From Pseudomonadota bacterium (GTDB taxonomy: Bacteria > Pseudomonadota > Gammaproteobacteria > Burkholderiales > Burkholderiaceae_C), in contig JAZKDA010000120.1 in NCBI GenBank assembly GCA_040387815.1, forward strand, positions 21,041 to 85,040: a DNA stretch of 64,000 bases. Reading direction: 5' to 3'. Shown piece after piece: positions 1-64,000 of this stretch. A program made the position numbers and the translations under genes. The notes beneath the pieces were generated by a model, which saw only the letters and a list, made by a program, of their open reading frames with translations, had not been told where the DNA came from and did not search any database. The stretch's first letter is position 1; each line of letters starts with the position of its first letter.

Positions 1-2
1 CG

Positions 3-272
3 GCCGACTGGATCGAGGCCCTGACCCGTGCCGACGTGCCCTTCGGCCGCGTCAACAGCCTCGAAGACCTGCTGACCGATCCGCACCTGGAAGGCGTCGG
101 CTTCTGGCAGACGCGCGAGCACCCGACCGAAGGCACACTGCGCGTGCCGTCCCCGTCGATTGCAATGTCGGCCTCACCCCCCTCGGTGCGCAGCCTGCCG
201 CCGCGCCTGAACGAGCATGGCGCACAGATCCTGGCCGAACTGGGGCTTGCGCCGCAAACCCGGGCGGGCTGA
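3..272 (+). CDS. CaiB/BaiF (family III) CoA-transferase, 3' part only (runs off window edge)
   Basis: Open frame from window edge ADWIEALTRADVPFGRVNSLEDLLTDPHL...PPRLNEHGAQILAELGL, typical family III C-terminus. Confidence 0.85.
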   Translation, partial: ADWIEALTRADVPFGRVNSLEDLLTDPHLEGVGFWQTREHPTEGTLRVPSPSIAMSASPPSVRSLPPRLNEHGAQILAELGLAPQTRAG

Positions 273-311
273 GCACGCCGGCGCACTTACAACAACCCGC
301 AAGGAGACACC

Positions 312-1283
312 ATGCAACGTAGAAGCCTGATGGGCGCCGCCCTGGGCCTGACCGCCCCCTGGCTCGCCGCCGTGCCGGCGCTGGCACAGTCCTGGCCGTC
401 ACAGCCAATCCGCCTGGTCTCGCCCTCTCCGCCCGGCGGCGCCGCCGACGTGGCCACGCGCCTGATCGGCAAGCACCTGGCCGAGCTGCTCGGACAGCCC
501 GTGATCACCGACAACAAGCCGGGCGCCAACGGCGTGGTCGCGGGGCTCGAAGCCCTGCGCGCCGGCACCGACGGCTACACGGTGTTCATGGGCAGCACCA
601 CCAGCCTGGTGGCCAACCCCTACCTGATGAAGTCGGTGCCCTTCGAACCGGCCACCGACTTCGCGCCGGTCTCGCTCATCGCGGCCCTGCCCTTCGTGCT
701 GGTGGTCCACCCCGGCTTGCCAGTCAAGTCGGTGAAGGATCTCGTGGCCTATGCCAAGGCTCGGCCTGGCAAGGTGAGCTTCGCCAGTGCCAATGCCACC
801 AGCCGTGTCGCGGCCTCGAGCTTCGCCCAATCCACTGGCGTCGAATTGCTGCACGTTCCCTACAAAAGCGCGCCGGCCTCGCTCAACGACGTGGTGACCG
901 GCCAGGTCGACATCGCGTTCGTGGACTATTCATCCGCCCGGGCCTTTCTCCAGGGCGGGCGGCTGCGGCTGCTGGGCGTCACCTCGGCCAAACGCTCTCC
1001 CCTCATGCCCGACACGCCCACGATCGCCGAATCGGGCGTGCCCGGCTACGAGGTGATCGGATGGACTGCGATGTCGGTGCCCACCGGCACCGACCCGGCC
1101 ATCGTGCGGCGGCTCAACGCCGAGATGCAGAAGGTGTTGTCACGCAAGGACGTGCAGCAACAGCTGGCCAGCCTCGGGCAGGACGTCATCCTGGGCACAC
1201 CCGAGGAGTTCGCATCTTTCATGCGCAGCGAACGCCCGCGCTGGGGCCGCATGATCCGCGCTGCCGGACTCCAGCCGGAATAG
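312..1283 (+). CDS. Bug/TctC tripartite tricarboxylate transporter substrate-binding protein
   Basis: Signal peptide; WPSQPIRLV, PPGGAAD, NKPGANG, HVPYK motifs; RBS AAGGAG. Confidence 0.95.
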   Translation: MQRRSLMGAALGLTAPWLAAVPALAQSWPSQPIRLVSPSPPGGAADVATRLIGKHLAELLGQPVITDNKPGANGVVAGLEALRAGTDGYTVFMGSTTSLVANPYLMKSVPFEPATDFAPVSLIAALPFVLVVHPGLPVKSVKDLVAYAKARPGKVSFASANATSRVAASSFAQSTGVELLHVPYKSAPASLNDVVTGQVDIAFVDYSSARAFLQGGRLRLLGVTSAKRSPLMPDTPTIAESGVPGYEVIGWTAMSVPTGTDPAIVRRLNAEMQKVLSRKDVQQQLASLGQDVILGTPEEFASFMRSERPRWGRMIRAAGLQPE

Positions 1284-1378
1284 TCGAGCCGCCTGAGCCG
1301 GACAACGTCCTTCCCCTGGACGGGGAACACGGTTTCTGTAATCATTTGTAACTTCAATGATTGCAGATGGAGCCGCGA

Positions 1379-2857
1379 ATGCGTGTGGGACTTTTTGGCA
1401 TGGTGCTGGCCGCCGGCGCCGCCGTGGCGACGGCGCAGACCGTCACCGAGCCGCAACGGGTGAAACCGGCGGACGCCGGCATGGACTGCGCCGCCATCAC
1501 GGGCGAGAACAAGGCGATGGCGGACCTGATCGCGGCGGGCGACCCCACGCGCACCGTCGGACAGGCGGTGGCCGGCGGCACGGCCAACGTCGGCGGACAG
1601 ATCGCGGGCGCCGTCGTGGCGCAGTCGGGCATGTTCGGCGCGTTCGGCGGGCTGGTGAGCAAGCTCACGGGCAGCATTGCGCAGCAGCAGGTCGAGCAGC
1701 GCATGGCGCCGGATGCCGCCGCGCAGCAACGCGCCGGGCTGGCCCGCGACCGGCAGGGTTTTCTCAATGCCTTGGCCGCGGCCAAGGCCTGCCGGGCGGA
1801 CGACCCCTCGTTCGCCGGCAACGCCTTGTCGGCCGAGGAGTTCCAACGCGTGGCGGGCCTGGGGGCCGGGCCCGCCGGCGCGGCGACCGCGTTGGCGCCC
1901 CTGACGATGGCGCAGACGCAGACAGCGCTGGCCGAACCGGTGCCACCGCTGGCCGCGACCTTTCCCTTGCAGGGCGAGCTCAAGCTGGCCGGGCGGCGCT
2001 TTTACATCGCTGAGTTCCGGGTGTTGTTCGAGGTGGGGGGCCGGGTGTCGGCCAATACACGCGCCGCCTACCTGGGCGGCACCAACTACGGCGCGACCCG
2101 ATCGACGATCCGCTACGCGCTTGCACAGCCGGACGTAGCCGTGATGCAAGCCATCACCGACCGGGCCTGGGCCGACTTCCAGCAACGGGTCGCGGCCGCT
2201 GGCGTGAAGATCGAGCCGCGCGCGACTTTCGTGGCACAGCACGGCGAGGTCTACGCGGCCACCGAACCCGCGAGCACGGCCGCTGCGCCGGTGACGGTCG
2301 AACAGAACCTGGGGCACACCGAGCGCAAATACATGGTGTTCGCCCCCACCGGGATGACCCTTCACTCCCGCGGCTTTGCCGGGCTGGGCGCGGGCAATAT
2401 CGGCAAGCGCATGGAGTTCATCAAGGGCCAGATGGACGGTTTGTCGGTGAGCGTCGCGGTCAACATCGCGGCGCTGGAATCCTCGGGCTCGGGCTCGTCG
2501 CTGTTCAACCGCGATGGCGCCAGCACGGGCGCCGGCGCGGGGATGGCGGTGGTCTCGCCGCCCGACGGAGTGGTGGCGCAGGTGCATGCGGATTCCAGCA
2601 GCCTGCGCCTGGCGCAGCCGGTGGCGGTGCCCGGCGCTTTTGCCCGCATGCGCGAGGTGGGCGGCTACGACACCACCAAGGACGGCGTGGCGCGGTCGAT
2701 GCAGATCCTGAGCAACATGGCCGGCGTGGCCGCCAACAACAGCAAGACGGTGGAGATGCAGGTCGACCTCGACGGCCAGGCCACGCCCAGGATGGTGCTG
2801 CAGGGGCTGACGGGGTTCAACCAGGCGCTGGTCGAGAAGTTGGCGGCGATTCGCTGA
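1379..2857 (+). CDS. Hypothetical exported protein with Gly/Ala-rich N-terminal region
   Basis: Long ORF with host-like codon bias and signal peptide MRVGLFGMVLAAGAAVATAQ; start could be 1367. Confidence 0.8.
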   Translation: MRVGLFGMVLAAGAAVATAQTVTEPQRVKPADAGMDCAAITGENKAMADLIAAGDPTRTVGQAVAGGTANVGGQIAGAVVAQSGMFGAFGGLVSKLTGSIAQQQVEQRMAPDAAAQQRAGLARDRQGFLNALAAAKACRADDPSFAGNALSAEEFQRVAGLGAGPAGAATALAPLTMAQTQTALAEPVPPLAATFPLQGELKLAGRRFYIAEFRVLFEVGGRVSANTRAAYLGGTNYGATRSTIRYALAQPDVAVMQAITDRAWADFQQRVAAAGVKIEPRATFVAQHGEVYAATEPASTAAAPVTVEQNLGHTERKYMVFAPTGMTLHSRGFAGLGAGNIGKRMEFIKGQMDGLSVSVAVNIAALESSGSGSSLFNRDGASTGAGAGMAVVSPPDGVVAQVHADSSSLRLAQPVAVPGAFARMREVGGYDTTKDGVARSMQILSNMAGVAANNSKTVEMQVDLDGQATPRMVLQGLTGFNQALVEKLAAIR

Positions 2858-3764
2858 GGTCCGCGCGCGGGGGGCTGCCGCGAGCACCCCGCTTGCTCGC
2901 GCCTGCGGCCTCGTCCAGCGCCGCGATGAAGTCGATCACCGCGTGGTTGAAGGCATCGTTGCGGTCACCCACGACCATGTGCCCGGCGCTGGCGATGTCC
3001 ACCACGTTGGCATGCGGGATGCGCTCGGACAGGTCGCGCACGCTGTCCGAAGAGATCACATTGCTCTGGCGGCCCCAGACCAGCATCACCGGCACCTTGA
3101 CGTGGTGCGCAGCCTGCCCCATCGCTTCCTCATGGACATCGTGTGCTTCTTCGTTCACGCCCAGGATGAAGCGCGGATCCCAGTGCCAGTACAGCCGGCC
3201 ATCGTCGCCGTGGCGCAGGTTCTTCATCAGCCCCTCGGGCCGGGTGGCGCGCTGCCGATTGGGCGTGTAGTCGGCAATGGCCGCGGCGGCTTCGTCCAGC
3301 GAGGCAAAGCCGCCCATATGACGGGTCATGAAGTCGCGGATCTGGCCGACGCCTTCCTTTTCCAGGCGCGGGGCCACGTCCACCAGCACCAGCCCCCGCG
3401 CCGGGGCCGAGCGCCCGTCGCGCGCGGCCTGGCCGATCGCCAGCAGCGAGGCCGCCCCGCCCAGGGAAGCGCCCACCAGCACCGGCGGCTGCTGCAGCGA
3501 TTCGGTGATGGCCTGAACGTCGGCGGCGAACGCCTGCGGGTCGTAGTCGCCGTCGTCGGCCCAGTCGCTGTCGCCATGACCGCGCAGGTCCACCGAGAAC
3601 GCCCGGTGGCCCGAGCGGGCCAGCGCCGTCAAGGCGCCGGACCAAGCGTGGCGAGTCTGTCCGCCGCCGTGCAGGAGGATGACCGGCACCCCATCTTCGG
3701 GGCCGGCCACATCGGCGGCCAGCGACAAGCCGGCGCCCGGAATGCGGGTGGTGTGAATCTCCAT
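2817..3764 (-). CDS. Alpha/beta hydrolase
   Basis: HGGG oxyanion motif, DLRGHG, GASLGG nucleophile elbow, C-terminal AGHM histidine. Confidence 0.9.
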   Translation of the reverse strand: MEIHTTRIPGAGLSLAADVAGPEDGVPVILLHGGGQTRHAWSGALTALARSGHRAFSVDLRGHGDSDWADDGDYDPQAFAADVQAITESLQQPPVLVGASLGGAASLLAIGQAARDGRSAPARGLVLVDVAPRLEKEGVGQIRDFMTRHMGGFASLDEAAAAIADYTPNRQRATRPEGLMKNLRHGDDGRLYWHWDPRFILGVNEEAHDVHEEAMGQAAHHVKVPVMLVWGRQSNVISSDSVRDLSERIPHANVVDIASAGHMVVGDRNDAFNHAVIDFIAALDEAAGASKRGARGSPPRADLSESPPTSRPAPG

Positions 3765-3864
3765 GGCCCGACTCTAGCGCTGGGCGAGACGCAAGGCTGT
3801 CGCCTTGGCGCGCCTGGGTACCGGCGGCAATGCGACCACCGCGCTTGCCGGGGCGGCCTTCGGG

Positions 3865-5400
3865 TCACCCAGCGTGCGTGATTGACAGGTCGCTCAGGCG
3901 CCGCCGCTCCAGCTTGCCGCTGGCCGAGCGCGGCAGCGTGTCGACGAAATGGATCGCGTCGGGCCGCTTGATGCGCCCGAGCCGCTCCTTGCAGTGGCGC
4001 GCCAGTTCACTGCGCAGCAACTGGGGCGCGACATCGCTGTCACGGTCCGGCACGACATAGGCCACTGGCCGCTCACCGAAACGCTCGTCGGGTCTGCCGA
4101 CCACGGCACAGTCGTAGACACCTGCGACCTCACGCAAGGCGGCCTCGATCTCCTGGGGGTAGATGTTCACGCCGCCGGAGATGATGGTGTCGTCGAGGCG
4201 ATCCGTGAGGTAGAGGTAGCCCTGCGCGTCCACATGGCCGATGTCGCCGAAGGTCTGCAGGCCCTCTGGCAGCGCTTGCCGGGCGAGCTTGTCGGGGGCT
4301 TTGTAGTAGGTGAAGGGCGCAACGCCCGAAAAGCAGATCAGCCCGGTGGCCCCGGTCGCCACTTCATGGCCCTGTTCGTCGACGATGTGCAGCTGGCCCT
4401 TGCGCGCGCGGCCGACCGAGCCGGGGTGCGCGATCGCCTCGTGCGAATCGATCAAGGTCAGGCCCACGCCCTCACTGCCCGAGTAGTACTCGAGCAGGAT
4501 CGGGCCCCACCACGCGATCATGGCGGCCTTGAGCTCGGGCGGACAGGGCGCCGCGCCGTGGATGGCCGTACGGTGTGCCGGTGCGTGATAAAGCCGGCGG
4601 CGGGCACCGGACAACGCCAACAGTCGGCGGAACATGTCGGGCACCCACTGGCTGTGGGTGATAGCCTCGCGCTCGATCAGGTCCAGTGCCGCGGCGGCGT
4701 CGAAGCGGTCCATGACAAACACGGTGCCGCCGCTGGCGGTGACGGCCAAGGCCACCCGCAGCGGCGCCGCATGGTACAGGGGCGCGGTGGACAGGTAGCG
4801 CACATCGGCGCCGCCGATGCCAAACAGCTCGATCAGGTCGGCCGCGAAAGGCGGCGTGCCGCGCCAGTCAGGCGGCAGCAGCGGCCGCAGCACGCCCTTG
4901 GGCGAGCCGGTGGTGCCCGAGGTGAACATCATCAGCGCGCCGGGCGGTTCGTCGGCCACCGGTTCGGGCGATGCGGCGGCCAGCAAGGGACGCATCTCGA
5001 CGAAGCCCGGCAGCGGTCCGCGCAGCGCGAGCAATCGGGTGGCTTCAGGCCATGCGATCGCGCGCACCAGATGCGCCAAGGCCGCGTCGACCACGACGGC
5101 GCGGGCATCGCTGTCTTGCACCAGCTGCTTGATCTCGCCCGGCGTCAGGGCGGTCGAAATCGGCGAGAAGTACAGGCCGGTGCGCCAGGCGGCCCAGGCC
5201 ATGGCCAGCGCCTCGGGCCGATTGCCCATGAGTATGGCGATGTGATCGCCTCGCACAAGGCCAAGGCCCCGCAGGACCGCCGCCATGCGGTTGGCCAGCG
5301 CTTCCAGCTCGCCGTAACTCAGGCGGTCCGTGCCACAGACCACCGCCTGTCGCTGGGGCATGGCGGCGGCGTGCCGCCGCAGATCGTGAATGGGCTTCAT
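3865..5400 (-). CDS. Acyl-CoA synthetase (AMP-binding family)
   Basis: FTSGTTGSPKG, YYSGSEG, GD..GYLYLTDR, SGGVNIYP, SASGK motifs. Confidence 0.95.
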   Translation of the reverse strand: MKPIHDLRRHAAAMPQRQAVVCGTDRLSYGELEALANRMAAVLRGLGLVRGDHIAILMGNRPEALAMAWAAWRTGLYFSPISTALTPGEIKQLVQDSDARAVVVDAALAHLVRAIAWPEATRLLALRGPLPGFVEMRPLLAAASPEPVADEPPGALMMFTSGTTGSPKGVLRPLLPPDWRGTPPFAADLIELFGIGGADVRYLSTAPLYHAAPLRVALAVTASGGTVFVMDRFDAAAALDLIEREAITHSQWVPDMFRRLLALSGARRRLYHAPAHRTAIHGAAPCPPELKAAMIAWWGPILLEYYSGSEGVGLTLIDSHEAIAHPGSVGRARKGQLHIVDEQGHEVATGATGLICFSGVAPFTYYKAPDKLARQALPEGLQTFGDIGHVDAQGYLYLTDRLDDTIISGGVNIYPQEIEAALREVAGVYDCAVVGRPDERFGERPVAYVVPDRDSDVAPQLLRSELARHCKERLGRIKRPDAIHFVDTLPRSASGKLERRRLSDLSITHAG

Positions 5401-5463
5401 GGTCGGCCCGATTGTGGGTGAAATGCCTGCCGTTGAAGCGGGACAACAGCCCCTCTTTTCAGC

Positions 5464-6366
5464 TCATCCAGTGCTGCGCTGCGCCTTGTCGCGATCAGAG
5501 CTGGCCCGCACCTTGGCCTTGGCCTCTGCCCAGTCCTCATGGGTGAGCTTGCCCAGGGCAGCGAAGGTGCTCGGAGCGGCCAGGTGGTGACCGCCGTCGA
5601 TGGCGATGTTCTGGCCGGTGAGGTATTCGCAGCCGTCGGCCTGCAGGAAGGTGACCAGGTTGCACAGCTCGTGCATGCGGCCGAAGCGCTGCATGGGCAC
5701 TTCCTCGTCGGAGGCGGCGCCGACATTGGCCTTGGGCGTGGGCGCGAGCTTTTCCCAGGCGGTTTCGGTCGGGAAGGGGCCGGGGGCGACCGCGTTGACG
5801 CGGATGTTGTGCTTGCCCCATTCGACCGCCAGCGACATGGTCATGGCGTGGATGGCGGTCTTGGACATGACCGAGGGCAATACATAGGCGGAGCCGGTCC
5901 AGACCCAGGTGACTAGCATGCTCACCACCGAGCCGGTCAGGCCCTGGGCGATCCAGCGCCGGCCGCAGGCCAGGGTGGAGAACAGCGCGCCGTCCATGAC
6001 GGTGGAGCGGACCGCCTCGAAGCCGCGCGGGCTGATGTCCAGCGAGGGCGAGATGAAGTTGGCGGCGGCGTTGTTGATCAGGCCGGTGAGCGGTCCGTCG
6101 GCCCAGATCTTGTCCATCATGGCCTCGATGGCTTCGGCCGAGCGCACGTCGCAGATCTGGTAGGCGATGGTGCCGCCGCTCTTGGCCAGCGCGCCGATGT
6201 CCTTGACTGCTTCCTGCAGCACCGCTTCGCGGCGGCCGCAGATGTAGACGGCCGCGCCGTGGGCCACGAAGTGCTTTGCCAGCTCTTTGCCCAGGCCGGT
6301 ACCGCCGCCGGTGATCAGGATGCGCTTGCCGGCCAGGACGTCGGGGCGGTGGGGATTCGATTGCAT
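5464..6366 (-). CDS. SDR oxidoreductase, 2,4-dienoyl-CoA reductase-like
   Basis: TGGGTGLG, ICGRR, NNAAANFISP, PGPFPT; lacks canonical YxxxK as in DECR-type SDRs. Confidence 0.85.
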   Translation of the reverse strand: MQSNPHRPDVLAGKRILITGGGTGLGKELAKHFVAHGAAVYICGRREAVLQEAVKDIGALAKSGGTIAYQICDVRSAEAIEAMMDKIWADGPLTGLINNAAANFISPSLDISPRGFEAVRSTVMDGALFSTLACGRRWIAQGLTGSVVSMLVTWVWTGSAYVLPSVMSKTAIHAMTMSLAVEWGKHNIRVNAVAPGPFPTETAWEKLAPTPKANVGAASDEEVPMQRFGRMHELCNLVTFLQADGCEYLTGQNIAIDGGHHLAAPSTFAALGKLTHEDWAEAKAKVRASSDRDKAQRSTG

Positions 6367-6435
6367 GCTTTTCTCCTCGGAGGGGGCTGGGTTCGGGTCG
6401 GGTCGGGCGGGTCGCTTGGGGCAGTCAGACCTGGC

Positions 6436-7605
6436 TCAGCCGGTCTTGCTCTTGTTGCGAAAGCCCGAGAACATGTCGCGGCCGATGATGTGCTTCATGA
6501 CCTCGATGGAGCCGCCGGCGATCTTGACGATGCGGGCGTCGGCGTAGGCGCGGGAGATCGGGTACTCCCACATATAGCCCCAGCCGCCGAACAGCTGCAG
6601 GCACTCGTCGACCACCTTGCAGTGCATGTTGGACAGCCACATCTTGGCCATGGCGGCGTCGATGGGTGAGAGCTCGCCGCGCATGAAGGCGGCGATGCAG
6701 CGGTCGGTGAAGACGCGGCCCACGGCGGCCTCGGTCTTGAGCTCGGCCAGCTTGAACTGCGTGTTCTGGAAGTCGCCGATGGTGCCGCCGAAGGCCTTCC
6801 GGTTGCCGGTGTAGTCGACGGTGTAGTCGATCACGGTCTCGGCCACGGTGGCCGAGCGGATGGCCTGGGCCAGGCGCTCCTGCGCCAGCTTGGTCATCAT
6901 CAGCTCGAAGCCCTTGCCCTCCTCGCCCAGCATCGCCGAGGCCGGCACGCGCAGGTCGTCGAAGAACAGCTCGGAGGTGTCCTGGGCCTTCATGCCCAGC
7001 TTTTCCAGGTTCTTGCCGCGGCGAAAGCCCGGCAGGCTGGTGTCGATCAGGAACAAGGTGACGCCCTTGGCGCCGGCCTGCGTGTCGGTCTTGGTGGCCA
7101 GCACCAGCACGTCGCACAACTGGCCGTTCGAGATGAACACCTTCTGGCCGCTGATGACGAAATCGTCGCCGTCGCGCACGGCGCGGGTGCGGATGGCCTT
7201 GAGGTCGGAGCCGGCATGCGGCTCGGTCATGCCCAGCGAGCCGATGGCCTCGCCGGCCACCATCTTGGGCAGCCAGTGCTTCTTCTGCTCCTCGGTGCCG
7301 AAGCTGGCGACGTAAGTGGCCACCAGGTCGCAGTGGATCAGGAAGCCCGGCCCGGTGAAGCCGGAGCGGGCCATTTCCTCGAACACGACCACGTCGAACA
7401 GGTAGTCGGCGCCGGCGCCGCCGTACTGCTCGGGCACGGTGCAGCAAAGCAGGCCGGCCTCACCGGCCTTGCGCCACAGATCGCGCGGCACGATCCCATC
7501 GTGCTCCCACTGGGCGTGGAATGGCGCGATTTCCTTTTCGATGAAACGCCGCACCATGGTGCGAAAGCCTTCATGGTCGGCGTTGAACAGTTCGCGTTGG
7601 AGCAT
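6436..7605 (-). CDS. Acyl-CoA dehydrogenase (LCAD-like)
   Basis: MTEPHAGSD, GQKVFISNG, QERL, QLFGGWGY, IAGGSIE motifs. Confidence 0.95.
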   Translation of the reverse strand: MLQRELFNADHEGFRTMVRRFIEKEIAPFHAQWEHDGIVPRDLWRKAGEAGLLCCTVPEQYGGAGADYLFDVVVFEEMARSGFTGPGFLIHCDLVATYVASFGTEEQKKHWLPKMVAGEAIGSLGMTEPHAGSDLKAIRTRAVRDGDDFVISGQKVFISNGQLCDVLVLATKTDTQAGAKGVTLFLIDTSLPGFRRGKNLEKLGMKAQDTSELFFDDLRVPASAMLGEEGKGFELMMTKLAQERLAQAIRSATVAETVIDYTVDYTGNRKAFGGTIGDFQNTQFKLAELKTEAAVGRVFTDRCIAAFMRGELSPIDAAMAKMWLSNMHCKVVDECLQLFGGWGYMWEYPISRAYADARIVKIAGGSIEVMKHIIGRDMFSGFRNKSKTG

Positions 7606-7684
7606 GTGGTGCTCGCTTTCTTCGGATCAATAGGATGTGGAGAGGTCTGGCACCTTCTCGGCGATCAACGACAAGATGCACACG

Positions 7685-7698
7685 GTACGCATGTGTAC
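7685..7698. promoter_or_regulatory. GTAC-N6-GTAC operator (GTACGCATGTGTAC)
   Basis: Palindrome ~80 bp upstream of the ACAD start; one of 12 copies. Confidence 0.75.
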
Positions 7699-7766
7699 TG
7701 TATCACCGCGCCCCGTCCGCAACAGCGGGAGAACCCCAATGCCATAAGGACAAGCGGCGCTGCCGG

Positions 7767-8258
7767 TCAGCGCCGCGGCATGCCCGGCAGCGCCAGTGCG
7801 TGGTCGCTGCCTGTGTCCGGCAGCAGCGGGCCGCGCCGGAACACGCCGCTGGTGCGCACGGCCAGCTCGCCATCGGCATAGATCAGCCCTTGTGAAAACA
7901 CCAGGTTCTTCGTGACCTTCAGGATCTGCGCCCGGCCGTGGACCCAGCTGCCCAGCAGCGCCCGGCCGACGAAGTCCATCTGCAGGCTGATGGTCGGCAG
8001 GAACTGGCGCGGGATGTCGGTCTGGTACTGCGCGGCGGTCGAAATCTGGATATCGGCGAAGGTGCACAGCATGCCGCCGTGGCAGCCGCCGCCGGGGTTG
8101 GCATGATGGGGCAGCACCCGGAAGCCGAACTCGAGCGCGCCCTCGTGCCAACGGGCGAACAGCGGACCGCTGTGGGTGGCGAAGGTGCCGCCCGCGTCGA
8201 CCTGGGTCCATCCGGCGGGGGCGTCGACGGGAGGGTGTGCTTGCGTGACTTGGCTCAT
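7767..8258 (-). CDS. PaaI family thioesterase
   Basis: HANPGGGCHGGMLCTFAD hot-dog motif; ATG at 8258 overlaps upstream stop. Confidence 0.9.
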   Translation of the reverse strand: MSQVTQAHPPVDAPAGWTQVDAGGTFATHSGPLFARWHEGALEFGFRVLPHHANPGGGCHGGMLCTFADIQISTAAQYQTDIPRQFLPTISLQMDFVGRALLGSWVHGRAQILKVTKNLVFSQGLIYADGELAVRTSGVFRRGPLLPDTGSDHALALPGMPRR

Positions 8259-9493
8259 AGTTTCTTGCGCATCTGGGCCCAGGCTTCCACCAGGGCCGGG
8301 CGGTGGGCCGGGTCGGCGATGGCGATCAGGGCCTCGGCGCGGGCATTCAGGCCCAGGCCGCGCACCTGCGCCACACCATGCTCGGTGACCACCGCATCGG
8401 TGAGGTAGCGCGGCACCGTGACCAGCGCCTGGTCGGTGATGGCCGGCACGATGCGCGAGACACTGCCGCCGCGCGCGGTGGAAGGCAGGCAAGTGACCAG
8501 CCGTCCCCCGGGCGAACGCTGCGCACCCTGCGAATAGCAGGGCAGGCCGCCCGAACCGGCCTGGATGACGCCGGCCGTGCGCTCGGCGTTGACCTGGCCC
8601 AGCAGGTCGACCTCCACGCCGCCATTGACGGCGATGAAGCGTTCGGTCGCCGCGACGCGGTCGGGGTCATGGGTCTGGCCGACGTCAGCCAGGTACAGAT
8701 GCGGCAGGGACGCGGCGAATTCGCGCAATGCGGCGTCGCCCAACACGACGCCGGTGAGCATGCGGGCGTCGGGGTCCATTGCCCCCGCGTCCCACATGGT
8801 CCGCAGGGCCGAGGGCAGCATGCCGCCATGAAAGCGCAGGCGCCGGTGGTTGCCCAGCGCCTGGCCCAGCGACAGCGGCACCCCGCCGATGCCAAACTGC
8901 AGTGTGTCGCCGTCACGCACCAGGCCGGCCACATGGCGACCGATGGCGCGCTCGGTGTCGCCCAGCACCGGGTCGGCGAAATCGATGAGCGGCGTCTCGG
9001 CCTCGACGATGTGGTCGAGTTCGGAGATGTGAACGCGAAAGCTCGAGTCGAGCCGCGGCAGGGCCGGGTTGAGGTGGGCCACCCGCCGGCCGGCGCGCTG
9101 CCATACCAGCGGCACGAAGTCGCACGACAGGCCCGGCGCGCACCAGCCGTCGGCATCGGGCGGCGTGAGCTGGGCGATGGCCACGTCGAACACGGGCCCG
9201 TCACGCAACTCGCGCGCGATGCCCACGTAATCGAGCCCGATCACGTCGGCGCGGCCTTGCGCGATGCCCTTGCGCAGCGCCGGCGTCATGAACCAGCCCA
9301 GTTGCCGCGCCTCGGGATGGATGGCCAGGTAATCGGTGCGGTCGATGCCGGGAAACTGCACACTGGAGAAGGTGACCCCGCGCGCGCGCTCGGGATCGGC
9401 CAGCAGCTCCTGGTGCAGCAGGGTGGATTCGTTGCTCATGGCCGGCGCCCAGACCCGAAGGCCCGGCGCCAGCATGTCCACCAGCCGCTTCAT
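8255..9493 (-). CDS. Acetyl-CoA hydrolase/transferase family protein (4-hydroxybutyrate CoA-transferase-like)
   Basis: DGDTLQFGIGG, NGGVEVDLLGQVNAE, SRIVP, VVTEHGVA, RAEALIAIADP motifs. Confidence 0.9.
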   Translation of the reverse strand: MKRLVDMLAPGLRVWAPAMSNESTLLHQELLADPERARGVTFSSVQFPGIDRTDYLAIHPEARQLGWFMTPALRKGIAQGRADVIGLDYVGIARELRDGPVFDVAIAQLTPPDADGWCAPGLSCDFVPLVWQRAGRRVAHLNPALPRLDSSFRVHISELDHIVEAETPLIDFADPVLGDTERAIGRHVAGLVRDGDTLQFGIGGVPLSLGQALGNHRRLRFHGGMLPSALRTMWDAGAMDPDARMLTGVVLGDAALREFAASLPHLYLADVGQTHDPDRVAATERFIAVNGGVEVDLLGQVNAERTAGVIQAGSGGLPCYSQGAQRSPGGRLVTCLPSTARGGSVSRIVPAITDQALVTVPRYLTDAVVTEHGVAQVRGLGLNARAEALIAIADPAHRPALVEAWAQMRKKL

Positions 9494-10932
9494 GCGGCCT
9501 TGGGTTGATCGGCCAACCAGATCAGCGGGCCGCCGCTCCAGGCAGGGGTCACGCCGGACAGGCAGGCGGCCACGTCGGTGAAGGCAGGATCCATGTCGGT
9601 CCAGGCGCTGGCCATGCGGGCCTGATCGGCCAGCGGCTTGCCGCGCAGCGCCTGCAGGCGGCTGCCATCACCCGGCGAACGCCAGGGCAGCGACCACAGC
9701 TTGGTCGCCAGCACCGCGAAGGTGGCGGCGGCTGCATCGTCGGCGGTGGCGATCTCGAGCACGCGGCCATAGGGGCCGGCCGGCGCCAACACGAGCTGGG
9801 TGCCCGAGGCGCCGGCCACGGCGCCATCGAGCACGCGCAGCGTGGCGCGGTGGGTGCGGCCGGCCGTGTCGGTGGCCTCCAGCGTGCCCGCCGGCAGCGC
9901 GGCGTCGGCCGCCTGAGGCAGCTTGACCTTGGCCAGGGCCTTGGCCCACTCGGCCGGGGCGTCAGGTCCGACGCGCAGCTGTGCAATGCCGGCATCGGAC
10001 GGCGGCGCGAGTTCGCGATCGGCCCGCAAGCGCTCCAGGAAAAGGGTGCGCACCATGTGCCCGGCAACCGGGTCGAACATCAGCCGCAGGAAGATGTTCA
10101 TCTCCACCGCGGTACCCTGGGCCAGCGGCAGGCGGGCGCCTTCGAGCACGCAGTCGGTGATGGCACTGTAGGCCGGGTAGTCACGGTAGTCGTCGGCACT
10201 CACGCCATGGCGGGCCGCGACGGCCTCGGCCACGCCCGGGCCTGGCAACGGCGCATCGTCCAGAGACAGGTGCGCAAACTTGCGCGTCATGTCCACTGGT
10301 GTGTGGTGCATGCCGCGCGCCAGGGCCTTGGCGGCATCCACCAGCGAAGCCGCAGGCGCCAATTGTGTGGCCAGGCCGAGCTTGAGCGCGGTGGCCGGAT
10401 CGACCGAACGGCCGGTCAGCAGCATGTCCATGCCGGTCTCGAAGCCCACCAGGCGTGGCAGCCGCTGGGTGCCGCCGGCGCCGGGCAGCAGGCCCCATCG
10501 CACCTCGGGCAAGCCCAGCTGCACCTTGGGATCGTCGACCACCACGCGCTCGCGGCAGGCCATGGTGAGCTCCAGGCCACCGCCCAGCGCCAGGCCGTTG
10601 CAGGCCGCGACGAAGGGTTTGGCCGAGGCTTCCAGCCGCACGAACTGGCGGCCCAGCCGGCCGCAGGTCTCGAACATCTGTTCGTGGGTGCTCGTGCGCG
10701 CGGCGTCGGTGTAGCCGCGCACCATCACCAGGTCGGCGCCGGCCAGGAAGGTCGGCTTGGCGGAGGTGATGACGCAGCTGCGCACGGCGTCGTCGCTGTC
10801 CACGCGGTCCATCAGCGCGTCGATCGCGTCCATCAGCTCGACCGAAAACACGTTCATCGAGCGGCCAGGCATGTCGATGGTGGCCAGCAGCACGCCATCG
10901 GCATCCAGCTCGGTGCGGATTTGTGGATTCAC
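9490..10932 (-). CDS. FadB/FadJ-type enoyl-CoA hydratase domain with degenerate C-terminal region
   Basis: DMPGRSMN, FLAGAD, GGGLEL, GLPEVRWGLLPGAGGTQRLPRL; no GxGxxG dehydrogenase motif follows. Confidence 0.85.
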   Translation of the reverse strand: MNPQIRTELDADGVLLATIDMPGRSMNVFSVELMDAIDALMDRVDSDDAVRSCVITSAKPTFLAGADLVMVRGYTDAARTSTHEQMFETCGRLGRQFVRLEASAKPFVAACNGLALGGGLELTMACRERVVVDDPKVQLGLPEVRWGLLPGAGGTQRLPRLVGFETGMDMLLTGRSVDPATALKLGLATQLAPAASLVDAAKALARGMHHTPVDMTRKFAHLSLDDAPLPGPGVAEAVAARHGVSADDYRDYPAYSAITDCVLEGARLPLAQGTAVEMNIFLRLMFDPVAGHMVRTLFLERLRADRELAPPSDAGIAQLRVGPDAPAEWAKALAKVKLPQAADAALPAGTLEATDTAGRTHRATLRVLDGAVAGASGTQLVLAPAGPYGRVLEIATADDAAAATFAVLATKLWSLPWRSPGDGSRLQALRGKPLADQARMASAWTDMDPAFTDVAACLSGVTPAWSGGPLIWLADQPKAA

Positions 10933-10948
10933 GGCGACGCTCTTTCGC

Positions 10949-11743
10949 TCAGGCGAACTTCTTGAAGTCGGGCTTGCGGCGCTCGTTGAATGCGCGCACG
11001 CCTTCCTTGGACTCTTCAGTCTGATAGAAGTGCTTGACAGTCTGGATGCCCTGGAAGCTGATGCCGCGAATGCTCTCGCTGTCGGCGGCGAACGAGCGCT
11101 TGATGATGGTCAGCGCGGTCGGGCTCATCTCGTTGATGTCCTTGCACCAGGCGTCCACTTCGGCGTCGAGCTGGTCATGCGGCACGACCTTGTTCACCAG
11201 GCCCATCGCGGCGGCCTCGGTGGCGCTGTAGCGCAGGCAGCGGAACCAGATCTCGCGGGCCTTCTTCTCGCCGACGATGCGGGCGAGGTAGGCGGTGCCC
11301 CAACCCGGATCGGCCGAGCCGACCTTGGGGCCGACCTGGCCGAAGGTGGCCTTCTCGCTGGCGATGGTCAGGTCGCAGATGGTGGCGAACACGTTGCCGC
11401 CGCCAATCGCGAAGCCCTGCACCTTGGCGATCGACACCTTGCGCAGGTCGCGCAGGGCGGTCTGCATCTCTTCGATGGGCATGCCCACCGTGCCGCGCGG
11501 ACCGTACAGGCCGTCTTCCGACAGGTGCACCTTCTGGTCGCCGCCGGTGCAAAAAGCCTTGTCGCCGGCGCCCGAGAGCACCATCACGTTGGCGCTTTTT
11601 TCCTCGTCGGCGCGGTGCAGCGCGTCGATCATCTCCTCCAGCGTCTGCAGACGGAAGGCGTTGTACACCTCCGGCCGGTTGATGGTGATGCGCACGACGC
11701 CGTCGCGCACTTCATAGAGGATGTCCTTGTATTCCTTGGCCAT
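10949..11743 (-). CDS. badI: 2-ketocyclohexanecarboxyl-CoA hydrolase (MenB-like crotonase)
   Basis: AFCTGGDQ, GGGNVFATICD, GQVGPKVGSADPGWG, GEKKAREIW; adjacent to badH-like and aliA-like genes. Confidence 0.85.
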   Translation of the reverse strand: MAKEYKDILYEVRDGVVRITINRPEVYNAFRLQTLEEMIDALHRADEEKSANVMVLSGAGDKAFCTGGDQKVHLSEDGLYGPRGTVGMPIEEMQTALRDLRKVSIAKVQGFAIGGGNVFATICDLTIASEKATFGQVGPKVGSADPGWGTAYLARIVGEKKAREIWFRCLRYSATEAAAMGLVNKVVPHDQLDAEVDAWCKDINEMSPTALTIIKRSFAADSESIRGISFQGIQTVKHFYQTEESKEGVRAFNERRKPDFKKFA

Positions 11744-11781
11744 GTTGAGCTCCAAATAGGTTCGAGTGAAATGACGTGGGG

Positions 11782-12552
11782 TCAGCCGTGCATCGACAGG
11801 CCGCCGGAGACGCTGATGGTCTGGCCGGTCATGAAGGCGGCGTCGTCGCTGGCCAGGAAGGCCACCAGGCCCGGGTAGTCGTCGGGCACGCCGATGCGGC
11901 CCAGCGGCACGCCGCGCACCATGGCGTCGCGGATCTTGGCGCCCTGCTCGCCGGTGCCCACAAAAGCGGTCATGGCGGGCGTGTCGGTGGGGCCGGGACA
12001 CACCGTGTTGACAGTCACGTTCGAGCGCGCCACCTCGCGGGCCAGCGCCTTGGCGAAGGCGATGGTCGCGCCCTTGCAGCCCGAATACACCACCTCGCCG
12101 CTGGAGCCGACCCGGCCCGCGTCGGAGGCGATGTTGATGATGCGGCCGGACTTGCGCTGGGCCATGCCCTGGGCGACGGCGTGCGTCATGTGCAAGGGGC
12201 CGAACCAGTTGATCGAGGTGACCTTCTTCCAGAAGGCCTCGTCGGTCTTGAGGAAGGGCATGGGGGTGTCCCAGCCGGCGTTGTTGACCAGGATGTCGGT
12301 ACCCTGGCCGGTCTGCTGCTCGAAGCTGGCCACGGCCGCGGTGACGGCGCCGTAGTCGGTGATGTCGCAGCTGACGGCGACGGCCTTGCCGCCGGCCGCC
12401 TCGATGGCGGCCACGGTCTGGCCGGCGCCGTCGGCATTGATGTCGAACACGCCGACAGTGATGCCCTCGGCGCCCAGGCGGGTGGCGATGGCGCGGCCGA
12501 TGCCGCTGCCGGCGCCGGTGACGATGGCGGTCTTGCCTTGCAGTCCTCGCAT
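11782..12552 (-). CDS. badH: 2-hydroxycyclohexanecarboxyl-CoA dehydrogenase (SDR)
   Basis: NNAGWD, IASDAGRVGSSGE, YSGCK, VCPGPTDT, SVSGGLSMHG; gene context. Confidence 0.85.
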   Translation of the reverse strand: MRGLQGKTAIVTGAGSGIGRAIATRLGAEGITVGVFDINADGAGQTVAAIEAAGGKAVAVSCDITDYGAVTAAVASFEQQTGQGTDILVNNAGWDTPMPFLKTDEAFWKKVTSINWFGPLHMTHAVAQGMAQRKSGRIINIASDAGRVGSSGEVVYSGCKGATIAFAKALAREVARSNVTVNTVCPGPTDTPAMTAFVGTGEQGAKIRDAMVRGVPLGRIGVPDDYPGLVAFLASDDAAFMTGQTISVSGGLSMHG

Positions 12553-12681
12553 TGAATTCTCCAGTGACAGTCGAAAAAATCAGGCCTTTCGGCGGCCGGG
12601 ACGTCCCGGCCGGCCGAGGGAATGACAAGCGGTCAGGCAGGGCTTGCGCCGGACCGTCATGTTTTGGTGCTGTGATGCATG

Positions 12682-12695
12682 ATACGCTAGTGAAC
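12682..12695. promoter_or_regulatory. GTAC-N6-GTAC operator variant (ATACGCTAGTGAAC)
   Basis: Overlaps a minus-strand TATCAT -10 candidate upstream of badH. Confidence 0.7.
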
Positions 12696-12841
12696 TATGC
12701 GGCCGCAACCCGCCACGCCGGCCCGACGACCGGGGTTTTCCCCACTCGTTCGACACCCTAGCAGCCGCACTTCGCTGCGGATCATCACCTAGGGTTTGTC
12801 CTAGCGTTATTTCACAGACGCATGGCGACGCGGCTCATACA

Positions 12842-12855
12842 GTACAGTACCGTAC
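12842..12855. promoter_or_regulatory. GTAC-N6-GTAC operator (GTACAGTACCGTAC)
   Basis: Overlaps TACTAT -10 candidate upstream of aliA copy 1. Confidence 0.75.
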
Positions 12856-12905
12856 TATATTGGACCGGGCGTGCGCCGTGCCCCGCCCCAGGAGACCCCG
12901 CCTCG

Positions 12906-14534
12906 ATGAACACCCCCCGTTTCGACGCCGCCGCCCACGCCCGCGCCATGCGCGAGCAGGGTTTCTGGCGCGACACCAACTACGACGATTTCCTGATGCG
13001 GACGGTCGCGGCCACGCCCGACAAGCTCGCTGTCGTGGCGTACCGCGCAGACCGCGAAGGCACGCAACGGTTCAGCTACCGAGCCTTCGCCGACCTGGTG
13101 GCCCGGGTGGCCGCCTCGCTGCGCGGCCTGGGCGTGGGCCCTGGCGACATCGTGGCCCTGCAGGTGCCCAACTGGTGGGAGTTCGTGGTGACGGTTCTGG
13201 CCACCAACCGCATCGGCGCGGTGGTCAACCCGCTGATGCCCATCTTTCGCGAGCGCGAGCTGTCCTACATGCTGGGCTTCGCGCAGGCCAAGGTGCTGGT
13301 GGTGCCGCGCGTATTCCGGGGCTTTGACCACGAAGCCATGGCGCGCGATCTCAGGCCAGGGCTGCCGGATCTCAAGCACGTGATCGTGATCGACGGCCAG
13401 GGCGACAACAGCTTCGACAAGATGCTGCTGTCCGGCGCCGACCGGCTGGCGCCGAGCCAGCCGCCGCTGCTCGCGCCCGACGCCATGGCGGTGATGATGT
13501 TCACCTCCGGCACCACCGGCTCGCCCAAGGGGGTGATGCACAGCACCAATACCCTGGTGGCCAACAGCCACTCGTTGTCGGGCCGCTTCGGCCTGACCGC
13601 CGACGACGTGCTGCTGGCCTGCTCACCGCTGGGCCACATGACGGGCTACGCCGCGGTGCTGAACCTGAGCCTGTCCATCGGCGGCACCATGGTGTTGCAG
13701 GACGTCTGGGAAGTAAAGCGCGGCGTCGCCATCATGGCCGACGAAGGCGTGACCTACACCGCGGCCTCCACGCCCTTCCTGTCGGACATCGTCGAAACCG
13801 TCGCCGGCGGCGCGCAGCGCCCGGCCCGGCTTCGTTCCTTCCTGTGCGGCGGCGCGCCGATCCCGCCGGTACTGATCGAACGCGCCAAGCGCGAGCTCGG
13901 CCTGACCGTGTGCTCGCTGTTCGGCATGACCGAGGCCTTGTCGGCCACCCTGACCGAGCCCGCCCGTGCCCATGACAAATCGGCCACCACCGACGGCCGC
14001 GCCCTGGAGGGGGTCGGCGTGAAGGTGGTCGACGAGCAAGGCCATGAATGTCCGCGCGGCACCACTGGCCGGCTGCTGACCAGCGGCGCCCAGATGTTCC
14101 TGGGCTATTTCAAGCGCCCCGACATCGAGAGCTTCGACGACCAGGGCTGGTTCGACACCGGCGACCTGGCCTACATGGACGACGAGGGCTACATCCGCAT
14201 CAACGGCCGCACCAAGGACGTGCTGATCCGCGGCGGCGAGAACGTGCCCGTGGTCGAGATCGAGGCCCTGCTGTACCAGCACCCGGCGGTCGCCGTCGCG
14301 GCGCTGGTGGGCTACCCCGACGCCCGCCTGGGCGAGCGCGGCTGCGCCTGCGTGACCCTGCGCCCCGGCGCCAGCCTCACCCTGGCCGAGCTGCAGGCCT
14401 ACATGGCGCAGTGCAAGGTGGCCAAGAACTACTGGCCCGAGCGACTGGAGATCATGCCGGACATGCCGCGCACCCCCGCCGGCAAGATCCAGAAGTTCAA
14501 GTTGCGTGAGATGGCCGCGGGTGAACGCAAATGA
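12906..14534 (+). CDS. aliA: Cyclohexanecarboxylate-CoA ligase-like acyl-CoA synthetase, copy 1
   Basis: PNWWEF, NPLMPIFRERE, FTSGTTGSPKGVMH, ASTPF, RGGENVPVVEIE, YWPERLE; divergent from badH-badI. Confidence 0.8.
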   Translation: MNTPRFDAAAHARAMREQGFWRDTNYDDFLMRTVAATPDKLAVVAYRADREGTQRFSYRAFADLVARVAASLRGLGVGPGDIVALQVPNWWEFVVTVLATNRIGAVVNPLMPIFRERELSYMLGFAQAKVLVVPRVFRGFDHEAMARDLRPGLPDLKHVIVIDGQGDNSFDKMLLSGADRLAPSQPPLLAPDAMAVMMFTSGTTGSPKGVMHSTNTLVANSHSLSGRFGLTADDVLLACSPLGHMTGYAAVLNLSLSIGGTMVLQDVWEVKRGVAIMADEGVTYTAASTPFLSDIVETVAGGAQRPARLRSFLCGGAPIPPVLIERAKRELGLTVCSLFGMTEALSATLTEPARAHDKSATTDGRALEGVGVKVVDEQGHECPRGTTGRLLTSGAQMFLGYFKRPDIESFDDQGWFDTGDLAYMDDEGYIRINGRTKDVLIRGGENVPVVEIEALLYQHPAVAVAALVGYPDARLGERGCACVTLRPGASLTLAELQAYMAQCKVAKNYWPERLEIMPDMPRTPAGKIQKFKLREMAAGERK

Positions 14535-14541
14535 GCCAGAA

Positions 14542-15354
14542 ATGAGCGCGCACTTTCACCTTCGACGCGATGACGACGGCGTGGCCGTCCTCACGCTGGC
14601 AAGGCCCGAGCGCCTGAACGCGCTGACCGACGACATGGTGACCGACCTCGGCCGCCTGCTCGACGATCTGGCCAAGGATGCACAGATGCGGGCGCTGATC
14701 CTCACCGGCGAGGGCCGCGGGTTCTGCGCCGGCTTCGACCTGGGCCTGGCCACCGCCGCGCCCGATCAGGACACCCTGGGCGAGGCCGCCGCCTGGACGG
14801 TGCGGCAGGAATCTTTCGCCGGGCTGGTGACCAAGTTGCGCGCGCTGCGCGTGCCGGTGATTGCCGCCGTCAACGGACTGGCCAACGGCGCCGGCCTGGG
14901 CCTGGCCTTGGCCGCCGAGATCCGCTATGCCGCCAGCTCCGCGCGCTTCAATGCCGCCTTCGTGAACGTGGGCATGTCCGCCTGCGACATCGGCGTGAGC
15001 TGGCTGCTGCCACGTTGCGTTGGCCTGTCGAACTCGTTCGAGATCATGCTCACCGGCCGCATGGTCGACGCCGACGAGGCCCTGCGCATCGGCCTGGTGT
15101 CGGCAACCGTGCCCGACGACGCGCTGATGCCGCGCGCCCTTGAGACGGCGCGCCTGATCGCTTCGCGCCATCCCTTCGGCATGTGGATGACCAAGCGCAG
15201 CGGCTGGGCCAATGTGGAGGCGGGCAGCCTGCAGGCGGCCATCGAGCTGGAGAATCGCACGCAGATCCTGGCGCGCACCACCGGTGAGCTGCAACGCGCC
15301 GCCGAGGCGCTGGTCGCGCGCCGAAAGACTGGATCCCCGCCTTCGCGGGGATGA
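14542..15354 (+). CDS. Enoyl-CoA hydratase/isomerase family protein
   Basis: RPERLNAL, GRGFCAGFD, AAVNGLANGAG crotonase motifs. Confidence 0.9.
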   Translation: MSAHFHLRRDDDGVAVLTLARPERLNALTDDMVTDLGRLLDDLAKDAQMRALILTGEGRGFCAGFDLGLATAAPDQDTLGEAAAWTVRQESFAGLVTKLRALRVPVIAAVNGLANGAGLGLALAAEIRYAASSARFNAAFVNVGMSACDIGVSWLLPRCVGLSNSFEIMLTGRMVDADEALRIGLVSATVPDDALMPRALETARLIASRHPFGMWMTKRSGWANVEAGSLQAAIELENRTQILARTTGELQRAAEALVARRKTGSPPSRG

Positions 15355-15356
15355 CG
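15329..15356 (+). repeat. REP-like palindrome CTGGATCCCCGCCTTCGCGGGGATGACG
   Basis: Hairpin nearly identical to copies at 46888-46950; lies between convergent genes. Confidence 0.8.
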
Positions 15357-15360
15357 CAAC

Positions 15361-15819
15361 TCAGGACTTTCGTCCCTGCATCAAGGCTTCGATCATGGTC
15401 GGGGCGTTGTATTCGATCAGGCACAGCCGGATGCCGAACACGTCGTCCGGATGGAGGATGACCTCGCGCAGGCCGCCCACCCGGTGGTCGGCGACGACGC
15501 GAACGCCACGGCGCTGAAGCTCCGTCTTGGCCTCGTCCATGTCGCTGACCTTGAAATGAATGTTGCGATTGCCTTCGCGTTTCGGCTCGGGCTTGGTCTC
15601 GATCAACTCGAAAAAGCCGCGCTTGTCGATCGCGATGCGGGTCGCGCTCAGATCGGGCTGCTTGGCATCGGCGGCGTCCACCGCGCTGGGCTGGACCGCG
15701 ATGTCCTGGCCCAGGCGGAAATGCTGGAACTCGATGTTGAAGACCTCGGAAAAGAAGGTCATGGCCTTCTCGAGGTTCTTCACGTCGATGCCGAAAACCT
15801 CGATTTTTTCAACCTTCAT
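15361..15819 (-). CDS. VOC (glyoxalase/epimerase) family protein
   Basis: IDVKNLEKAMTFF, FELIE, IHFKVSDMDEA, LHPDDVFGIRLCLIE pattern. Confidence 0.8.
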   Translation of the reverse strand: MKVEKIEVFGIDVKNLEKAMTFFSEVFNIEFQHFRLGQDIAVQPSAVDAADAKQPDLSATRIAIDKRGFFELIETKPEPKREGNRNIHFKVSDMDEAKTELQRRGVRVVADHRVGGLREVILHPDDVFGIRLCLIEYNAPTMIEALMQGRKS

Positions 15820-15861
15820 CGGATGCCCCTGTTTTCGTGAATGAACGGGATGGCCATGGCC

Positions 15862-16845
15862 TCAAAGCCGGCCGGCGGCTTTGGCGCGAATGCGCAGCAA
15901 GGCATAGACCTCGTCGATGGTCGGCGTGGTCACGCCCGCCAGCTCGCGCATGGCCTGCACCGAGTCGGTGAGCACGTCGATCTCCAGCGGACGGCCGCGC
16001 TCCCAGTCCTGCAGCATGGACATCTTGTGCTTGCCCGAGTTGCGCGCGGCCTCGATGCGTTGGTCGATGGTGATTGGCCAGGACTTCACCCCCAGCGCCT
16101 CGGCCACCACTTCGGCTTCGCGCATAACGCGACGCACCAGTTGCACCACGGCGGGATCGTTGGTGAGCATGTCGTTGGTGGCCTGGGTGAGAACGCCCAG
16201 CGGGTTCCAGCTCAGGCTGCTGATCATCTTGGCCCAGATCCAGGCGCGGATGTCGGGCACGACCTGGGCGTTCATGCCGGCGTCGTTCATCGCCTTGGCC
16301 AGGCGCGTCACACGGGGGCTCTCGCTGCCGTCGGGTTCGCCGATCGGAAAGCGCAACAGCGCGCCGTCGTGGTGGATCACGCCCGGCTCGGGCACCTCGG
16401 CGGCCACCCAGTAGACGCAGCCGACCGCACGCTCGGGGCTCAAGACTTGCCACTGCTGCCCGCCGGGATCGAGCCGCGGAATCTGCCGCCCGGCGTGCGG
16501 GCCGGCCAGGCCGTGGAAGTACCAGTACGGGATGCCGGTGGTCGGCGGCAGCACCATGGTGTCGGGACCGAGCAGCGTGGCGATGCCGGCAAGCGCCGAC
16601 GTCAGCTGGTGCTGCTTGAGCGAAATGAAAACGACGTCCTGCTTACCCAGGGTCTCGGGCCGGTCGGTGGCCGTCACGCGGGCGGTGACGTCGCCGGACG
16701 GCGAAGTCAGGCGCAGCCCGCGCTCGCGAATCGCGGCCAGGTGCTCGCCCCGGGCGACCACGCTGACCTCGACGCCGGGAACCTGAGACAGGCGGGCGGC
16801 GACAAAGCCGCCGATGGCGCCCGCGCCGAAAATGCAAATCTTCAT
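15862..16845 (-). CDS. Ketopantoate reductase (PanE/ApbA) family oxidoreductase
   Basis: GAGAIGG, ARGEHL, GIPYWYF, WAKM, SMLQD, RPLEID motifs. Confidence 0.9.
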   Translation of the reverse strand: MKICIFGAGAIGGFVAARLSQVPGVEVSVVARGEHLAAIRERGLRLTSPSGDVTARVTATDRPETLGKQDVVFISLKQHQLTSALAGIATLLGPDTMVLPPTTGIPYWYFHGLAGPHAGRQIPRLDPGGQQWQVLSPERAVGCVYWVAAEVPEPGVIHHDGALLRFPIGEPDGSESPRVTRLAKAMNDAGMNAQVVPDIRAWIWAKMISSLSWNPLGVLTQATNDMLTNDPAVVQLVRRVMREAEVVAEALGVKSWPITIDQRIEAARNSGKHKMSMLQDWERGRPLEIDVLTDSVQAMRELAGVTTPTIDEVYALLRIRAKAAGRL

Positions 16846-16867
16846 GGGAATGTCCTTGATGGGGGGT

Positions 16868-17743
16868 TCAGGGCCGCAGCTCGCAGGTGCCGCGATCGAT
16901 CAGGCGGACGCCGCGCTCGACCGCTTCGGCACGAAAGCGCACCCGAGCCGGTCCGTCGCGAAACATGCTGACACGCACCGTATCGCCGGGCAGCCCAGGT
17001 GCCACAAAGCGCGCACCGAAAGACAGCAGGCGCTCGGGCTGGCCCGGCGCGAAGTGCTTGAGCACCGCGCGGCAGGCCCGGCCCAGGTTGTTCAGTCCGT
17101 GGGAGATGGGGACCTCGAAGCCGGCCTCGCGGGCGATGGCCGGATCGGCGTGGATCGGCATCCAGTCGCGGCTGACCGCCCGATACAGCAGGGCGGCCTG
17201 CCGCGTCTGGGCGATGTCCATCACGGCGTCGGGTTTCGCGTCTTCGGGGATCGCAGCCAAGGGCTCGGCCGGCGTACCGCTGCTGCCGCAACCGCCGTCG
17301 CCGCGCATGAAGGCCATGCTCTGCAACGTGGCCAGCAGCTCGTTGCTGTCGCGGTCGTAGAGTTTCGTGTCCATCTGGAGCACCGCGCCGCGGCCGGCGC
17401 CCTTGTCCGACACAGCCGCGACATGGTGTTGGGCCCGCACGCGACCGGAGGCCGGCAGCGGCTTGTGGATCTGAAAGCGTTCCTCGCCGTGCAGGAGGTG
17501 CTTCCAGTCGATGCCAGTGGCGGGGTCATCCTGCCAGAACGGGATCCAGCCCAGCACCATGCACTGGGCCGGCACCACTTTCGGCGCGCCGCCGCCCTGC
17601 CCTTCGTAAACGTAGGGCAGCTCGTCGGCGTCCAGCGGGTCACTGCCCATGCCCAGCGACAGCGCATACAGCAGGCTGTCGCGCATCTCGTAGTCCTGGT
17701 CGGTGGGCGCAAAGCGCAAGGACAACACGTGTTGGAGGTTCAT
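16868..17743 (-). CDS. MaoC-type double hot-dog (R)-enoyl-CoA hydratase
   Basis: LLHGEE, DKGAGRGA, LYR..DWMPIHADP, ISHGL motifs. Confidence 0.9.
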   Translation of the reverse strand: MNLQHVLSLRFAPTDQDYEMRDSLLYALSLGMGSDPLDADELPYVYEGQGGGAPKVVPAQCMVLGWIPFWQDDPATGIDWKHLLHGEERFQIHKPLPASGRVRAQHHVAAVSDKGAGRGAVLQMDTKLYDRDSNELLATLQSMAFMRGDGGCGSSGTPAEPLAAIPEDAKPDAVMDIAQTRQAALLYRAVSRDWMPIHADPAIAREAGFEVPISHGLNNLGRACRAVLKHFAPGQPERLLSFGARFVAPGLPGDTVRVSMFRDGPARVRFRAEAVERGVRLIDRGTCELRP

Positions 17744-17752
17744 GACGTTCCT

Positions 17753-18784
17753 TCAGCCGATCGTCACGAGGACTTTGCCGAACTGCTCGCCGGCACTGAG
17801 CCGGTCGAAGGCGTCGGTGACTTGCGCCAGCGGGTAGACCTTGTCGATCACGGGCTTGAGCCCGCCGCGCCCGAACAAGGCCAGCAGCTGGCGGAACTCC
17901 TCCATCGAACCACCGGTCGAGCCGTAGACCTCGAGCTGGCGAATGAACATGCGTTGCAGGTCGGCGCCGGGATTGGAGCCGGTGGTCGCGCCGCAGGTGA
18001 CCAGGCGCCCGCCGCGGCGCAGGCTGCGCAGCGAATCGCCCCAGCTGGCCGCCCCCACGCTGTCGATGACCATGTCCACGCCCTCGCCGGCGGTGTGGGC
18101 CAGCACCTGCTCGTAGACCTTCTTTTCGGTGCGGTAGTTGACGCCGCCACTGGCGCCCATGGCAATGGCGCGCTGGATCTTGTCGTCGCTGCTGCTGGTC
18201 ACCAGCACACGGGCGCCGGCCATCAGAGCCAGTTGCAGGGCGGCCACCGCCACGCCGCCGCCGATGCCGACGATGAGCACGGTTTCGCCGGCGACCAGCG
18301 GACGGGCCTTGCCAAACAGCATGCGCCAGGCCGTGAGGTGGCCCACCATCAGCGCGCCGGCGCCTTGCAGGTCCGCATCGTCGGACAAGGGCAATACGCA
18401 ATACGCCGGCGTGGCGAAGTACTCGGCCAAAGTTCCGTGCCGGTGCTCGCCCTGGATGTTGGCCTTGGTGCACAGGGTCTGGTCGCCGGACAGGCAATAG
18501 CGGCACGTGCCGCAGAACGCGTTGGAAAACAGGATGGCCTTCTGACCGACCTTGAGGCCGCTGCCGGCCGGCGCGTGTTCAATCACGCCCGCGCCTTCCA
18601 CGCCCTGGATCAGCGGCAGGCTGTGGGTGATGCCCACACCCACATCGCGCATGTACAGGTCGACCCGGTTCAGACCCACCGAATGCATCCGCAGCACGGC
18701 GTCGCCCGGGCCGGGGGTGGGGTCGGCAATGTCGCGGACTTTCAGGCCCTCGCGGCCACGGGTTTCTAGAACGGCTGCTCGCAT
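17753..18784 (-). CDS. Zinc-binding MDR/quinone oxidoreductase-like dehydrogenase
   Basis: Structural Zn motif CGTCRYC..LC, GIGGGVA, CGATTG, QFGKVL. Confidence 0.9.
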   Translation of the reverse strand: MRAAVLETRGREGLKVRDIADPTPGPGDAVLRMHSVGLNRVDLYMRDVGVGITHSLPLIQGVEGAGVIEHAPAGSGLKVGQKAILFSNAFCGTCRYCLSGDQTLCTKANIQGEHRHGTLAEYFATPAYCVLPLSDDADLQGAGALMVGHLTAWRMLFGKARPLVAGETVLIVGIGGGVAVAALQLALMAGARVLVTSSSDDKIQRAIAMGASGGVNYRTEKKVYEQVLAHTAGEGVDMVIDSVGAASWGDSLRSLRRGGRLVTCGATTGSNPGADLQRMFIRQLEVYGSTGGSMEEFRQLLALFGRGGLKPVIDKVYPLAQVTDAFDRLSAGEQFGKVLVTIG

Positions 18785-18808
18785 GGAAAACCTGCCTCGT
18801 CGATTGGA

Positions 18809-19627
18809 TTAATTTGGGGTGAGCACCGCGCCGCCGCACACCGAGAGCACTTGCCCGGTGACATAGCGCGACAGGTCGGTGACCAGGAACTCGAGCGCAC
18901 CCGCGCAGTCCTCGACCTCGCCGAAGCGGCGCAGGGGGATCTGCTTGAGTTCGTCGTCGGTGCCGATGCCGCGCTCGCGCGCGGCCTGGGCTATGCGGGC
19001 CGTCATCATCACGCCGGGCGAGATGCAGTTGGCGCGGATGCCGTGCGGCCCGACCTCGGCCGCCAGGTAACGGGTGTACTGGGCCACTGCCGCCTTGCTG
19101 GCGGCATAGGCGGCGATCATCCCGCCCTTGTAGGTGGTGATGCCCGACTGCGAACTGATGTTGACGATGACGCCCGCGCCCAGCTTCTTCATGGCCGGAA
19201 TCGCTGCCTTGCAGCAGAACTGCGTGCTCATGAAGTTCACGTCGAACAGCAGGCGCGTGTCCTCCTCGGTCGCCTCGGACGGGTGGCTGCGGCCGGCCGG
19301 CGTGATGGCCCCACCGGCGTTGTTGACCAGGATGTCCAGGCGGCCGAAATGGGCGATGGCCCGCTCGACGGCGGCGGTGGCCTGGTCGCTCTTGGCCAGG
19401 TCGGCCTGGATGCCGATGCTGCGCCGGCCCAAGGCCTCGATCTCGGCCGGTACGCTGGCCGCGCTGAGCTTCTCGCCGTAGCGCGCCGCGCCGTCCAGAT
19501 CAAGGTCGACGACGGCGACATCGGCGCCCAGGCGGGCCAGCCGCAAGGCATACGCACGGCCGAGGCCACGCGCGGCGCCGGTTACCAGGGCGGCCTTGCC
19601 GGCCAGGGGGAGAGCAGGGGTGTTCAT
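18809..19627 (-). CDS. SDR oxidoreductase
   Basis: TGAARGLG, NNAG, YAASK. Confidence 0.95.
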   Translation of the reverse strand: MNTPALPLAGKAALVTGAARGLGRAYALRLARLGADVAVVDLDLDGAARYGEKLSAASVPAEIEALGRRSIGIQADLAKSDQATAAVERAIAHFGRLDILVNNAGGAITPAGRSHPSEATEEDTRLLFDVNFMSTQFCCKAAIPAMKKLGAGVIVNISSQSGITTYKGGMIAAYAASKAAVAQYTRYLAAEVGPHGIRANCISPGVMMTARIAQAARERGIGTDDELKQIPLRRFGEVEDCAGALEFLVTDLSRYVTGQVLSVCGGAVLTPN

Positions 19628-19662
19628 GACGTGATTCGGTTGAACCAGTGAGGATATGCATC

Positions 19663-19676
19663 GTGCACCAGCGTAC
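19663..19676. promoter_or_regulatory. GTAC-N6-GTAC operator variant (GTGCACCAGCGTAC)
   Basis: 36 bp upstream of the minus-strand SDR operon. Confidence 0.7.
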
Positions 19677-19761
19677 GATCATGGTAAACACCTAGGCTCG
19701 CGGGCCGCCAGAATGGTTTTGCCGGTTGACGCTGGGCCGTGCGGCTCGGTACGATCAATTG

Positions 19762-19775
19762 GTACGCCAGTGAAC
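19762..19775. promoter_or_regulatory. GTAC-N6-GTAC operator variant (GTACGCCAGTGAAC)
   Basis: ~50 bp upstream of aliA copy 2. Confidence 0.7.
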
Positions 19776-19827
19776 CATCCGGCTGGGGGTGCAGCGCGCC
19801 CAGCCGGTAACCCAGGAGACCAAGACC

Positions 19828-21477
19828 ATGGCAATCCGCACTTTCGATCCCGCCGCCCACGCCGCCAAGATGCGCGCCGACGGCTGGTGGGTGGACCGCA
19901 CCACCGACAGCATGATCGCCGACGCCGCGCGGCAATTCCCAGACAAGGCCGCGATCGTGGCCTACCGCGCCGACAGCGGCGAGGCGCCGGTGCGGCGCTT
20001 CACCTACCGCCAGCTCGACGACTACATCGGCCGCGGCGCGGCCGCCTTGCGCAAGCTGGGCGTGGCCAAGGGCGATGTGGTGTCGATCCAGCTGCCCAAC
20101 TGGTGGGAGTTCGTGCTGGTGACGCTGGCCTGCGGCCGCCTGGGCGCGGTGGTGAACCCGTTGATGCACATCTTCCGCGAGCGCGAAATGACCTACATGG
20201 TCGGTTTTTGCGAAGCCAAGGTGCTGGTGGTGCCCAAGCAGTTCCGCGGCTTCGACCATGAGGAAATGGCCAAGGCGGTGCAGGCCAACTGCCCGAAACT
20301 GGCCCATGTGCTGGTGGTGGGCAGCGGCGGCGACAACGACCTGGAGAAGGTGCTGTTTTCCGGCACCGAGGCGATCGAGCCCGCCGGCCCGAACCGAGCC
20401 GCGCCGCGCCGCGCCGACGAGATGGCGGTGCTGATGTTCACCTCCGGCACCACCGGTTCGCCCAAGGGCGTGATGCACACCGACAACACCCTGGTGGCCT
20501 GCGTGCGCGGGCTGGCACAGCGTTTCGGCCTGAGCGCCGACGACGTGCTGCTGGCCTGCTCGCCGATGGGCCACATGATGGGCTATGCCGCGGTGATGTT
20601 CCAGAGCTTGTGCCTGGGCTGCACCGTGGTGTTGCAGGACGTGTGGGAGGGCAAGCGCGGCGTGGCCATCATGGCCGCCGAGGGCGTGACGCACATCGGC
20701 GCCGCCACCCCCTTCCTGGTGGACATCTGCGAGGCGGTGGCCGCCGGCGGCCCCAAGCCCAAGCTGCGCACCTTCCTGTGCGGCGGCGCGCCCATCCCGC
20801 CGGTGGTGGTGCAACGTGCGGCCGCTGAGCTCGGCCTGAACGTCTCCAGCCTGTGGGGCATGACCGAATCGCTGGGCAGCACGCTGACCGAGCCCTCGCG
20901 CGCCCATGAGAAGTCGGCCAGCACCGACGGCCGGCCGCTGGAGGGCACCGAGGTGCGCATCGTCGACGCCGACGGCAAGCCGTTGCCCACCGGCGAGACC
21001 GGCCGGCTGATGGTGCGCGGCGCCCAGATGTTCGTGGGGTATTACAAGCGCCCCGACATCGAGACCTTCGACGCCGAAGGCTGGTTCGACACCGGCGACT
21101 TGGCCTACATGGACAACGAGGGCTACATCCGCATCAACGGCCGGACCAAGGATGTGCTCATCCGTGGCGGTGAGAACGTGCCGGTGGTCGAGATCGAGAA
21201 CCTGGTGCTCAAGCACCCGGCCATCGCCGGCGCCGCGCTGGTGGGCATTCCCGATGCGCGCCTGGGAGAGCGCGGCTGCCTGTTCGTGGCGCTGCGGCCA
21301 GGGCAGAGCTTTGACCTGGCCACGCTGCACGCCTACATGGCCGAGAGCAAGGTGGCCAAGCAGTACTGGCCCGAGCGGGTCGAAGTGATCGCCGACATGC
21401 CACGCACCCCCAGCGGCAAGATCCAGAAGTTCATCCTGCGCGAGAAGGCCAAGGCCTTCGCAACGGGGGCCGCATGA
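19828..21477 (+). CDS. aliA: Cyclohexanecarboxylate-CoA ligase-like acyl-CoA synthetase, copy 2
   Basis: Closely similar to 12906-14534 along its whole length; RBS AGGAG before ATG 19828. Confidence 0.75.
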   Translation: MAIRTFDPAAHAAKMRADGWWVDRTTDSMIADAARQFPDKAAIVAYRADSGEAPVRRFTYRQLDDYIGRGAAALRKLGVAKGDVVSIQLPNWWEFVLVTLACGRLGAVVNPLMHIFREREMTYMVGFCEAKVLVVPKQFRGFDHEEMAKAVQANCPKLAHVLVVGSGGDNDLEKVLFSGTEAIEPAGPNRAAPRRADEMAVLMFTSGTTGSPKGVMHTDNTLVACVRGLAQRFGLSADDVLLACSPMGHMMGYAAVMFQSLCLGCTVVLQDVWEGKRGVAIMAAEGVTHIGAATPFLVDICEAVAAGGPKPKLRTFLCGGAPIPPVVVQRAAAELGLNVSSLWGMTESLGSTLTEPSRAHEKSASTDGRPLEGTEVRIVDADGKPLPTGETGRLMVRGAQMFVGYYKRPDIETFDAEGWFDTGDLAYMDNEGYIRINGRTKDVLIRGGENVPVVEIENLVLKHPAIAGAALVGIPDARLGERGCLFVALRPGQSFDLATLHAYMAESKVAKQYWPERVEVIADMPRTPSGKIQKFILREKAKAFATGAA

Positions 21478-22250
21478 GCGCCGTCAGCTGCCGCCGCTTT
21501 GAAGGCACGGTCTGCGTGGTCACCGGGGCCGCGCGCGGCATCGGCGAGGCCATTGCCGAACGTCTGGCCATGGAAGGCGGCATGGTCGCGGCGCTTGACA
21601 TGAGCGAGCGCCGGCTCACCCCCACCGTGGAGGCGCTGCGCGCCCGCGGGCTCGATGTGCGCGGCTTCGCCTGCGACGTCAGCTCGCGCGCCTCGGTGCA
21701 GGAAACCATGGCGGCCGTGCGCAAGGCCTTTGGCGCGCCGATCGGTGTGCTGGTCAACAACGCCGTCTGGGCCCGCTTCGGACCCCTGGACGGCGTGGAC
21801 GAAGAAACCGTCGACCGCACCCTGGCGGTGGGCCTCAAGGGCCTGATCTGGACCACCCAGGCGGTGGTGCCGCAGATGCGCGAGCGCGGCGACGGTGCCA
21901 TCGTCAACTTCAGCTCGACGGCGGCGCAGCATCCGGCGGGCGCGGGGGCCATCGTCTATGCCGCAATGAAGGCCGGCGTGCTGGGCCTGACGCGCGCCAG
22001 CGCGGTGGAGCTCAGCCCCGACCGCATCCGGGTCAACACCCTTCAGCCTGGCATGGTGGGCACCGATGCGTCCAAGGCCCAGTACGACGAGGCCACGCTG
22101 GCGGTGCGCGAAGCGGCCATGCCGCTGGGCCGTTTCGGCGACCCCGCCGACATCGCCGGCGCAGTGGCCTTCCTGGCCAGCGACGACGCACGTTATGTAG
22201 ACGGCACCGAGTTGGTCGTCGACGGCGCCTGGACCGTCGGAAAAGATTGA
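21474..22250 (+). CDS. SDR oxidoreductase
   Basis: TGAARGIG, NNA, YAAMK; ATGA overlap with upstream gene. Confidence 0.95.
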   Translation: MSAVSCRRFEGTVCVVTGAARGIGEAIAERLAMEGGMVAALDMSERRLTPTVEALRARGLDVRGFACDVSSRASVQETMAAVRKAFGAPIGVLVNNAVWARFGPLDGVDEETVDRTLAVGLKGLIWTTQAVVPQMRERGDGAIVNFSSTAAQHPAGAGAIVYAAMKAGVLGLTRASAVELSPDRIRVNTLQPGMVGTDASKAQYDEATLAVREAAMPLGRFGDPADIAGAVAFLASDDARYVDGTELVVDGAWTVGKD

Positions 22251-22275
22251 ATTCATTGAATAGGAAACCCGCGTC

Positions 22276-23067
22276 ATGTTGAACAGACTCGAAGGCAAGC
22301 GTTGCATCGTCACCGGCGGCGGCAGCGGCATCGGCCGCGCCAGCGCCCAGCGCATGGCGCAGGAAGGCGCCTCCATCCTGGTGGTCGGGCGCAGCAAGGA
22401 CAACACCGAAGAGACGGCGAATCTGATCCGCGAGGCCGGCGGCAAGGCCGCCGCCATGGTGGCCGACGCCACCGACGAGGCCGACGTGCAGGCGATGGTC
22501 GAGCGCTGCGTCGCCGAGTTCGGCGGGATGGAGGTGTTCTTCGCCAATGCGGGCACCCCGGGCACCGGCGCCGGCATTCTCGAGCAGACCGTCGAGGAAT
22601 GGAACGACGTCTGGAAGGTCAACGTGATCAGCTGCATGCTGGCCATCAAGCATGCCGGGCGCCATATGGTCGCCCACGGCGGCGGCTCCATCATCCTCAC
22701 CTCATCGGCGGGGTCGCTGAGGGCCAACGCCGGCGCCATCTCGTACTGCGCCAGCAAGGCGGCGGTGAACAACCTGGCCCAGACGGCGGCCAACGCCTTC
22801 TCCGGGCAGCTGGTGCGCGTCAATGCCGTGCTGCCGGGCCTGGTGGAAACGAAGATGACCAAGATGGTGTTCGATTACGCGGCGGCGCGCGGCAAGGCCG
22901 ATCGCATCGGTTACATGGTGCCGCTGCGGCGCCCAGGCCAGCCGCATGAAATCGCCAGCATGGTCGCGTTTCTGGCCAGCGAGGACGCCTCCTTCATCAC
23001 CGGCCAGTGCTACGCCGTCGACGGCGGGATCAGCAGCTCACACCCGTTCGGCAAGACGACGGCTTGA
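22276..23067 (+). CDS. SDR oxidoreductase
   Basis: TGGGSGIG, ANAG, YCASK. Confidence 0.95.
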   Translation: MLNRLEGKRCIVTGGGSGIGRASAQRMAQEGASILVVGRSKDNTEETANLIREAGGKAAAMVADATDEADVQAMVERCVAEFGGMEVFFANAGTPGTGAGILEQTVEEWNDVWKVNVISCMLAIKHAGRHMVAHGGGSIILTSSAGSLRANAGAISYCASKAAVNNLAQTAANAFSGQLVRVNAVLPGLVETKMTKMVFDYAAARGKADRIGYMVPLRRPGQPHEIASMVAFLASEDASFITGQCYAVDGGISSSHPFGKTTA

Positions 23068-23984
23068 GCGCGCCGCCCATCCTGCAGGCGGACGCCGCCC
23101 TGCAGCGCCGCGCCTTGTTCGCGGGGCTGGGCGTCGTCGTCCTGTGGGGTGCCAGCTTCAGCATCCAGAAGGCCGCCTACGGGGCGATGCAACCGGGGCC
23201 TTTTCTCTTTTTCCGCGCGGCTGTGATGGCCCTGAGCGTCATCGCGGTGCTGCTGTGGTACGGCCGGCCCTGGCTCCCGGCGCTGCAGCCGGGCGACGGG
23301 CGCCTGTTTGCCACCGCTACGCTCACCGGCCCGTTCCTGCACGTGCTGTTTGTCACCTACGGCGTGCACTGGTCGACCCCGTTCACCAGCGCGGTGATCA
23401 TGGCCTGCGGGCCGGTGATCACGCTGGTGCTGATGCGCCTGCTGCACGGCACGCGCCTGCGGCCGGTTCAGGTGCTGGGCGTGGCCCTGGCCTTCACGGG
23501 GGTGCTGCTGTTCATGGCCGACAAGCTGATGCAGGCCGATCTGCGCGCGTCCGGCGGCGACCTGATGCTGCTGGGGGCCGCTGTGAGCTTTTCGCTCTAC
23601 ACCATCCGCGTCACGCCCTTGGCCCGCCGCTATGGCGGGATGGAGATCATGTGCTGGACCTCCCTGCTGGCGTCGCCGCTGTTCATGGCGCTGACCTTCT
23701 GGCCCGCGCTGAACGCACCCGTGGCCACCTTTTCGGCGGCAGCCTGGGGCGGGCTGCTCTGGACCGTCTGGCTCACGGCACTGCTGGCCTGGATCCTGTG
23801 GAGCTGGACCAATGCGGTGCGCGGCGTCTCGCGCACCGCGCCGCTGCTGTACCTGGTGCCACCGGTGGCGGGGCTGATCGGGTGGCTGTTCCTGGGTGAA
23901 GTGCTCACCGCCTGGAAGCTGGCCGGCGGCGCGATCGCCATGACCGGCGTGGCGCTGGCGCAGTGGGGCGGGCAGCGCACGTGA
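23064..23984 (+). CDS. DMT/EamA family transporter, copy 1
   Basis: About 10 hydrophobic segments, LWG.SF, GDLMLL, LFLGE; TTG start inferred from TTGA overlap. Confidence 0.88.
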   Translation: MSAPPILQADAALQRRALFAGLGVVVLWGASFSIQKAAYGAMQPGPFLFFRAAVMALSVIAVLLWYGRPWLPALQPGDGRLFATATLTGPFLHVLFVTYGVHWSTPFTSAVIMACGPVITLVLMRLLHGTRLRPVQVLGVALAFTGVLLFMADKLMQADLRASGGDLMLLGAAVSFSLYTIRVTPLARRYGGMEIMCWTSLLASPLFMALTFWPALNAPVATFSAAAWGGLLWTVWLTALLAWILWSWTNAVRGVSRTAPLLYLVPPVAGLIGWLFLGEVLTAWKLAGGAIAMTGVALAQWGGQRT

Positions 23985-24877
23985 AGTCCACCCCGCAGGG
24001 CCGCGCCCTTGCCGTCGGCCTGGCGCTGGTGGTGATATGGGCCGCCGCCTTCAGCATCCAGAAGGCCGCCTATGCGGCCATGGGGCCGGGCGCTTACCTG
24101 TTCCTGCGCGCCATCGTGATGGCCGTGTGTTCCGTGGCGATGCTCGCCTGGTACAAGCTGCCGCTGTGGCCCACGCTGGCGCCAGGGGAGTGGCGCGCAT
24201 TCCTCGGCGTGACCGTCACCGGGTCGATCTTGCAGGTTGCGCTGACAACCTTTGGCATTCACATGTCGACACCGTTCTCGGCGGCGGTGATCACGGCCTG
24301 CGGCCCGGTCATCACCCTGGTGCTGCTGCTCATCCTGCACGGCGTTCGCATGCGCCCGCCGCAGATGCTGGGCGTGGTGGTGGCCATGGCGGGCGTGTTG
24401 CTGTTCATGGCCGACAAGCTGATGCAGGCCGACCTGCGCGCGACCTTGGGCGACCTGATGATGCTGGCCTCCGCCGTCACGTTTTCGCTCTACACCATCC
24501 GCGTCACGCCGCTCGCGCGTCGGTATGGCGGCATGGCCATGCTGTGCTGGAGCACCCTGCTGGCCACGCCCTTGATGTTGGCCGGCACGCTGGCGCCGGT
24601 GCTTCAATCCTCTCTGGCCACCATCACCCCGATGATCTGGTTCGCGTTCTTCTGGTCCGTGCTGGTCTCGGCCTTCCTGGGCTGGGTGGCATGGAACTGG
24701 GTCAACGCCGTCCGAGGGGTCGCGCGTACCGCGCCCTTGCTGTACCTGATCCCGCCGGTGGCGGGCGTGATCGGATGGGTGTTCCTGGGCGAAGCGCTGA
24801 CCACCGCCAAGCTGATCGGCGGCGCGCTCGCCATGGGCGGCGTCGCGCTGGCGCAGTGGGCGGCGCCAAGAGCCTGA
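23981..24877 (+). CDS. DMT/EamA family transporter, copy 2
   Basis: Tandem paralogue sharing FSIQKAAY, FMADKLMQADLRA, SLYTIRVTPLARRYGG; GTGA overlap. Confidence 0.88.
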   Translation: MKSTPQGRALAVGLALVVIWAAAFSIQKAAYAAMGPGAYLFLRAIVMAVCSVAMLAWYKLPLWPTLAPGEWRAFLGVTVTGSILQVALTTFGIHMSTPFSAAVITACGPVITLVLLLILHGVRMRPPQMLGVVVAMAGVLLFMADKLMQADLRATLGDLMMLASAVTFSLYTIRVTPLARRYGGMAMLCWSTLLATPLMLAGTLAPVLQSSLATITPMIWFAFFWSVLVSAFLGWVAWNWVNAVRGVARTAPLLYLIPPVAGVIGWVFLGEALTTAKLIGGALAMGGVALAQWAAPRA

Positions 24878-24992
24878 GATCAGGCCCACCCCCGATGCGC
24901 CTTCGGCCGTGCCCCCTCGGGCGCTGCCCTCTCCCCCTCAAGGGGGCGCCACCAGCGGCCCGGCAAAGCCGGTTCCGCGGTGGCCGCTGATC
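24878..24992. repeat. Structured intergenic element (MITE/REP-like)
   Basis: GATCAG/CTGATC inverted ends, internal hairpins CCCCTCAAGGGG and CCGGCAAAGCCGG; between convergent genes. Confidence 0.45.
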
Positions 24993-25026
24993 CGCACACT
25001 GCTTTCCTGCAGGGTGGGTGAATCAG

Positions 25027-26028
25027 CTACCGCACCCGCACCATCATCTTGCCGGTGTTGCCCCCCGCGAGCAGGTCGATCAAGGCCTGGGGGGCGTTCT
25101 CCAGGCCCTGCACCACTTGTACCGGCGCATGCAGCGTGCCCTCGTCCAGCCAGGCGGCCAGCGCCGTCTCGGCGGCCTCGCGGCGCAGTGCGTCGTCGAG
25201 CACGACAAAGCCAGCCATGGAAAGGCGCCGCGCGATCAGCAGCGCCGGCACGCCGCGCGGGCCGGCCGGCGCCTGGCCGGCGTCGTAGGCCGACACCGCA
25301 CCGCAGCACACCACACGCCCGCCGATGTTCATCGATGGCAGAGCCGCCTCCAGCACCGCGCCGGCCACGTTGTCGAAGAAGACATCGATGCCCTTGGGCA
25401 GCGCGCGCTTGAGGTCGGCGCGCAGCGCACCGGCCTTGTAGTCGACCACCGCATCGGCGCCGAGCTCGCGCAGCATTTGCGCCTTGTGCGGCCCGCCAGC
25501 CACCGCCACCACGCGGCAGCCGGCCTTCCTTGCAAGTTGCACCACGATGCTGCCCACCGCCCCGGCCGCGCCGGACACCAGCACCTGCTCGCCGGGCAGC
25601 GGCCGGCCGATGTCGAACAGGCCGACGTGCGCGGTGGCGCCCGTGATGCCCAGCACGCCGACCAGTTGTTCCAGCGGGCGCGCGGCGTCGCGCCTGCGCA
25701 GCGCGCTGGCCGCTGCGCAGGCGAAGTCTTGCCAGCCGAGGTCGCCCTCGACCCGGTCGCCCGGCGCGAAGTCGGGGCTTTGCGATTGGACCACCTCCCC
25801 CACCGCGTACGAGGCCATCACCTGGCCCGGTTGCAGCATTGGCCGGTAGCTGGGCCCGGCCATCCATACGCGCTGCGAGGGGTCCACCGACAGCGCCTGC
25901 ACCCGCACCAGTACCTCGCCAGGGGCGGGCCGCGGACGCGGCGCGGTGCGCCACTCGAAATGCTCAAGCGTCAGGCGGTCGTCGGGGCGGCGGCGGTAGA
26001 TCCATTGGCGGTTGGCGGCGTCGGTCAT
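25027..26028 (-). CDS. NADP-dependent oxidoreductase (PTGR/CurA-like alkenal reductase)
   Basis: LSVDP.QRVWM, GWQDF, VSGAAGAVGS, FFDNV, GGNTGK. Confidence 0.93.
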   Translation of the reverse strand: MTDAANRQWIYRRRPDDRLTLEHFEWRTAPRPRPAPGEVLVRVQALSVDPSQRVWMAGPSYRPMLQPGQVMASYAVGEVVQSQSPDFAPGDRVEGDLGWQDFACAAASALRRRDAARPLEQLVGVLGITGATAHVGLFDIGRPLPGEQVLVSGAAGAVGSIVVQLARKAGCRVVAVAGGPHKAQMLRELGADAVVDYKAGALRADLKRALPKGIDVFFDNVAGAVLEAALPSMNIGGRVVCCGAVSAYDAGQAPAGPRGVPALLIARRLSMAGFVVLDDALRREAAETALAAWLDEGTLHAPVQVVQGLENAPQALIDLLAGGNTGKMMVRVR

Positions 26029-26078
26029 TCCAGCAGCATCGCTGCAAGCGCCCCTGGGGCGAAACAGCGTTTCCCCCG

Positions 26079-26107
26079 TTGACATCAATCGTACGCACAT
26101 TTACGGT
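26079..26107 (+). promoter_or_regulatory. Sigma70 promoter TTGACA-N17-TACGGT with operator GTACGCACATTTAC (26091-26104)
   Basis: Canonical -35, 17-bp spacer; operator lies in the spacer and overlaps -10. Confidence 0.75.
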
Positions 26108-26148
26108 GTGCCAGTGCATCGACCTTCCCATCCTCGCTTCGTCCTGAC

Positions 26149-26919
26149 ATGCCATCCATGAACACGATCGACCTCAGCGGCCGCACGGCCATCATCACTG
26201 GCGGCGGCAGCGGTATCGGGCTTGCCACCGCCCGCCAGATGCTCCTGTCGGGCGCCCGCATCGAGCTGTGGGGGCGCGACGCCGACCGGCTCGTGGCCGC
26301 GGCGAAGGAACTTGGCGCGCCCGAGCGCGTCAGCACCCAGTCGGTCAATGTCGGCGACCCTGCCGCGGTGCAAGCCGCAGCCGCGGACTCACTGCGGCGG
26401 CTGGGCGCGGTGGACATCCTCGTCAACAACGCCGGCGTCACGCCGGGCATGCTGCCCATGGCCGAGGTGACGCTGGAAGACTGGCGCGAGAACATGGCCG
26501 TCAATCTCGACGGCGTGTTCTTCACCTGCCGCGCCTTCGTGCCGGGCATGGTGTCGCGCGGCTGGGGCCGTGTCATCAACCTCAGCTCCATGGCCGGCAA
26601 GGAGGGCAACCCCTTCCAAAGCGCCTACTCGGCGGCCAAGGCCGGCGTGATCGGCTTCACCAAGAGCCTGGCCAAGGAAGTGGGCACCAGCGGCGTCACG
26701 GTCAACGCGGTGGCGCCCACGCTGTTCGAGACGCCACTGCTGGCCTGGGCGCGTCGGGAAAACCCGCAAGCCATGCAGATCGCACTAGAGAAGATACCGA
26801 TGCGCCGCATCGGCAAGCCGGAGGAAGCTGCGGCATTGATCACCTGGATCGCGTCCGACCAATGCGCCTTCACCACGGGCTTCACCTTCGACCTGTCCGG
26901 CGGTCGCGCCACCTACTGA
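26149..26919 (+). CDS. SDR oxidoreductase (FabG-like)
   Basis: TGGGSGIG, NNAG, YSAAK, FDLSGGRATY; start may be 26158. Confidence 0.93.
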   Translation: MPSMNTIDLSGRTAIITGGGSGIGLATARQMLLSGARIELWGRDADRLVAAAKELGAPERVSTQSVNVGDPAAVQAAAADSLRRLGAVDILVNNAGVTPGMLPMAEVTLEDWRENMAVNLDGVFFTCRAFVPGMVSRGWGRVINLSSMAGKEGNPFQSAYSAAKAGVIGFTKSLAKEVGTSGVTVNAVAPTLFETPLLAWARRENPQAMQIALEKIPMRRIGKPEEAAALITWIASDQCAFTTGFTFDLSGGRATY

Positions 26920-26971
26920 TCCGCACATCCACCATGACCTCCCACCTCCGCTTCACCCCTGGGGCTCTTGC

Positions 26972-27820
26972 ATGATCATCCAGTTGCTCAACGGACTGGT
27001 CTACGGCGGCCTGCTCTATCTGGTCGCCGTCGGCCTGGTCCTCATCTTCGGCCTGCGAAGGGTGGTCAATTTCGCGCACGGCGCGGTGTTCATGATCGGC
27101 GCCTATGTCGGCTTCAGCGCCGCCGCCGTCGGCAACTACTGGGTCGGCCTGGTGGTGGCGGTGATCGTGCTCGCGGTGCTGGGCGGCTTGCTCGACACCT
27201 TCGTGTTCCGGCCGCTGCAACGCCACGACCCTCTGGTCACCGTGCTGGTGACCTTCGGCCTGCTGATGGTGCTGGAGGATTTCGCCCAGATCGTCTGGGG
27301 CAAGGACTTTCGCACCATGGCGGTCCCCGAGCTGCTGTCCGGCACGGTCCAGATCGCCGGCGAGGCCTTTCCGGTGTACCGGCTGATGGTGATGGCCGTG
27401 GCCGGCGCGGTGGCCCTGGGCCTGATGCTGTGGCTGCGCTACAGCCGCATCGGCCTGTTCGTGCGCGCCTCCAGCGCCGACCCGGTGGTGACCGCGATCC
27501 AAGGCGTCGACACCAACCGTGTCAGCATCACAGTGGTGGCCATCGGGACCGCCTTGGCCGGCCTGTCCGGCACCATTGCCGCCCCGCTGCTGTCGCTGTC
27601 GCCCTCCATGGGCGGCTACATCCTGGTCGAATCGTTCATCGTCATCGTGATCGGCGGCCTGGGCAGCTTCGGCGGCGCCCTGATCGCCGCGCTGGTGATC
27701 GGGCAGATCTACAACTTCGGCGTGGTGCACCTGCCCTGGGCGTCCACCATGATCCCCTTCCTGCTGATGGTCGCCGTGCTGGTCTGGCGTCCGCAAGGCT
27801 TCGCCGGCAAGCATGTCTAG
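26972..27820 (+). CDS. livH: Branched-chain amino acid-type ABC permease (LivH-like)
   Basis: GLVLIFG..VVNFAHG, IGGLGS, WRPQG. Confidence 0.92.
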   Translation: MIIQLLNGLVYGGLLYLVAVGLVLIFGLRRVVNFAHGAVFMIGAYVGFSAAAVGNYWVGLVVAVIVLAVLGGLLDTFVFRPLQRHDPLVTVLVTFGLLMVLEDFAQIVWGKDFRTMAVPELLSGTVQIAGEAFPVYRLMVMAVAGAVALGLMLWLRYSRIGLFVRASSADPVVTAIQGVDTNRVSITVVAIGTALAGLSGTIAAPLLSLSPSMGGYILVESFIVIVIGGLGSFGGALIAALVIGQIYNFGVVHLPWASTMIPFLLMVAVLVWRPQGFAGKHV

Positions 27821-27832
27821 GAGCCGACACGC

Positions 27833-28861
27833 ATGAGCACACAAGTGGCTTCGGCCCCGACCGGCATCACCGGAACCCCTAGCGCCGCGCCGATCTCGCT
27901 CACGCACGCGCTCGTCCTCACCGCCATCTTCCTGGTGGTGGGGATGGCCCTGCCGCGCATGATCGGTTCCGTGCTGCTGATGACCCTGCTGGCGCAGGCG
28001 ACCATCGCCGCCATCCTGTCCATGAGCATCGGCACCCTGCTGCGCCTGAACGGCGTGATCACCTTCGGCCATGCCGCGTTCTACGGCATGGCCGTGTACC
28101 TGGTGGCGCTGCCGGTGAACAACCAGTGGATGCCGGCCGAAGCGGCGATCGTGCTGGCGCTGGTGGTGCCCACCGTGCTGGCCTTCCTGCTGGGCGTGGG
28201 CATCGTCAACATTCCCGGCATCGCGTTCTCCATGCTCACCCTCGCGGTGGGCCAGGCCGCCTACGAATTTGCAATGAAGGCCCGCGAGGTCACCGGCGGC
28301 GAGGACGGCATGACGATCCGGCTGCCCGCCGAGGTGTTCGGGATGTCCTTGGGGGTGTTCCAGAAGCCGCAGAGCATGTTCATGGTCTGCTGGGCCATTC
28401 TCGTGGTGCTGGTACTGGCGCTGTGGCTGCTCACGCGCAGCCGCTTCGGCCGGCTGGTGGAAGCCATCCGCGAGAACGAGGAGCGGGCGCGCTTCATCGG
28501 CTACCGCACCCGCCTGCCGCGGGCCATCATCGTCGGCGTCTCGGGCTTCATCGCGGCGCTGGCCGGGGTGCTGGCGGCGCTGTACAACGGCTTCGCCTCG
28601 CCCGACACGCTGCACTGGTCGCTGTCAGGCTCGGCCCTGATCATGGTCATCATCGGTGGGCCGCGCCTGCTGTGGGGGCCGGCCTTCGGCGCCATCGTGT
28701 TCTTCTTCTTCAAGGACGTCGCAGGCAACTTCACCGAGCACTGGCCTGCGCTGATCGGCCTGACGCTGATCCTGGTCACGGTCCGCATACCCAAGGGCAT
28801 CGGCGGCGTGCTGGCCGACTGGTTGAACCGCCGCCGCGCGGCCAAGGAGACGGTGGAATGA
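27833..28861 (+). CDS. livM: ABC permease (LivM-like)
   Basis: FGHAAFYG, TGGEDG, SRFGR..AIRENE. Confidence 0.92.
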   Translation: MSTQVASAPTGITGTPSAAPISLTHALVLTAIFLVVGMALPRMIGSVLLMTLLAQATIAAILSMSIGTLLRLNGVITFGHAAFYGMAVYLVALPVNNQWMPAEAAIVLALVVPTVLAFLLGVGIVNIPGIAFSMLTLAVGQAAYEFAMKAREVTGGEDGMTIRLPAEVFGMSLGVFQKPQSMFMVCWAILVVLVLALWLLTRSRFGRLVEAIRENEERARFIGYRTRLPRAIIVGVSGFIAALAGVLAALYNGFASPDTLHWSLSGSALIMVIIGGPRLLWGPAFGAIVFFFFKDVAGNFTEHWPALIGLTLILVTVRIPKGIGGVLADWLNRRRAAKETVE

Positions 28862-29598
28862 GCGCCGCGCCAGATTACGCCATCGAAGCGAAAAACATCG
28901 TGCGCCGCTACGGCGGTTTCGCCGCGCTTGGCGGTGTCGACATCGCCGTGCCGCCAGGCGAGATCCGCGGACTGATCGGGCCCAACGGCGCCGGCAAGTC
29001 GACCCTGATCGACGTGCTGTCGGGCCGCAACACCCACTGGAGTGGCAGCGTCCATGTGTTCGGCCAAGACATCGGCCCCATGACCGTGCAACAGCGGCGC
29101 GGCATCGGCCTGGCACGCTCTTTCCAGCGCACCAACATCTTCCCCGGCCTGTCCGTGCGGGAGCAACTGGAGATCGCGGCCCGCTCGGCCGAGGTCCAAA
29201 ACGTCGACGAAGTCTTGCGCGAACTGGGCCTGGCGCACCTGGCGCGCCGCATCGCCGCCGACATCTCCTACGGCGACCAGCGCCGGCTCGACCTGGCCCT
29301 GGCCCTGATCGGCCGGCCGCGCATCCTGCTGCTGGACGAGCCGGCCGCCGGCCTGTCCATGGCCGAGTCGCTGTCGCTGGCCCAGCACCTGAAGGAGCTG
29401 GTGTCGCGCTGGAAGGTCACGGTGCTGCTGGTCGAACACGACATGGAGGTGGTGTTCTCGATCTGCGACCGCATCACCGTGCTGGCCCTGGGCAAGGTGC
29501 TGGCCGAGGGCACACCCGACGAAGTGCGCAACATGCCCGAGGTGGTCACCGCCTACCTGGGCACCAGTGCGATGGAATCGATGGAGGAGCAAACATGA
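28858..29598 (+). CDS. livG: ABC ATP-binding protein (LivG-like)
   Basis: GPNGAGKST, ARSFQ, LLDEPAAG, VEHDM, AYLG. Confidence 0.93.
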   Translation: MSAAPDYAIEAKNIVRRYGGFAALGGVDIAVPPGEIRGLIGPNGAGKSTLIDVLSGRNTHWSGSVHVFGQDIGPMTVQQRRGIGLARSFQRTNIFPGLSVREQLEIAARSAEVQNVDEVLRELGLAHLARRIAADISYGDQRRLDLALALIGRPRILLLDEPAAGLSMAESLSLAQHLKELVSRWKVTVLLVEHDMEVVFSICDRITVLALGKVLAEGTPDEVRNMPEVVTAYLGTSAMESMEEQT

Positions 29599-30302
29599 GC
29601 GATAGCACGCCCCTGCTGCAGCTCAAGGATGTCGAGTCCGGCTATGGCGCCGCCAAGGTGCTGCACGGCGTCAACCTGGCCATCGGCGCCGGCCAGCGCG
29701 TGGCCATCCTGGGCCGCAATGGCGTGGGCAAGACCACGCTGGTCAACACGGTGCTGGGCGTCGCCCGCCTGATGAAGGGCCAGGTGCTCCTGAACGGACG
29801 CGCCGTCGACCCGATCCCGCACCATGCCGCCGCCCGCGCCGGCATCTCGGTGGTGCTGCAGGGCCGGGGCATCGTGCCGACGCTGTCGATCCGCGAGAAC
29901 CTGCAGCTGGGCGCCGCGGTGAGCCGCCGCGGCCACTGGGACCTGCAACGCGTGTTCGAGTTGTTCCCCATTCTCAGCGAGCGCGCCGACACCCCCGGCA
30001 CGGCGCTCTCGGGCGGTCAGCAGCAGATGCTGGCCATCGGCCGCGCGCTGATGGCCAACCCGTCGCTGCTGATCCTGGACGAGCCTAGCGAAGGCCTGGC
30101 CCCGGTCATCGTCGACGAGCTGGCCGGGGTACTGGTGCGCCTTTACGAAGCGGGCACCAGCCTGCTGCTGATCGAGCAGAACTACGGGCTGGTGCGCCGG
30201 GTCGCCACCCATTACCACGTGCTGTCCAAGGGCTCGATCGTGGAGGAAGGCGAGCTCGCCGGCCTGTCCATGGAAAGCCTCAAGCGCCACGTATCCGTGT
30301 AA
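29595..30302 (+). CDS. livF: ABC ATP-binding protein (LivF-like)
   Basis: GRNGVGKTT, LSGGQQQ, LDEPSEGLAP, IEQN. Confidence 0.93.
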   Translation: MSDSTPLLQLKDVESGYGAAKVLHGVNLAIGAGQRVAILGRNGVGKTTLVNTVLGVARLMKGQVLLNGRAVDPIPHHAAARAGISVVLQGRGIVPTLSIRENLQLGAAVSRRGHWDLQRVFELFPILSERADTPGTALSGGQQQMLAIGRALMANPSLLILDEPSEGLAPVIVDELAGVLVRLYEAGTSLLLIEQNYGLVRRVATHYHVLSKGSIVEEGELAGLSMESLKRHVSV

Positions 30303-30340
30303 TTTCAGTTTTCAACCGGCCTACCAAGAAGGAGACAAAC

Positions 30341-31549
30341 GTGAACCGTCCCACCGACACCCTCATCAACCGCCGCACCCTGCTGGCCGCCGCGGGCGGC
30401 ATGGCCGCCTCGCTGGCGATCGCACAGGAAAAAGAGCCGCTGCGCATCGGCGTGCCCACCGCCCTGTCGGGGCCTTATGCCGTGCTGGCCCCCGAGGTGC
30501 GGCGCTCCATCGAATTCGCGGTGGCCGAGGCCATGGCCCGCGGCGGCCCGGACGGCCGCAAGATCGAGGTGCGCTTCCTCGACTCCGAACTCAAGCCCGA
30601 CGTGGCCCGGCGCCAGGCCGAAAAGCTCGCGCTCGATGGCTTCCGGGTCCTCATCGGCACCATCTCCTCTGGCGAGATCCTGGCGATCAGCCCCATGCTC
30701 GAGCGCTGGGACGCGGTGATGGTCAGCACCTTCGCCAAGAACACCAAGATCACCGGCGACACCTGCTCGCCGCGCCTGTTCCGCGCGAACCAGGCCGACC
30801 CGCAAGACCTGGCCGTGATCAAGCCCTGGCTGGCCACCCGCAAGGAAAAGAAGTGGGCCATCCTGTGCTCTGACATGGCCTGGGGCCGCGAGATCGGCAA
30901 GAGCTTCAAGGAAGCCGCGATCGCCGACGGCCGGCAGATCACCGCCGAAAACTACCCCGCACTGGGCACCAACGACTTCGCGCCCTTCATCCAGCAGATC
31001 AAGAGCGGGACGCCCGAGGGGATGTTCGTGGCCATGACCGGCCGCGACGCGATCAACCTGCTGAACCAGGCCAAGCAGTTCGGCCTGAGCGACACCGTGC
31101 AGATCGCCGGGGTGAGCATCAACCTCGACTCCAACCTGCGCGCGGTGGGCGCGGTGGCCAAGGGCATCTGGGGCAACATGAACTACAGCCCCTCGATCGA
31201 CACGCCGGAAAACAAGCGCTTTGTCGAAGCCTGGAAAAAGCACTACAACGGCGACGAACCGACCGACCTCGAGGGCGAAAACTACGTCGGCATGCAGGCC
31301 ATCATCCAGGCCGTGGAGCGCGCCAAGAGCGTCAAGCCGGCTGACCTGGCCAAGGTCATGCACGGCGGCACCTTCGACACCGTGTTCGGCAAGGCGACGA
31401 TCCGCGCCGAAGACCACCAGATGCTGCTGCCCAACTATTTCGGCCAGGTGCAGGAGCGTGGCGGCAAGATGCGCAACACCGTGGTCTTCACCCTGCCGGC
31501 TGACAAGGCCAACCCGCCGGCCGATCCGGCCTGCAAGCTCAAGATGTGA
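30341..31549 (+). CDS. ABC substrate-binding protein (type I periplasmic)
   Basis: Twin-arginine-like signal NRRTLL, LSGPYA, IRAEDHQ. Confidence 0.92.
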   Translation: MNRPTDTLINRRTLLAAAGGMAASLAIAQEKEPLRIGVPTALSGPYAVLAPEVRRSIEFAVAEAMARGGPDGRKIEVRFLDSELKPDVARRQAEKLALDGFRVLIGTISSGEILAISPMLERWDAVMVSTFAKNTKITGDTCSPRLFRANQADPQDLAVIKPWLATRKEKKWAILCSDMAWGREIGKSFKEAAIADGRQITAENYPALGTNDFAPFIQQIKSGTPEGMFVAMTGRDAINLLNQAKQFGLSDTVQIAGVSINLDSNLRAVGAVAKGIWGNMNYSPSIDTPENKRFVEAWKKHYNGDEPTDLEGENYVGMQAIIQAVERAKSVKPADLAKVMHGGTFDTVFGKATIRAEDHQMLLPNYFGQVQERGGKMRNTVVFTLPADKANPPADPACKLKM

Positions 31550-31583
31550 GCCCTGCCAGGAGGCGATCCTGGGGAAAGCCGGG

Positions 31584-31612
31584 TTGACGAAATTCATACG
31601 CTGGTGTACGGT
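31584..31612 (+). promoter_or_regulatory. Sigma70 promoter TTGACG-N17-TACGGT with operator ATACGCTGGTGTAC (31596-31609)
   Basis: Same geometry as the promoter at 26079. Confidence 0.75.
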
Positions 31613-31677
31613 CATAGAGCCTTACCAATAGATTCAACCCATGGCGACCGGATCGCCTTTTTATTCAGGAGACCACG

Positions 31678-32952
31678 ATGGACTTCAACCTCCCCGAGGA
31701 AATCACGGCCAAGCTGGCCGAGCTCGACGCCTTCATCGAGAAGGAGATCAAGCCGCTGCAACAGCAGGACGACAACAACCGCTTTTTCGACCACCGGCGC
31801 GAGAATGCCCGCACCGACTGGGAAAACGACGGCCGGCCACGCGCCGACTGGCGCGCCGTCATCGAGGAAATGGAGCGCCGCGCTGACAAGGCCGGCCACC
31901 TGCGCCTGGGCCTGCCCAAGAACTGCGGCGGCGGCGGCGCTTCCAACCTCATGACCGCCGCGATCCGAGAGCACCTGGCGGCCAAGGGGCTGGGCCTGCA
32001 CAACGACCTGCAGGACGAGTCATCCATCGTCGGCAATTTCCCCATCGTTCCGGTGATCGCCACCTACGGCTCACCCGAACAGCAAAAGTATGTCGAGGGC
32101 ATCATCACCGGCAAGTGCCACCTGGCTTTCGGCCTGACCGAGCCCGGCCACGGCAGCGACGCCACTTGGCTGGACACCCAGGCTGTGCGCGCCACGGACG
32201 GCTCGGGCGACTGGATCATCAACGGCATGAAGCGCTGGAACAGCCAGGTCGCGCGGGCCGAGGCCAACCTGGTCTTTGCTCGCACCTCGGGCAAGGACGG
32301 CGACGCCACCGGCATCACCGCCTTCATCGTGCCCACCAACGCCGAGGGTCACAAGATCCTCTACAACCACTGGACGTTCAACATGCCCAGTGACCACGCC
32401 GAGACCGAGCTCAAGAACGTACGCGTGCCCAACAGCGCCATCCTGTACAAGGAAGGCGAAGGGCTGATGGTGGCCCAGCGCTTCGTGCATGAGAACCGCA
32501 TCCGCCAGGCCGCCGCCAGCGCCGGCGCCGCGCGCTTTTGCATCACCGAGGCGGCCAAATATGCCAAGTCGCGCATCGCTTTCGGCGAGCCGCTGTCCAA
32601 GAAGCAGGCCATCCAGTTCCCGCTGGCCGAGCTGTATGCCGAGTGCGAGATGATCCGCAACTACATCTTCCGCACCGCCTGGGAGATGGACCGCCGCGAC
32701 CCGCTGGAGATCAGCGACATGGTGTCGATCTGCAACTTCCGCGCGAACCGCCTGGTGTGCGAGGCCGCCGACCGTGCCATGCAGATCCACGGCGGCGTCG
32801 GCTACAGCCGCCACAAGCCCTTCGAGCACATCTACCGCCACCACCGCCGCTATCGGATCACCGAGGGATCGGAAGAGGTCCAGATCCGCCGCGTCAGCCA
32901 GTACCTGTTCGGCTTTGGCGGAAAGAAGGCGAACACGACCGCGGCGACATGA
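31678..32952 (+). CDS. Acyl-CoA dehydrogenase family protein
   Basis: GLTEPGHGSD, INGMK, RIAFG, QIHGGVG, RITEGSEE. Confidence 0.95.
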   Translation: MDFNLPEEITAKLAELDAFIEKEIKPLQQQDDNNRFFDHRRENARTDWENDGRPRADWRAVIEEMERRADKAGHLRLGLPKNCGGGGASNLMTAAIREHLAAKGLGLHNDLQDESSIVGNFPIVPVIATYGSPEQQKYVEGIITGKCHLAFGLTEPGHGSDATWLDTQAVRATDGSGDWIINGMKRWNSQVARAEANLVFARTSGKDGDATGITAFIVPTNAEGHKILYNHWTFNMPSDHAETELKNVRVPNSAILYKEGEGLMVAQRFVHENRIRQAAASAGAARFCITEAAKYAKSRIAFGEPLSKKQAIQFPLAELYAECEMIRNYIFRTAWEMDRRDPLEISDMVSICNFRANRLVCEAADRAMQIHGGVGYSRHKPFEHIYRHHRRYRITEGSEEVQIRRVSQYLFGFGGKKANTTAAT

Positions 32953-33067
32953 GCGCAGTGCCGAGCCGCCTCAAGCAAGCTCGCGCCCCCTCGGGGGGCA
33001 GCGAGGACACGCAGTGCCGAGCGTGGGGGCTCACATGAGCGCAGCGCCGAGCGTGGGGGCCACATGA
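32949..33067 (+). repeat. Intergenic repeat element forming two ATGA-coupled mini-ORFs
   Basis: ACATGAGC occurs three times; GCAGYGCCGAGCGTGGGGGC is duplicated; CCCCCTCGGGGG hairpin. Confidence 0.75.
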
Positions 33068-34125
33068 GCCAAGTGAGCGTTGACGAATCCGGGCGCGAGA
33101 TCGACTTTGACGTCGCCCGGCTCGAAAACTACCTGCGCGGCCTGCCCGACACCGGGTCGGGCGCGCTGCAGGTGCGCCGCACCGAGGGCGGCATGTCCAA
33201 CCCGACCTACTTCCTGCGGCGGGGCGACTGGCAGGCCGTGCTGCGCAAGCAGCCGGCCGGCGTGCTGGCCCCCTCGGCACACGCCATCGACCGCGAATGG
33301 CGCGTACTCAGCACGCTGCAGGGTACCGATGTGCCAGTGCCGCGGGCACTGCACTACTGCCATGACCGCGAGGTCGTGGGCACGCCGTTCTACCTGATGG
33401 AGTGGCTGCAAGGCCGTGTCTTCCTCGAGTACGCGCTGCCTGGCATGAGCCCGCGGGAACGCGGCGCCATCTACGAAGCGATGGTGGCCACCATGGCCGC
33501 CATTCACCGCCTGGACATCCAGGCGCTGGGCCTGTCCGATTACGGGCGCCCCGGCAACTACTTTGCCCGCCAGCTCAAGCGCTGGTCCGAGCAGTGGTTC
33601 AAGTTCCGCAAGGGTGACGAGGACAACCCGGCGCTCGACCGGGTGGTCGCGTGGTTGTCCCAGCGTGTGCCCGAGAGCGAACTGCAGGCCCTGTGCCATG
33701 GCGATCTGCGCATCGGCAATCTGATGTTCCACCCGACCGAGCCGCGCGTGATCGGCGTGCTCGACTGGGAGCTGTCGACCCTGGGTCATCCGCTGGTCGA
33801 CGTGGCGTTCAACACCCAGGCCTGGCGCATGGGGCCCGACGAGAACGGCGGCCTCGAAGGCGCGCCCCTGGCCGAGCTGGGGATTCCCGACGAGGCCAGC
33901 TATCTGGAGCGCTATTACCAGCTGGCCGGCTCCACCGAACGCATGACCACCTTCCACCAGGTGTTCGCGATGTTCCGCGGCGCCGTCGGCAGTGCCGGCG
34001 TGGCTGCGCGCGGCGAGGCCGGCAACGGCTTTCTGCCCGACGCCGCCCGCATCGGCCGCAAGCTGGCCCTGGCCTATGCCGGGCGCGGCCTGGAATTGAT
34101 CCGCGAGCGCGGCGAGGACACATGA
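33064..34125 (+). CDS. APH-family phosphotransferase (ACAD10/11 N-terminal-like kinase)
   Basis: GGMSNPTY, LRKQP..PSAHAIDRE, GTPFYLME, HGDLRIGN, LDWELSTLGHPL. Confidence 0.92.
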   Translation: MSQVSVDESGREIDFDVARLENYLRGLPDTGSGALQVRRTEGGMSNPTYFLRRGDWQAVLRKQPAGVLAPSAHAIDREWRVLSTLQGTDVPVPRALHYCHDREVVGTPFYLMEWLQGRVFLEYALPGMSPRERGAIYEAMVATMAAIHRLDIQALGLSDYGRPGNYFARQLKRWSEQWFKFRKGDEDNPALDRVVAWLSQRVPESELQALCHGDLRIGNLMFHPTEPRVIGVLDWELSTLGHPLVDVAFNTQAWRMGPDENGGLEGAPLAELGIPDEASYLERYYQLAGSTERMTTFHQVFAMFRGAVGSAGVAARGEAGNGFLPDAARIGRKLALAYAGRGLELIRERGEDT

Positions 34126-34787
34126 TGACCCTGGACGAGGCCATCCGCACGCGCCGATCGGTGCGCGGGTTTCTGCCCCGCGAGGTGCCCGAACCGCTGC
34201 TGAGCGAAATGTTCGAGCTGGCCCAGTGGACGCCGTCCAACTGCAACATCCAGCCTTGGGTGCCGCATGTGGTGTCCGGCCCTGCGCTGCGCGCGTTGGC
34301 AGGTGAGATGGGCGCCGCGGCCGAGGCCGACCAGCCCTACGACCCCGACTGGCCGGCCGACGGCAAATACCAGGGCGTCTACCGCGACCGCCAGCATGAC
34401 GCCGCCGCGCGCCTGTACGGCGCCATGGGCGTGGAGCGGCGCGACCTGGTTGCGCGGCGTGCCGCCTACATCCGCAACCTTCGATGCTTCGATGCGCCCC
34501 ATGCGGTGTTCATCTTCATGCGCCAGCCCTTCGACGCACGCGAGATGACCGATGTTGGCATGTATGCGCAGACGCTCATGCTGGTGATGACCTCGCGCGG
34601 GGTCGCCTCCTGCGCGCAAGGGGCCTTGGGGCTGTACACCGGTATCGTGCGTCGTCACCTCGGGCTGTCCGAAGACCACCGCCTGATGTTTGGCATCTCC
34701 TTCGGCTACGAGGACACCACGGTGGCGGCCAACAAGGCTCGCACCGTCCGTGCCTCGCTGGACGAAGCCGTGATGTTCCATCGCTGA
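34122..34787 (+). CDS. Nitroreductase family protein
   Basis: RRSVRGF, PSNCNIQPW, FDAPH, DVGMYAQTLML, ISFGY. Confidence 0.92.
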   Translation: MMTLDEAIRTRRSVRGFLPREVPEPLLSEMFELAQWTPSNCNIQPWVPHVVSGPALRALAGEMGAAAEADQPYDPDWPADGKYQGVYRDRQHDAAARLYGAMGVERRDLVARRAAYIRNLRCFDAPHAVFIFMRQPFDAREMTDVGMYAQTLMLVMTSRGVASCAQGALGLYTGIVRRHLGLSEDHRLMFGISFGYEDTTVAANKARTVRASLDEAVMFHR

Positions 34788-34803
34788 CGGGCAGGTCCGC
34801 GAC

Positions 34804-36033
34804 GTGGACGAGATCGCCGTCATCGGCCCCGGCCTGATGGGCCGCGGCATCGCCCTGGTCTGCGCGACCGCCGGCCTGAGGGTCTGGCTGCTCGGGCGCG
34901 ACGCTGCCTCTGCAAGCGCCGGGCGCGAGCGATTGGCACAGGCGCTGGCACGGCAGGTCGAACGCGGCAAGCTCGAGGGCGCCCAGGCCGATGCGCTGAT
35001 GATGCGCATCGAGGCCGCCCCTGACGACAGCTGCCTGGCGCGTTGCGGCGCCGCGATCGAATCGGCCCCGGAAGACCGACCGCTCAAGGAGGCCGTGTTG
35101 CAGCGCCTGCAAGCCGGACTGCCGCCCGGCGCCTGGATCGCCACCAACACCTCGGGCCTGCCCGTCACCGGGCTCGCCGCCGCGCTGGCCGATCCGGCGC
35201 GCTTCATCGGCCTGCACTTCTTCTCGCCGGTCGATCGCATGAAGCTGGTGGAGGTGGTGCGCGGCCAAGCCACGTCCGCCGCCACCCTGGCGTCGGCGCT
35301 GGCACTGCTGAGCCGGTTGGGTCAAGTCCCGGTGGTGGTGCGCGACGGCCCGGGCTTTTTTACCTCGCGCGTGTTCGCAGCCTACCTCGACGAGGCGATC
35401 GCGATGGTGGGCGAAGGCGTCGATCCGGTGCGTGTCGATGCGGCCGGGCTTCGCCTGGGCCGCGCCATTGGCCCGCTGGCGCTGCTGGACGACATCGGCC
35501 TGTCGCTCAATCTGCAGCAGGCTCGGCAGGCGCGCGCCGACGGCCTGCCACCCGAGCGCTGCCGACTTCTGGCCGAGCCGGTGTTGGCAGCCCTGGTCGG
35601 CGCCGGCCGCCGCGGCCGGCGTGACGGCGGCGGCTTCTATGACATGGCCGATGACGGCGGCCGCAGGCCCTGGGCCGGGTTGGGCTTGCTCTTTCCACCG
35701 AACGCGCAGTCCCCCGACGACGACACCCTGGCCCTGCGTCTTCGCTGCTCTGAGGCGCTGGAAGCCCTGCGCTGCCTGGAACAGGGCGTGGTGCAAAGCG
35801 CCGACGACGCCGACACTGCATCCCTGCTCGGCCTGGGTTTCCCCCGCGCCCAGGGCGGCATCCTGCGCTGGTGCGAGCAGCATGGCCTGGCGCAGCTTGT
35901 CGCCGACGCGCAGCAACTGGCGCGCACCCACGGTACACGCTTCGAAACTGGTTCCTGGCTGCGCGAGCGCGCCGCCGATCCGCGAGGGCTCACGCCCTGG
36001 CGGCAAGTCCCCAACGAAAGGAAATCCTCATGA
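34804..36033 (+). CDS. 3-hydroxyacyl-CoA dehydrogenase (FadJ/FadB C-terminal half)
   Basis: GPGLMGRGIA, IESAPED, TNTS, GLHFFSPV..MKLVE, PGFFTSR, GLGFP. Confidence 0.9.
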   Translation: MDEIAVIGPGLMGRGIALVCATAGLRVWLLGRDAASASAGRERLAQALARQVERGKLEGAQADALMMRIEAAPDDSCLARCGAAIESAPEDRPLKEAVLQRLQAGLPPGAWIATNTSGLPVTGLAAALADPARFIGLHFFSPVDRMKLVEVVRGQATSAATLASALALLSRLGQVPVVVRDGPGFFTSRVFAAYLDEAIAMVGEGVDPVRVDAAGLRLGRAIGPLALLDDIGLSLNLQQARQARADGLPPERCRLLAEPVLAALVGAGRRGRRDGGGFYDMADDGGRRPWAGLGLLFPPNAQSPDDDTLALRLRCSEALEALRCLEQGVVQSADDADTASLLGLGFPRAQGGILRWCEQHGLAQLVADAQQLARTHGTRFETGSWLRERAADPRGLTPWRQVPNERKSS

Positions 36034-37136
36034 CCGGACCCCTCCAAGGCATTCGCATCGTCGAACTCGCGGGCCTGGGCCCCACGCCCTTTGCCGGCGG
36101 CCTGCTGGCCGATCTCGGCGCCGACGTGGTGCGGGTGGACCGCCTACCCAAAGCCGGCCAGGAACCCGACCGGTCCGCCCGCTTCGATTTCTACAACCGC
36201 AACAAGCGCTCGGTGGCCTTCGACCTCAAGCAGGCGGCCGACAAGGACGCCGTGCTGGCGCTGGTGCGCAAGGCCGACGTGCTGATGGAGGGCTTTCGCC
36301 CCGGCGTCACCGAACGCCTGGGCCTGGGTCCGGACGCTTGCATGGCGGTCAACCCACGCCTGGTGTACGGGCGCATGACCGGTTGGGGCCAGGAGGGCCC
36401 GATGGCCATGGAGGCCGGGCACGACATCAACTACCTGGCCCTGACCGGCGCGCTGCACAGCATGGGCGCGGCCGCCGAGCCGCCCCCTCCGCCCCTGAAC
36501 CTGGTGGCTGACCTGGGCGGCGGCGGCATGTACCTGGCCCTGGGGGTGCTGGCGGCTGTGCTGTCGGCACGTACGACGGGCAAGGGGCAGGTGCTCGACG
36601 TGGCCATGGTCGACGGCGTGGCCCATCTGATGTCGGCCTTTCAGGCCTTCCGCCAGCAGGGCACCTGGACGGCCAAGCGCGGCGACAACATCGTCGACGG
36701 CGGTGCCCACTTCTACCGTACCTACCAAGCCCGGGACGGCCACTACATCGCCGTGGGCGCCATCGAGCCGCAGTTCTATGCCGCGCTGCTGTCGGTGATG
36801 GGCCTGGACGCCGCCAGCCTTCCGTCGCAAAACGACCGCGGCACCTGGCCAGCAATGCGCGAGCGCTTCGCCACCATTTTTCGCACCCGCACCCGCCAGG
36901 AATGGGTGGACGCCGCAGCCGGCCGCGACGCCTGCCTGTCGCCGGTGCTGTCGATCGACGAGGCCTGGGAACATCCGCATATGGTGCAGCGCAATACGTT
37001 CACCCGCTTTGACGGGCTGCTGCATCCCTCGCCGGCGCCGCGCCTGTCGGCAACGCCGGGTTCGCTGCGCAATGGCACGCCGCAGCCGGGTCAGCACCAG
37101 CAGGAAGTCCTGCGCGACTGGGGCATCAGCACCTGA
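36030..37136 (+). CDS. mcr: Alpha-methylacyl-CoA racemase-like family III CoA-transferase
   Basis: AGLGP, NRNKRS, EGFRPGV, RMTGWGQ, GHDINY, NLVADLGGG, GAIEPQFY. Confidence 0.85.
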   Translation: MTGPLQGIRIVELAGLGPTPFAGGLLADLGADVVRVDRLPKAGQEPDRSARFDFYNRNKRSVAFDLKQAADKDAVLALVRKADVLMEGFRPGVTERLGLGPDACMAVNPRLVYGRMTGWGQEGPMAMEAGHDINYLALTGALHSMGAAAEPPPPPLNLVADLGGGGMYLALGVLAAVLSARTTGKGQVLDVAMVDGVAHLMSAFQAFRQQGTWTAKRGDNIVDGGAHFYRTYQARDGHYIAVGAIEPQFYAALLSVMGLDAASLPSQNDRGTWPAMRERFATIFRTRTRQEWVDAAAGRDACLSPVLSIDEAWEHPHMVQRNTFTRFDGLLHPSPAPRLSATPGSLRNGTPQPGQHQQEVLRDWGIST

Positions 37137-37196
37137 AGAGGTTGGCGGTCATCAGGAGAATCCCGGGGGTTCTCCTTGAAAATACCTATGTAGATC

Positions 37197-37210
37197 GTAC
37201 GCTAGTGTAA
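37197..37210. promoter_or_regulatory. GTAC-N6-GTAC operator variant (GTACGCTAGTGTAA)
   Basis: ~50 bp upstream of aliB; overlaps candidate promoter TTGAAA-N16-TACGCT. Confidence 0.75.
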
Positions 37211-37261
37211 GTTATCATCGCCCCCACGAGGCGTACGATCACGCGCCGAACCGGAGAGACC

Positions 37262-38419
37262 ATGGTATTGACCGACGACCAGAAAGCGCTGCAGGAAACT
37301 GCCCGCCGCTTCGCCCGCGAGCGCCTGCTGCCCGATTATCAAAAGCGCGAGAAGGTCGGCGTGCTCGACCGCGCACTGATCAAGCAAATGGGTGAGCTCG
37401 GCCTGCTGGGCACCGACCTGCCCGAGGAATACGGCGGTCTGGGGGTCGACTCCGTCACCACCGGCCTGATCGCCGAAGAACTGGCCTACGGCGACTTCAA
37501 TGTCAGCGCCGTGCCGGTGGGCATTTCGCTCAACGCCGCCATCCTGATCCGCCACGCCCAACCCCATGTGATCAAGCAATGGGTGCCGCGCATGGTGGCC
37601 GGCGACGCGGTGGTGGCCATCTGCCTGACCGAGCCGCGCGGCGGCTCCGACGCCAGCAACCTGCAGCTGCGCGCGCGCCTGAACGCGCAAGGCACGCACT
37701 ACATCATCAATGGCGAAAAAACCTCCATCACCTTCGCCGACCGGGCCGACGCCTACCTGATCTTCGCCCGCACCGGCACGCCCGAGGAAGGCGCCAAGGG
37801 GGTCAGCGCCTTCTTCATTCCCTACGAGGGCAGCAAGGGCATCTCGCGCACCTGCTTCGACGATGTGGGCAGCGCGATCATCGGCCGCGGCTCGGTGTTC
37901 TTCGACGACGTGGCGGTGCCGGTCGACCACATGCTCGGTGACCTGGGCAAGGGTTTCACCCAGGTGATGCAGGGCTTCGACTACAGCCGCGCGCTGATCG
38001 GCCTGCAATGCGTGGGCGCGGCGCAGGCCTCGCTGGACGAAGCCTGGGCCTACAGCAAGGAACGCGAAGCCTTCGGCCGCCCGATCGGGCAGTTCCAGGG
38101 CGTGAGCTTTCCGCTGGCCGAAGGCGAATCGCACATCGAGGCGATCCGCCAGCTGTGCTATCACGCCCTGGCCCTGCGCGATGCCGGCCAGCCGCACACC
38201 AAGGAGGCCGCCATGTGCAAGTGGATGGGGCCGCGCTACGCCTTCGACGTGATCCACCAGTGCCTTCTGACCTTCGGCCACTACGGCTGGAGCAAGGACC
38301 TGCCGCACCAGCAGCGCATGCGCGACGTGATGGGCCTGGAGATCGGCGATGGCACGGCCGGCGTCATGAAGCTGATCATCGCCCGCGAGCGTATCGGCCG
38401 CACCGCCGTTCAGTACTGA
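37262..38419 (+). CDS. aliB: Cyclohexanecarboxyl-CoA dehydrogenase-like ACAD
   Basis: LTEPRGGSDA, GEKTSI, MQGFDYSRALIGLQC, FGHYG, QQRMRDVMGLEIGDGT as in AliB/BadJ. Confidence 0.82.
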   Translation: MVLTDDQKALQETARRFARERLLPDYQKREKVGVLDRALIKQMGELGLLGTDLPEEYGGLGVDSVTTGLIAEELAYGDFNVSAVPVGISLNAAILIRHAQPHVIKQWVPRMVAGDAVVAICLTEPRGGSDASNLQLRARLNAQGTHYIINGEKTSITFADRADAYLIFARTGTPEEGAKGVSAFFIPYEGSKGISRTCFDDVGSAIIGRGSVFFDDVAVPVDHMLGDLGKGFTQVMQGFDYSRALIGLQCVGAAQASLDEAWAYSKEREAFGRPIGQFQGVSFPLAEGESHIEAIRQLCYHALALRDAGQPHTKEAAMCKWMGPRYAFDVIHQCLLTFGHYGWSKDLPHQQRMRDVMGLEIGDGTAGVMKLIIARERIGRTAVQY

Positions 38420-38488
38420 CCGGTATCGTCAGCGCCCGAGAAACCGGGCACCATCGCCACTGCACGCCACCCTGGGGGAACCGACCAC

Positions 38489-39520
38489 ATGACCGCCGTC
38501 CTCGACGACAGCAGCCTGGCTGTCCGAATCGCGCAATACCTCACGCAGCAGACCGGCCAGCCGGTCACGGTGGGCAACGTCCGCCGTTTCCCGGTGGGGT
38601 TTTCCTGGCTGACGTATCTGGTGCCCGTGCAAGGGCTCGAGCCCGGCGGCGCCACCCGCGATCTGATCTTGCGCCTGGGCCCCGACTACGGCCTGTTCGC
38701 CCCCTACAGCGCCGAGCCGCAGGTGCGTTCGCTGCAGTCGCTCGACGGCAGCGGCGTGCCCTACCCGCGCGTCTTCTGGCACAGCGACGACGCCTCGATC
38801 TTCGGCGCGCCCTTCATGTTCTGCGAGAAGGTCTCGGGCTCGGCGGTGGTGCCCTGGGTTTCCCCCAGCGAACCGCCCTTGCCCGAAGACCTGCGCAAAC
38901 GCCTTGGCACGCAGTTCATCGATTCGCTCGCGGCCCTGCACCGCGTGAACTGGCAGGACAAGCCCATCGCCAGCATGGGCCACGGCATCACCGCCGAGAA
39001 CGCGGCGCGACTGAATGTCGAGCAGTGGGAAGCGCTGATCGAGCGCTGGGCGATGCGGCCGTACCCGCTGGCCGAGTGGGGCGTGCGCTGGCTCAAGGAA
39101 CACCAGCCGGTGGCGCCGCGCGTGACCATCGTCCACGGTGACTACCGCACCGGCAACTTCCTGGAGGAAGGCGGCACCATCACCGCCATCCTCGACTGGG
39201 AACTGGTGCACCTGGGCGACCCGCATGAAGACCTGGCCTGGGCCAGCATGCCCATGTACAAAGGCGGCACGCCCTACATCGGCCGCCTGTGCGAGCCCGA
39301 CTGGTTCTACGAGCGCTATGCCGAGAAGTCGGGCATCACGGTGTCGATGGACTCGGTTCGCTACTACCAGGTGTTCTCGATGCTCAAGCTGGCGGCCACG
39401 CACATGGCTGCGGCGCGCTGCTTCGAGGAAGGGCGCTTCAACGACCTGCGCATGCCCGCCATGGGCAGCCAGATCGCCACCTGCCTGCGCCAGATGGACA
39501 AGATGATCGAGACCGCGTGA
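38489..39520 (+). CDS. APH-family phosphotransferase (LvaA-like)
   Basis: GAPFMF, VHGDYRTGN, ILDWELVHLGDPHEDLAW. Confidence 0.9.
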   Translation: MTAVLDDSSLAVRIAQYLTQQTGQPVTVGNVRRFPVGFSWLTYLVPVQGLEPGGATRDLILRLGPDYGLFAPYSAEPQVRSLQSLDGSGVPYPRVFWHSDDASIFGAPFMFCEKVSGSAVVPWVSPSEPPLPEDLRKRLGTQFIDSLAALHRVNWQDKPIASMGHGITAENAARLNVEQWEALIERWAMRPYPLAEWGVRWLKEHQPVAPRVTIVHGDYRTGNFLEEGGTITAILDWELVHLGDPHEDLAWASMPMYKGGTPYIGRLCEPDWFYERYAEKSGITVSMDSVRYYQVFSMLKLAATHMAAARCFEEGRFNDLRMPAMGSQIATCLRQMDKMIETA

Positions 39521-39536
39521 AGACCGGAGCCGCCCC

Positions 39537-40031
39537 ATGAACAACAGCTTTGCCCGCCTCATCGACGGCATGTGCGCCACGCTGCGCGCCGAAGTCCTCA
39601 CCCGGCTCGACGACGAATTCGGCCGCGGCCAGGTGTTCGGCGTAATCAACCTGCTCAACACCTTCAAGGTGCGGGCCAACTGGTCGGCCGAGTTCCTGCT
39701 CGAGCAGATCGAGTCGCAGCGCGGCGCGCTGGAGGCGGCCTATGCCTGCCTGCGCCGGGGTGCGCCCACCCTCACCCCGCCCCCGCCGCCCTCGCTGGAG
39801 GCGGCGCAGCACGCGCCCATCGCCGAGTTGATGGCCCGGCGCGACAGCTTGAACGCCGCGATCAGCGCGCTGCTCGGATGGCTGCAAGCACAGGGCACGG
39901 CGCTCGACGCCGCCACCGCGCGCGACACCCTGGCACCGCTGCGGCAGGCGATGCGCCGCGAGGTCGACCTCGAACTCAAGTACGCGCCGCGCCCGCTGTT
40001 CGCCGAGATGTCCAGCGGACGTGAGGACTGA
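39537..40031 (+). CDS. Small helical hypothetical protein, probable kinase partner (LvaB-like)
   Basis: 164-aa ORF with RBS GGAG directly after the kinase. Confidence 0.75.
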   Translation: MNNSFARLIDGMCATLRAEVLTRLDDEFGRGQVFGVINLLNTFKVRANWSAEFLLEQIESQRGALEAAYACLRRGAPTLTPPPPPSLEAAQHAPIAELMARRDSLNAAISALLGWLQAQGTALDAATARDTLAPLRQAMRREVDLELKYAPRPLFAEMSSGRED

Positions 40032-40118
40032 CGTCCCCGAGCCCAGGCATCTTGGGTCGGCATAGGGATTCGCCTCTGTTGACACAGGCCGGATTTGAGG
40101 TACCTTTCGCGTCAGACC

Positions 40119-40132
40119 GTACACTAGTGCAA
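40119..40132. promoter_or_regulatory. GTAC-N6-GTAC operator variant (GTACACTAGTGCAA)
   Basis: Contains TACACT -10 candidate; ~38 bp upstream of SBP gene. Confidence 0.7.
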
Positions 40133-40169
40133 CAAGTAGACCGCCAACTTTCAAACCTGGAGACAACAC

Positions 40170-41357
40170 ATGGCCAACATCCTTCGCCGCGGCCTCATGG
40201 CCTCGCTCCTGGCGCTCGCCGCGCCGCTGACGTTCGCGCAGCAGCCCACCATCAAGATCGGCCTGATCACGATCGACAGCGGCCCCTTCGCCACCTATGC
40301 CAACCTGATGGACAGCGGCGGCAAGACGGCCGTCGACATCCTCAACGCCGAGGGCGGCGCCCTGGGCCGCAAGTTCGAGTTGATCGTGCAGTCGCACTCG
40401 GGCACGCCCCAGTCCGCACTGGCCGCCGCGCAGCGCCTGGCCCAGCAGGGCGCCATCATGATCGGCGGACAGACCATCAGCTCGCATTCGATCGCGCTGA
40501 CGCCACGCCTCGAGCAGATGGGCGTGCTGTTCATCGACAGCTATGCCCAGGCCAACGACCTGATGCAAAAGGCCTGTGCGCCCAACTACTTCCGCGTGAA
40601 CACGCCTGACGCGCTGACCACCCGCATGATGGAGGACTACGTCAAGGCCTCCGGCGCCAAGACCTGGAGCCTGATCTCGGCCGACTACGCCACCGGCCGC
40701 AGCTTCGATGCCGGCTTCACCAATCTGGTCAAGGGCCTGGGCGGCAGCGTCAAGCAAAGCCTGTTCACGCCGATGGGCACCAACGACTTCGGCAGCCAGA
40801 TCTCGCAACTGTCCAACGCCTCCGACGCGCTGGTGGTCACGCTGTTCATGAGCGACGGCCAGTCCTTTGCCAAGCAGCAAAAGCAGTTCGGCCTGTTTGA
40901 CAAATACAAGCTGGTCGTGGGCAATGGTTTCGCCACCGACTTCCAGCTGGAAGCTCACGGCGACAACGTGCTGGGCGTGGTCAACAGCCTGAGCTGGACA
41001 CCCGAGCTGCCGGGCGCGCGCAACGCCATGTACGTCAAGGAGTTCACCGCTCGCGCCAAGCGCCGTCCGTTCTACACCGACGCCGACCTGATGGCGGCCT
41101 ACGAGATCTTCGCCGCCGGCGTGAAGAAGGCCGGCTCGACCGATGTCGCCGCCATTCGCAAGGCCATGGAAGGCCTGCGCGTCAACACCATCTTCGGCAC
41201 CAACGAGGTTCGCGCAGCCGACCACCACCTGATCCGCCAGCACGGCATGGCCCAGGTGGTCAAGGGCCCGGACGGCAAGAACCGTTTCGAGATGCGCGTG
41301 GTCAAGCAGGGCGCCGACATCTACCCGGCGCCCCACCCCGACTGCAAGGTCTCCTGA
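40170..41357 (+). CDS. ABC substrate-binding protein
   Basis: Signal peptide, IKIGLI..SGPFA, NYFRV, ADYATG, VRAADH. Confidence 0.92.
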   Translation: MANILRRGLMASLLALAAPLTFAQQPTIKIGLITIDSGPFATYANLMDSGGKTAVDILNAEGGALGRKFELIVQSHSGTPQSALAAAQRLAQQGAIMIGGQTISSHSIALTPRLEQMGVLFIDSYAQANDLMQKACAPNYFRVNTPDALTTRMMEDYVKASGAKTWSLISADYATGRSFDAGFTNLVKGLGGSVKQSLFTPMGTNDFGSQISQLSNASDALVVTLFMSDGQSFAKQQKQFGLFDKYKLVVGNGFATDFQLEAHGDNVLGVVNSLSWTPELPGARNAMYVKEFTARAKRRPFYTDADLMAAYEIFAAGVKKAGSTDVAAIRKAMEGLRVNTIFGTNEVRAADHHLIRQHGMAQVVKGPDGKNRFEMRVVKQGADIYPAPHPDCKVS

Positions 41358-41404
41358 CCTTTCCGATCTGAACGCCCCGACAGCAGGATTCCTGCGGAGA
41401 CGCC

Positions 41405-42277
41405 GTGGACTTTTCGCAACTTTTCAACATTGGCCAACTGGCCAATGCGCTGGCCCTGGCCTCGCTGCTCACCATCCTGGCGAGCGGCCTGGCCCTGATC
41501 TTCGGCCTGCGTGATGTGATGAACTTCGCCCACGGCGCGCTCTACATGCTGGGCGCCTACCTGGGGTTCACCGTAGGGCATGGTCTCAATTTCTGGGCTG
41601 CCGTGATCCTGGTGCCGCTGATCCTGGGCGTGCTGGGGGTCGGCTTCGAGCTGCTGGTGCTGCGGCCGCTGCAGCATCGCTCGCACATGGATGTGGCCCT
41701 GGTGACCTTCGGCCTTTCCTTGGTCATCGGCACCGCCGTCCACAAGATCTGGGGCACATCGCCCATGTCGGTGGAGGCGCCCGCGGTGCTTGCCGGCTCC
41801 ATCGACCTGTTCGGCACGCGCTATCCGCTGTACCGGCTGTTCCTGATCGCGGTGGGCTTTAGCACCTGCCTCGGTCTGGCCGCCTGGCTCAAGTACACCC
41901 GATCGGGCATGCACACGCGCGCCGTCAGCCAGCAGCCGCATGTGGCCCGGATGATGGGCGTCAACACCGACCGGCTCAGCCTGATGGTGGTCTGCCTGGG
42001 CTCGGCCTTCGCCGGCCTGGCGGGCGTGCTGGCCGGCCCCTATCTTTCGGTGGACCCCGGCATGGGGGCCTCCATCCTGATCAGCTGCCTGATCGTGGTC
42101 GTCATCGGCGGCCTGGGCAGCATCGGCGGCGCCATTGCGGCGGCCGTGGTCTACGGTTTCATCCAGGTCATCGGCACCGTGCTGGTGCCCAACGTCGCGG
42201 TGCTGGCCCCCTTCCTGCTGCTGTTCGTGGTGCTGCTGTGGCGCCCGCAAGGCTTCGGTCGCGGAAGGGTGTCCTGA
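41405..42277 (+). CDS. livH: ABC permease (LivH-like)
   Basis: GLALIFG..VMNFAHG, IGGLGS, WRPQG. Confidence 0.92.
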   Translation: MDFSQLFNIGQLANALALASLLTILASGLALIFGLRDVMNFAHGALYMLGAYLGFTVGHGLNFWAAVILVPLILGVLGVGFELLVLRPLQHRSHMDVALVTFGLSLVIGTAVHKIWGTSPMSVEAPAVLAGSIDLFGTRYPLYRLFLIAVGFSTCLGLAAWLKYTRSGMHTRAVSQQPHVARMMGVNTDRLSLMVVCLGSAFAGLAGVLAGPYLSVDPGMGASILISCLIVVVIGGLGSIGGAIAAAVVYGFIQVIGTVLVPNVAVLAPFLLLFVVLLWRPQGFGRGRVS

Positions 42278-43290
42278 TGTCCGCCGCCTCCCCTGCTGTC
42301 ATGTCCCCATCGACCCCTGTCAAAACCGGCCTGCGCTGGAAGTGGCCGCTGGTGTGGCTCGCCGTGCTGGTTGCCTGTCTGCTGGTACCGCGCTTTGTCA
42401 CCAGCGCCTACTACCTGGGCGTGATGATCAACATCATGATCCTGGGCATCGCGGCGGTGGGCATCGGCTTCCTGATGCACCAGTGCGGCTTCGTCATGTT
42501 CGGCGTGGCCGCCTTCATCGGCCTGCCCGCCTACCTGGTGGGCATCGCCACCAACAACGGCTTGGGGCTGCACGCCGCCGTGCTGGCGGCACTGGTGGGT
42601 TCCACCGTGTTCGCCGCGCTGGTCGGCGCCCTGGTGGTGCGCACGCGCCCGCTGCCGTTTTCCATGCTGACGCTGGCCCTGGCGCAAATGCTCAAGTCCG
42701 CCGCCACGCTGCAATCCATGCGTCCGATCACCAATGGCGACGACGGCATGAGCATGAACTTCAATGGCGGCTTCATGGGGCTGTCGCAATCGGCGCTGGC
42801 CAAGAACGACGCCTTCTGGCCTGTCGCCGTGATCGCCCTGGCGCTGGTGCTCTTGATCGCCTGGAAGGCCGCCACCTCGCGGTTCGGCCAGGTGCTGCGT
42901 GCCACCCAGGCCAACGAGGAGCGCATGCGCTTTTCCGGCTTCGACACCTACCTGCCGCGCCTGTTGGCCTTTACCCTGGCCTGCTTTCTGGTCTCGATTT
43001 CGGGGGTGATGATCGCGCTGCACAGCGCCTTTGCATCGCCCGAGTTGCTTGACTTCGCCACCGGCGGCCATGCCTTGATTGCCATGCTGATCGGCGGCGC
43101 GGCCAACGTGCTCGGGCCGCTGCTGGGCGCCGCGCTCTACACGGTCGCGCAAGACTACTTCGGCTCCACCGGCTACCTGGAGCTGCTGACCGGCATTGCG
43201 ATCGTCGTGATGATCTGGGTCTTCCCCAAGGGTGCCATGGGCCTGGTGCTGGCGCTGTGGAACCGTATCACCCGCGGAGGGAAAGCCTGA
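42277..43290 (+). CDS. livM: ABC permease (LivM-like)
   Basis: TNGDDG, SRFGQVLRA..NEER, FPKG; TGATG coupling. Confidence 0.9.
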   Translation: MSAASPAVMSPSTPVKTGLRWKWPLVWLAVLVACLLVPRFVTSAYYLGVMINIMILGIAAVGIGFLMHQCGFVMFGVAAFIGLPAYLVGIATNNGLGLHAAVLAALVGSTVFAALVGALVVRTRPLPFSMLTLALAQMLKSAATLQSMRPITNGDDGMSMNFNGGFMGLSQSALAKNDAFWPVAVIALALVLLIAWKAATSRFGQVLRATQANEERMRFSGFDTYLPRLLAFTLACFLVSISGVMIALHSAFASPELLDFATGGHALIAMLIGGAANVLGPLLGAALYTVAQDYFGSTGYLELLTGIAIVVMIWVFPKGAMGLVLALWNRITRGGKA

Positions 43291-43988
43291 TGCTGCGCGT
43301 CGAAGACCTGAGTGTGAGTTACGGCAGCGTGCAGGCGCTGGAGGGTGTCGACCTCGAAGTCGGCCAGCGCGGTGTGCTGCACGGGATCATCGGCCCCAAT
43401 GGCGCGGGCAAGTCCACCCTCATGGACGCCATCACCGGCCGGCGCAAGCCGACCCGCGGCAAGGTGTTCGTCGACGGCCAGGACATCACCGAACGCAGTG
43501 TGCGCTGGCGCCGCCGGCTGGGCATGGCGCGCTCGTTCCAGCGCACCAGCATCTTTCCGGGCCTGACCGTGCGCGAGCAGCTGGAGCTGGTCGCGTCCGA
43601 ACTGGGCGAGCCCGACCTGGGCGAGATCATCGACGCCTTCGAGCTGCGCGCCACGCTCGACCAGGCGGCCGACACCATCGCCTACGGTGATCAGCGCCGG
43701 GTCGACATCGCCCTGGCGATGATCGGCAAGCCCAGCCTGATGCTGCTGGACGAACCCGCGGCCGGCCTGTCCACCACCGAGACGGTGTCGCTGTTCCAGC
43801 ACTTGCAGAACCTGGTGCGCCACCGCGGCGTCACGGCCCTGGTGGTCGAACACGACGTCGATGCCGTCTTCGGGTTCTGCGACGACGTGACCGCCCTCGA
43901 CCTGGGCCGCAAGATCATGACCGGCAAGCCCGCCGAGGTCCGCAGCGACCCGCGCGTGGTCAGCGCCTACCTGGGGAGTGCCGGATGA
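43290..43988 (+). CDS. livG: ABC ATP-binding protein (LivG-like)
   Basis: GPNGAGKST, LLDEPAAG, VEHD. Confidence 0.93.
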   Translation: MLRVEDLSVSYGSVQALEGVDLEVGQRGVLHGIIGPNGAGKSTLMDAITGRRKPTRGKVFVDGQDITERSVRWRRRLGMARSFQRTSIFPGLTVREQLELVASELGEPDLGEIIDAFELRATLDQAADTIAYGDQRRVDIALAMIGKPSLMLLDEPAAGLSTTETVSLFQHLQNLVRHRGVTALVVEHDVDAVFGFCDDVTALDLGRKIMTGKPAEVRSDPRVVSAYLGSAG

Positions 43989-44680
43989 GCTTTTTGAAGA
44001 TTCGCGGCTTCAGCGCCGGTTACGGCAAGTCGGTGGTGCTGCGCAACATCGACCTCGACGTGGGCGAAGGTGAATCGGTGGCCGTGGTCGGCAAGAACGG
44101 CGCCGGCAAGTCGACGCTGCTCAACTCGTTTTTCGGCGGCACCACCATCAAGGGCGGCAGCATCGAGCTGGGCGGTGTCGCCATCCAGAACCTGCCGGCC
44201 TATGCCGCTCCCAAGTTCGGCGCCACCATCTCGCCGCAGGGCCGCCTGGTGCTGCCGCACCTGACCATCCAGGAAAACCTGCTGCTCGGGGCCGCCAGCG
44301 GCCGCGGCGGCCAGTGGAACCTGGCCAGCGTGTACGAGCTGTTCCCGGTCCTCAAGGAGCGCCGCGACAACCCCGGCACCGCCTTGTCCGGCGGCCAGCA
44401 GCAGATGCTGGCCGTGGGCCGCGCCCTGATGGGCAACCCGCGCGTACTGCTGCTGGACGAGCCCTCCGAAGGCCTGTCGCCGGTGCTGGTCGACAGCCTG
44501 GCCGACACCTTCAACCGCATCCGCGAAACCGGCACTGGCATCCTGCTGGTCGAGCAGCACCTGAACCTGGTGCGTCGGGTCACGCAGCGCTTTGTCGTGA
44601 TGTCCAAGGGCGAGATCATCGACCGGGGGCTCACCGCCGACATCGACAAGGAACAGCACCAGAAAGCGCTGGCCTTCTGA
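43985..44680 (+). CDS. livF: ABC ATP-binding protein (LivF-like)
   Basis: GKNGAGKST, LSGGQQQ, LDEPSEG. Confidence 0.93.
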   Translation: MSFLKIRGFSAGYGKSVVLRNIDLDVGEGESVAVVGKNGAGKSTLLNSFFGGTTIKGGSIELGGVAIQNLPAYAAPKFGATISPQGRLVLPHLTIQENLLLGAASGRGGQWNLASVYELFPVLKERRDNPGTALSGGQQQMLAVGRALMGNPRVLLLDEPSEGLSPVLVDSLADTFNRIRETGTGILLVEQHLNLVRRVTQRFVVMSKGEIIDRGLTADIDKEQHQKALAF

Positions 44681-44688
44681 TTCACCAG

Positions 44689-44713
44689 GCGCGGGTCGCT
44701 CCGCGCTTTTTTT
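44689..44713 (+). terminator. Intrinsic terminator
   Basis: GCGCGG-6nt loop-CCGCGC followed by T7, just after livF stop. Confidence 0.75.
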
Positions 44714-44722
44714 CCAGCCAAC

Positions 44723-44738
44723 AATTGCAATTGCAATT
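44723..44738. promoter_or_regulatory. Perfect 16-bp palindrome AATTGCAATTGCAATT, candidate MarR operator
   Basis: AT-rich palindrome 20 bp upstream of the Rieske gene. Confidence 0.6.
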
Positions 44739-44757
44739 TGATCCAACGGAGCCTCCC

Positions 44758-46074
44758 ATGAGCATCAAGGACCAACTGATCCGCGACAACGAGGACATGA
44801 CCCGCGTCGGTCCGGGCACGCCCATGGGCGCCCTGATGCGGCGTTACTGGCTGCCCGCCTTGCGATCGAGCGAGTTGGAGGCAGGCGGCGCGCCGGTGCG
44901 GCTGCTGATGCTGGGCGAAAAACTGGTGGCCTTTCGCAGCCCCAACGGCGAGCTGGGGGTGATGGACCACCGCTGCCCGCACCGCAATGCCTCGCTGTTC
45001 TTCGGACGCAACGAGGAAGGCGGCCTGCGTTGCATCTACCACGGCTGGAAGTTCGATACCAGCGGCCAGTGCGTCGAGGTGCCCAATGTGCCCACCGGCG
45101 ATCGGGTGTGCGCCAAGGTCAAGACCACACGCTACAAGACCTATGAACGCCACGGCATCGTGTGGGTCTACATGGGCCTGCCCGAGCTGGAGCCGCCGCT
45201 GCCGTTGATCGAGGTGATGGAAGCCGACGAAGGCGACCTGGAGATCGAGTTCGCGCAGCGCGAGTGCAACTTCCTGCAGGCATTGGAAGGCGACATCGAC
45301 ACCTCGCACCTGGGCTTCCTGCACGTGGGCAACATCGTGCCCGACGACCTGCTGCCCGAAGACCCCATGCGCTATGTGGTGGCCAACCGCGCCCCTGAGC
45401 TCGAAGTGGGCGACGCGCCCTGGGGCACCCGCTACTGCGCTACCAAGCACACGCCCACCGGCGGCCGCTACCTGCGCTACGCCAACTTCATGTTCCCCTG
45501 CTGGACACAGGCCCCGCAAGGCCAGTTCGAGAACAACCTGTTCGCCCGCGCCTGGGTGCCGATGGACGACACCCACACCATGTCGATCACGCTGCTGTGG
45601 AAAAAGCGCGGAAACCTGTTTCGCACCATGGCCAACGGCGAGCCGCTGCCGGGCGTGAGCGAGCTGCGCCTGCGGCCCAACACCAGCGACTGGTATGGCC
45701 GTTATCGCACCGAGCAGAACCCGCGCAATGACTACCTGATCGACCGCGACGCCCAGCGCGAGGACCGCATCTACAGCGGCATCGACAACATCGGCGTGCA
45801 GGACCAGGCCGTGACCGAATCCATGGGCGAGATCACCGACCGCACCCGCGAACACCTGGTGCCCAGCGACATGATGATCGTGCGCACCCGCCGCCGCCTG
45901 CTGCAGGCCGCACGCGCGCTGGCCGTCGAAGGCAAGGCGCCTCCTGGCGTGAGCGATCCCTTCGTCTACCGCATGGCCCGCAGCGGCGACATGATCGTCG
46001 AGGGCAGCGATGCCAACTGGAAGGAGTTGTACGACATTCGCATCCGCGACGCGGTGCGGCTGGGCGAAGAATGA
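44758..46074 (+). CDS. Rieske non-heme iron oxygenase alpha subunit (phthalate 4,5-dioxygenase/LigX-like)
   Basis: CPH...CIYH Rieske motif; EGDIDTSHLGFLH and QDQAVTES mononuclear Fe ligands; GPGTPMG..MRRYW N-terminus. Confidence 0.93.
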   Translation: MSIKDQLIRDNEDMTRVGPGTPMGALMRRYWLPALRSSELEAGGAPVRLLMLGEKLVAFRSPNGELGVMDHRCPHRNASLFFGRNEEGGLRCIYHGWKFDTSGQCVEVPNVPTGDRVCAKVKTTRYKTYERHGIVWVYMGLPELEPPLPLIEVMEADEGDLEIEFAQRECNFLQALEGDIDTSHLGFLHVGNIVPDDLLPEDPMRYVVANRAPELEVGDAPWGTRYCATKHTPTGGRYLRYANFMFPCWTQAPQGQFENNLFARAWVPMDDTHTMSITLLWKKRGNLFRTMANGEPLPGVSELRLRPNTSDWYGRYRTEQNPRNDYLIDRDAQREDRIYSGIDNIGVQDQAVTESMGEITDRTREHLVPSDMMIVRTRRRLLQAARALAVEGKAPPGVSDPFVYRMARSGDMIVEGSDANWKELYDIRIRDAVRLGEE

Positions 46075-46877
46075 GCACCGCCAAGGCAATCGATTTCACC
46101 GGCCGCGTGGTCGCCATCAGCGGCGCCGCGCGCGGAATCGGCGCGGCGCTGTCTCACGCGTTCATGGCGCGCGGCGCCCGCGTGGTGGCGCTGGACCGGC
46201 ACTGGGACGAAGACTGCGCACTGGCGCACGCGGTGCGGACCGCCGACGGCATCGCCCTGCCCTGCGACATCACCGACGACGCGCAGGTCGACGCCGCCTT
46301 CGAAGCCGCCATGGCGCGCTGCGGCCGCATCGACGTGCTGGTGAACAACGCGGCCATGCGTCAGCGCGATTTCTATCCCGTGAGCGGCGCCTGCGCCGTG
46401 CTCGACACCGAGGACGCGCACTGGGAGCGCATGTACGCGGTCAATGTGGTGGGCACGCTCAAGCTCACGCGGCGTTTCATCCGGCCCATGCTGGCCCAGC
46501 GCGGCGGCAGCATCATCAACGTCAGCGCCAACGGCAGCCTCACCCTGCCGGTGGCGCCCGGCGTGGCGCAGGGCAACCATCCCGGGCTGCTCAATCAGCC
46601 GTATGACGCGAGCAAGGCGGCGCTCACCAGCATGAGCTTTTACCTGGCCGAAGAAGTCAAGCCGCACAACGTGGCGGTCAACGTGGTCTTTCCAGGCCCC
46701 ACCCGAACCACCGGCTCGGACGAACTCACGCCGGGGCGCGCGGCGCTGGGGCTGAAAATGGAACTGCTGGATGCGGCGCATCTGCTGCCGGTGTGCCTGA
46801 TGCTCGCCGCTGTCGATGCAAGCAGCACGGGACGAGCCTATGACGTGGTGGCTTGGAATGCAGCGCAGCGGGCCTGA
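46071..46877 (+). CDS. SDR oxidoreductase
   Basis: SGAARGIG, NNAA, YDASK; ATGA-coupled to the Rieske gene. Confidence 0.9.
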   Translation: MSTAKAIDFTGRVVAISGAARGIGAALSHAFMARGARVVALDRHWDEDCALAHAVRTADGIALPCDITDDAQVDAAFEAAMARCGRIDVLVNNAAMRQRDFYPVSGACAVLDTEDAHWERMYAVNVVGTLKLTRRFIRPMLAQRGGSIINVSANGSLTLPVAPGVAQGNHPGLLNQPYDASKAALTSMSFYLAEEVKPHNVAVNVVFPGPTRTTGSDELTPGRAALGLKMELLDAAHLLPVCLMLAAVDASSTGRAYDVVAWNAAQRA

Positions 46878-47445
46878 GCGCCTCGGCCTGGATCCCCGCC
46901 TGCGCGGGGATGACGAGGTATTTGTCGTCCCCGCGCAGGCGGGGACCCAGGCGCGCGGTACCTGTGCACCAAACATCGCAAGCGAGCGAGAGGCCCCCGC
47001 CTTCAACCCCGCCGCCTACATCCCCGCCCTGCTCAGCATCCTGAACAACCGCCTGTCCTCCGGCGCGTCTGACCTGTACCTGCAACGCTTCGGCGTGGGC
47101 ATCAACGAGTGGCGCATCCTCACCGTGCTCAAGCAGTATCCCGGCTGCACCGCCGGCTTCGTGTCCGAGCAGGCGGCCATTCACCTCACGGTGATCAGCC
47201 GCAGCCTGCGCGGCCTGCAAGACAAGGGATTGGTGGCGGTCGATCGCAGCGCCTGGCAGCGGCTGTTGGCGCTCACACCGGTGGGGCACACGATGCACGA
47301 CCGCATCGCGCGCGTGGCATTGCGGCGCGAGCAGAGGCTGCTGCAGGGTTTGTCGGCGAGCGAGGTCGAATGCCTGCGCGATGTGCTGCTGCGCCTGACC
47401 GCCAATCTCCCGCAAGTGGAGGCGCTGGTGCTCGACGACGCGTGA
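46858..47445 (+). CDS. MarR family transcriptional regulator (start uncertain; REP pair in 5' region)
   Basis: YIPALLSILNNRLSSGAS..FGVGINEWRIL, ISRSLRGL..KGLV, LALTPVG winged helix. Confidence 0.85.
   Translation: MQRSGPERLGLDPRLRGDDEVFVVPAQAGTQARGTCAPNIASEREAPAFNPAAYIPALLSILNNRLSSGASDLYLQRFGVGINEWRILTVLKQYPGCTAGFVSEQAAIHLTVISRSLRGLQDKGLVAVDRSAWQRLLALTPVGHTMHDRIARVALRREQRLLQGLSASEVECLRDVLLRLTANLPQVEALVLDDA
46888..46950. repeat. Inverted pair of REP-like palindromes
   Basis: CTGGATCCCCGCCTGCGCGGGGATGACG (46888-46915) and inverted copy (46923-46950). Confidence 0.85.
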
Positions 47446-47467
47446 TACCGGATCTCAACCGAGGAGA

Positions 47468-48583
47468 TCAGATCGGCGGGTGTTCCTGCACCTCGGGGTA
47501 CTTCGTGTAGCCCTTGCCCACGCCGTATTCGATGATGCCGTAGCCCACCTCGTCGCCGTCACGCACCTCGATCACCTGGTCGGCCAGAGTGCGCAGCTTC
47601 TTGCGGGTGGCCGCATCCGTCAGGTCCCAGGTCTCGTGGGCCGAGAACACGCCCTTGCCCTTGTCGTCCCCATGGAACCAGCCGTCCAGGCCGCCGTACA
47701 GGCCGCCCTTGAGGAAGTAGCGGGTGGGCAGGGCGCGCACCTGCACCGACTTTTGCCGGCCGTCGGCGAACCGGCAGTCGAACACCGCCGATTCCATGCT
47801 CTGGCCATGCGGGTCGGCCAGCCATTTCACCTCGTGCCGAACGTCGGTGAGCTGGTTGCGGGTGGACACCTTGCTGCCCAGGGTGAACACCTCTTCGCCC
47901 GAGATGTAGATCAGGTCGCCGGGCGCGCGCTCCTTGAAGAAGATCACCAGGCCCCGATCCTTGAACTGCACGGTGGTCCAGCAGTAGAAGAAGGGCGGGT
48001 AGAAGGTCAGCGGCGGCGAAGTTTCGTCGGTGCGCATTTCGGACCGTACCCCCCAGGAGTGGTCGCGCTGGCCCAGCCAGTTGTCGCCCAGCTCGATGCG
48101 CTTGCCGTCGTATTCCAGCCAGCCGGTGTAGCGCCCCATCTGCTGCGCCCGCGCCATGTTCTCGGTGATGCGGCCGTCGCGCCGGCGCAAGTGGGCGGTT
48201 TCCTCGTGCGGGTTCATGGTGGCGTGGAACTCGATGTCGAAGCGGATGCCCGAATCGTTCTCGGCCAGCGTCAAGCGGTGGTGCTTGAGGCCCTCGATCA
48301 CCTTGATGGCCAGCGGCCCGATGGTGGTGGTGAGCGGGTCGGGCCGCGCCCGGCGCGACACCCGGAAATTGAACTGCTTGCCGGCCACGGCCACGCCGGC
48401 GAAGGCGTCCATCACATTACGGTTGGGGTGGTAGCCCAGCCCGATGTCGAAAATCACATCGCCGCCCGGCACCGGGTGGCCGGTGTACCACAGGCGCTCC
48501 ATCCAGGCCAGGTCGCTGTTGTCGAGCTGGTCGAAGGTGGTGGGCAGCTGGTGACCGATGAGGTCGTCCTGGGGTGTGAGCAT
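47468..48583 (-). CDS. Conserved hypothetical protein, beta-rich (AttH/CrtC-like fold suspected)
   Basis: Strong codon bias, RBS GAGG; W.ERLWY, QQMGRYTG, GQRDHSWG motifs. Confidence 0.8.
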   Translation of the reverse strand: MLTPQDDLIGHQLPTTFDQLDNSDLAWMERLWYTGHPVPGGDVIFDIGLGYHPNRNVMDAFAGVAVAGKQFNFRVSRRARPDPLTTTIGPLAIKVIEGLKHHRLTLAENDSGIRFDIEFHATMNPHEETAHLRRRDGRITENMARAQQMGRYTGWLEYDGKRIELGDNWLGQRDHSWGVRSEMRTDETSPPLTFYPPFFYCWTTVQFKDRGLVIFFKERAPGDLIYISGEEVFTLGSKVSTRNQLTDVRHEVKWLADPHGQSMESAVFDCRFADGRQKSVQVRALPTRYFLKGGLYGGLDGWFHGDDKGKGVFSAHETWDLTDAATRKKLRTLADQVIEVRDGDEVGYGIIEYGVGKGYTKYPEVQEHPPI

Positions 48584-48610
48584 GGTGAAACCTCGGAGGT
48601 GACGCAGTTG

Positions 48611-48624
48611 GTACGGTAGTGTAC
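48611..48624. promoter_or_regulatory. GTAC-N6-GTAC operator (GTACGGTAGTGTAC)
   Basis: Within an 85-bp divergent intergenic region. Confidence 0.78.
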
Positions 48625-48668
48625 AGTTTGCGTGAAATTCGACCCTGAAACCATAGGAGACAACCCGC

Positions 48669-49478
48669 ATGACGCAGCAACCATCGCCAGAGGCCAAGAC
48701 CGCCATCACCCTCGAAGTTCAAGACGGCCTGGCCATTGTCACCTTGGCCGAGGGCGCCCGCGGCAACCCCTTCGACGGCGCCTTCTGCCACGGCTTCAAG
48801 CTCATCGCCGCCCAGCTGTGCGACATGCAGGACCTGCGTGCGGTGCTGGTCAAGGCAGCGGGCGCCAACTTCAGTTTCGGCGGCGACCTCAAATCCTTCC
48901 ACCCGGTGCGAGAGAACCTGGCGCCGCTGGTGCGGCAATGGACGTCCGACCTGCACATGGGCCTGCAGCGCATCCTGCGCCTGCCGGTGCCCGTGGTCTG
49001 CGCGGTACAGGGCTTTGCCATGGGCGGCGGCGTGGCGCTGCTGGCCGGCTGCGACCTGGTGCTGGCCGGTGCCTCCACCAAGCTGGGCTCGGCCTTCGCC
49101 CAGTTGGGCTTCAGCTGCGACTCGGGCTCCAGCGCCGTGCTGACGGCGCGCATGGGCACCGCCCGCGCCCGCCGCTTCGTGCTGATGGCGGAGGTGCTCT
49201 CGGCCGCCGAAGCCCAGGCCTGTGGCCTCGTCGACCAGGTGGTGGCCGACGACAAGCTGCAGGACGAGGCCCTGGCCCTGGCCCGGCGCCTGGCCAACGG
49301 CCCGACGGTGGCCTATGGCGAGATCAAGCGCCTGTTCCTCAAGGCCCCCGCCACCTCGCTCGAAACCATTCTTGAAGACGAGGCGATCACCCTGGCCCGC
49401 GTGTCCGCCACCGCCGATGCGCAGGAGGGCATTGCCGCCATGATCGAGCGCCGCAAGCCGCGGTTCTTGGGCCGATGA
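48669..49478 (+). CDS. Enoyl-CoA hydratase/isomerase family protein (PaaG-like)
   Basis: FSFGGD, VQGFAMGGG, AFAQLGFSCDSG, ERRKPRF. Confidence 0.9.
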   Translation: MTQQPSPEAKTAITLEVQDGLAIVTLAEGARGNPFDGAFCHGFKLIAAQLCDMQDLRAVLVKAAGANFSFGGDLKSFHPVRENLAPLVRQWTSDLHMGLQRILRLPVPVVCAVQGFAMGGGVALLAGCDLVLAGASTKLGSAFAQLGFSCDSGSSAVLTARMGTARARRFVLMAEVLSAAEAQACGLVDQVVADDKLQDEALALARRLANGPTVAYGEIKRLFLKAPATSLETILEDEAITLARVSATADAQEGIAAMIERRKPRFLGR

Positions 49479-50368
49479 GCGTGCGTGCGGTACCGATCTG
49501 GGACGGCCGCGACCTGGTCGAGCTGCTGACCTTGACACCCGAAGGCGACCACCGCTTCGTCACCCGCTCGAGCGATCCCAACAACAACGGCCGGGCCTAC
49601 GGCGGCCAACTGCTGGCCCAGGCCTTGATGGCCGCCGGCCAGAGCGTGCCCCGGGACCGGTTTCCCACCGCGATCCAGTTCATGTTCCTGCAAGGCACGC
49701 TGGTCGACGAGGCCATCGTGATGGACGTTCGCTCCCTGCAGGAGGGCAAGCGCTTTTCCTCGCGCCATGTGAGCGGCGCCCAGTCCGGCGGCAGCCGGAT
49801 CGTGCTGGACGGGCAGTTCACCTTCGCCACGGCCATGACTGGGCCGTCGCATCAAGCGGCACCCACCGATCCCCTGCCCGACCCTGAAATCCAGCCTGCG
49901 CCCAGCCAGCTTCCGCTGGCCTGGCACGAAGCACTGCTTGCCGCGCTCGGCTACGTGATCGAGGTGCGCGAGGCGCTGGACTTCCGCCTGAACGATCCGC
50001 CTGATCGCTTGATCCCCGACGGCAAGGAGCCGCGTTTTCGCTTTTGGATGCGGGTGCGCCAGCCGCTGCCGGACGACCCGCTGCTGCAGGCGGCCGCCTT
50101 TGCCTTCCTGTCGGACTGGTGGATCAACTACGTGGTGGCGGGCGCGCACCTCGACCAGGCGCTGGCCCAGGGCGGCGTATATATCGCCAGCCTGAACCAT
50201 TCGATCTGGTTCCACCAGCCCTTCAACCCGAACGAGTGGCTGCACTTCGATGCGGTCAGCCCCCAGGCCGGGCGCGGCCGGGGCTTGGTGGTCGGAAGGG
50301 TGCATACCCGTGACGGCCGGCTGGTGGCCAGCGTCACGCAGGAGTCGCTGTTGACCGACAAAGGCTGA
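49475..50368 (+). CDS. tesB: Acyl-CoA thioesterase II
   Basis: YGGQLLAQAL, GKRFSSR, AFLSD, ASLNHSIWFH, VASVTQE. Confidence 0.88.
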   Translation: MSVRAVPIWDGRDLVELLTLTPEGDHRFVTRSSDPNNNGRAYGGQLLAQALMAAGQSVPRDRFPTAIQFMFLQGTLVDEAIVMDVRSLQEGKRFSSRHVSGAQSGGSRIVLDGQFTFATAMTGPSHQAAPTDPLPDPEIQPAPSQLPLAWHEALLAALGYVIEVREALDFRLNDPPDRLIPDGKEPRFRFWMRVRQPLPDDPLLQAAAFAFLSDWWINYVVAGAHLDQALAQGGVYIASLNHSIWFHQPFNPNEWLHFDAVSPQAGRGRGLVVGRVHTRDGRLVASVTQESLLTDKG

Positions 50369-50388
50369 GGGGCCGGCAGGCCCCCTCG
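50367..50388. terminator. 9-bp stem hairpin between convergent genes
   Basis: GAGGGGGCC-GGCA-GGCCCCCTC; no U-tract. Confidence 0.45.
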
Positions 50389-50392
50389 GCGG

Positions 50393-51580
50393 TCAGCCCA
50401 TCTTGCATTCCTTGCTCGGCGGCAGGATGACCTTTTCAGCGGGCTCGACCAGGCGGATGACCACCTCGGCCTTGCCGGGCGACGTGCGAGCGGCCTGCAC
50501 GACCACCAGCGGGCGGACCATCTGATGGTCGGCGGCGCGCATCTGCACCTCGCCAACGACGGTGTTGAGCTTGATCCCCTCCAGCGCCTTGCGCACGGCG
50601 GGGACGTCGGTCGAGCCGGCCTTCTTGATCGCTTCGTTGAGCACGATGAAGGACAGGTAAGCGTCCGCGGCCAGGTAAGCCGGCTTCTTGCCGAAGCGCT
50701 TTTCGAACATGGCGACAAAGTCAGCGTTGGCCTTGCCCGGCAGGCTGGCGTGGTAGCTCTGCGAAGACCAGACGCCCACGGTGGTGTCCGCCTGGCCAGG
50801 GATCAGGATCTCATTGACCATGGAGGAGCTCACCACCAGCTTGTACTTCTCGAACAGGCCGAACGGCGCCTGCTGCTTGGCCAGGTTGATACCGGCCGAG
50901 CTCGGCACGTACATCGCCAGTGCATCAGCCGGCTTGGCCTGCAACTGTGCGATGCTGCCACCGTAGTCGGACGTCGTCAGGGGGGCGTACAGCTCCTTCT
51001 GGAGCGTCGCGCCGATCTCCGGCAGGACGGCCGTGAGCTGCTTGGCCGCATCGCGCGCGGCGGCGATGTCGGACATCATCATGTCGACCGACTTGATGTT
51101 GTTGCGCACCATCAGGTCCCGCCAGACCATCACATGGGCCGAATCGGGCACACCGATGCGAAAGTAATTGGGGTTGCAGGCCTTGCCGGTCAGGTCGTCG
51201 GAGGCGGCCGACGCGTCGAGGTAGATGGCGTTGAGGTCGCGCAGCTTCGCGCTCAGGGCCAGCGAGTTGCCCGAGGGGCTCAGGCTGGTGAAGAAGGACA
51301 CGCCGTGCTGCTGCACCAGCTTCTGGGCGGCGGCGACCGCCGCCGCCGGCGGGCCGTCATGGCCCTGGGTCACCAGCTCATAGCGGCGGCCCAGGGCGCC
51401 GCCGGCGGCATTGAGTGCTTCCACCGCCAGCGTGGCGCCTTCCTGGATCGCGGCGGCGCTGATGGCCAGCGGCCCCGCATCGATGTTGACCACGCCCAGC
51501 TTGATGGTGGGCTGCTGGGCCAGTGCGGGGCCGGCCGCCGCGGCCAGTGCGACGGCGGCTGCTGCAAAAATCTTCTTCAT
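50393..51580 (-). CDS. ABC substrate-binding protein (orphan; paralogue of 40170-41357)
   Basis: AQQPTIKLG, GGALGR, ACNPNYFR, MRAADHQ. Confidence 0.92.
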   Translation of the reverse strand: MKKIFAAAAVALAAAAGPALAQQPTIKLGVVNIDAGPLAISAAAIQEGATLAVEALNAAGGALGRRYELVTQGHDGPPAAAVAAAQKLVQQHGVSFFTSLSPSGNSLALSAKLRDLNAIYLDASAASDDLTGKACNPNYFRIGVPDSAHVMVWRDLMVRNNIKSVDMMMSDIAAARDAAKQLTAVLPEIGATLQKELYAPLTTSDYGGSIAQLQAKPADALAMYVPSSAGINLAKQQAPFGLFEKYKLVVSSSMVNEILIPGQADTTVGVWSSQSYHASLPGKANADFVAMFEKRFGKKPAYLAADAYLSFIVLNEAIKKAGSTDVPAVRKALEGIKLNTVVGEVQMRAADHQMVRPLVVVQAARTSPGKAEVVIRLVEPAEKVILPPSKECKMG

Positions 51581-51624
51581 GATGTCTCCAGGTTGAGGCA
51601 GGGGAAGCGGGGAACCAGGGCCGG

Positions 51625-53186
51625 TCAGCTGATCTTGCGCGCGTGGCCTTCCCAGTGCGGGTCGCGCAGCACGTTCTTGCGCACCTTGCCCACCGGCGTC
51701 ACTGGCAGGGGATCGGAACGGAACTCATAGCTGCGCGGGATCTTGTAGCCGCCGATGTGCAGGCGGCAATGCGCCGTGAGCTCGGCTTCGGTGACGCTGG
51801 CGCCCTCCTTGAGCACCACCACGGCGTGCACGCCCTCGCCCCATTGCGCACTGGGAATGCCGATCACCGCCGCCTCACGCACCGCCGGGTGCATGAACAG
51901 CACACGCTCGACCTCGACCGAGTAGACGTTCTCGCCGCCCGTGACGATCATGTCCTTGATGCGGTCGGCGACGTAGATGAAACCATCCTCGTCCATGGTG
52001 CCGGCGTCGCCAGTGTGCATCCAGCCATCCTTGAGCACCGCCGCCGTCGCCTGCGGGTTGTTGAGGTAACCGTTCATCAGCATGTCGCTGCGCACCACGA
52101 TCTCGCCCAGCGTGTCCGGCGGCGCGGTACTGCCATCGGGCAGCACGATCTTGACCTCATTGCCGAAGGCCGGCTGGCCGGCCGAGCGCAGGCGTTTGGC
52201 CTTGGGGCCGCTGGTGATGTGGTCGCGCCAGCGCAGATGCTGGCGAAGCCGCCGGTCTCGGTCATGCCGAATACCTGGAAGAAACGCCAGCTGGGCAGCT
52301 TCTTCATGGCCTGGGTGATCAGCGCCTCGGGCATGGGGCTGCCGCCGTAGACGCAGGTGCGCAGGCTGCTCAGGTCGTACTTGTCGAAGTCCGGGTGGGC
52401 CAGCAGCATGTTGATCATGGTCGGCACCAGCACCGCGTTGGTCGCCTTGTGCTGCGAGATCGCCTCCATCACCAGCACCGGGTCGAACTTGGGCAGCGGA
52501 ATGTGGGTGCCACCCGCCAGGGTGATGTAGAGCAAGGCGCTCGCGCCGGCAAAGTGAAAGTAGCCGGCCACGTAGACGAAGCTCAGATCCTCGACGTCGG
52601 GCAGCCAGGCCAGGTAGCCCATGCTGGCGACGAACAGGCCGCGGTGCGACATCATCACGCCCTTGGGATGGCCCGTGGTGCCGCCGGTGTAGAAGATCAC
52701 CCACAGGTCTTCGCCATTGCGGTTGGCGTCGGGCATGGGCTCGTGTTGCGCCACCAGGTCCTCGTAGGACACCATGCCCTCGGGCGTCGCGCCCTCCCCC
52801 ATGTACACCACCACCTTGACCCACGGCAGGCGGTCTCTCAGTTCGCGGGCCTGGTCGATGAAGTGCTCATCGACGAACAGCACCGCCGACTTCGAGTCGG
52901 TGAGTGCGTACTCGTTCTCCGCCACGGACCAGCGGATGTTCAGCGGCGCGAACGCGCCGCCCGCCCAGGGCACGGCGAAGAACAGCTCGACATAACGGTC
53001 GGAGTTCATCGCCAGCGCGGCGACGAAGGCACCGCCTTCGATGCCGAACGAGCGCAGGGCGGCGGCCAGGCGCGGTACACGCTGGCCGACTTCGCGCCAG
53101 GTGCGCCGCCGCCCGGCACAGATGGAGGCGACGCCGTCGGGGCGGCAGGTGACGGCCTGCCTGAGGAATTGGGTACCTTGGAACAC
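51625..53186 (-). pseudogene. Long-chain fatty acid-CoA ligase with 1-nt frameshift near 52237
   Basis: N-half (YTGGTTGHPKG, FGMTE) and C-half (HTGDAG, DRIKDMIVTGGENVY, VGKV) lie in different frames. Confidence 0.85.
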
Positions 53187-53201
53187 GGGGGAAACCTCGG
53201 C

Positions 53202-53265
53202 GAAACTTCAATTCGCCAGATTACCGTATACCTGTGTACGACCGGGAAGGGTGTTTTCCCGGATG
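53202..53265 (-). repeat. Triplicated promoter element, copy 1 (operator 53226-53239)
   Basis: AATTCGCCAGA...GTATACCTGTGTAC...GGTGTTTTCCCGGATG upstream of the CoA ligase. Confidence 0.85.
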
Positions 53266-53275
53266 TCTATCAAAC

Positions 53276-54292
53276 TCAGCGGGTGCGGACGCGGCGCAGG
53301 TCGTCTTCAAGCGCCGCCTTCATGTCGGCGCCCAGTGGCGCCCACTGCGCCTCGGTCACCGGTGCCGTCGCCTGGCGCATGCGCTGGATCTCGGCGTCGC
53401 TCACGACGTTGATGATCATGCCCTTGTCCTTCAGGCGACTGGCCGCCTGTTCCACCTGCTGGCGGTTGACCTTGCGCTGCTCGAGGGTGGCAGCCCTGCC
53501 ACAGTCACGCAGCACCGCCTGGTCGGCGGCTGGCAATGTGTCGAAGATGCGCTTGGAGAACATGACGGCGATCGGGTTGTAGACGTGCCGTGTGACGCTC
53601 AGGTACTTTTGCACCTCATAGAACTTCATTGCCTCGATCAGGTTGGTGGGGTTCTCCTGTCCATCGACGGTCTTGGTTTCGAGCGCGGAATACAGTTCCG
53701 GGAACGGCATCGGAATGGCGAACCCGCCCAGGGCCTTGAAGGTGGCCAGCATCACCGGCGTCGGAAGGGCCCGAAACTTCAGGCCCGAGAGGTCTTCCAT
53801 GCGGTTGATGGGGCGGCGCGAGTTCGTCATGTTGCGGTACCCGTTCTCCCAAAAGCCCAGAACCACGACGCCCGCGGCTTCGAGCTTCTGGGTCAGCAGC
53901 GCGCCCGACTTGCCATCGAGCGCGGCGTCCGCCTCCTGTTCGTTCGTGAACAGGAAGGGCAGGTCGAACACGGCGGCCTGCGGAACGACGGTGGCCATGA
54001 AGGACGTGGCGGTGACCACGATCTCGACCGACCCGGTTCGAACCTGTTGCAAAACGGCCTGGTCGTTGCCGAGCGAGCCGTCGAAGAAGTTCTGCATCCG
54101 CAGCTTGCCACCCGACTTCTGCCCGATGCACTGCGCCATATAGGTCATTCCAATGCCCAGGGAGTGGTCCTTGGTTGTCGTCAGGCCCGCCCGGATGGTG
54201 CGCTCCTGGGCGCCGGCGGAACCCGCGGCCAACAGGCCCAATGCGCCGGCCGCGATGGCGACGGCGGACGCGATTTTCTTGAACGTGAACAT
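53276..54292 (-). CDS. dctP: TRAP transporter solute-binding subunit, copy 1
   Basis: FDLPFLF, WENGYRNMTN, GLKFR, PMPFPELY, VDGQENP, FYEVQKY. Confidence 0.95.
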   Translation of the reverse strand: MFTFKKIASAVAIAAGALGLLAAGSAGAQERTIRAGLTTTKDHSLGIGMTYMAQCIGQKSGGKLRMQNFFDGSLGNDQAVLQQVRTGSVEIVVTATSFMATVVPQAAVFDLPFLFTNEQEADAALDGKSGALLTQKLEAAGVVVLGFWENGYRNMTNSRRPINRMEDLSGLKFRALPTPVMLATFKALGGFAIPMPFPELYSALETKTVDGQENPTNLIEAMKFYEVQKYLSVTRHVYNPIAVMFSKRIFDTLPAADQAVLRDCGRAATLEQRKVNRQQVEQAASRLKDKGMIINVVSDAEIQRMRQATAPVTEAQWAPLGADMKAALEDDLRRVRTR

Positions 54293-54319
54293 GGATGTCT
54301 CCTGCTGTGAATGCGAATT

Positions 54320-54382
54320 GAAACCTCAATTCGCCAGATTACCGTCAACCTGCGTACGACCAAGAAGGTGTTTTCCCGGATG
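54320..54382 (-). repeat. Triplicated promoter element, copy 2 (operator 54344-54357)
   Basis: Same blocks as copy 1; upstream of dctP. Confidence 0.85.
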
Positions 54383-54455
54383 ACCTCGCCGATTCAGGGC
54401 CAGGGCTGCCACGTGCGCCGGCCGCTGGCCGCCCCTGGAAGCCGAACGGCTTGAC

Positions 54456-55736
54456 CTACCCCAGCAACCATCTCATCGGTACCAGCACCAGGGCCGGAAA
54501 GGCCACCAGAAGCATGAGAACGGCGGTCTGCGCCAACAGAAAGGGCCAGATTCCCCGCGTGACTTCCGTCATCGTGACCTTGCCCACGCCGCTGACCACG
54601 TTGAGCACGATCCCCACCGGCGGCGTCACCAGCCCGATCGCGTTGGCGATGATGAACAGGATGCCGAAATACACCGGGTCGATTCCGGCCTTGGCGACCA
54701 CTGGCATCAGCACCGGCGTGAGGATCATCAGCGTGGGCGCGAAATCCAGCGCCGTGCCCACCACCAGGACCAGGATCATGATGGCCAGCATCAACAACTT
54801 GGGATCGCCCGAGAAGGGCCGCAAGATCGCCTCGACCTGCGCGGGCACTTCCGACACGGTGATGAACCAGGCCGAGGCCAGGGCCGCGGCAATGGTGAAC
54901 ACGACCACCGCCGTCGTCTTGACGGCATTGACGAACAGGCCGTACAACGCCGACGGTTTCATTTCGCGGTGGATCACAAGGCCGACCACCAGCGCGTAAG
55001 CACAGGCGACCACCGCCGCTTCCGTGGGCGTGAACAGGCCGGTCTTCATGCCGCCGACGATGCCGATCGGCATCAGCAGACCCAGGAAGGCCTCGCGGAA
55101 CGAGCGCAACACCTGCGCCCCCGACTGGCGGGGCAGCGGCTTGACCTGCTCCTTGCGCACCACCCACATCCACGCGATGACCAGCGCCACGCCGAGCATG
55201 ATGCCCGGCACGATGCCCGCCATGAACATCTTGCCGATGGAGACGTTGGAGATGACGCAAAAAACGATGATGGCCACGCTGGGTGGCAAGACCGGCGCAA
55301 TGATGGCCGAGCATGAAATCAGGCCCGCCGAACGCGCAGGGTCGTGTCCCGCCGAACGCATGACCGGCATCACCATGGCCGCCAGGATGGCTGCGTCGGC
55401 GGCGGCCGACCCTGAAATGGCCGCCAGCAAAATGCCGGCGAAGATCACGACCAGGCCCAGGCCGCCACGAATATGGCCAACGCAGGCCATCGCGAACTGG
55501 ACGATGCGCCTGGCCATGCCCGAGGCGTTCATGATCTCACCGGCCAGAATGAAAAACGGAATGGCCAGCAGCGGATAGTTGTCGGCGCCTTCGATCAGCT
55601 TTTGCGCGACGATGGTGATTTCGAGATTGCCCTGGGCCGCCTGCAGGGCGAAGGCGCACACCAGCAGCGCGAAGGCAATCGGCATGCCCAGCGCCATCGC
55701 ACCCATCAGCGCGACCAGGAACACTGCGACGGTCAT
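54456..55736 (-). CDS. dctM: TRAP transporter large permease
   Basis: LLAIPFFILAGEIM, SGSAAAD, PPS, FTPTEA, TPPVG. Confidence 0.95.
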   Translation of the reverse strand: MTVAVFLVALMGAMALGMPIAFALLVCAFALQAAQGNLEITIVAQKLIEGADNYPLLAIPFFILAGEIMNASGMARRIVQFAMACVGHIRGGLGLVVIFAGILLAAISGSAAADAAILAAMVMPVMRSAGHDPARSAGLISCSAIIAPVLPPSVAIIVFCVISNVSIGKMFMAGIVPGIMLGVALVIAWMWVVRKEQVKPLPRQSGAQVLRSFREAFLGLLMPIGIVGGMKTGLFTPTEAAVVACAYALVVGLVIHREMKPSALYGLFVNAVKTTAVVVFTIAAALASAWFITVSEVPAQVEAILRPFSGDPKLLMLAIMILVLVVGTALDFAPTLMILTPVLMPVVAKAGIDPVYFGILFIIANAIGLVTPPVGIVLNVVSGVGKVTMTEVTRGIWPFLLAQTAVLMLLVAFPALVLVPMRWLLG

Positions 55737-56305
55737 ACGCCGGCCTCCGCGGCAACTTCGGCGCCAGTGTGCTCATCGTCGAGTTCAGTCGAGGCCGGGC
55801 CCTCACGCAGCAGCCGAACGATGCGCAGCAGGGAAATGATCCCCATACCGCCACAACAAACGTAGGCGCTGCCATAGACCAGGCTCATGGGAAAGCCCAT
55901 CACCAGCGAGCGCGTGGTCGCACTGATGTCATGCTGCATCGCCGTGCCCCAGACCACCAGGACACAACAGCCCACGACAAACAGCTCGGACACGATGACC
56001 GTGACCCAACGGCCCCGGCGTGAGAGGGCGTTGGACAGCAGGTCGACCTTGATGTGCGTCTTCTCGCGCGCGGCCAGCACTGCGCCGACGAACACCACCC
56101 AGATGAAAAGCAGCCGCGCCAGCTCCTCCGACACGTCCAGACCGGTATTGAAGCCATAACGCAGGATCACGTTGCCCAGCACCAAGGCCAGCATGATCGC
56201 CAGCATCAGCGCCAAGATCGCCTCGGTTGCGGTGAACAGCCGCGTCGTCCACCGCTGGGCAAAGCCGCGGGCTGGATCGGGTGTTCGGGGGTCAGCCGGC
56301 TGCAC
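55733..56305 (-). CDS. dctQ: TRAP transporter small permease
   Basis: NVILRY, SEELARLLFIW, HIKVD; four TM segments; start uncertain. Confidence 0.92.
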   Translation of the reverse strand: MQPADPRTPDPARGFAQRWTTRLFTATEAILALMLAIMLALVLGNVILRYGFNTGLDVSEELARLLFIWVVFVGAVLAAREKTHIKVDLLSNALSRRGRWVTVIVSELFVVGCCVLVVWGTAMQHDISATTRSLVMGFPMSLVYGSAYVCCGGMGIISLLRIVRLLREGPASTELDDEHTGAEVAAEAGV

Positions 56306-56363
56306 GCTTGTGCCAGGTCACGGCCTGTTTCTGGATTGGGGCGCATTGCACGGGGAATCCTTC

Positions 56364-56427
56364 GAGACTTAAATTCGCCAGAGTATCGTATCCCTGTGTA
56401 CTAATAGCAGCGGTGTTTTCCCGGATG
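56364..56427 (-). repeat. Triplicated promoter element, copy 3 (operator 56388-56401)
   Basis: Same blocks; homology to copy 1 extends to 56314, into remnant CoA-ligase codons. Confidence 0.85.
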
Positions 56428-56430
56428 ACG

Positions 56431-56970
56431 CTAAATGTCCGGCGCCTGGGCCAACACGGCCTCCAGTGAGGGCAGGCTCTCTGGCCGTCCCTCGAAGCCA
56501 AAGGACTTGAACCACACGCGATGCAGTTCCAGATGCTCGCGCGCATGCGCAAGAACCAGTGTGTCCAGCGCGTTGCGGTCGCTTTCATCGCAGGCATTGG
56601 CCTCGGCCTGAACTTCGCTGATGCACTGGCCGAGTTCGCCGTGCATGCGCTCCCAGACGGTGGCCGGGGCGCCAGTGTCGCCTAGCTGCCGCTGCGCGGC
56701 CTGCGCAGCGGCGATCAGCCGGGCACTGCCGTCCGGCAGCACGGTGGCCAGCAGCTTGCCCGCCTCCTGCGCCAGACGCGCCTGCAGATGCAGGTTGGTC
56801 CACGCGAGCTTGCGTTCATGGGAACGATGCTGCACATGAAACTCAAGGTACATGGATACCAGCCGCAGTTGTTCGACCGCGAGCGGATTGCTGCGGTCGA
56901 CCGACGGTGCCACCACCTGGTTGAGCGCCTTGATGGCCGCATGCAGGGCGTTTTCGTTGTGATCAGCCAT
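56431..56970 (-). CDS. Small helical hypothetical protein, probable kinase partner
   Basis: 179-aa ORF with RBS AAGGA, directly after the APH kinase. Confidence 0.75.
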   Translation of the reverse strand: MADHNENALHAAIKALNQVVAPSVDRSNPLAVEQLRLVSMYLEFHVQHRSHERKLAWTNLHLQARLAQEAGKLLATVLPDGSARLIAAAQAAQRQLGDTGAPATVWERMHGELGQCISEVQAEANACDESDRNALDTLVLAHAREHLELHRVWFKSFGFEGRPESLPSLEAVLAQAPDI

Positions 56971-56981
56971 GGCGAGTCCTT

Positions 56982-58211
56982 TCAGGATGTGAGGGTCGCG
57001 ACCAGCGTCTGGCGCAACTCCTCGAGCAGCACATAGGACGCGGCCTCGATCCGCGACAACAGGATGTCCTGGTGCGAGCGCCGCAGGCGCACCACCCGGT
57101 AGCCGGTGCCCAGCACGGTGGCCGCCTGTTGGAACCGGCACAAGACCGTGTAGAACTGAAGCCGCTTGGGATCGACCTTCAGGCCGCAAGCCCGCTCGTA
57201 CTCGCCCAGAAACTCGGCCATCGGCAGCAGCCCGCAGACCAACATGTCCTTGCCGGTCTCGTCGTAGTGCCCGATGGCCTCGGAGGTGGCCCAAGCCAGG
57301 TCGCGATGGCGGTCGCCGATGGTGCAGCGCTCCCAGTCGAGCACGGCGGAAATTTCGCCCGACGCCTCGTTGAACAGGAAGTTGCCGCTGCGGTAGTCGC
57401 CGTGGATCAGGCTGGCGTGATCCAGCACGGGTAGGTTGCGGTTGAGCCAGTGACGCGCCACTTCCATCAAAGGCATGGGACTTTCGCGATCTTCCTCCCA
57501 GCAGCGCAGCGCCCGGTTCACCTGCCAGACCGCCGCCTCGGTGGTGCCCAGGCTCGGCAGGTCAAAGCTGCTCAGGTCCGCACTGCTTGGATCGAAGGTG
57601 TGGATGGCTGCCAATTGCCGGACGAACTGCAGCCCGAGCTTGCGGCGCAACGTGGGGCCGAAGTTGATGCCCATGCCCGTCACGCGCGTGTTGCTGAACT
57701 GGGTGGGCTTGGCCACGCCCGAGCTGAAGGTGTAGATCAGTGCGGGCTCGGGGAACCAGTCGCCATCACGGTCGACCCAGTACATCCTGGGCACCGGCAA
57801 AACGTCCTTGAGGGCTGTGATGATCTGCGCCTCACGCAGGCGGCTGGACGGATTGAGCGACTCCGCCGGCTCCATCCGCAGTACCAGCACGTGATTCAAG
57901 AGACCATGCAGCGGCTGCTCCGTACGCAGGGTAAAGCGCATCTGAAGCTTGGAACCACCGCCGCCGAGCCACGCCGGATCCAGCACTTCGTAGCCGCCCA
58001 CGATCTTCGCGCGCAACAGCTTGTGCAGATAGCCCACCAGATCGTCCAGGCTCGGCGCCTTGAACGGGCCTTGTGCGCGGCGGTCCGTGCGCCGCGTGAA
58101 AGCCCAGTCGATCTCGCGCTCGGTCGGATAACGCTCGCGCACGGCCTGGACAAAGGCGGCGTCGGGTCGGTCGCGATCGACCATTGGCAAAGGGGACGAT
58201 ATGGCACTCAT
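56982..58211 (-). CDS. APH-family phosphotransferase
   Basis: GGGSK, VLRMEP, IHGDYRSGNFLF, VLDWE, GDRHRDLAW. Confidence 0.9.
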   Translation of the reverse strand: MSAISSPLPMVDRDRPDAAFVQAVRERYPTEREIDWAFTRRTDRRAQGPFKAPSLDDLVGYLHKLLRAKIVGGYEVLDPAWLGGGGSKLQMRFTLRTEQPLHGLLNHVLVLRMEPAESLNPSSRLREAQIITALKDVLPVPRMYWVDRDGDWFPEPALIYTFSSGVAKPTQFSNTRVTGMGINFGPTLRRKLGLQFVRQLAAIHTFDPSSADLSSFDLPSLGTTEAAVWQVNRALRCWEEDRESPMPLMEVARHWLNRNLPVLDHASLIHGDYRSGNFLFNEASGEISAVLDWERCTIGDRHRDLAWATSEAIGHYDETGKDMLVCGLLPMAEFLGEYERACGLKVDPKRLQFYTVLCRFQQAATVLGTGYRVVRLRRSHQDILLSRIEAASYVLLEELRQTLVATLTS

Positions 58212-58230
58212 GGTGCTTTCCTTTATGCCA

Positions 58231-59238
58231 TCAACCCGTGAACACCAACCCGGACGGCTCGGTCCAGCGACGGCCACGCCGCTTGGAAAGGGCGGGCAGG
58301 CCGATGGTCTCCATCACACAGCCATGGCCCACCCGCCCCGCGTGCAGCCATTTCATCATGCTGGTGTAGGTGACCGTGGCGACATAGGCATTCCAGGGTG
58401 CGCCGACCAGCGAATAGGCCTCGAAGTCGAACACCTTGTCGCGCACGTCTGTCAGTTGCATCTCCAGCGCAGTGACCACATTGCCCAGGCGTGTGCTCTT
58501 GAGGGTGCCGTCCTTGACGCCGTAGACTTTGCCGTCCTCCAGGATGTAGGCATGGGCCAGCTTGTGCTCGCTGCCATTGGGCGCATCCAGGTCCAGGTGG
58601 CTGATGGCATGCAGGGCCAGACCCTCGCCGAACGAGGCTGAGATGGAGTTTTGCGCATTCATCACGATCGGGTTGCGGTGGCCCCAGCTGTGGTCCATCC
58701 GCTCGACACAATCGACTTCAAAGGTCTTGCCGCGAATCTTGACCGTTCCGCGAACGCGGCCAGTCTGGTCGAAGTGGCCGCCCCAGGCCTCGCCCAGGCC
58801 GGAGTTGGCATGTTGCTCCTTGACCGTCTTGCCCGCGCGCGGGCTGTGGCTGGGGTCATGGATGTTGAACGGGTCCATCAGCCCGATCCAGTCGACATGG
58901 ATCTCGGTGTCGTCGTAGCCGACGTAGTCGATGCGGTAGTCGCGCGGCGCGTTGACCGCCTGGATCGACAGACCCATGGGCGAGCGGATGTCTGAGAAAC
59001 GCTCTGGTGCCGGCAAGTGCGGCTCCACGTGGAAGTACACCAGGTCGCCGCGTGTCGGCGACAAGGAGCCGTACACCGTGACATCGTTGCTCATCACGCC
59101 CAGGCCTGGGCGGATGACCACGTACACCGTGATCATCAACTGTTCCTCGGGAATGATGATGGGGAAAAAATAGGTTTCAGCCCAGGTGTGCCCCGGGTTG
59201 GGCGGAGTGTGAAATTCGAGGTCTTTGGCGGTGATCAT
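58231..59238 (-). CDS. Conserved hypothetical protein (same broad family as 47468-48583)
   Basis: WAETYFF, HFDQTGRVRG, RMDHSWG motifs. Confidence 0.82.
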   Translation of the reverse strand: MITAKDLEFHTPPNPGHTWAETYFFPIIIPEEQLMITVYVVIRPGLGVMSNDVTVYGSLSPTRGDLVYFHVEPHLPAPERFSDIRSPMGLSIQAVNAPRDYRIDYVGYDDTEIHVDWIGLMDPFNIHDPSHSPRAGKTVKEQHANSGLGEAWGGHFDQTGRVRGTVKIRGKTFEVDCVERMDHSWGHRNPIVMNAQNSISASFGEGLALHAISHLDLDAPNGSEHKLAHAYILEDGKVYGVKDGTLKSTRLGNVVTALEMQLTDVRDKVFDFEAYSLVGAPWNAYVATVTYTSMMKWLHAGRVGHGCVMETIGLPALSKRRGRRWTEPSGLVFTG

Positions 59239-59326
59239 TGGCGTCTCGGGTGTGTCTGCGGCATGGCGCGGCCCGCCTGGGCCGGCACGCGTTGCCGAAA
59301 AAAGGGAAAGAGTCGAGTGGAAAAGC

Positions 59327-60343
59327 TCAGCGCGCGCGGGCGCGGCGCAGGTCGTCTTCCAGCGCCGCCTTCATGTCGGCGCCCAGTGGTGCCCACTGCG
59401 CTTCGGTCACCGATGCCGTCGCCTGGCGCATGCGCTGGATCTCGGCTTCGCTGACAACGTTGACCACCATGCCCTTTTCCTTGAGGCGATTGGTCGCCTG
59501 TTCCACCTGCTGGCGGTTGACCTTGCGTTGCTCGATCGCCGAGGTCTTGGCACAGTCACGCAACGTCGCCTGGTCGGCCGCAGGCAATGTGTCGAAAGTA
59601 CGCTTGGAGAACATGACGGCCACCGGGTTGTACAGGTGACGTGTGATGCTCAGGTACTTTTGCACCTCGTAGAACTTGACCGACTCGATCAGGTTGGTCG
59701 GGTTTTCCTGGCCATCCACCGTCTTGGTCTCTAGCGCGGAATACAGCTCCGGAAACGGCATTGGAATGGCGAACCCGCCCAGCGCCTTGAAGGTGGCCAG
59801 CATCACTGGCGTGGGAAGCGCACGCATCTTCAGACCCTGGAGGTCTTCCATCCGGTTGATGGGGCGGCGCGAGTTCGTCATGTTGCGAAACCCGTTCTCC
59901 CAATAGGACAGCGTGACGATGCCCGCGGGCTCCAGCTTCTGAGCCAGCAGCGCTCCGGCCTTACCGTCGAGCGCGGCGTCCGCTTCCTGTTCGTTCGCGA
60001 ACAGGAAAGGCAGGTCGAAGACGCCAGCCTGCGGGACGATGGTGGCCATGTATGAGGTGGCGGTGACCACCATGTCGACCGAGCCGGTTCGCACTTGTTG
60101 CACAACGGCCTGGTCGTTGCCGAGCGCGCCGTCGAAGAAGTTTTGCATCTTGAGCTTGCCGCCGGACTTCTGAGCGACGCACTGCGCCATGTGATTCAGG
60201 CCGATGCCCAGCGAATGATCCTTGGACAGCACGAGCGAAGCCCTGATCGTGCGCTCCTGCGCGGCCGCGGGACCCGCGGCCCACAGGGCAAACGTGCCGG
60301 CCACGACGGCAGCGGCGCAAGCCAATTTTCGGGATGTAAACAT
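59327..60343 (-). CDS. dctP: TRAP transporter solute-binding subunit, copy 2
   Basis: Near-identical to copy 1; RBS AGGAG before ATG 60343. Confidence 0.95.
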   Translation of the reverse strand: MFTSRKLACAAAVVAGTFALWAAGPAAAQERTIRASLVLSKDHSLGIGLNHMAQCVAQKSGGKLKMQNFFDGALGNDQAVVQQVRTGSVDMVVTATSYMATIVPQAGVFDLPFLFANEQEADAALDGKAGALLAQKLEPAGIVTLSYWENGFRNMTNSRRPINRMEDLQGLKMRALPTPVMLATFKALGGFAIPMPFPELYSALETKTVDGQENPTNLIESVKFYEVQKYLSITRHLYNPVAVMFSKRTFDTLPAADQATLRDCAKTSAIEQRKVNRQQVEQATNRLKEKGMVVNVVSEAEIQRMRQATASVTEAQWAPLGADMKAALEDDLRRARAR

Positions 60344-60498
60344 GATGACTGTCTCCTGGTTGTGAACTGTGAATGCGAGAACTGAATTGAGACGGGAAGG
60401 GCGCAGGCGGCGGCGCTGCGGCGATCCGCGCGAGCGAGAAGTACCAACGCCGCATCCACCGGCTGGCAAGGCCGCAGGTGGTATCGGACCTTCGGCGG

Positions 60499-62073
60499 TC
60501 AGCCGATCACACGCTCGTGCCCTTGCCAGAACTTGTCACGCAGCACGCGCTTGAGGATCTTCCCCGTCGGGTTGATGGGCAGGGCGGTTTCGAAGACCAC
60601 CTGTTTGGGCACCTTGTAGCCGCCGATCAGCGTCCGGCAATGCGCGATCAGGTCATCCTCGGTGAAGGTCGCGTCCGCCTTCTTGACCACCACCGCTGTC
60701 ACCCGCTCGCCCCAACGGGGGTCCGGCGCGGACACCACTGCGCAAGACGCCACCCCAGGGAACTTCATGATCGCTTGCTCCACTTCGGCGGAGTACACGT
60801 TCTCGCCGCCCGTGACGATCATGTCCTTCACGCGATCGACGATGTAGTAAAGACCGTCCTTGGGATCACGGTAGCCGGCGTCGCCGGTGCGATACCAGCC
60901 GCCGGACAGGACAGATTTGGTCTGTTCCGGCTGGTTGCGATAGGCGGTGAACAGGGCCGGCGACCGCACCAGGATCTCGCCGTTCTCGCCGTCGGGCAGC
61001 TCATTGCCCTTCTCGTCCACGATCTTGAAATCGATCAAGGGCAAAGGCGTCCCGCAGGACTTGAGCTTGGTTTCGTCCTGCAGGTCGTGTTGCTCGGGCC
61101 GCAGGATGCTCATCGCGCCGCCGCTTTCGGTGGCGCCGTAGAACTGCATGAACTGCGACGGAATCTCCCGCATCGCGCGCTTGAGCAGCGTCGCGTTGAT
61201 GGGCGAGCCGGCATACATGATCAGGCGCAGCGAGCGCAGATCGGCCGTCTTGGCGCCCGGGTGGTCCAGCATCATCTGGATCACGATCGGCGCCAGCACC
61301 AGGATGGTCGGCTTTGTCAGCCCAACAAGCTCCAGCAGCCGGCCAGGTTCCAGCGCCGGCATCACCGACACCGTGCAGCCGTTGTACATGGCCTGCACCG
61401 GCAAGGCGATCCCCAGCAGGTGGAAGTTGGGCATCACCATCATCAGCACATCGTCGGCCTTCCACTGGAAGACAGGCTCGAAGTGCTCGCACAGGCGCAT
61501 GAGGTTGAGGGCCTTGTGCGACAGCTCCACGCCCTTGCCGCGGCCGGTGGTCCCTGAGGTGTACATCAGCCAGGCCGTCGTGCGCGCATCGGTGGGGCCC
61601 ATCGGGTCGGCCGCCGGGGCGGCGCCCATCATGGCCTCGAGACCGCCGTGCACGCTGGCACGCGGATCCAGCGGGATGCATTCGAACTTGTGAGCGGCCA
61701 GCTCCGCGACCGCGCGGATCTGCGGCTCGAGGTCATGGTCGAAGAACATCAGCACCGGCTTGGCATCGTTGACGATGTCCGCCAGTTCGGCGGCCGCCAG
61801 CCGCCAGTTGAGGGGCGCGAGCGTCGCACCGGCCTTGGCGCAGCCGTAGACCAGGTCGAAGAAGGGGATCGAGTTCTTGCCGAAGAAACCGACGACCGAG
61901 CCCTGTTTGCCGCCGCGCGCGTGCAGGGCGTTGGCCAAGCGCGAGGATGCGTCATCCAGTTCGGCGAAGGTCAGGGAGAACCCGCCTTCGACCAAGGCCT
62001 TCTTGTCGGGGGTCTGCTTGCCGTAATGCCGAACGATGTCCGCGACGTTCTCGATGTCCGCGTAGAGCCACAT
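60499..62073 (-). CDS. Long-chain fatty acid-CoA ligase
   Basis: PLNWRL, YTSGTTGRGKG, FYGATE, YRTGDAG, DRVKDMIVTGGENVY, TGKILKR. Confidence 0.95.
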   Translation of the reverse strand: MWLYADIENVADIVRHYGKQTPDKKALVEGGFSLTFAELDDASSRLANALHARGGKQGSVVGFFGKNSIPFFDLVYGCAKAGATLAPLNWRLAAAELADIVNDAKPVLMFFDHDLEPQIRAVAELAAHKFECIPLDPRASVHGGLEAMMGAAPAADPMGPTDARTTAWLMYTSGTTGRGKGVELSHKALNLMRLCEHFEPVFQWKADDVLMMVMPNFHLLGIALPVQAMYNGCTVSVMPALEPGRLLELVGLTKPTILVLAPIVIQMMLDHPGAKTADLRSLRLIMYAGSPINATLLKRAMREIPSQFMQFYGATESGGAMSILRPEQHDLQDETKLKSCGTPLPLIDFKIVDEKGNELPDGENGEILVRSPALFTAYRNQPEQTKSVLSGGWYRTGDAGYRDPKDGLYYIVDRVKDMIVTGGENVYSAEVEQAIMKFPGVASCAVVSAPDPRWGERVTAVVVKKADATFTEDDLIAHCRTLIGGYKVPKQVVFETALPINPTGKILKRVLRDKFWQGHERVIG

Positions 62074-62236
62074 GGTCTCTTGTCTCCTGGTTTTCTTGCA
62101 TTGGCCCGCTCCGATGGATGGGGCCAGCGCAGTCTAGGGACCGCTCACCCACAGGTAAATGGCTTTGACCGAAAGCTTGATATGACAAAACTGTGATGCC
62201 TCTGGGGCACACGGCGTGACGGCCTGACGGCCCGGC

Positions 62237-63166
62237 TCAGGGGCCGACGTATTGCCCGACCAGCGCCCGCGTGTTGATCAAGGATTTGACCTGGTCGCAC
62301 ATCGTCTGACACAGCCGTTGGGTGCCCAGCGACATGGCCACCCCGGCAGGGGTCGCCATCAACCGCGTGAGGGTCAGGCCATGGATGGGCACGTGCCGCA
62401 ACATCCCGGCGGCGGCCAGCCAACCCGACGCCACCGCGCAGGCCGGCATGATGGCGTGGCCCAGTCCGCTGGCCACGAACTGGGTCATCAGCGGAGCGTC
62501 TTCCGTTTCGAGCACGATGTCCGGCGAATAGCCTCGCTTCTCGAAAGCAGCGTCGAGCAGGGCGCGCATGTAGTTGGGGGGCGGCGGCATGATCAGGCGA
62601 CAGCCGGTGAGGTCGCTCAGGGTGACTCTGCGCCTGCGGATCAAGGGCGAATCCGGCGGCATGACCAGCACACAGGGCTCGACCAGCAAGGCGCGAATGA
62701 TGAGCTGGGGTTCGGACACCGGCGCGGTCAGCAGGGCCAGATCCAGCTCACGCGCCAGCAGCGCGGCGCGCAGCCGTGCACCTGTTCCCTCGGTGATGCG
62801 CAGCTTCACGCCGGGATAACGCGCGAGATAGTCCCGCACGAGCGGTGTGGTGACGGAATTGGTCATGGTGGCCGGCATGCCCAGATTGACGCTGCCCGCA
62901 GGCTCGTGCGCGGCCTCGCGAACCTCGGCCGGCAGGGCGTCGATCAGCCCAAGGATGCGCTCGCCACGCTTCTTGAATGCCTCACCGGCAGCGGTGAGCA
63001 ACACGCCTCGCGCATGGCGCTGCAGAAGCTTCACGCCCATTTCCTCCTCCAGCTCGCGCAGCTCGCGGCTGAGCATGGACTGCGACAGATTCAGACGATC
63101 AGCCGCTCGGGACAGACTGCCCGACTGCACGATTTTGAGGAAATGGTCCAGGTGCCTGGGATTCAC
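62237..63166 (-). CDS. LysR family transcriptional regulator
   Basis: GSLSRAADRLNLSQSMLSRELRELEEEMG..LLQRHARGVLLT HTH; GTG start at 63166. Confidence 0.93.
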   Translation of the reverse strand: MNPRHLDHFLKIVQSGSLSRAADRLNLSQSMLSRELRELEEEMGVKLLQRHARGVLLTAAGEAFKKRGERILGLIDALPAEVREAAHEPAGSVNLGMPATMTNSVTTPLVRDYLARYPGVKLRITEGTGARLRAALLARELDLALLTAPVSEPQLIIRALLVEPCVLVMPPDSPLIRRRRVTLSDLTGCRLIMPPPPNYMRALLDAAFEKRGYSPDIVLETEDAPLMTQFVASGLGHAIMPACAVASGWLAAAGMLRHVPIHGLTLTRLMATPAGVAMSLGTQRLCQTMCDQVKSLINTRALVGQYVGP

Positions 63167-63203
63167 CGCTGCCCTCCCCTGGCGCGTTGGCCGGCCGCAG
63201 AGC

Positions 63204-63665
63204 TCAGTCGTCGCTGAGCTTGCGCTTGCGTTCGCGCTCGGCGTCCTCTTCCACCTTGGCGTACACCCGTCCGCAGGCGGGGCAAGCCAAGTCGGGTGAC
63301 GGCACGAGATAGGCGTAATGGCCGCACTTGAGGCACTTGTAGCCCTTTTCGGGCCGCATCTCGATGCCGGCGGCCAGCAGGTGCAGCGGCGTCTCGGCGG
63401 GCTCCGCCAGGTCGGCAGCCGCGGAGTCCTGAAAGCCGGACATCTTCTGCTCCATGCGCGCCAGACGCTCGGCGATGCGCGCTTCTTCGAGATCTTCAGC
63501 GTCCGGCTCGGCCGGCGCGGGATAGACCGTGCCGCAGAACTTGCACTTGCGCTGGCCCGCACTGGTTTCCACGGGCTTGCTCGAGAACAGCCGTTTGAAG
63601 AAAGAGGATCCTCCCTCCGCTGGGGCGGGGATCCATTCGTTGCTGTGGCAGGTAGGACAGGACAT
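63204..63665 (-). CDS. Hypothetical zinc-ribbon protein (four CxxC)
   Basis: CPTC, CKFC, CLKC, CPAC; RBS GAGAAGG. Confidence 0.7.
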   Translation of the reverse strand: MSCPTCHSNEWIPAPAEGGSSFFKRLFSSKPVETSAGQRKCKFCGTVYPAPAEPDAEDLEEARIAERLARMEQKMSGFQDSAAADLAEPAETPLHLLAAGIEMRPEKGYKCLKCGHYAYLVPSPDLACPACGRVYAKVEEDAERERKRKLSDD

Positions 63666-64000
63666 CAGGCCTTCTCGGTACTTGCCCTCGGGCTATGGGG
63701 GCGCGGCAAAGAATTGTTACATACTGACGAGTGCGGTGACCGTGATCCAGTTCACGGACATAGTCATCGCCAGCTCGGCGGCTGCTCTTTTCATGGTTTC
63801 CGGAACAGCCGAGCCTTCGCATTGTTAGTGCGGAAGGCCGGGCGTCAACTCTCTCGTGACCACAGGGTGACATCGAGTCCCGGAGTTACACGTTTCCGTG
63901 CTTTTTTGGCACTTACACCTGTTTGAGTGACCTCGTCACCATTGTGGCTGGATGTGCATTAAGTCCGAATTGGCCCAGTCGAAATTAGGGAAAACCCTTG

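What the first reader, a model, noticed from the sequence alone, without database searches (positions are those of the whole stretch)
7685..56401. One palindromic operator (GTAC-N6-GTAC) links ~50 kb of catabolic genes into a probable single regulon
Seen: 12 intergenic copies of a 14-bp box with ideal sequence GTACACTAGTGTAC, at 7685, 12682, 12842, 19663, 19762, 26091, 31596, 37197, 40119, 48611, 53226/54344 and 56388 (the last three within the triplicated promoter). All lie about 25-130 bp upstream of a start codon. At 26079 and 31584 the box fills the spacer of TTGACR-N17-TACGGT and overlaps the -10. Known: operators overlapping the -10 are typical of dimeric repressors such as acyl-CoA-sensing TetR or MarR proteins. 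Inference: one repressor controls ligases, ring-cleavage enzymes, kinases and transporters. I do not recognise this motif from any described regulator, and the regulator may lie outside the window.
Basis: partly seen in the sequence, partly recalled or inferred. Interest (0 to 1): 0.85.

Follow-up and report, generated by a model that had tools for sequence, protein, structure and literature searches.

The report
MarR operator across terpenoid-acid catabolic island
A 14-base palindrome recurs in the promoters of most catabolic operons in this window, and it is likely the binding site of an unstudied MarR-type repressor encoded about 46 kb away, which would switch on a predicted pathway for ring-shaped (probably monoterpene-derived) acids.

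Summary
The box is real. All 13 listed sites are present and intergenic; 10 are strong, 3 weak (26091, 54344, 56388). Boxes are 96% conserved in a relative whose other intergenic DNA is 79% conserved. The likely binder is not the window's own MarR, and the box is not BadR's. It is a SlyA-like MarR (MarR-A, C63:107964-108566) on the adjoining contig, about 46.5 kb left of the window. In other Burkholderiales its orthologs sit inside the same gene cluster: 117 boxes in 54 loci against 9 expected, and no other regulator recurs there. The genes resemble the Castellaniella monoterpene ring-cleavage (mrc) island (73% to MrcE; MarR-A 55% to island regulator CDM25292) more than canonical bad-ali. A paralog (MarR-B) goes with a sister box, GTATGC-N2-GCATAC, and the C/T difference tracks Val/Ala in the recognition helix. 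Likely mechanism: the dimer covers the spacer and -10, and a pathway acyl-CoA releases it. Binding, repression and ligand are untested. Eight searches found no description of the motif. Verdict: a new member of a known kind of regulon.

The parts
7685..7698 (.). operator box, 80 bp before ACAD (mrcB-like)-dienoyl-CoA reductase-ligase-hydrolase unit
   Evidence: identical in G810
12682..12695 (.). operator box, 130 bp before badH/mrcD-like, badI/mrcE-like, long ECH, CoA hydrolase, thioesterase unit
   Evidence: 23.8 bits; kept in G001 and G810
12842..12855 (.). operator box, 50 bp before aliA-like CoA ligase 1; overlaps a TACTAT/TATATT -10-like hexamer
19663..19676 (.). operator box, 36 bp before SDR-Zn reductase-MaoC-PanE-like unit
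19762..19775 (.). operator box, 52 bp before aliA-like CoA ligase 2
26079..26107 (+). sigma70-like promoter TTGACA-N17-TACGGT holding a weak box (26091-26104)
   Evidence: a look-alike promoter in L072 carries a strong box
31584..31612 (+). sigma70-like promoter TTGACG-N17-TACGGT holding the box 31596-31609, before ACAD-APH kinase unit
   Evidence: same layout before orthologous ACADs in other loci
37197..37210 (.). operator box, 51 bp before aliB-like acyl-CoA dehydrogenase
40119..40132 (.). operator box, 37 bp before branched-chain-type ABC transporter
48611..48624 (.). operator box between divergent Rv3169-family gene and enoyl-CoA hydratase
   Evidence: kept in G001 (L050) and G810
53226..53239 (.). 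box in triplicated promoter, copy 1 (before CoA ligase)
   Evidence: changed in G810
54344..54357 (.). weak box in triplicated promoter, copy 2 (before dctP)
   Evidence: 7.3 bits with the matrix from other genomes
56388..56401 (.). weak box in triplicated promoter, copy 3 (before dctQM)
   Evidence: 10.5 bits; identical in G810
5464..12552 (-). mrcB/C/D/E/F-like ring-cleavage genes (dienoyl-CoA reductase, ACAD, thioesterase, CoA hydrolase, long ECH, badI-like, badH-like)
12906..14534 (+). aliA-like CoA ligase 1 (below the NCBIfam cut-off)
19828..21477 (+). aliA-like CoA ligase 2 (below the cut-off)
37262..38419 (+). aliB-like acyl-CoA dehydrogenase (below the cut-off)
46858..47445 (+). local MarR gene, probably not the binder of the box (true start likely further downstream)
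44723..44738 (.). separate palindrome AATTGCAATTGCAATT before the Rieske-SDR-MarR unit; likely the local MarR's own site
   Evidence: unique in the genome and kept in G810; the assignment is inferred

Best explanation
The 14-bp palindrome (GTACRC-WW-GYGTAC) is likely the operator of a SlyA-like MarR repressor (MarR-A, G000:C63:107964-108566, about 46.5 kb left of the window) that would silence a predicted CoA-dependent pathway for substituted cyclohexane/cyclohexene carboxylic acids, probably monoterpene-derived. Shown: the boxes, their positions before start codons, their conservation, and their co-location with MarR-A orthologs in other genomes. Inferred: the dimer sits on the -35/-10 spacer; the right half-site plus flank (TAC-GAT/GGT/TAT) is often itself the -10 hexamer, so binding blocks RNA polymerase. 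Inferred by analogy with BadR: an early acyl-CoA made by the aliA-like ligases releases the repressor. MarR-A probably also represses itself through a weaker box. A paralog, MarR-B, likely runs a sister regulon on contig C63 through GTATGC-WW-GCATAC.
For: In congener G001 the badH-like gene (89%) is divergent from a MarR (79% to MarR-A) with the box at its start. 54 loci of MarR-A orthologs hold badI-like (36), badH-like (34), long ECH (29) and aliA-like (23) genes, and 117 boxes >=13 bits against a control mean of 8.9, maximum 43. Only 3 of the 117 lie inside aligned coding DNA, which covers 64% of the loci. No other regulator recurs in those loci. A strong box lies within 450 bp upstream of the MarR in 13 of 53 loci (shuffles 1-2%, L104 dropped for an indexing slip). 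A conserved -10 (mostly TAGAAT) followed directly by a weak box precedes it in 21 of 53. C63 and C120 overlap by 12 nt and are one contig in G810. Footprint in G810: 207/216 box bases against 1079/1363 other intergenic bases identical (one unaligned stretch left out). In 350 family genomes, close MrcE-like genes (>=90%) occur in 2, both with MarR-A. A strict pattern hits 2 of 3 MarR-A genomes and 3 of 347 others. With positions 4-5 masked, half-sites read C in 138/162 near GKVA proteins and T in 33/46 near GKAA proteins; window 21/24 C, C63 20/24 T. Pathway: 73% to C. defragrans MrcE against 62% to an annotated BadI; MarR-A is 55% over 115 aa to CDM25292 of the monoterpene island.
Against: No binding, expression or ligand data. 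The 54 loci were chosen for MarR-A and are related, so co-location could hide another binder encoded elsewhere. The matrix 'from other genomes' used sites picked with the window matrix, and the strict pattern came from such loci (G592 and G610 may be among them). A looser pattern separated genomes poorly: G592 13 hits but also 13 control hits, and G610's 8 tied with three genomes lacking MarR-A. G589 (unpublished, 85% complete) has two MarR-A genes but no strict box and no close MrcE-like gene. MarR-A's own upstream box in G000 scores only 7.3 bits. GKVT proteins have mixed boxes (8 C, 7 T, 6 A, 1 G). Helix residue and clade are nearly confounded. In MepR a proline at the start of the recognition helix (P62; same position assumed, not aligned here) could be changed to Ala without loss of repression (PMC3936728 section 15). 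The substrate rests on homology only, and the mrc functions are themselves proposed from proteomics and two mutants.
Confidence: 0.77

Rival explanations
1. MarR-A and MarR-B both bind both box types, so the island is one shared regulon rather than two.
For: The boxes differ mainly at one position per half-site; many C63 boxes score 14-19 bits on the GTAC matrix; hybrid boxes exist (C63:25421; G810 C1:135453).
Against: 53 of the 54 MarR-A loci hold no MarR-B, and their boxes are almost all of the C type; the box types segregate by contig within G000.
Confidence: 0.1
2. A different regulator (TetR, GntR or other) encoded elsewhere binds the box, and MarR-A merely travels with the cluster.
For: Loci were selected on MarR-A; G000 is only 76% complete; G589 has MarR-A without strict boxes.
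Against: No other regulator recurs in the 54 loci. The TetR left of the window and the window's LysR have no ortholog in 5 box-carrying genomes (best 38%; none at E<=1e-40). The box variant follows the MarR helix.
Confidence: 0.06
3. The palindrome is only back-to-back -10 elements of bidirectional promoters, with no repressor.
For: The right half plus flank reads TAnnnT in 50 of 102 oriented sites; 7 of the 13 window sites lie between divergent genes.
Against: Six sites lie between genes in tandem; the central RC-WW-GY is conserved; the motif is tied to one MarR clade and a strict form is rare in other family genomes.
Confidence: 0.04
4. The local MarR (46858-47445) binds the box.
For: It is the only MarR inside the window.
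Against: It occurs in 0 of 54 cluster loci, has no ortholog above 40% in 5 box-carrying genomes, and its own unit has a different unique palindrome and no box.
Confidence: 0.03

Closest known systems
BadR regulon of the bad-ali cyclohexanecarboxylate pathway (R. palustris, Aromatoleum sp. CIB; PMC9795900, passages read)
   Same: MarR repressor over aliA/aliB/badH/badI-type genes, with a palindromic operator on the core promoter; BadR is released by a CoA thioester (CHC-CoA), which is the model for the inference here.
   Different: BadR's operator is CAAN4TTG, absent from the four relevant gaps. MarR-A is only about 30% identical to the MarR beside a canonical badH-badI-aliB-aliA cluster. The enzymes fall below the NCBIfam cut-offs. 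The regulon is larger (10 or more promoters).
Monoterpene island / mrc cluster of Castellaniella defragrans 65Phen, and its counterpart on the Azoarcus sp. KH32C plasmid (PMC4109377, passages and section 5 read)
   Same: MrcE-like gene 73% identical; mrcB-, D- and F-like genes 81, 73 and 41% to the KH32C genes, matched by gene order; island regulator CDM25292 is of the same MarR subfamily.
   Different: No operator or regulon appeared in the passages read. The KH32C and C. defragrans MarR has GKAS, and KH32C boxes are mostly GTAT-type. The window shows no limonene dehydrogenase or geraniol dehydrogenase annotation and adds aliA/aliB-like, APH-kinase and Rv3169-family genes.
SlyA/RovA branch of the MarR family (PDB 3q5f, 2fbh)
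   Same: Best NCBIfam and PDB matches of MarR-A; the variable Val/Ala aligns with SlyA Pro61 at the start of recognition helix 4 (numbering from the alignment).
   Different: 58-70 bits against a cut-off of 120; Gly-Gly where SlyA has Val64-Arg65; controls catabolism rather than counter-silencing.

Membership tests
BadR regulon | operator CAATnnATTG / CAAN4TTG at the target promoters | tested here: not met
   no CAATnnATTG in the window and no CAAN4TTG in the four gaps before the bad/ali-like genes
BadR regulon | regulator orthologous to BadR | tested here: not met
   29-32% to the MarR of the P. aromaticivorans BN5 bad-ali cluster, taken as BadR from its position
BadR regulon | targets are canonical BadH, BadI, AliA, AliB | tested here: not met
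   329/431, 399/468, 700 and 686/792, 534/575 bits against cut-offs; 47-62% to the BN5 proteins
BadR regulon | released by an acyl-CoA | not testable with these tools
   needs EMSA with CoA esters
MarR-family repressor-operator system | regulator has a MarR winged-helix domain | tested here: met
   PF01047/PF12802 on near-identical homologs; SlyA structures are the best matches
MarR-family repressor-operator system | palindromic site overlapping core promoter elements | tested here: met
   promoters predicted from consensus, no start sites mapped
MarR-family repressor-operator system | site at or near the regulator's own gene | tested here: inconclusive
   strong in 13 of 53 loci, weak conserved form in 21 of 53, 7.3 bits in G000
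MarR-family repressor-operator system | direct binding and repression | not testable with these tools
   no binding or expression data
mrc (monoterpene ring cleavage) cluster | mrcB/C/D/E/F-like gene set | tested here: met
   MrcE 73% direct; B, D, F via KH32C; C by family and position only
mrc (monoterpene ring cleavage) cluster | acts on perillyl-CoA, needed for growth on monoterpenes | not testable with these tools
   substrate unknown
SlyA (NCBIfam NF002926) | score above the 120-bit cut-off | tested here: not met
   58.4 bits for MarR-A

The most novel reading that the evidence does not exclude
Two paralogous SlyA-like MarR repressors split one ~200-kb catabolic island into two orthogonal regulons through a single recognition-helix residue (Val reads GTAC, Ala reads GTAT). 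MarR-A is the master switch of an undescribed, widespread Burkholderiales pathway for substituted alicyclic (monoterpenoid or naphthenic-type) acids that couples mrc-type ring cleavage to lva-type phosphorylation and elimination of hydroxyl groups. The same subfamily would be the missing regulator of the Castellaniella/Thauera monoterpene islands.
Probability: 0.3. Interest if true: 0.62.

Novelty: new member of a known kind. Interest (0 to 1): 0.42.

Why it matters
It gives a named regulator, an operator and a gene list for an uncharacterised catabolic pathway found in Variovorax, Rubrivivax, Hydrogenophaga, Rhodoferax and relatives. A promoter reporter could then be used to screen for the substrate. 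It predicts how the monoterpene island of Castellaniella is regulated. It offers a clean test of a one-residue specificity switch between MarR paralogs, and a candidate biosensor for terpenoid or alicyclic acids. The regulatory logic itself (MarR repressor, acyl-CoA inducer) is ordinary.

Tried and rejected
Exact scan of genome contigs for a 20-bp ideal palindrome: 0 matches, too strict. Pattern with 2 mismatches in G001: no excess over control (18 per strand against 29). Loose pattern over 351 genomes: background too high, 289 genomes match. Class-wide search: MarR relatives in only 5 of 400 genomes. BadR, the local MarR, the LysR and the neighbouring TetR were considered and rejected. Rfam: no family at gathering score in the window. 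Sequencing runs: no RNA holder listed, which is no evidence either way. Earlier findings of this scan: three look-ups, nothing shown. The tree is the quick version with many open forks; rows under 110 aa and duplicates were left out. The identity-based binning mis-sorted three partial hits, so counts are taken. No structure or complex prediction was run, since protein-DNA binding cannot be scored here. RegPrecise and CollecTF are not available and were not checked.
Full report
1. Observation. All 13 coordinates carry the box. Ten differ from the ideal at 2-3 positions, 56388 at 4, and 26091 and 54344 at 5. Using my own codon-model gene calls, matches with <=3 mismatches number 10 in the window's 4,469 intergenic bases, 12 in the other ~375 kb of intergenic DNA and 6 in coding DNA. 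An 18-bp matrix from 11 sites gives leave-one-out scores of 15-19 bits for 10 of them. It gives 14 window hits against 0.7 (maximum 4) for 30 column-shuffled controls. A matrix from 84 distinct sites of other genomes, picked with the first matrix and so partly circular, recovers 10 of the 13 at >=14 bits. It scores 26091, 54344 and 56388 at 6.5, 7.3 and 10.5. In relative G810 (~91% DNA identity) 207/216 box bases are identical against 1079/1363 other intergenic bases. The stretch around 54344 did not align and was left out; with it the figures are 207/234 and 1079/1462.

2. The genes. Pfam and NCBIfam show a CoA-dependent catabolic island: badH-, badI-, aliA- (twice) and aliB-like genes, all below their cut-offs, a 480-aa enoyl-CoA hydratase, acyl-CoA dehydrogenases, SDRs, three APH-type kinases, an Rv3169-family gene, and ABC and TRAP transporters. 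The badI-like protein is 75% identical to a gene on the Azoarcus KH32C plasmid and 59-66% to annotated BadI proteins. It is 73% identical to C. defragrans MrcE. Neighbouring genes match the KH32C mrcB/D/F-like genes at 81, 73 and 41% (matched by gene order with Table 1 of PMC4109377). [quoted passage not shown] That step is inferred.

3. The regulator. BadR's operator is CAAN4TTG (PMC9795900, passages) and is absent from the four gaps tested. Eighteen loci of more distant badI relatives (+-1.5 kb) and two annotated bad clusters carry no GTAC box. In congener G001 the badH-like gene is divergent from a MarR gene with the box at its start. Its ortholog in this genome is C63:107964-108566 (MarR-A, 79%), with a paralog at C63:62419-62961 (MarR-B, 48%). 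C63's end overlaps C120's start by 12 nt and the two are one contig in G810. MarR-A thus lies about 46.5 kb and MarR-B about 92 kb left of the window. Of 58 loci, 54 are MarR-A orthologs (4 distant hits dropped). They hold the window's genes (badI-like 36, badH-like 34, long ECH 29, aliA-like 23, aliB-like 16) and 117 boxes >=13 bits against 8.9 (maximum 43) for controls. Three boxes lie in aligned coding DNA, and 103 are within 200 bp of a downstream gene, median 67 bp. No other regulator recurs there. The local MarR, the LysR and the TetR left of the window lack orthologs in five box-carrying genomes. The local MarR's unit has its own unique palindrome at 44723. Among 350 family genomes, 3 have MarR-A, 2 of these are the only ones with a >=90% MrcE-like gene, and a strict pattern hits those 2 plus 3 of 347 others; its reversed control hits 5 genomes. 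Against this: a looser pattern discriminated poorly, the unpublished genome G589 has MarR-A without strict boxes, and these genomes and loci are related and may overlap.

4. Extent of the regulon. Boxes head units covering roughly 2817-44680 and 47468-56305. The Rieske-SDR-MarR unit (44758-47445) and the genes at 56431-62073 have none. GTAC-type boxes >=14 bits also lie at C64:13887, C107:6551, C182:18964, C189:10197, C189:16047, C191:41183, C270:2650 and, doubtfully, C55:31372. Four of these precede genes whose orthologs sit in MarR-A clusters elsewhere (9, 8, 3 and 2 loci).

5. Sister regulon and specificity. C63 carries 12 intergenic boxes of the form GTATGC-WW-GCATAC (the matrix was trained on 11 C63 sites). 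With half-site positions 4 and 5 masked, position 4 is C in 138/162 half-sites near GKVA proteins (59 loci) and T in 33/46 near GKAA proteins (34 loci). It is T in 8/12 for GKAS (1 locus), A in 4/4 for EKIT (2 loci), and mixed for GKVT (3 loci) (L066, which has both paralogs, left out). Two proteins outside the MarR-A clade that have GKV go with mostly GTAC-type boxes (L141, L142). The residue aligns with SlyA Pro61 at the start of the recognition helix. In MepR a proline there contacts thymine methyls, but changing it alone did not abolish repression (PMC3936728 section 15). The quick tree gives two well-supported clades (99 and 100), so the correlation rests on few independent events and is a hypothesis.

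6. Mechanism. Shown: site positions, conservation and co-location. Inferred: MarR-A binds as a dimer and occludes the polymerase. At 26079 and 31584 the box fills a 17-bp spacer and its last three bases begin the -10; 50 of 102 oriented sites elsewhere have TAnnnT at that position, partly a consequence of the motif itself. Inferred by analogy with BadR: an early acyl-CoA of the pathway is the inducer. Confidence: real operator about 0.93, MarR-A as the binder about 0.8, monoterpenoid CoA ester as ligand about 0.5.

7. Known systems and novelty. It works like the BadR regulon but fails three membership tests for it. MarR-A belongs with CDM25292 of the C. defragrans monoterpene island (55% over 115 aa), listed in PMC4109377 only as a MarR regulator in the parts read. 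Searches (six literal motif strings, 0 papers) found no description of this operator. PMC6449761 (passages) has no MarR regulon and no 'GTAC' string in its main text. Papers seen: PMC9795900 (passages), PMC4109377 (passages, section 5), PMC6449761 (passages), PMC3936728 (passages, section 15), PMC6401476 (passages), bioRxiv 10.1101/2024.01.09.574893 (passages). Verdict: a new member of a known kind, interest 0.42.

Noticed in passing
G000:C63 (adjoins the window's contig), e.g. 18611, 43187, 55426, 58872, 65818, 103257: Twelve GTATGC-WW-GCATAC boxes before acyl-CoA catabolic operons, with more on C34, C52, C55 and C258; likely the MarR-B regulon.
   Followed up: partly
window 31678-34125, 37262-40031, 56431-59238: Three APH-type kinases next to acyl-CoA dehydrogenases or small unknown proteins, resembling the LvaA/LvaC route that phosphorylates and eliminates a 4-hydroxyacyl-CoA (bioRxiv 10.1101/2024.01.09.574893, passages). 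Not compared directly with Lva proteins.
   Followed up: no
window 51628-53186 (-): The CoA ligase is split by a frame change near 52230; the gene is whole (523-aa frame) in G810, so this is an assembly error or a recent lesion.
   Followed up: yes
window 53187-53278, 54293-54400, 56340-56433: The triplicated ~65-bp promoter has invariant flanks CATCCGGGAAAACACC and TCTGGCGAATT besides the box; these may bind another factor.
   Followed up: partly
window 44681-44757: A terminator-like hairpin followed by a unique palindrome AATTGCAATTGCAATT before a LigXa-like Rieske oxygenase-SDR-MarR unit.
   Followed up: partly
L013:10201-16964 (left of the window): A TetR-like gene divergent from a DUF35/MaoC/thiolase/acyl-CoA dehydrogenase set recalled as steroid side-chain-like (not scanned), with its own palindrome TATCGAACGTTCGATA.
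   Followed up: no
window 47468-48583 and 58231-59238: An Rv3169-family protein (above cut-off) and a DUF7065 protein lie in the island; Rv3169-like genes recur in 8 of 54 MarR-A loci, often with a box, hinting at a catabolic role for this family.
   Followed up: partly
L131:17598-17750: In Azoarcus sp. KH32C three GTAT/GTAC-type boxes precede the mrcB-D-E-F-like operon.
   Followed up: partly
L205:6078-6214: The BadR-type site in the P. aromaticivorans BN5 cluster lies within a longer palindrome, TATGCGTCAAT-AT-GTTGACGTATT, longer than the published 10-bp core.
   Followed up: no
window 1379-2857 (+): A 492-aa protein with a signal-peptide-like start and no Pfam or NCBIfam match.
   Followed up: no
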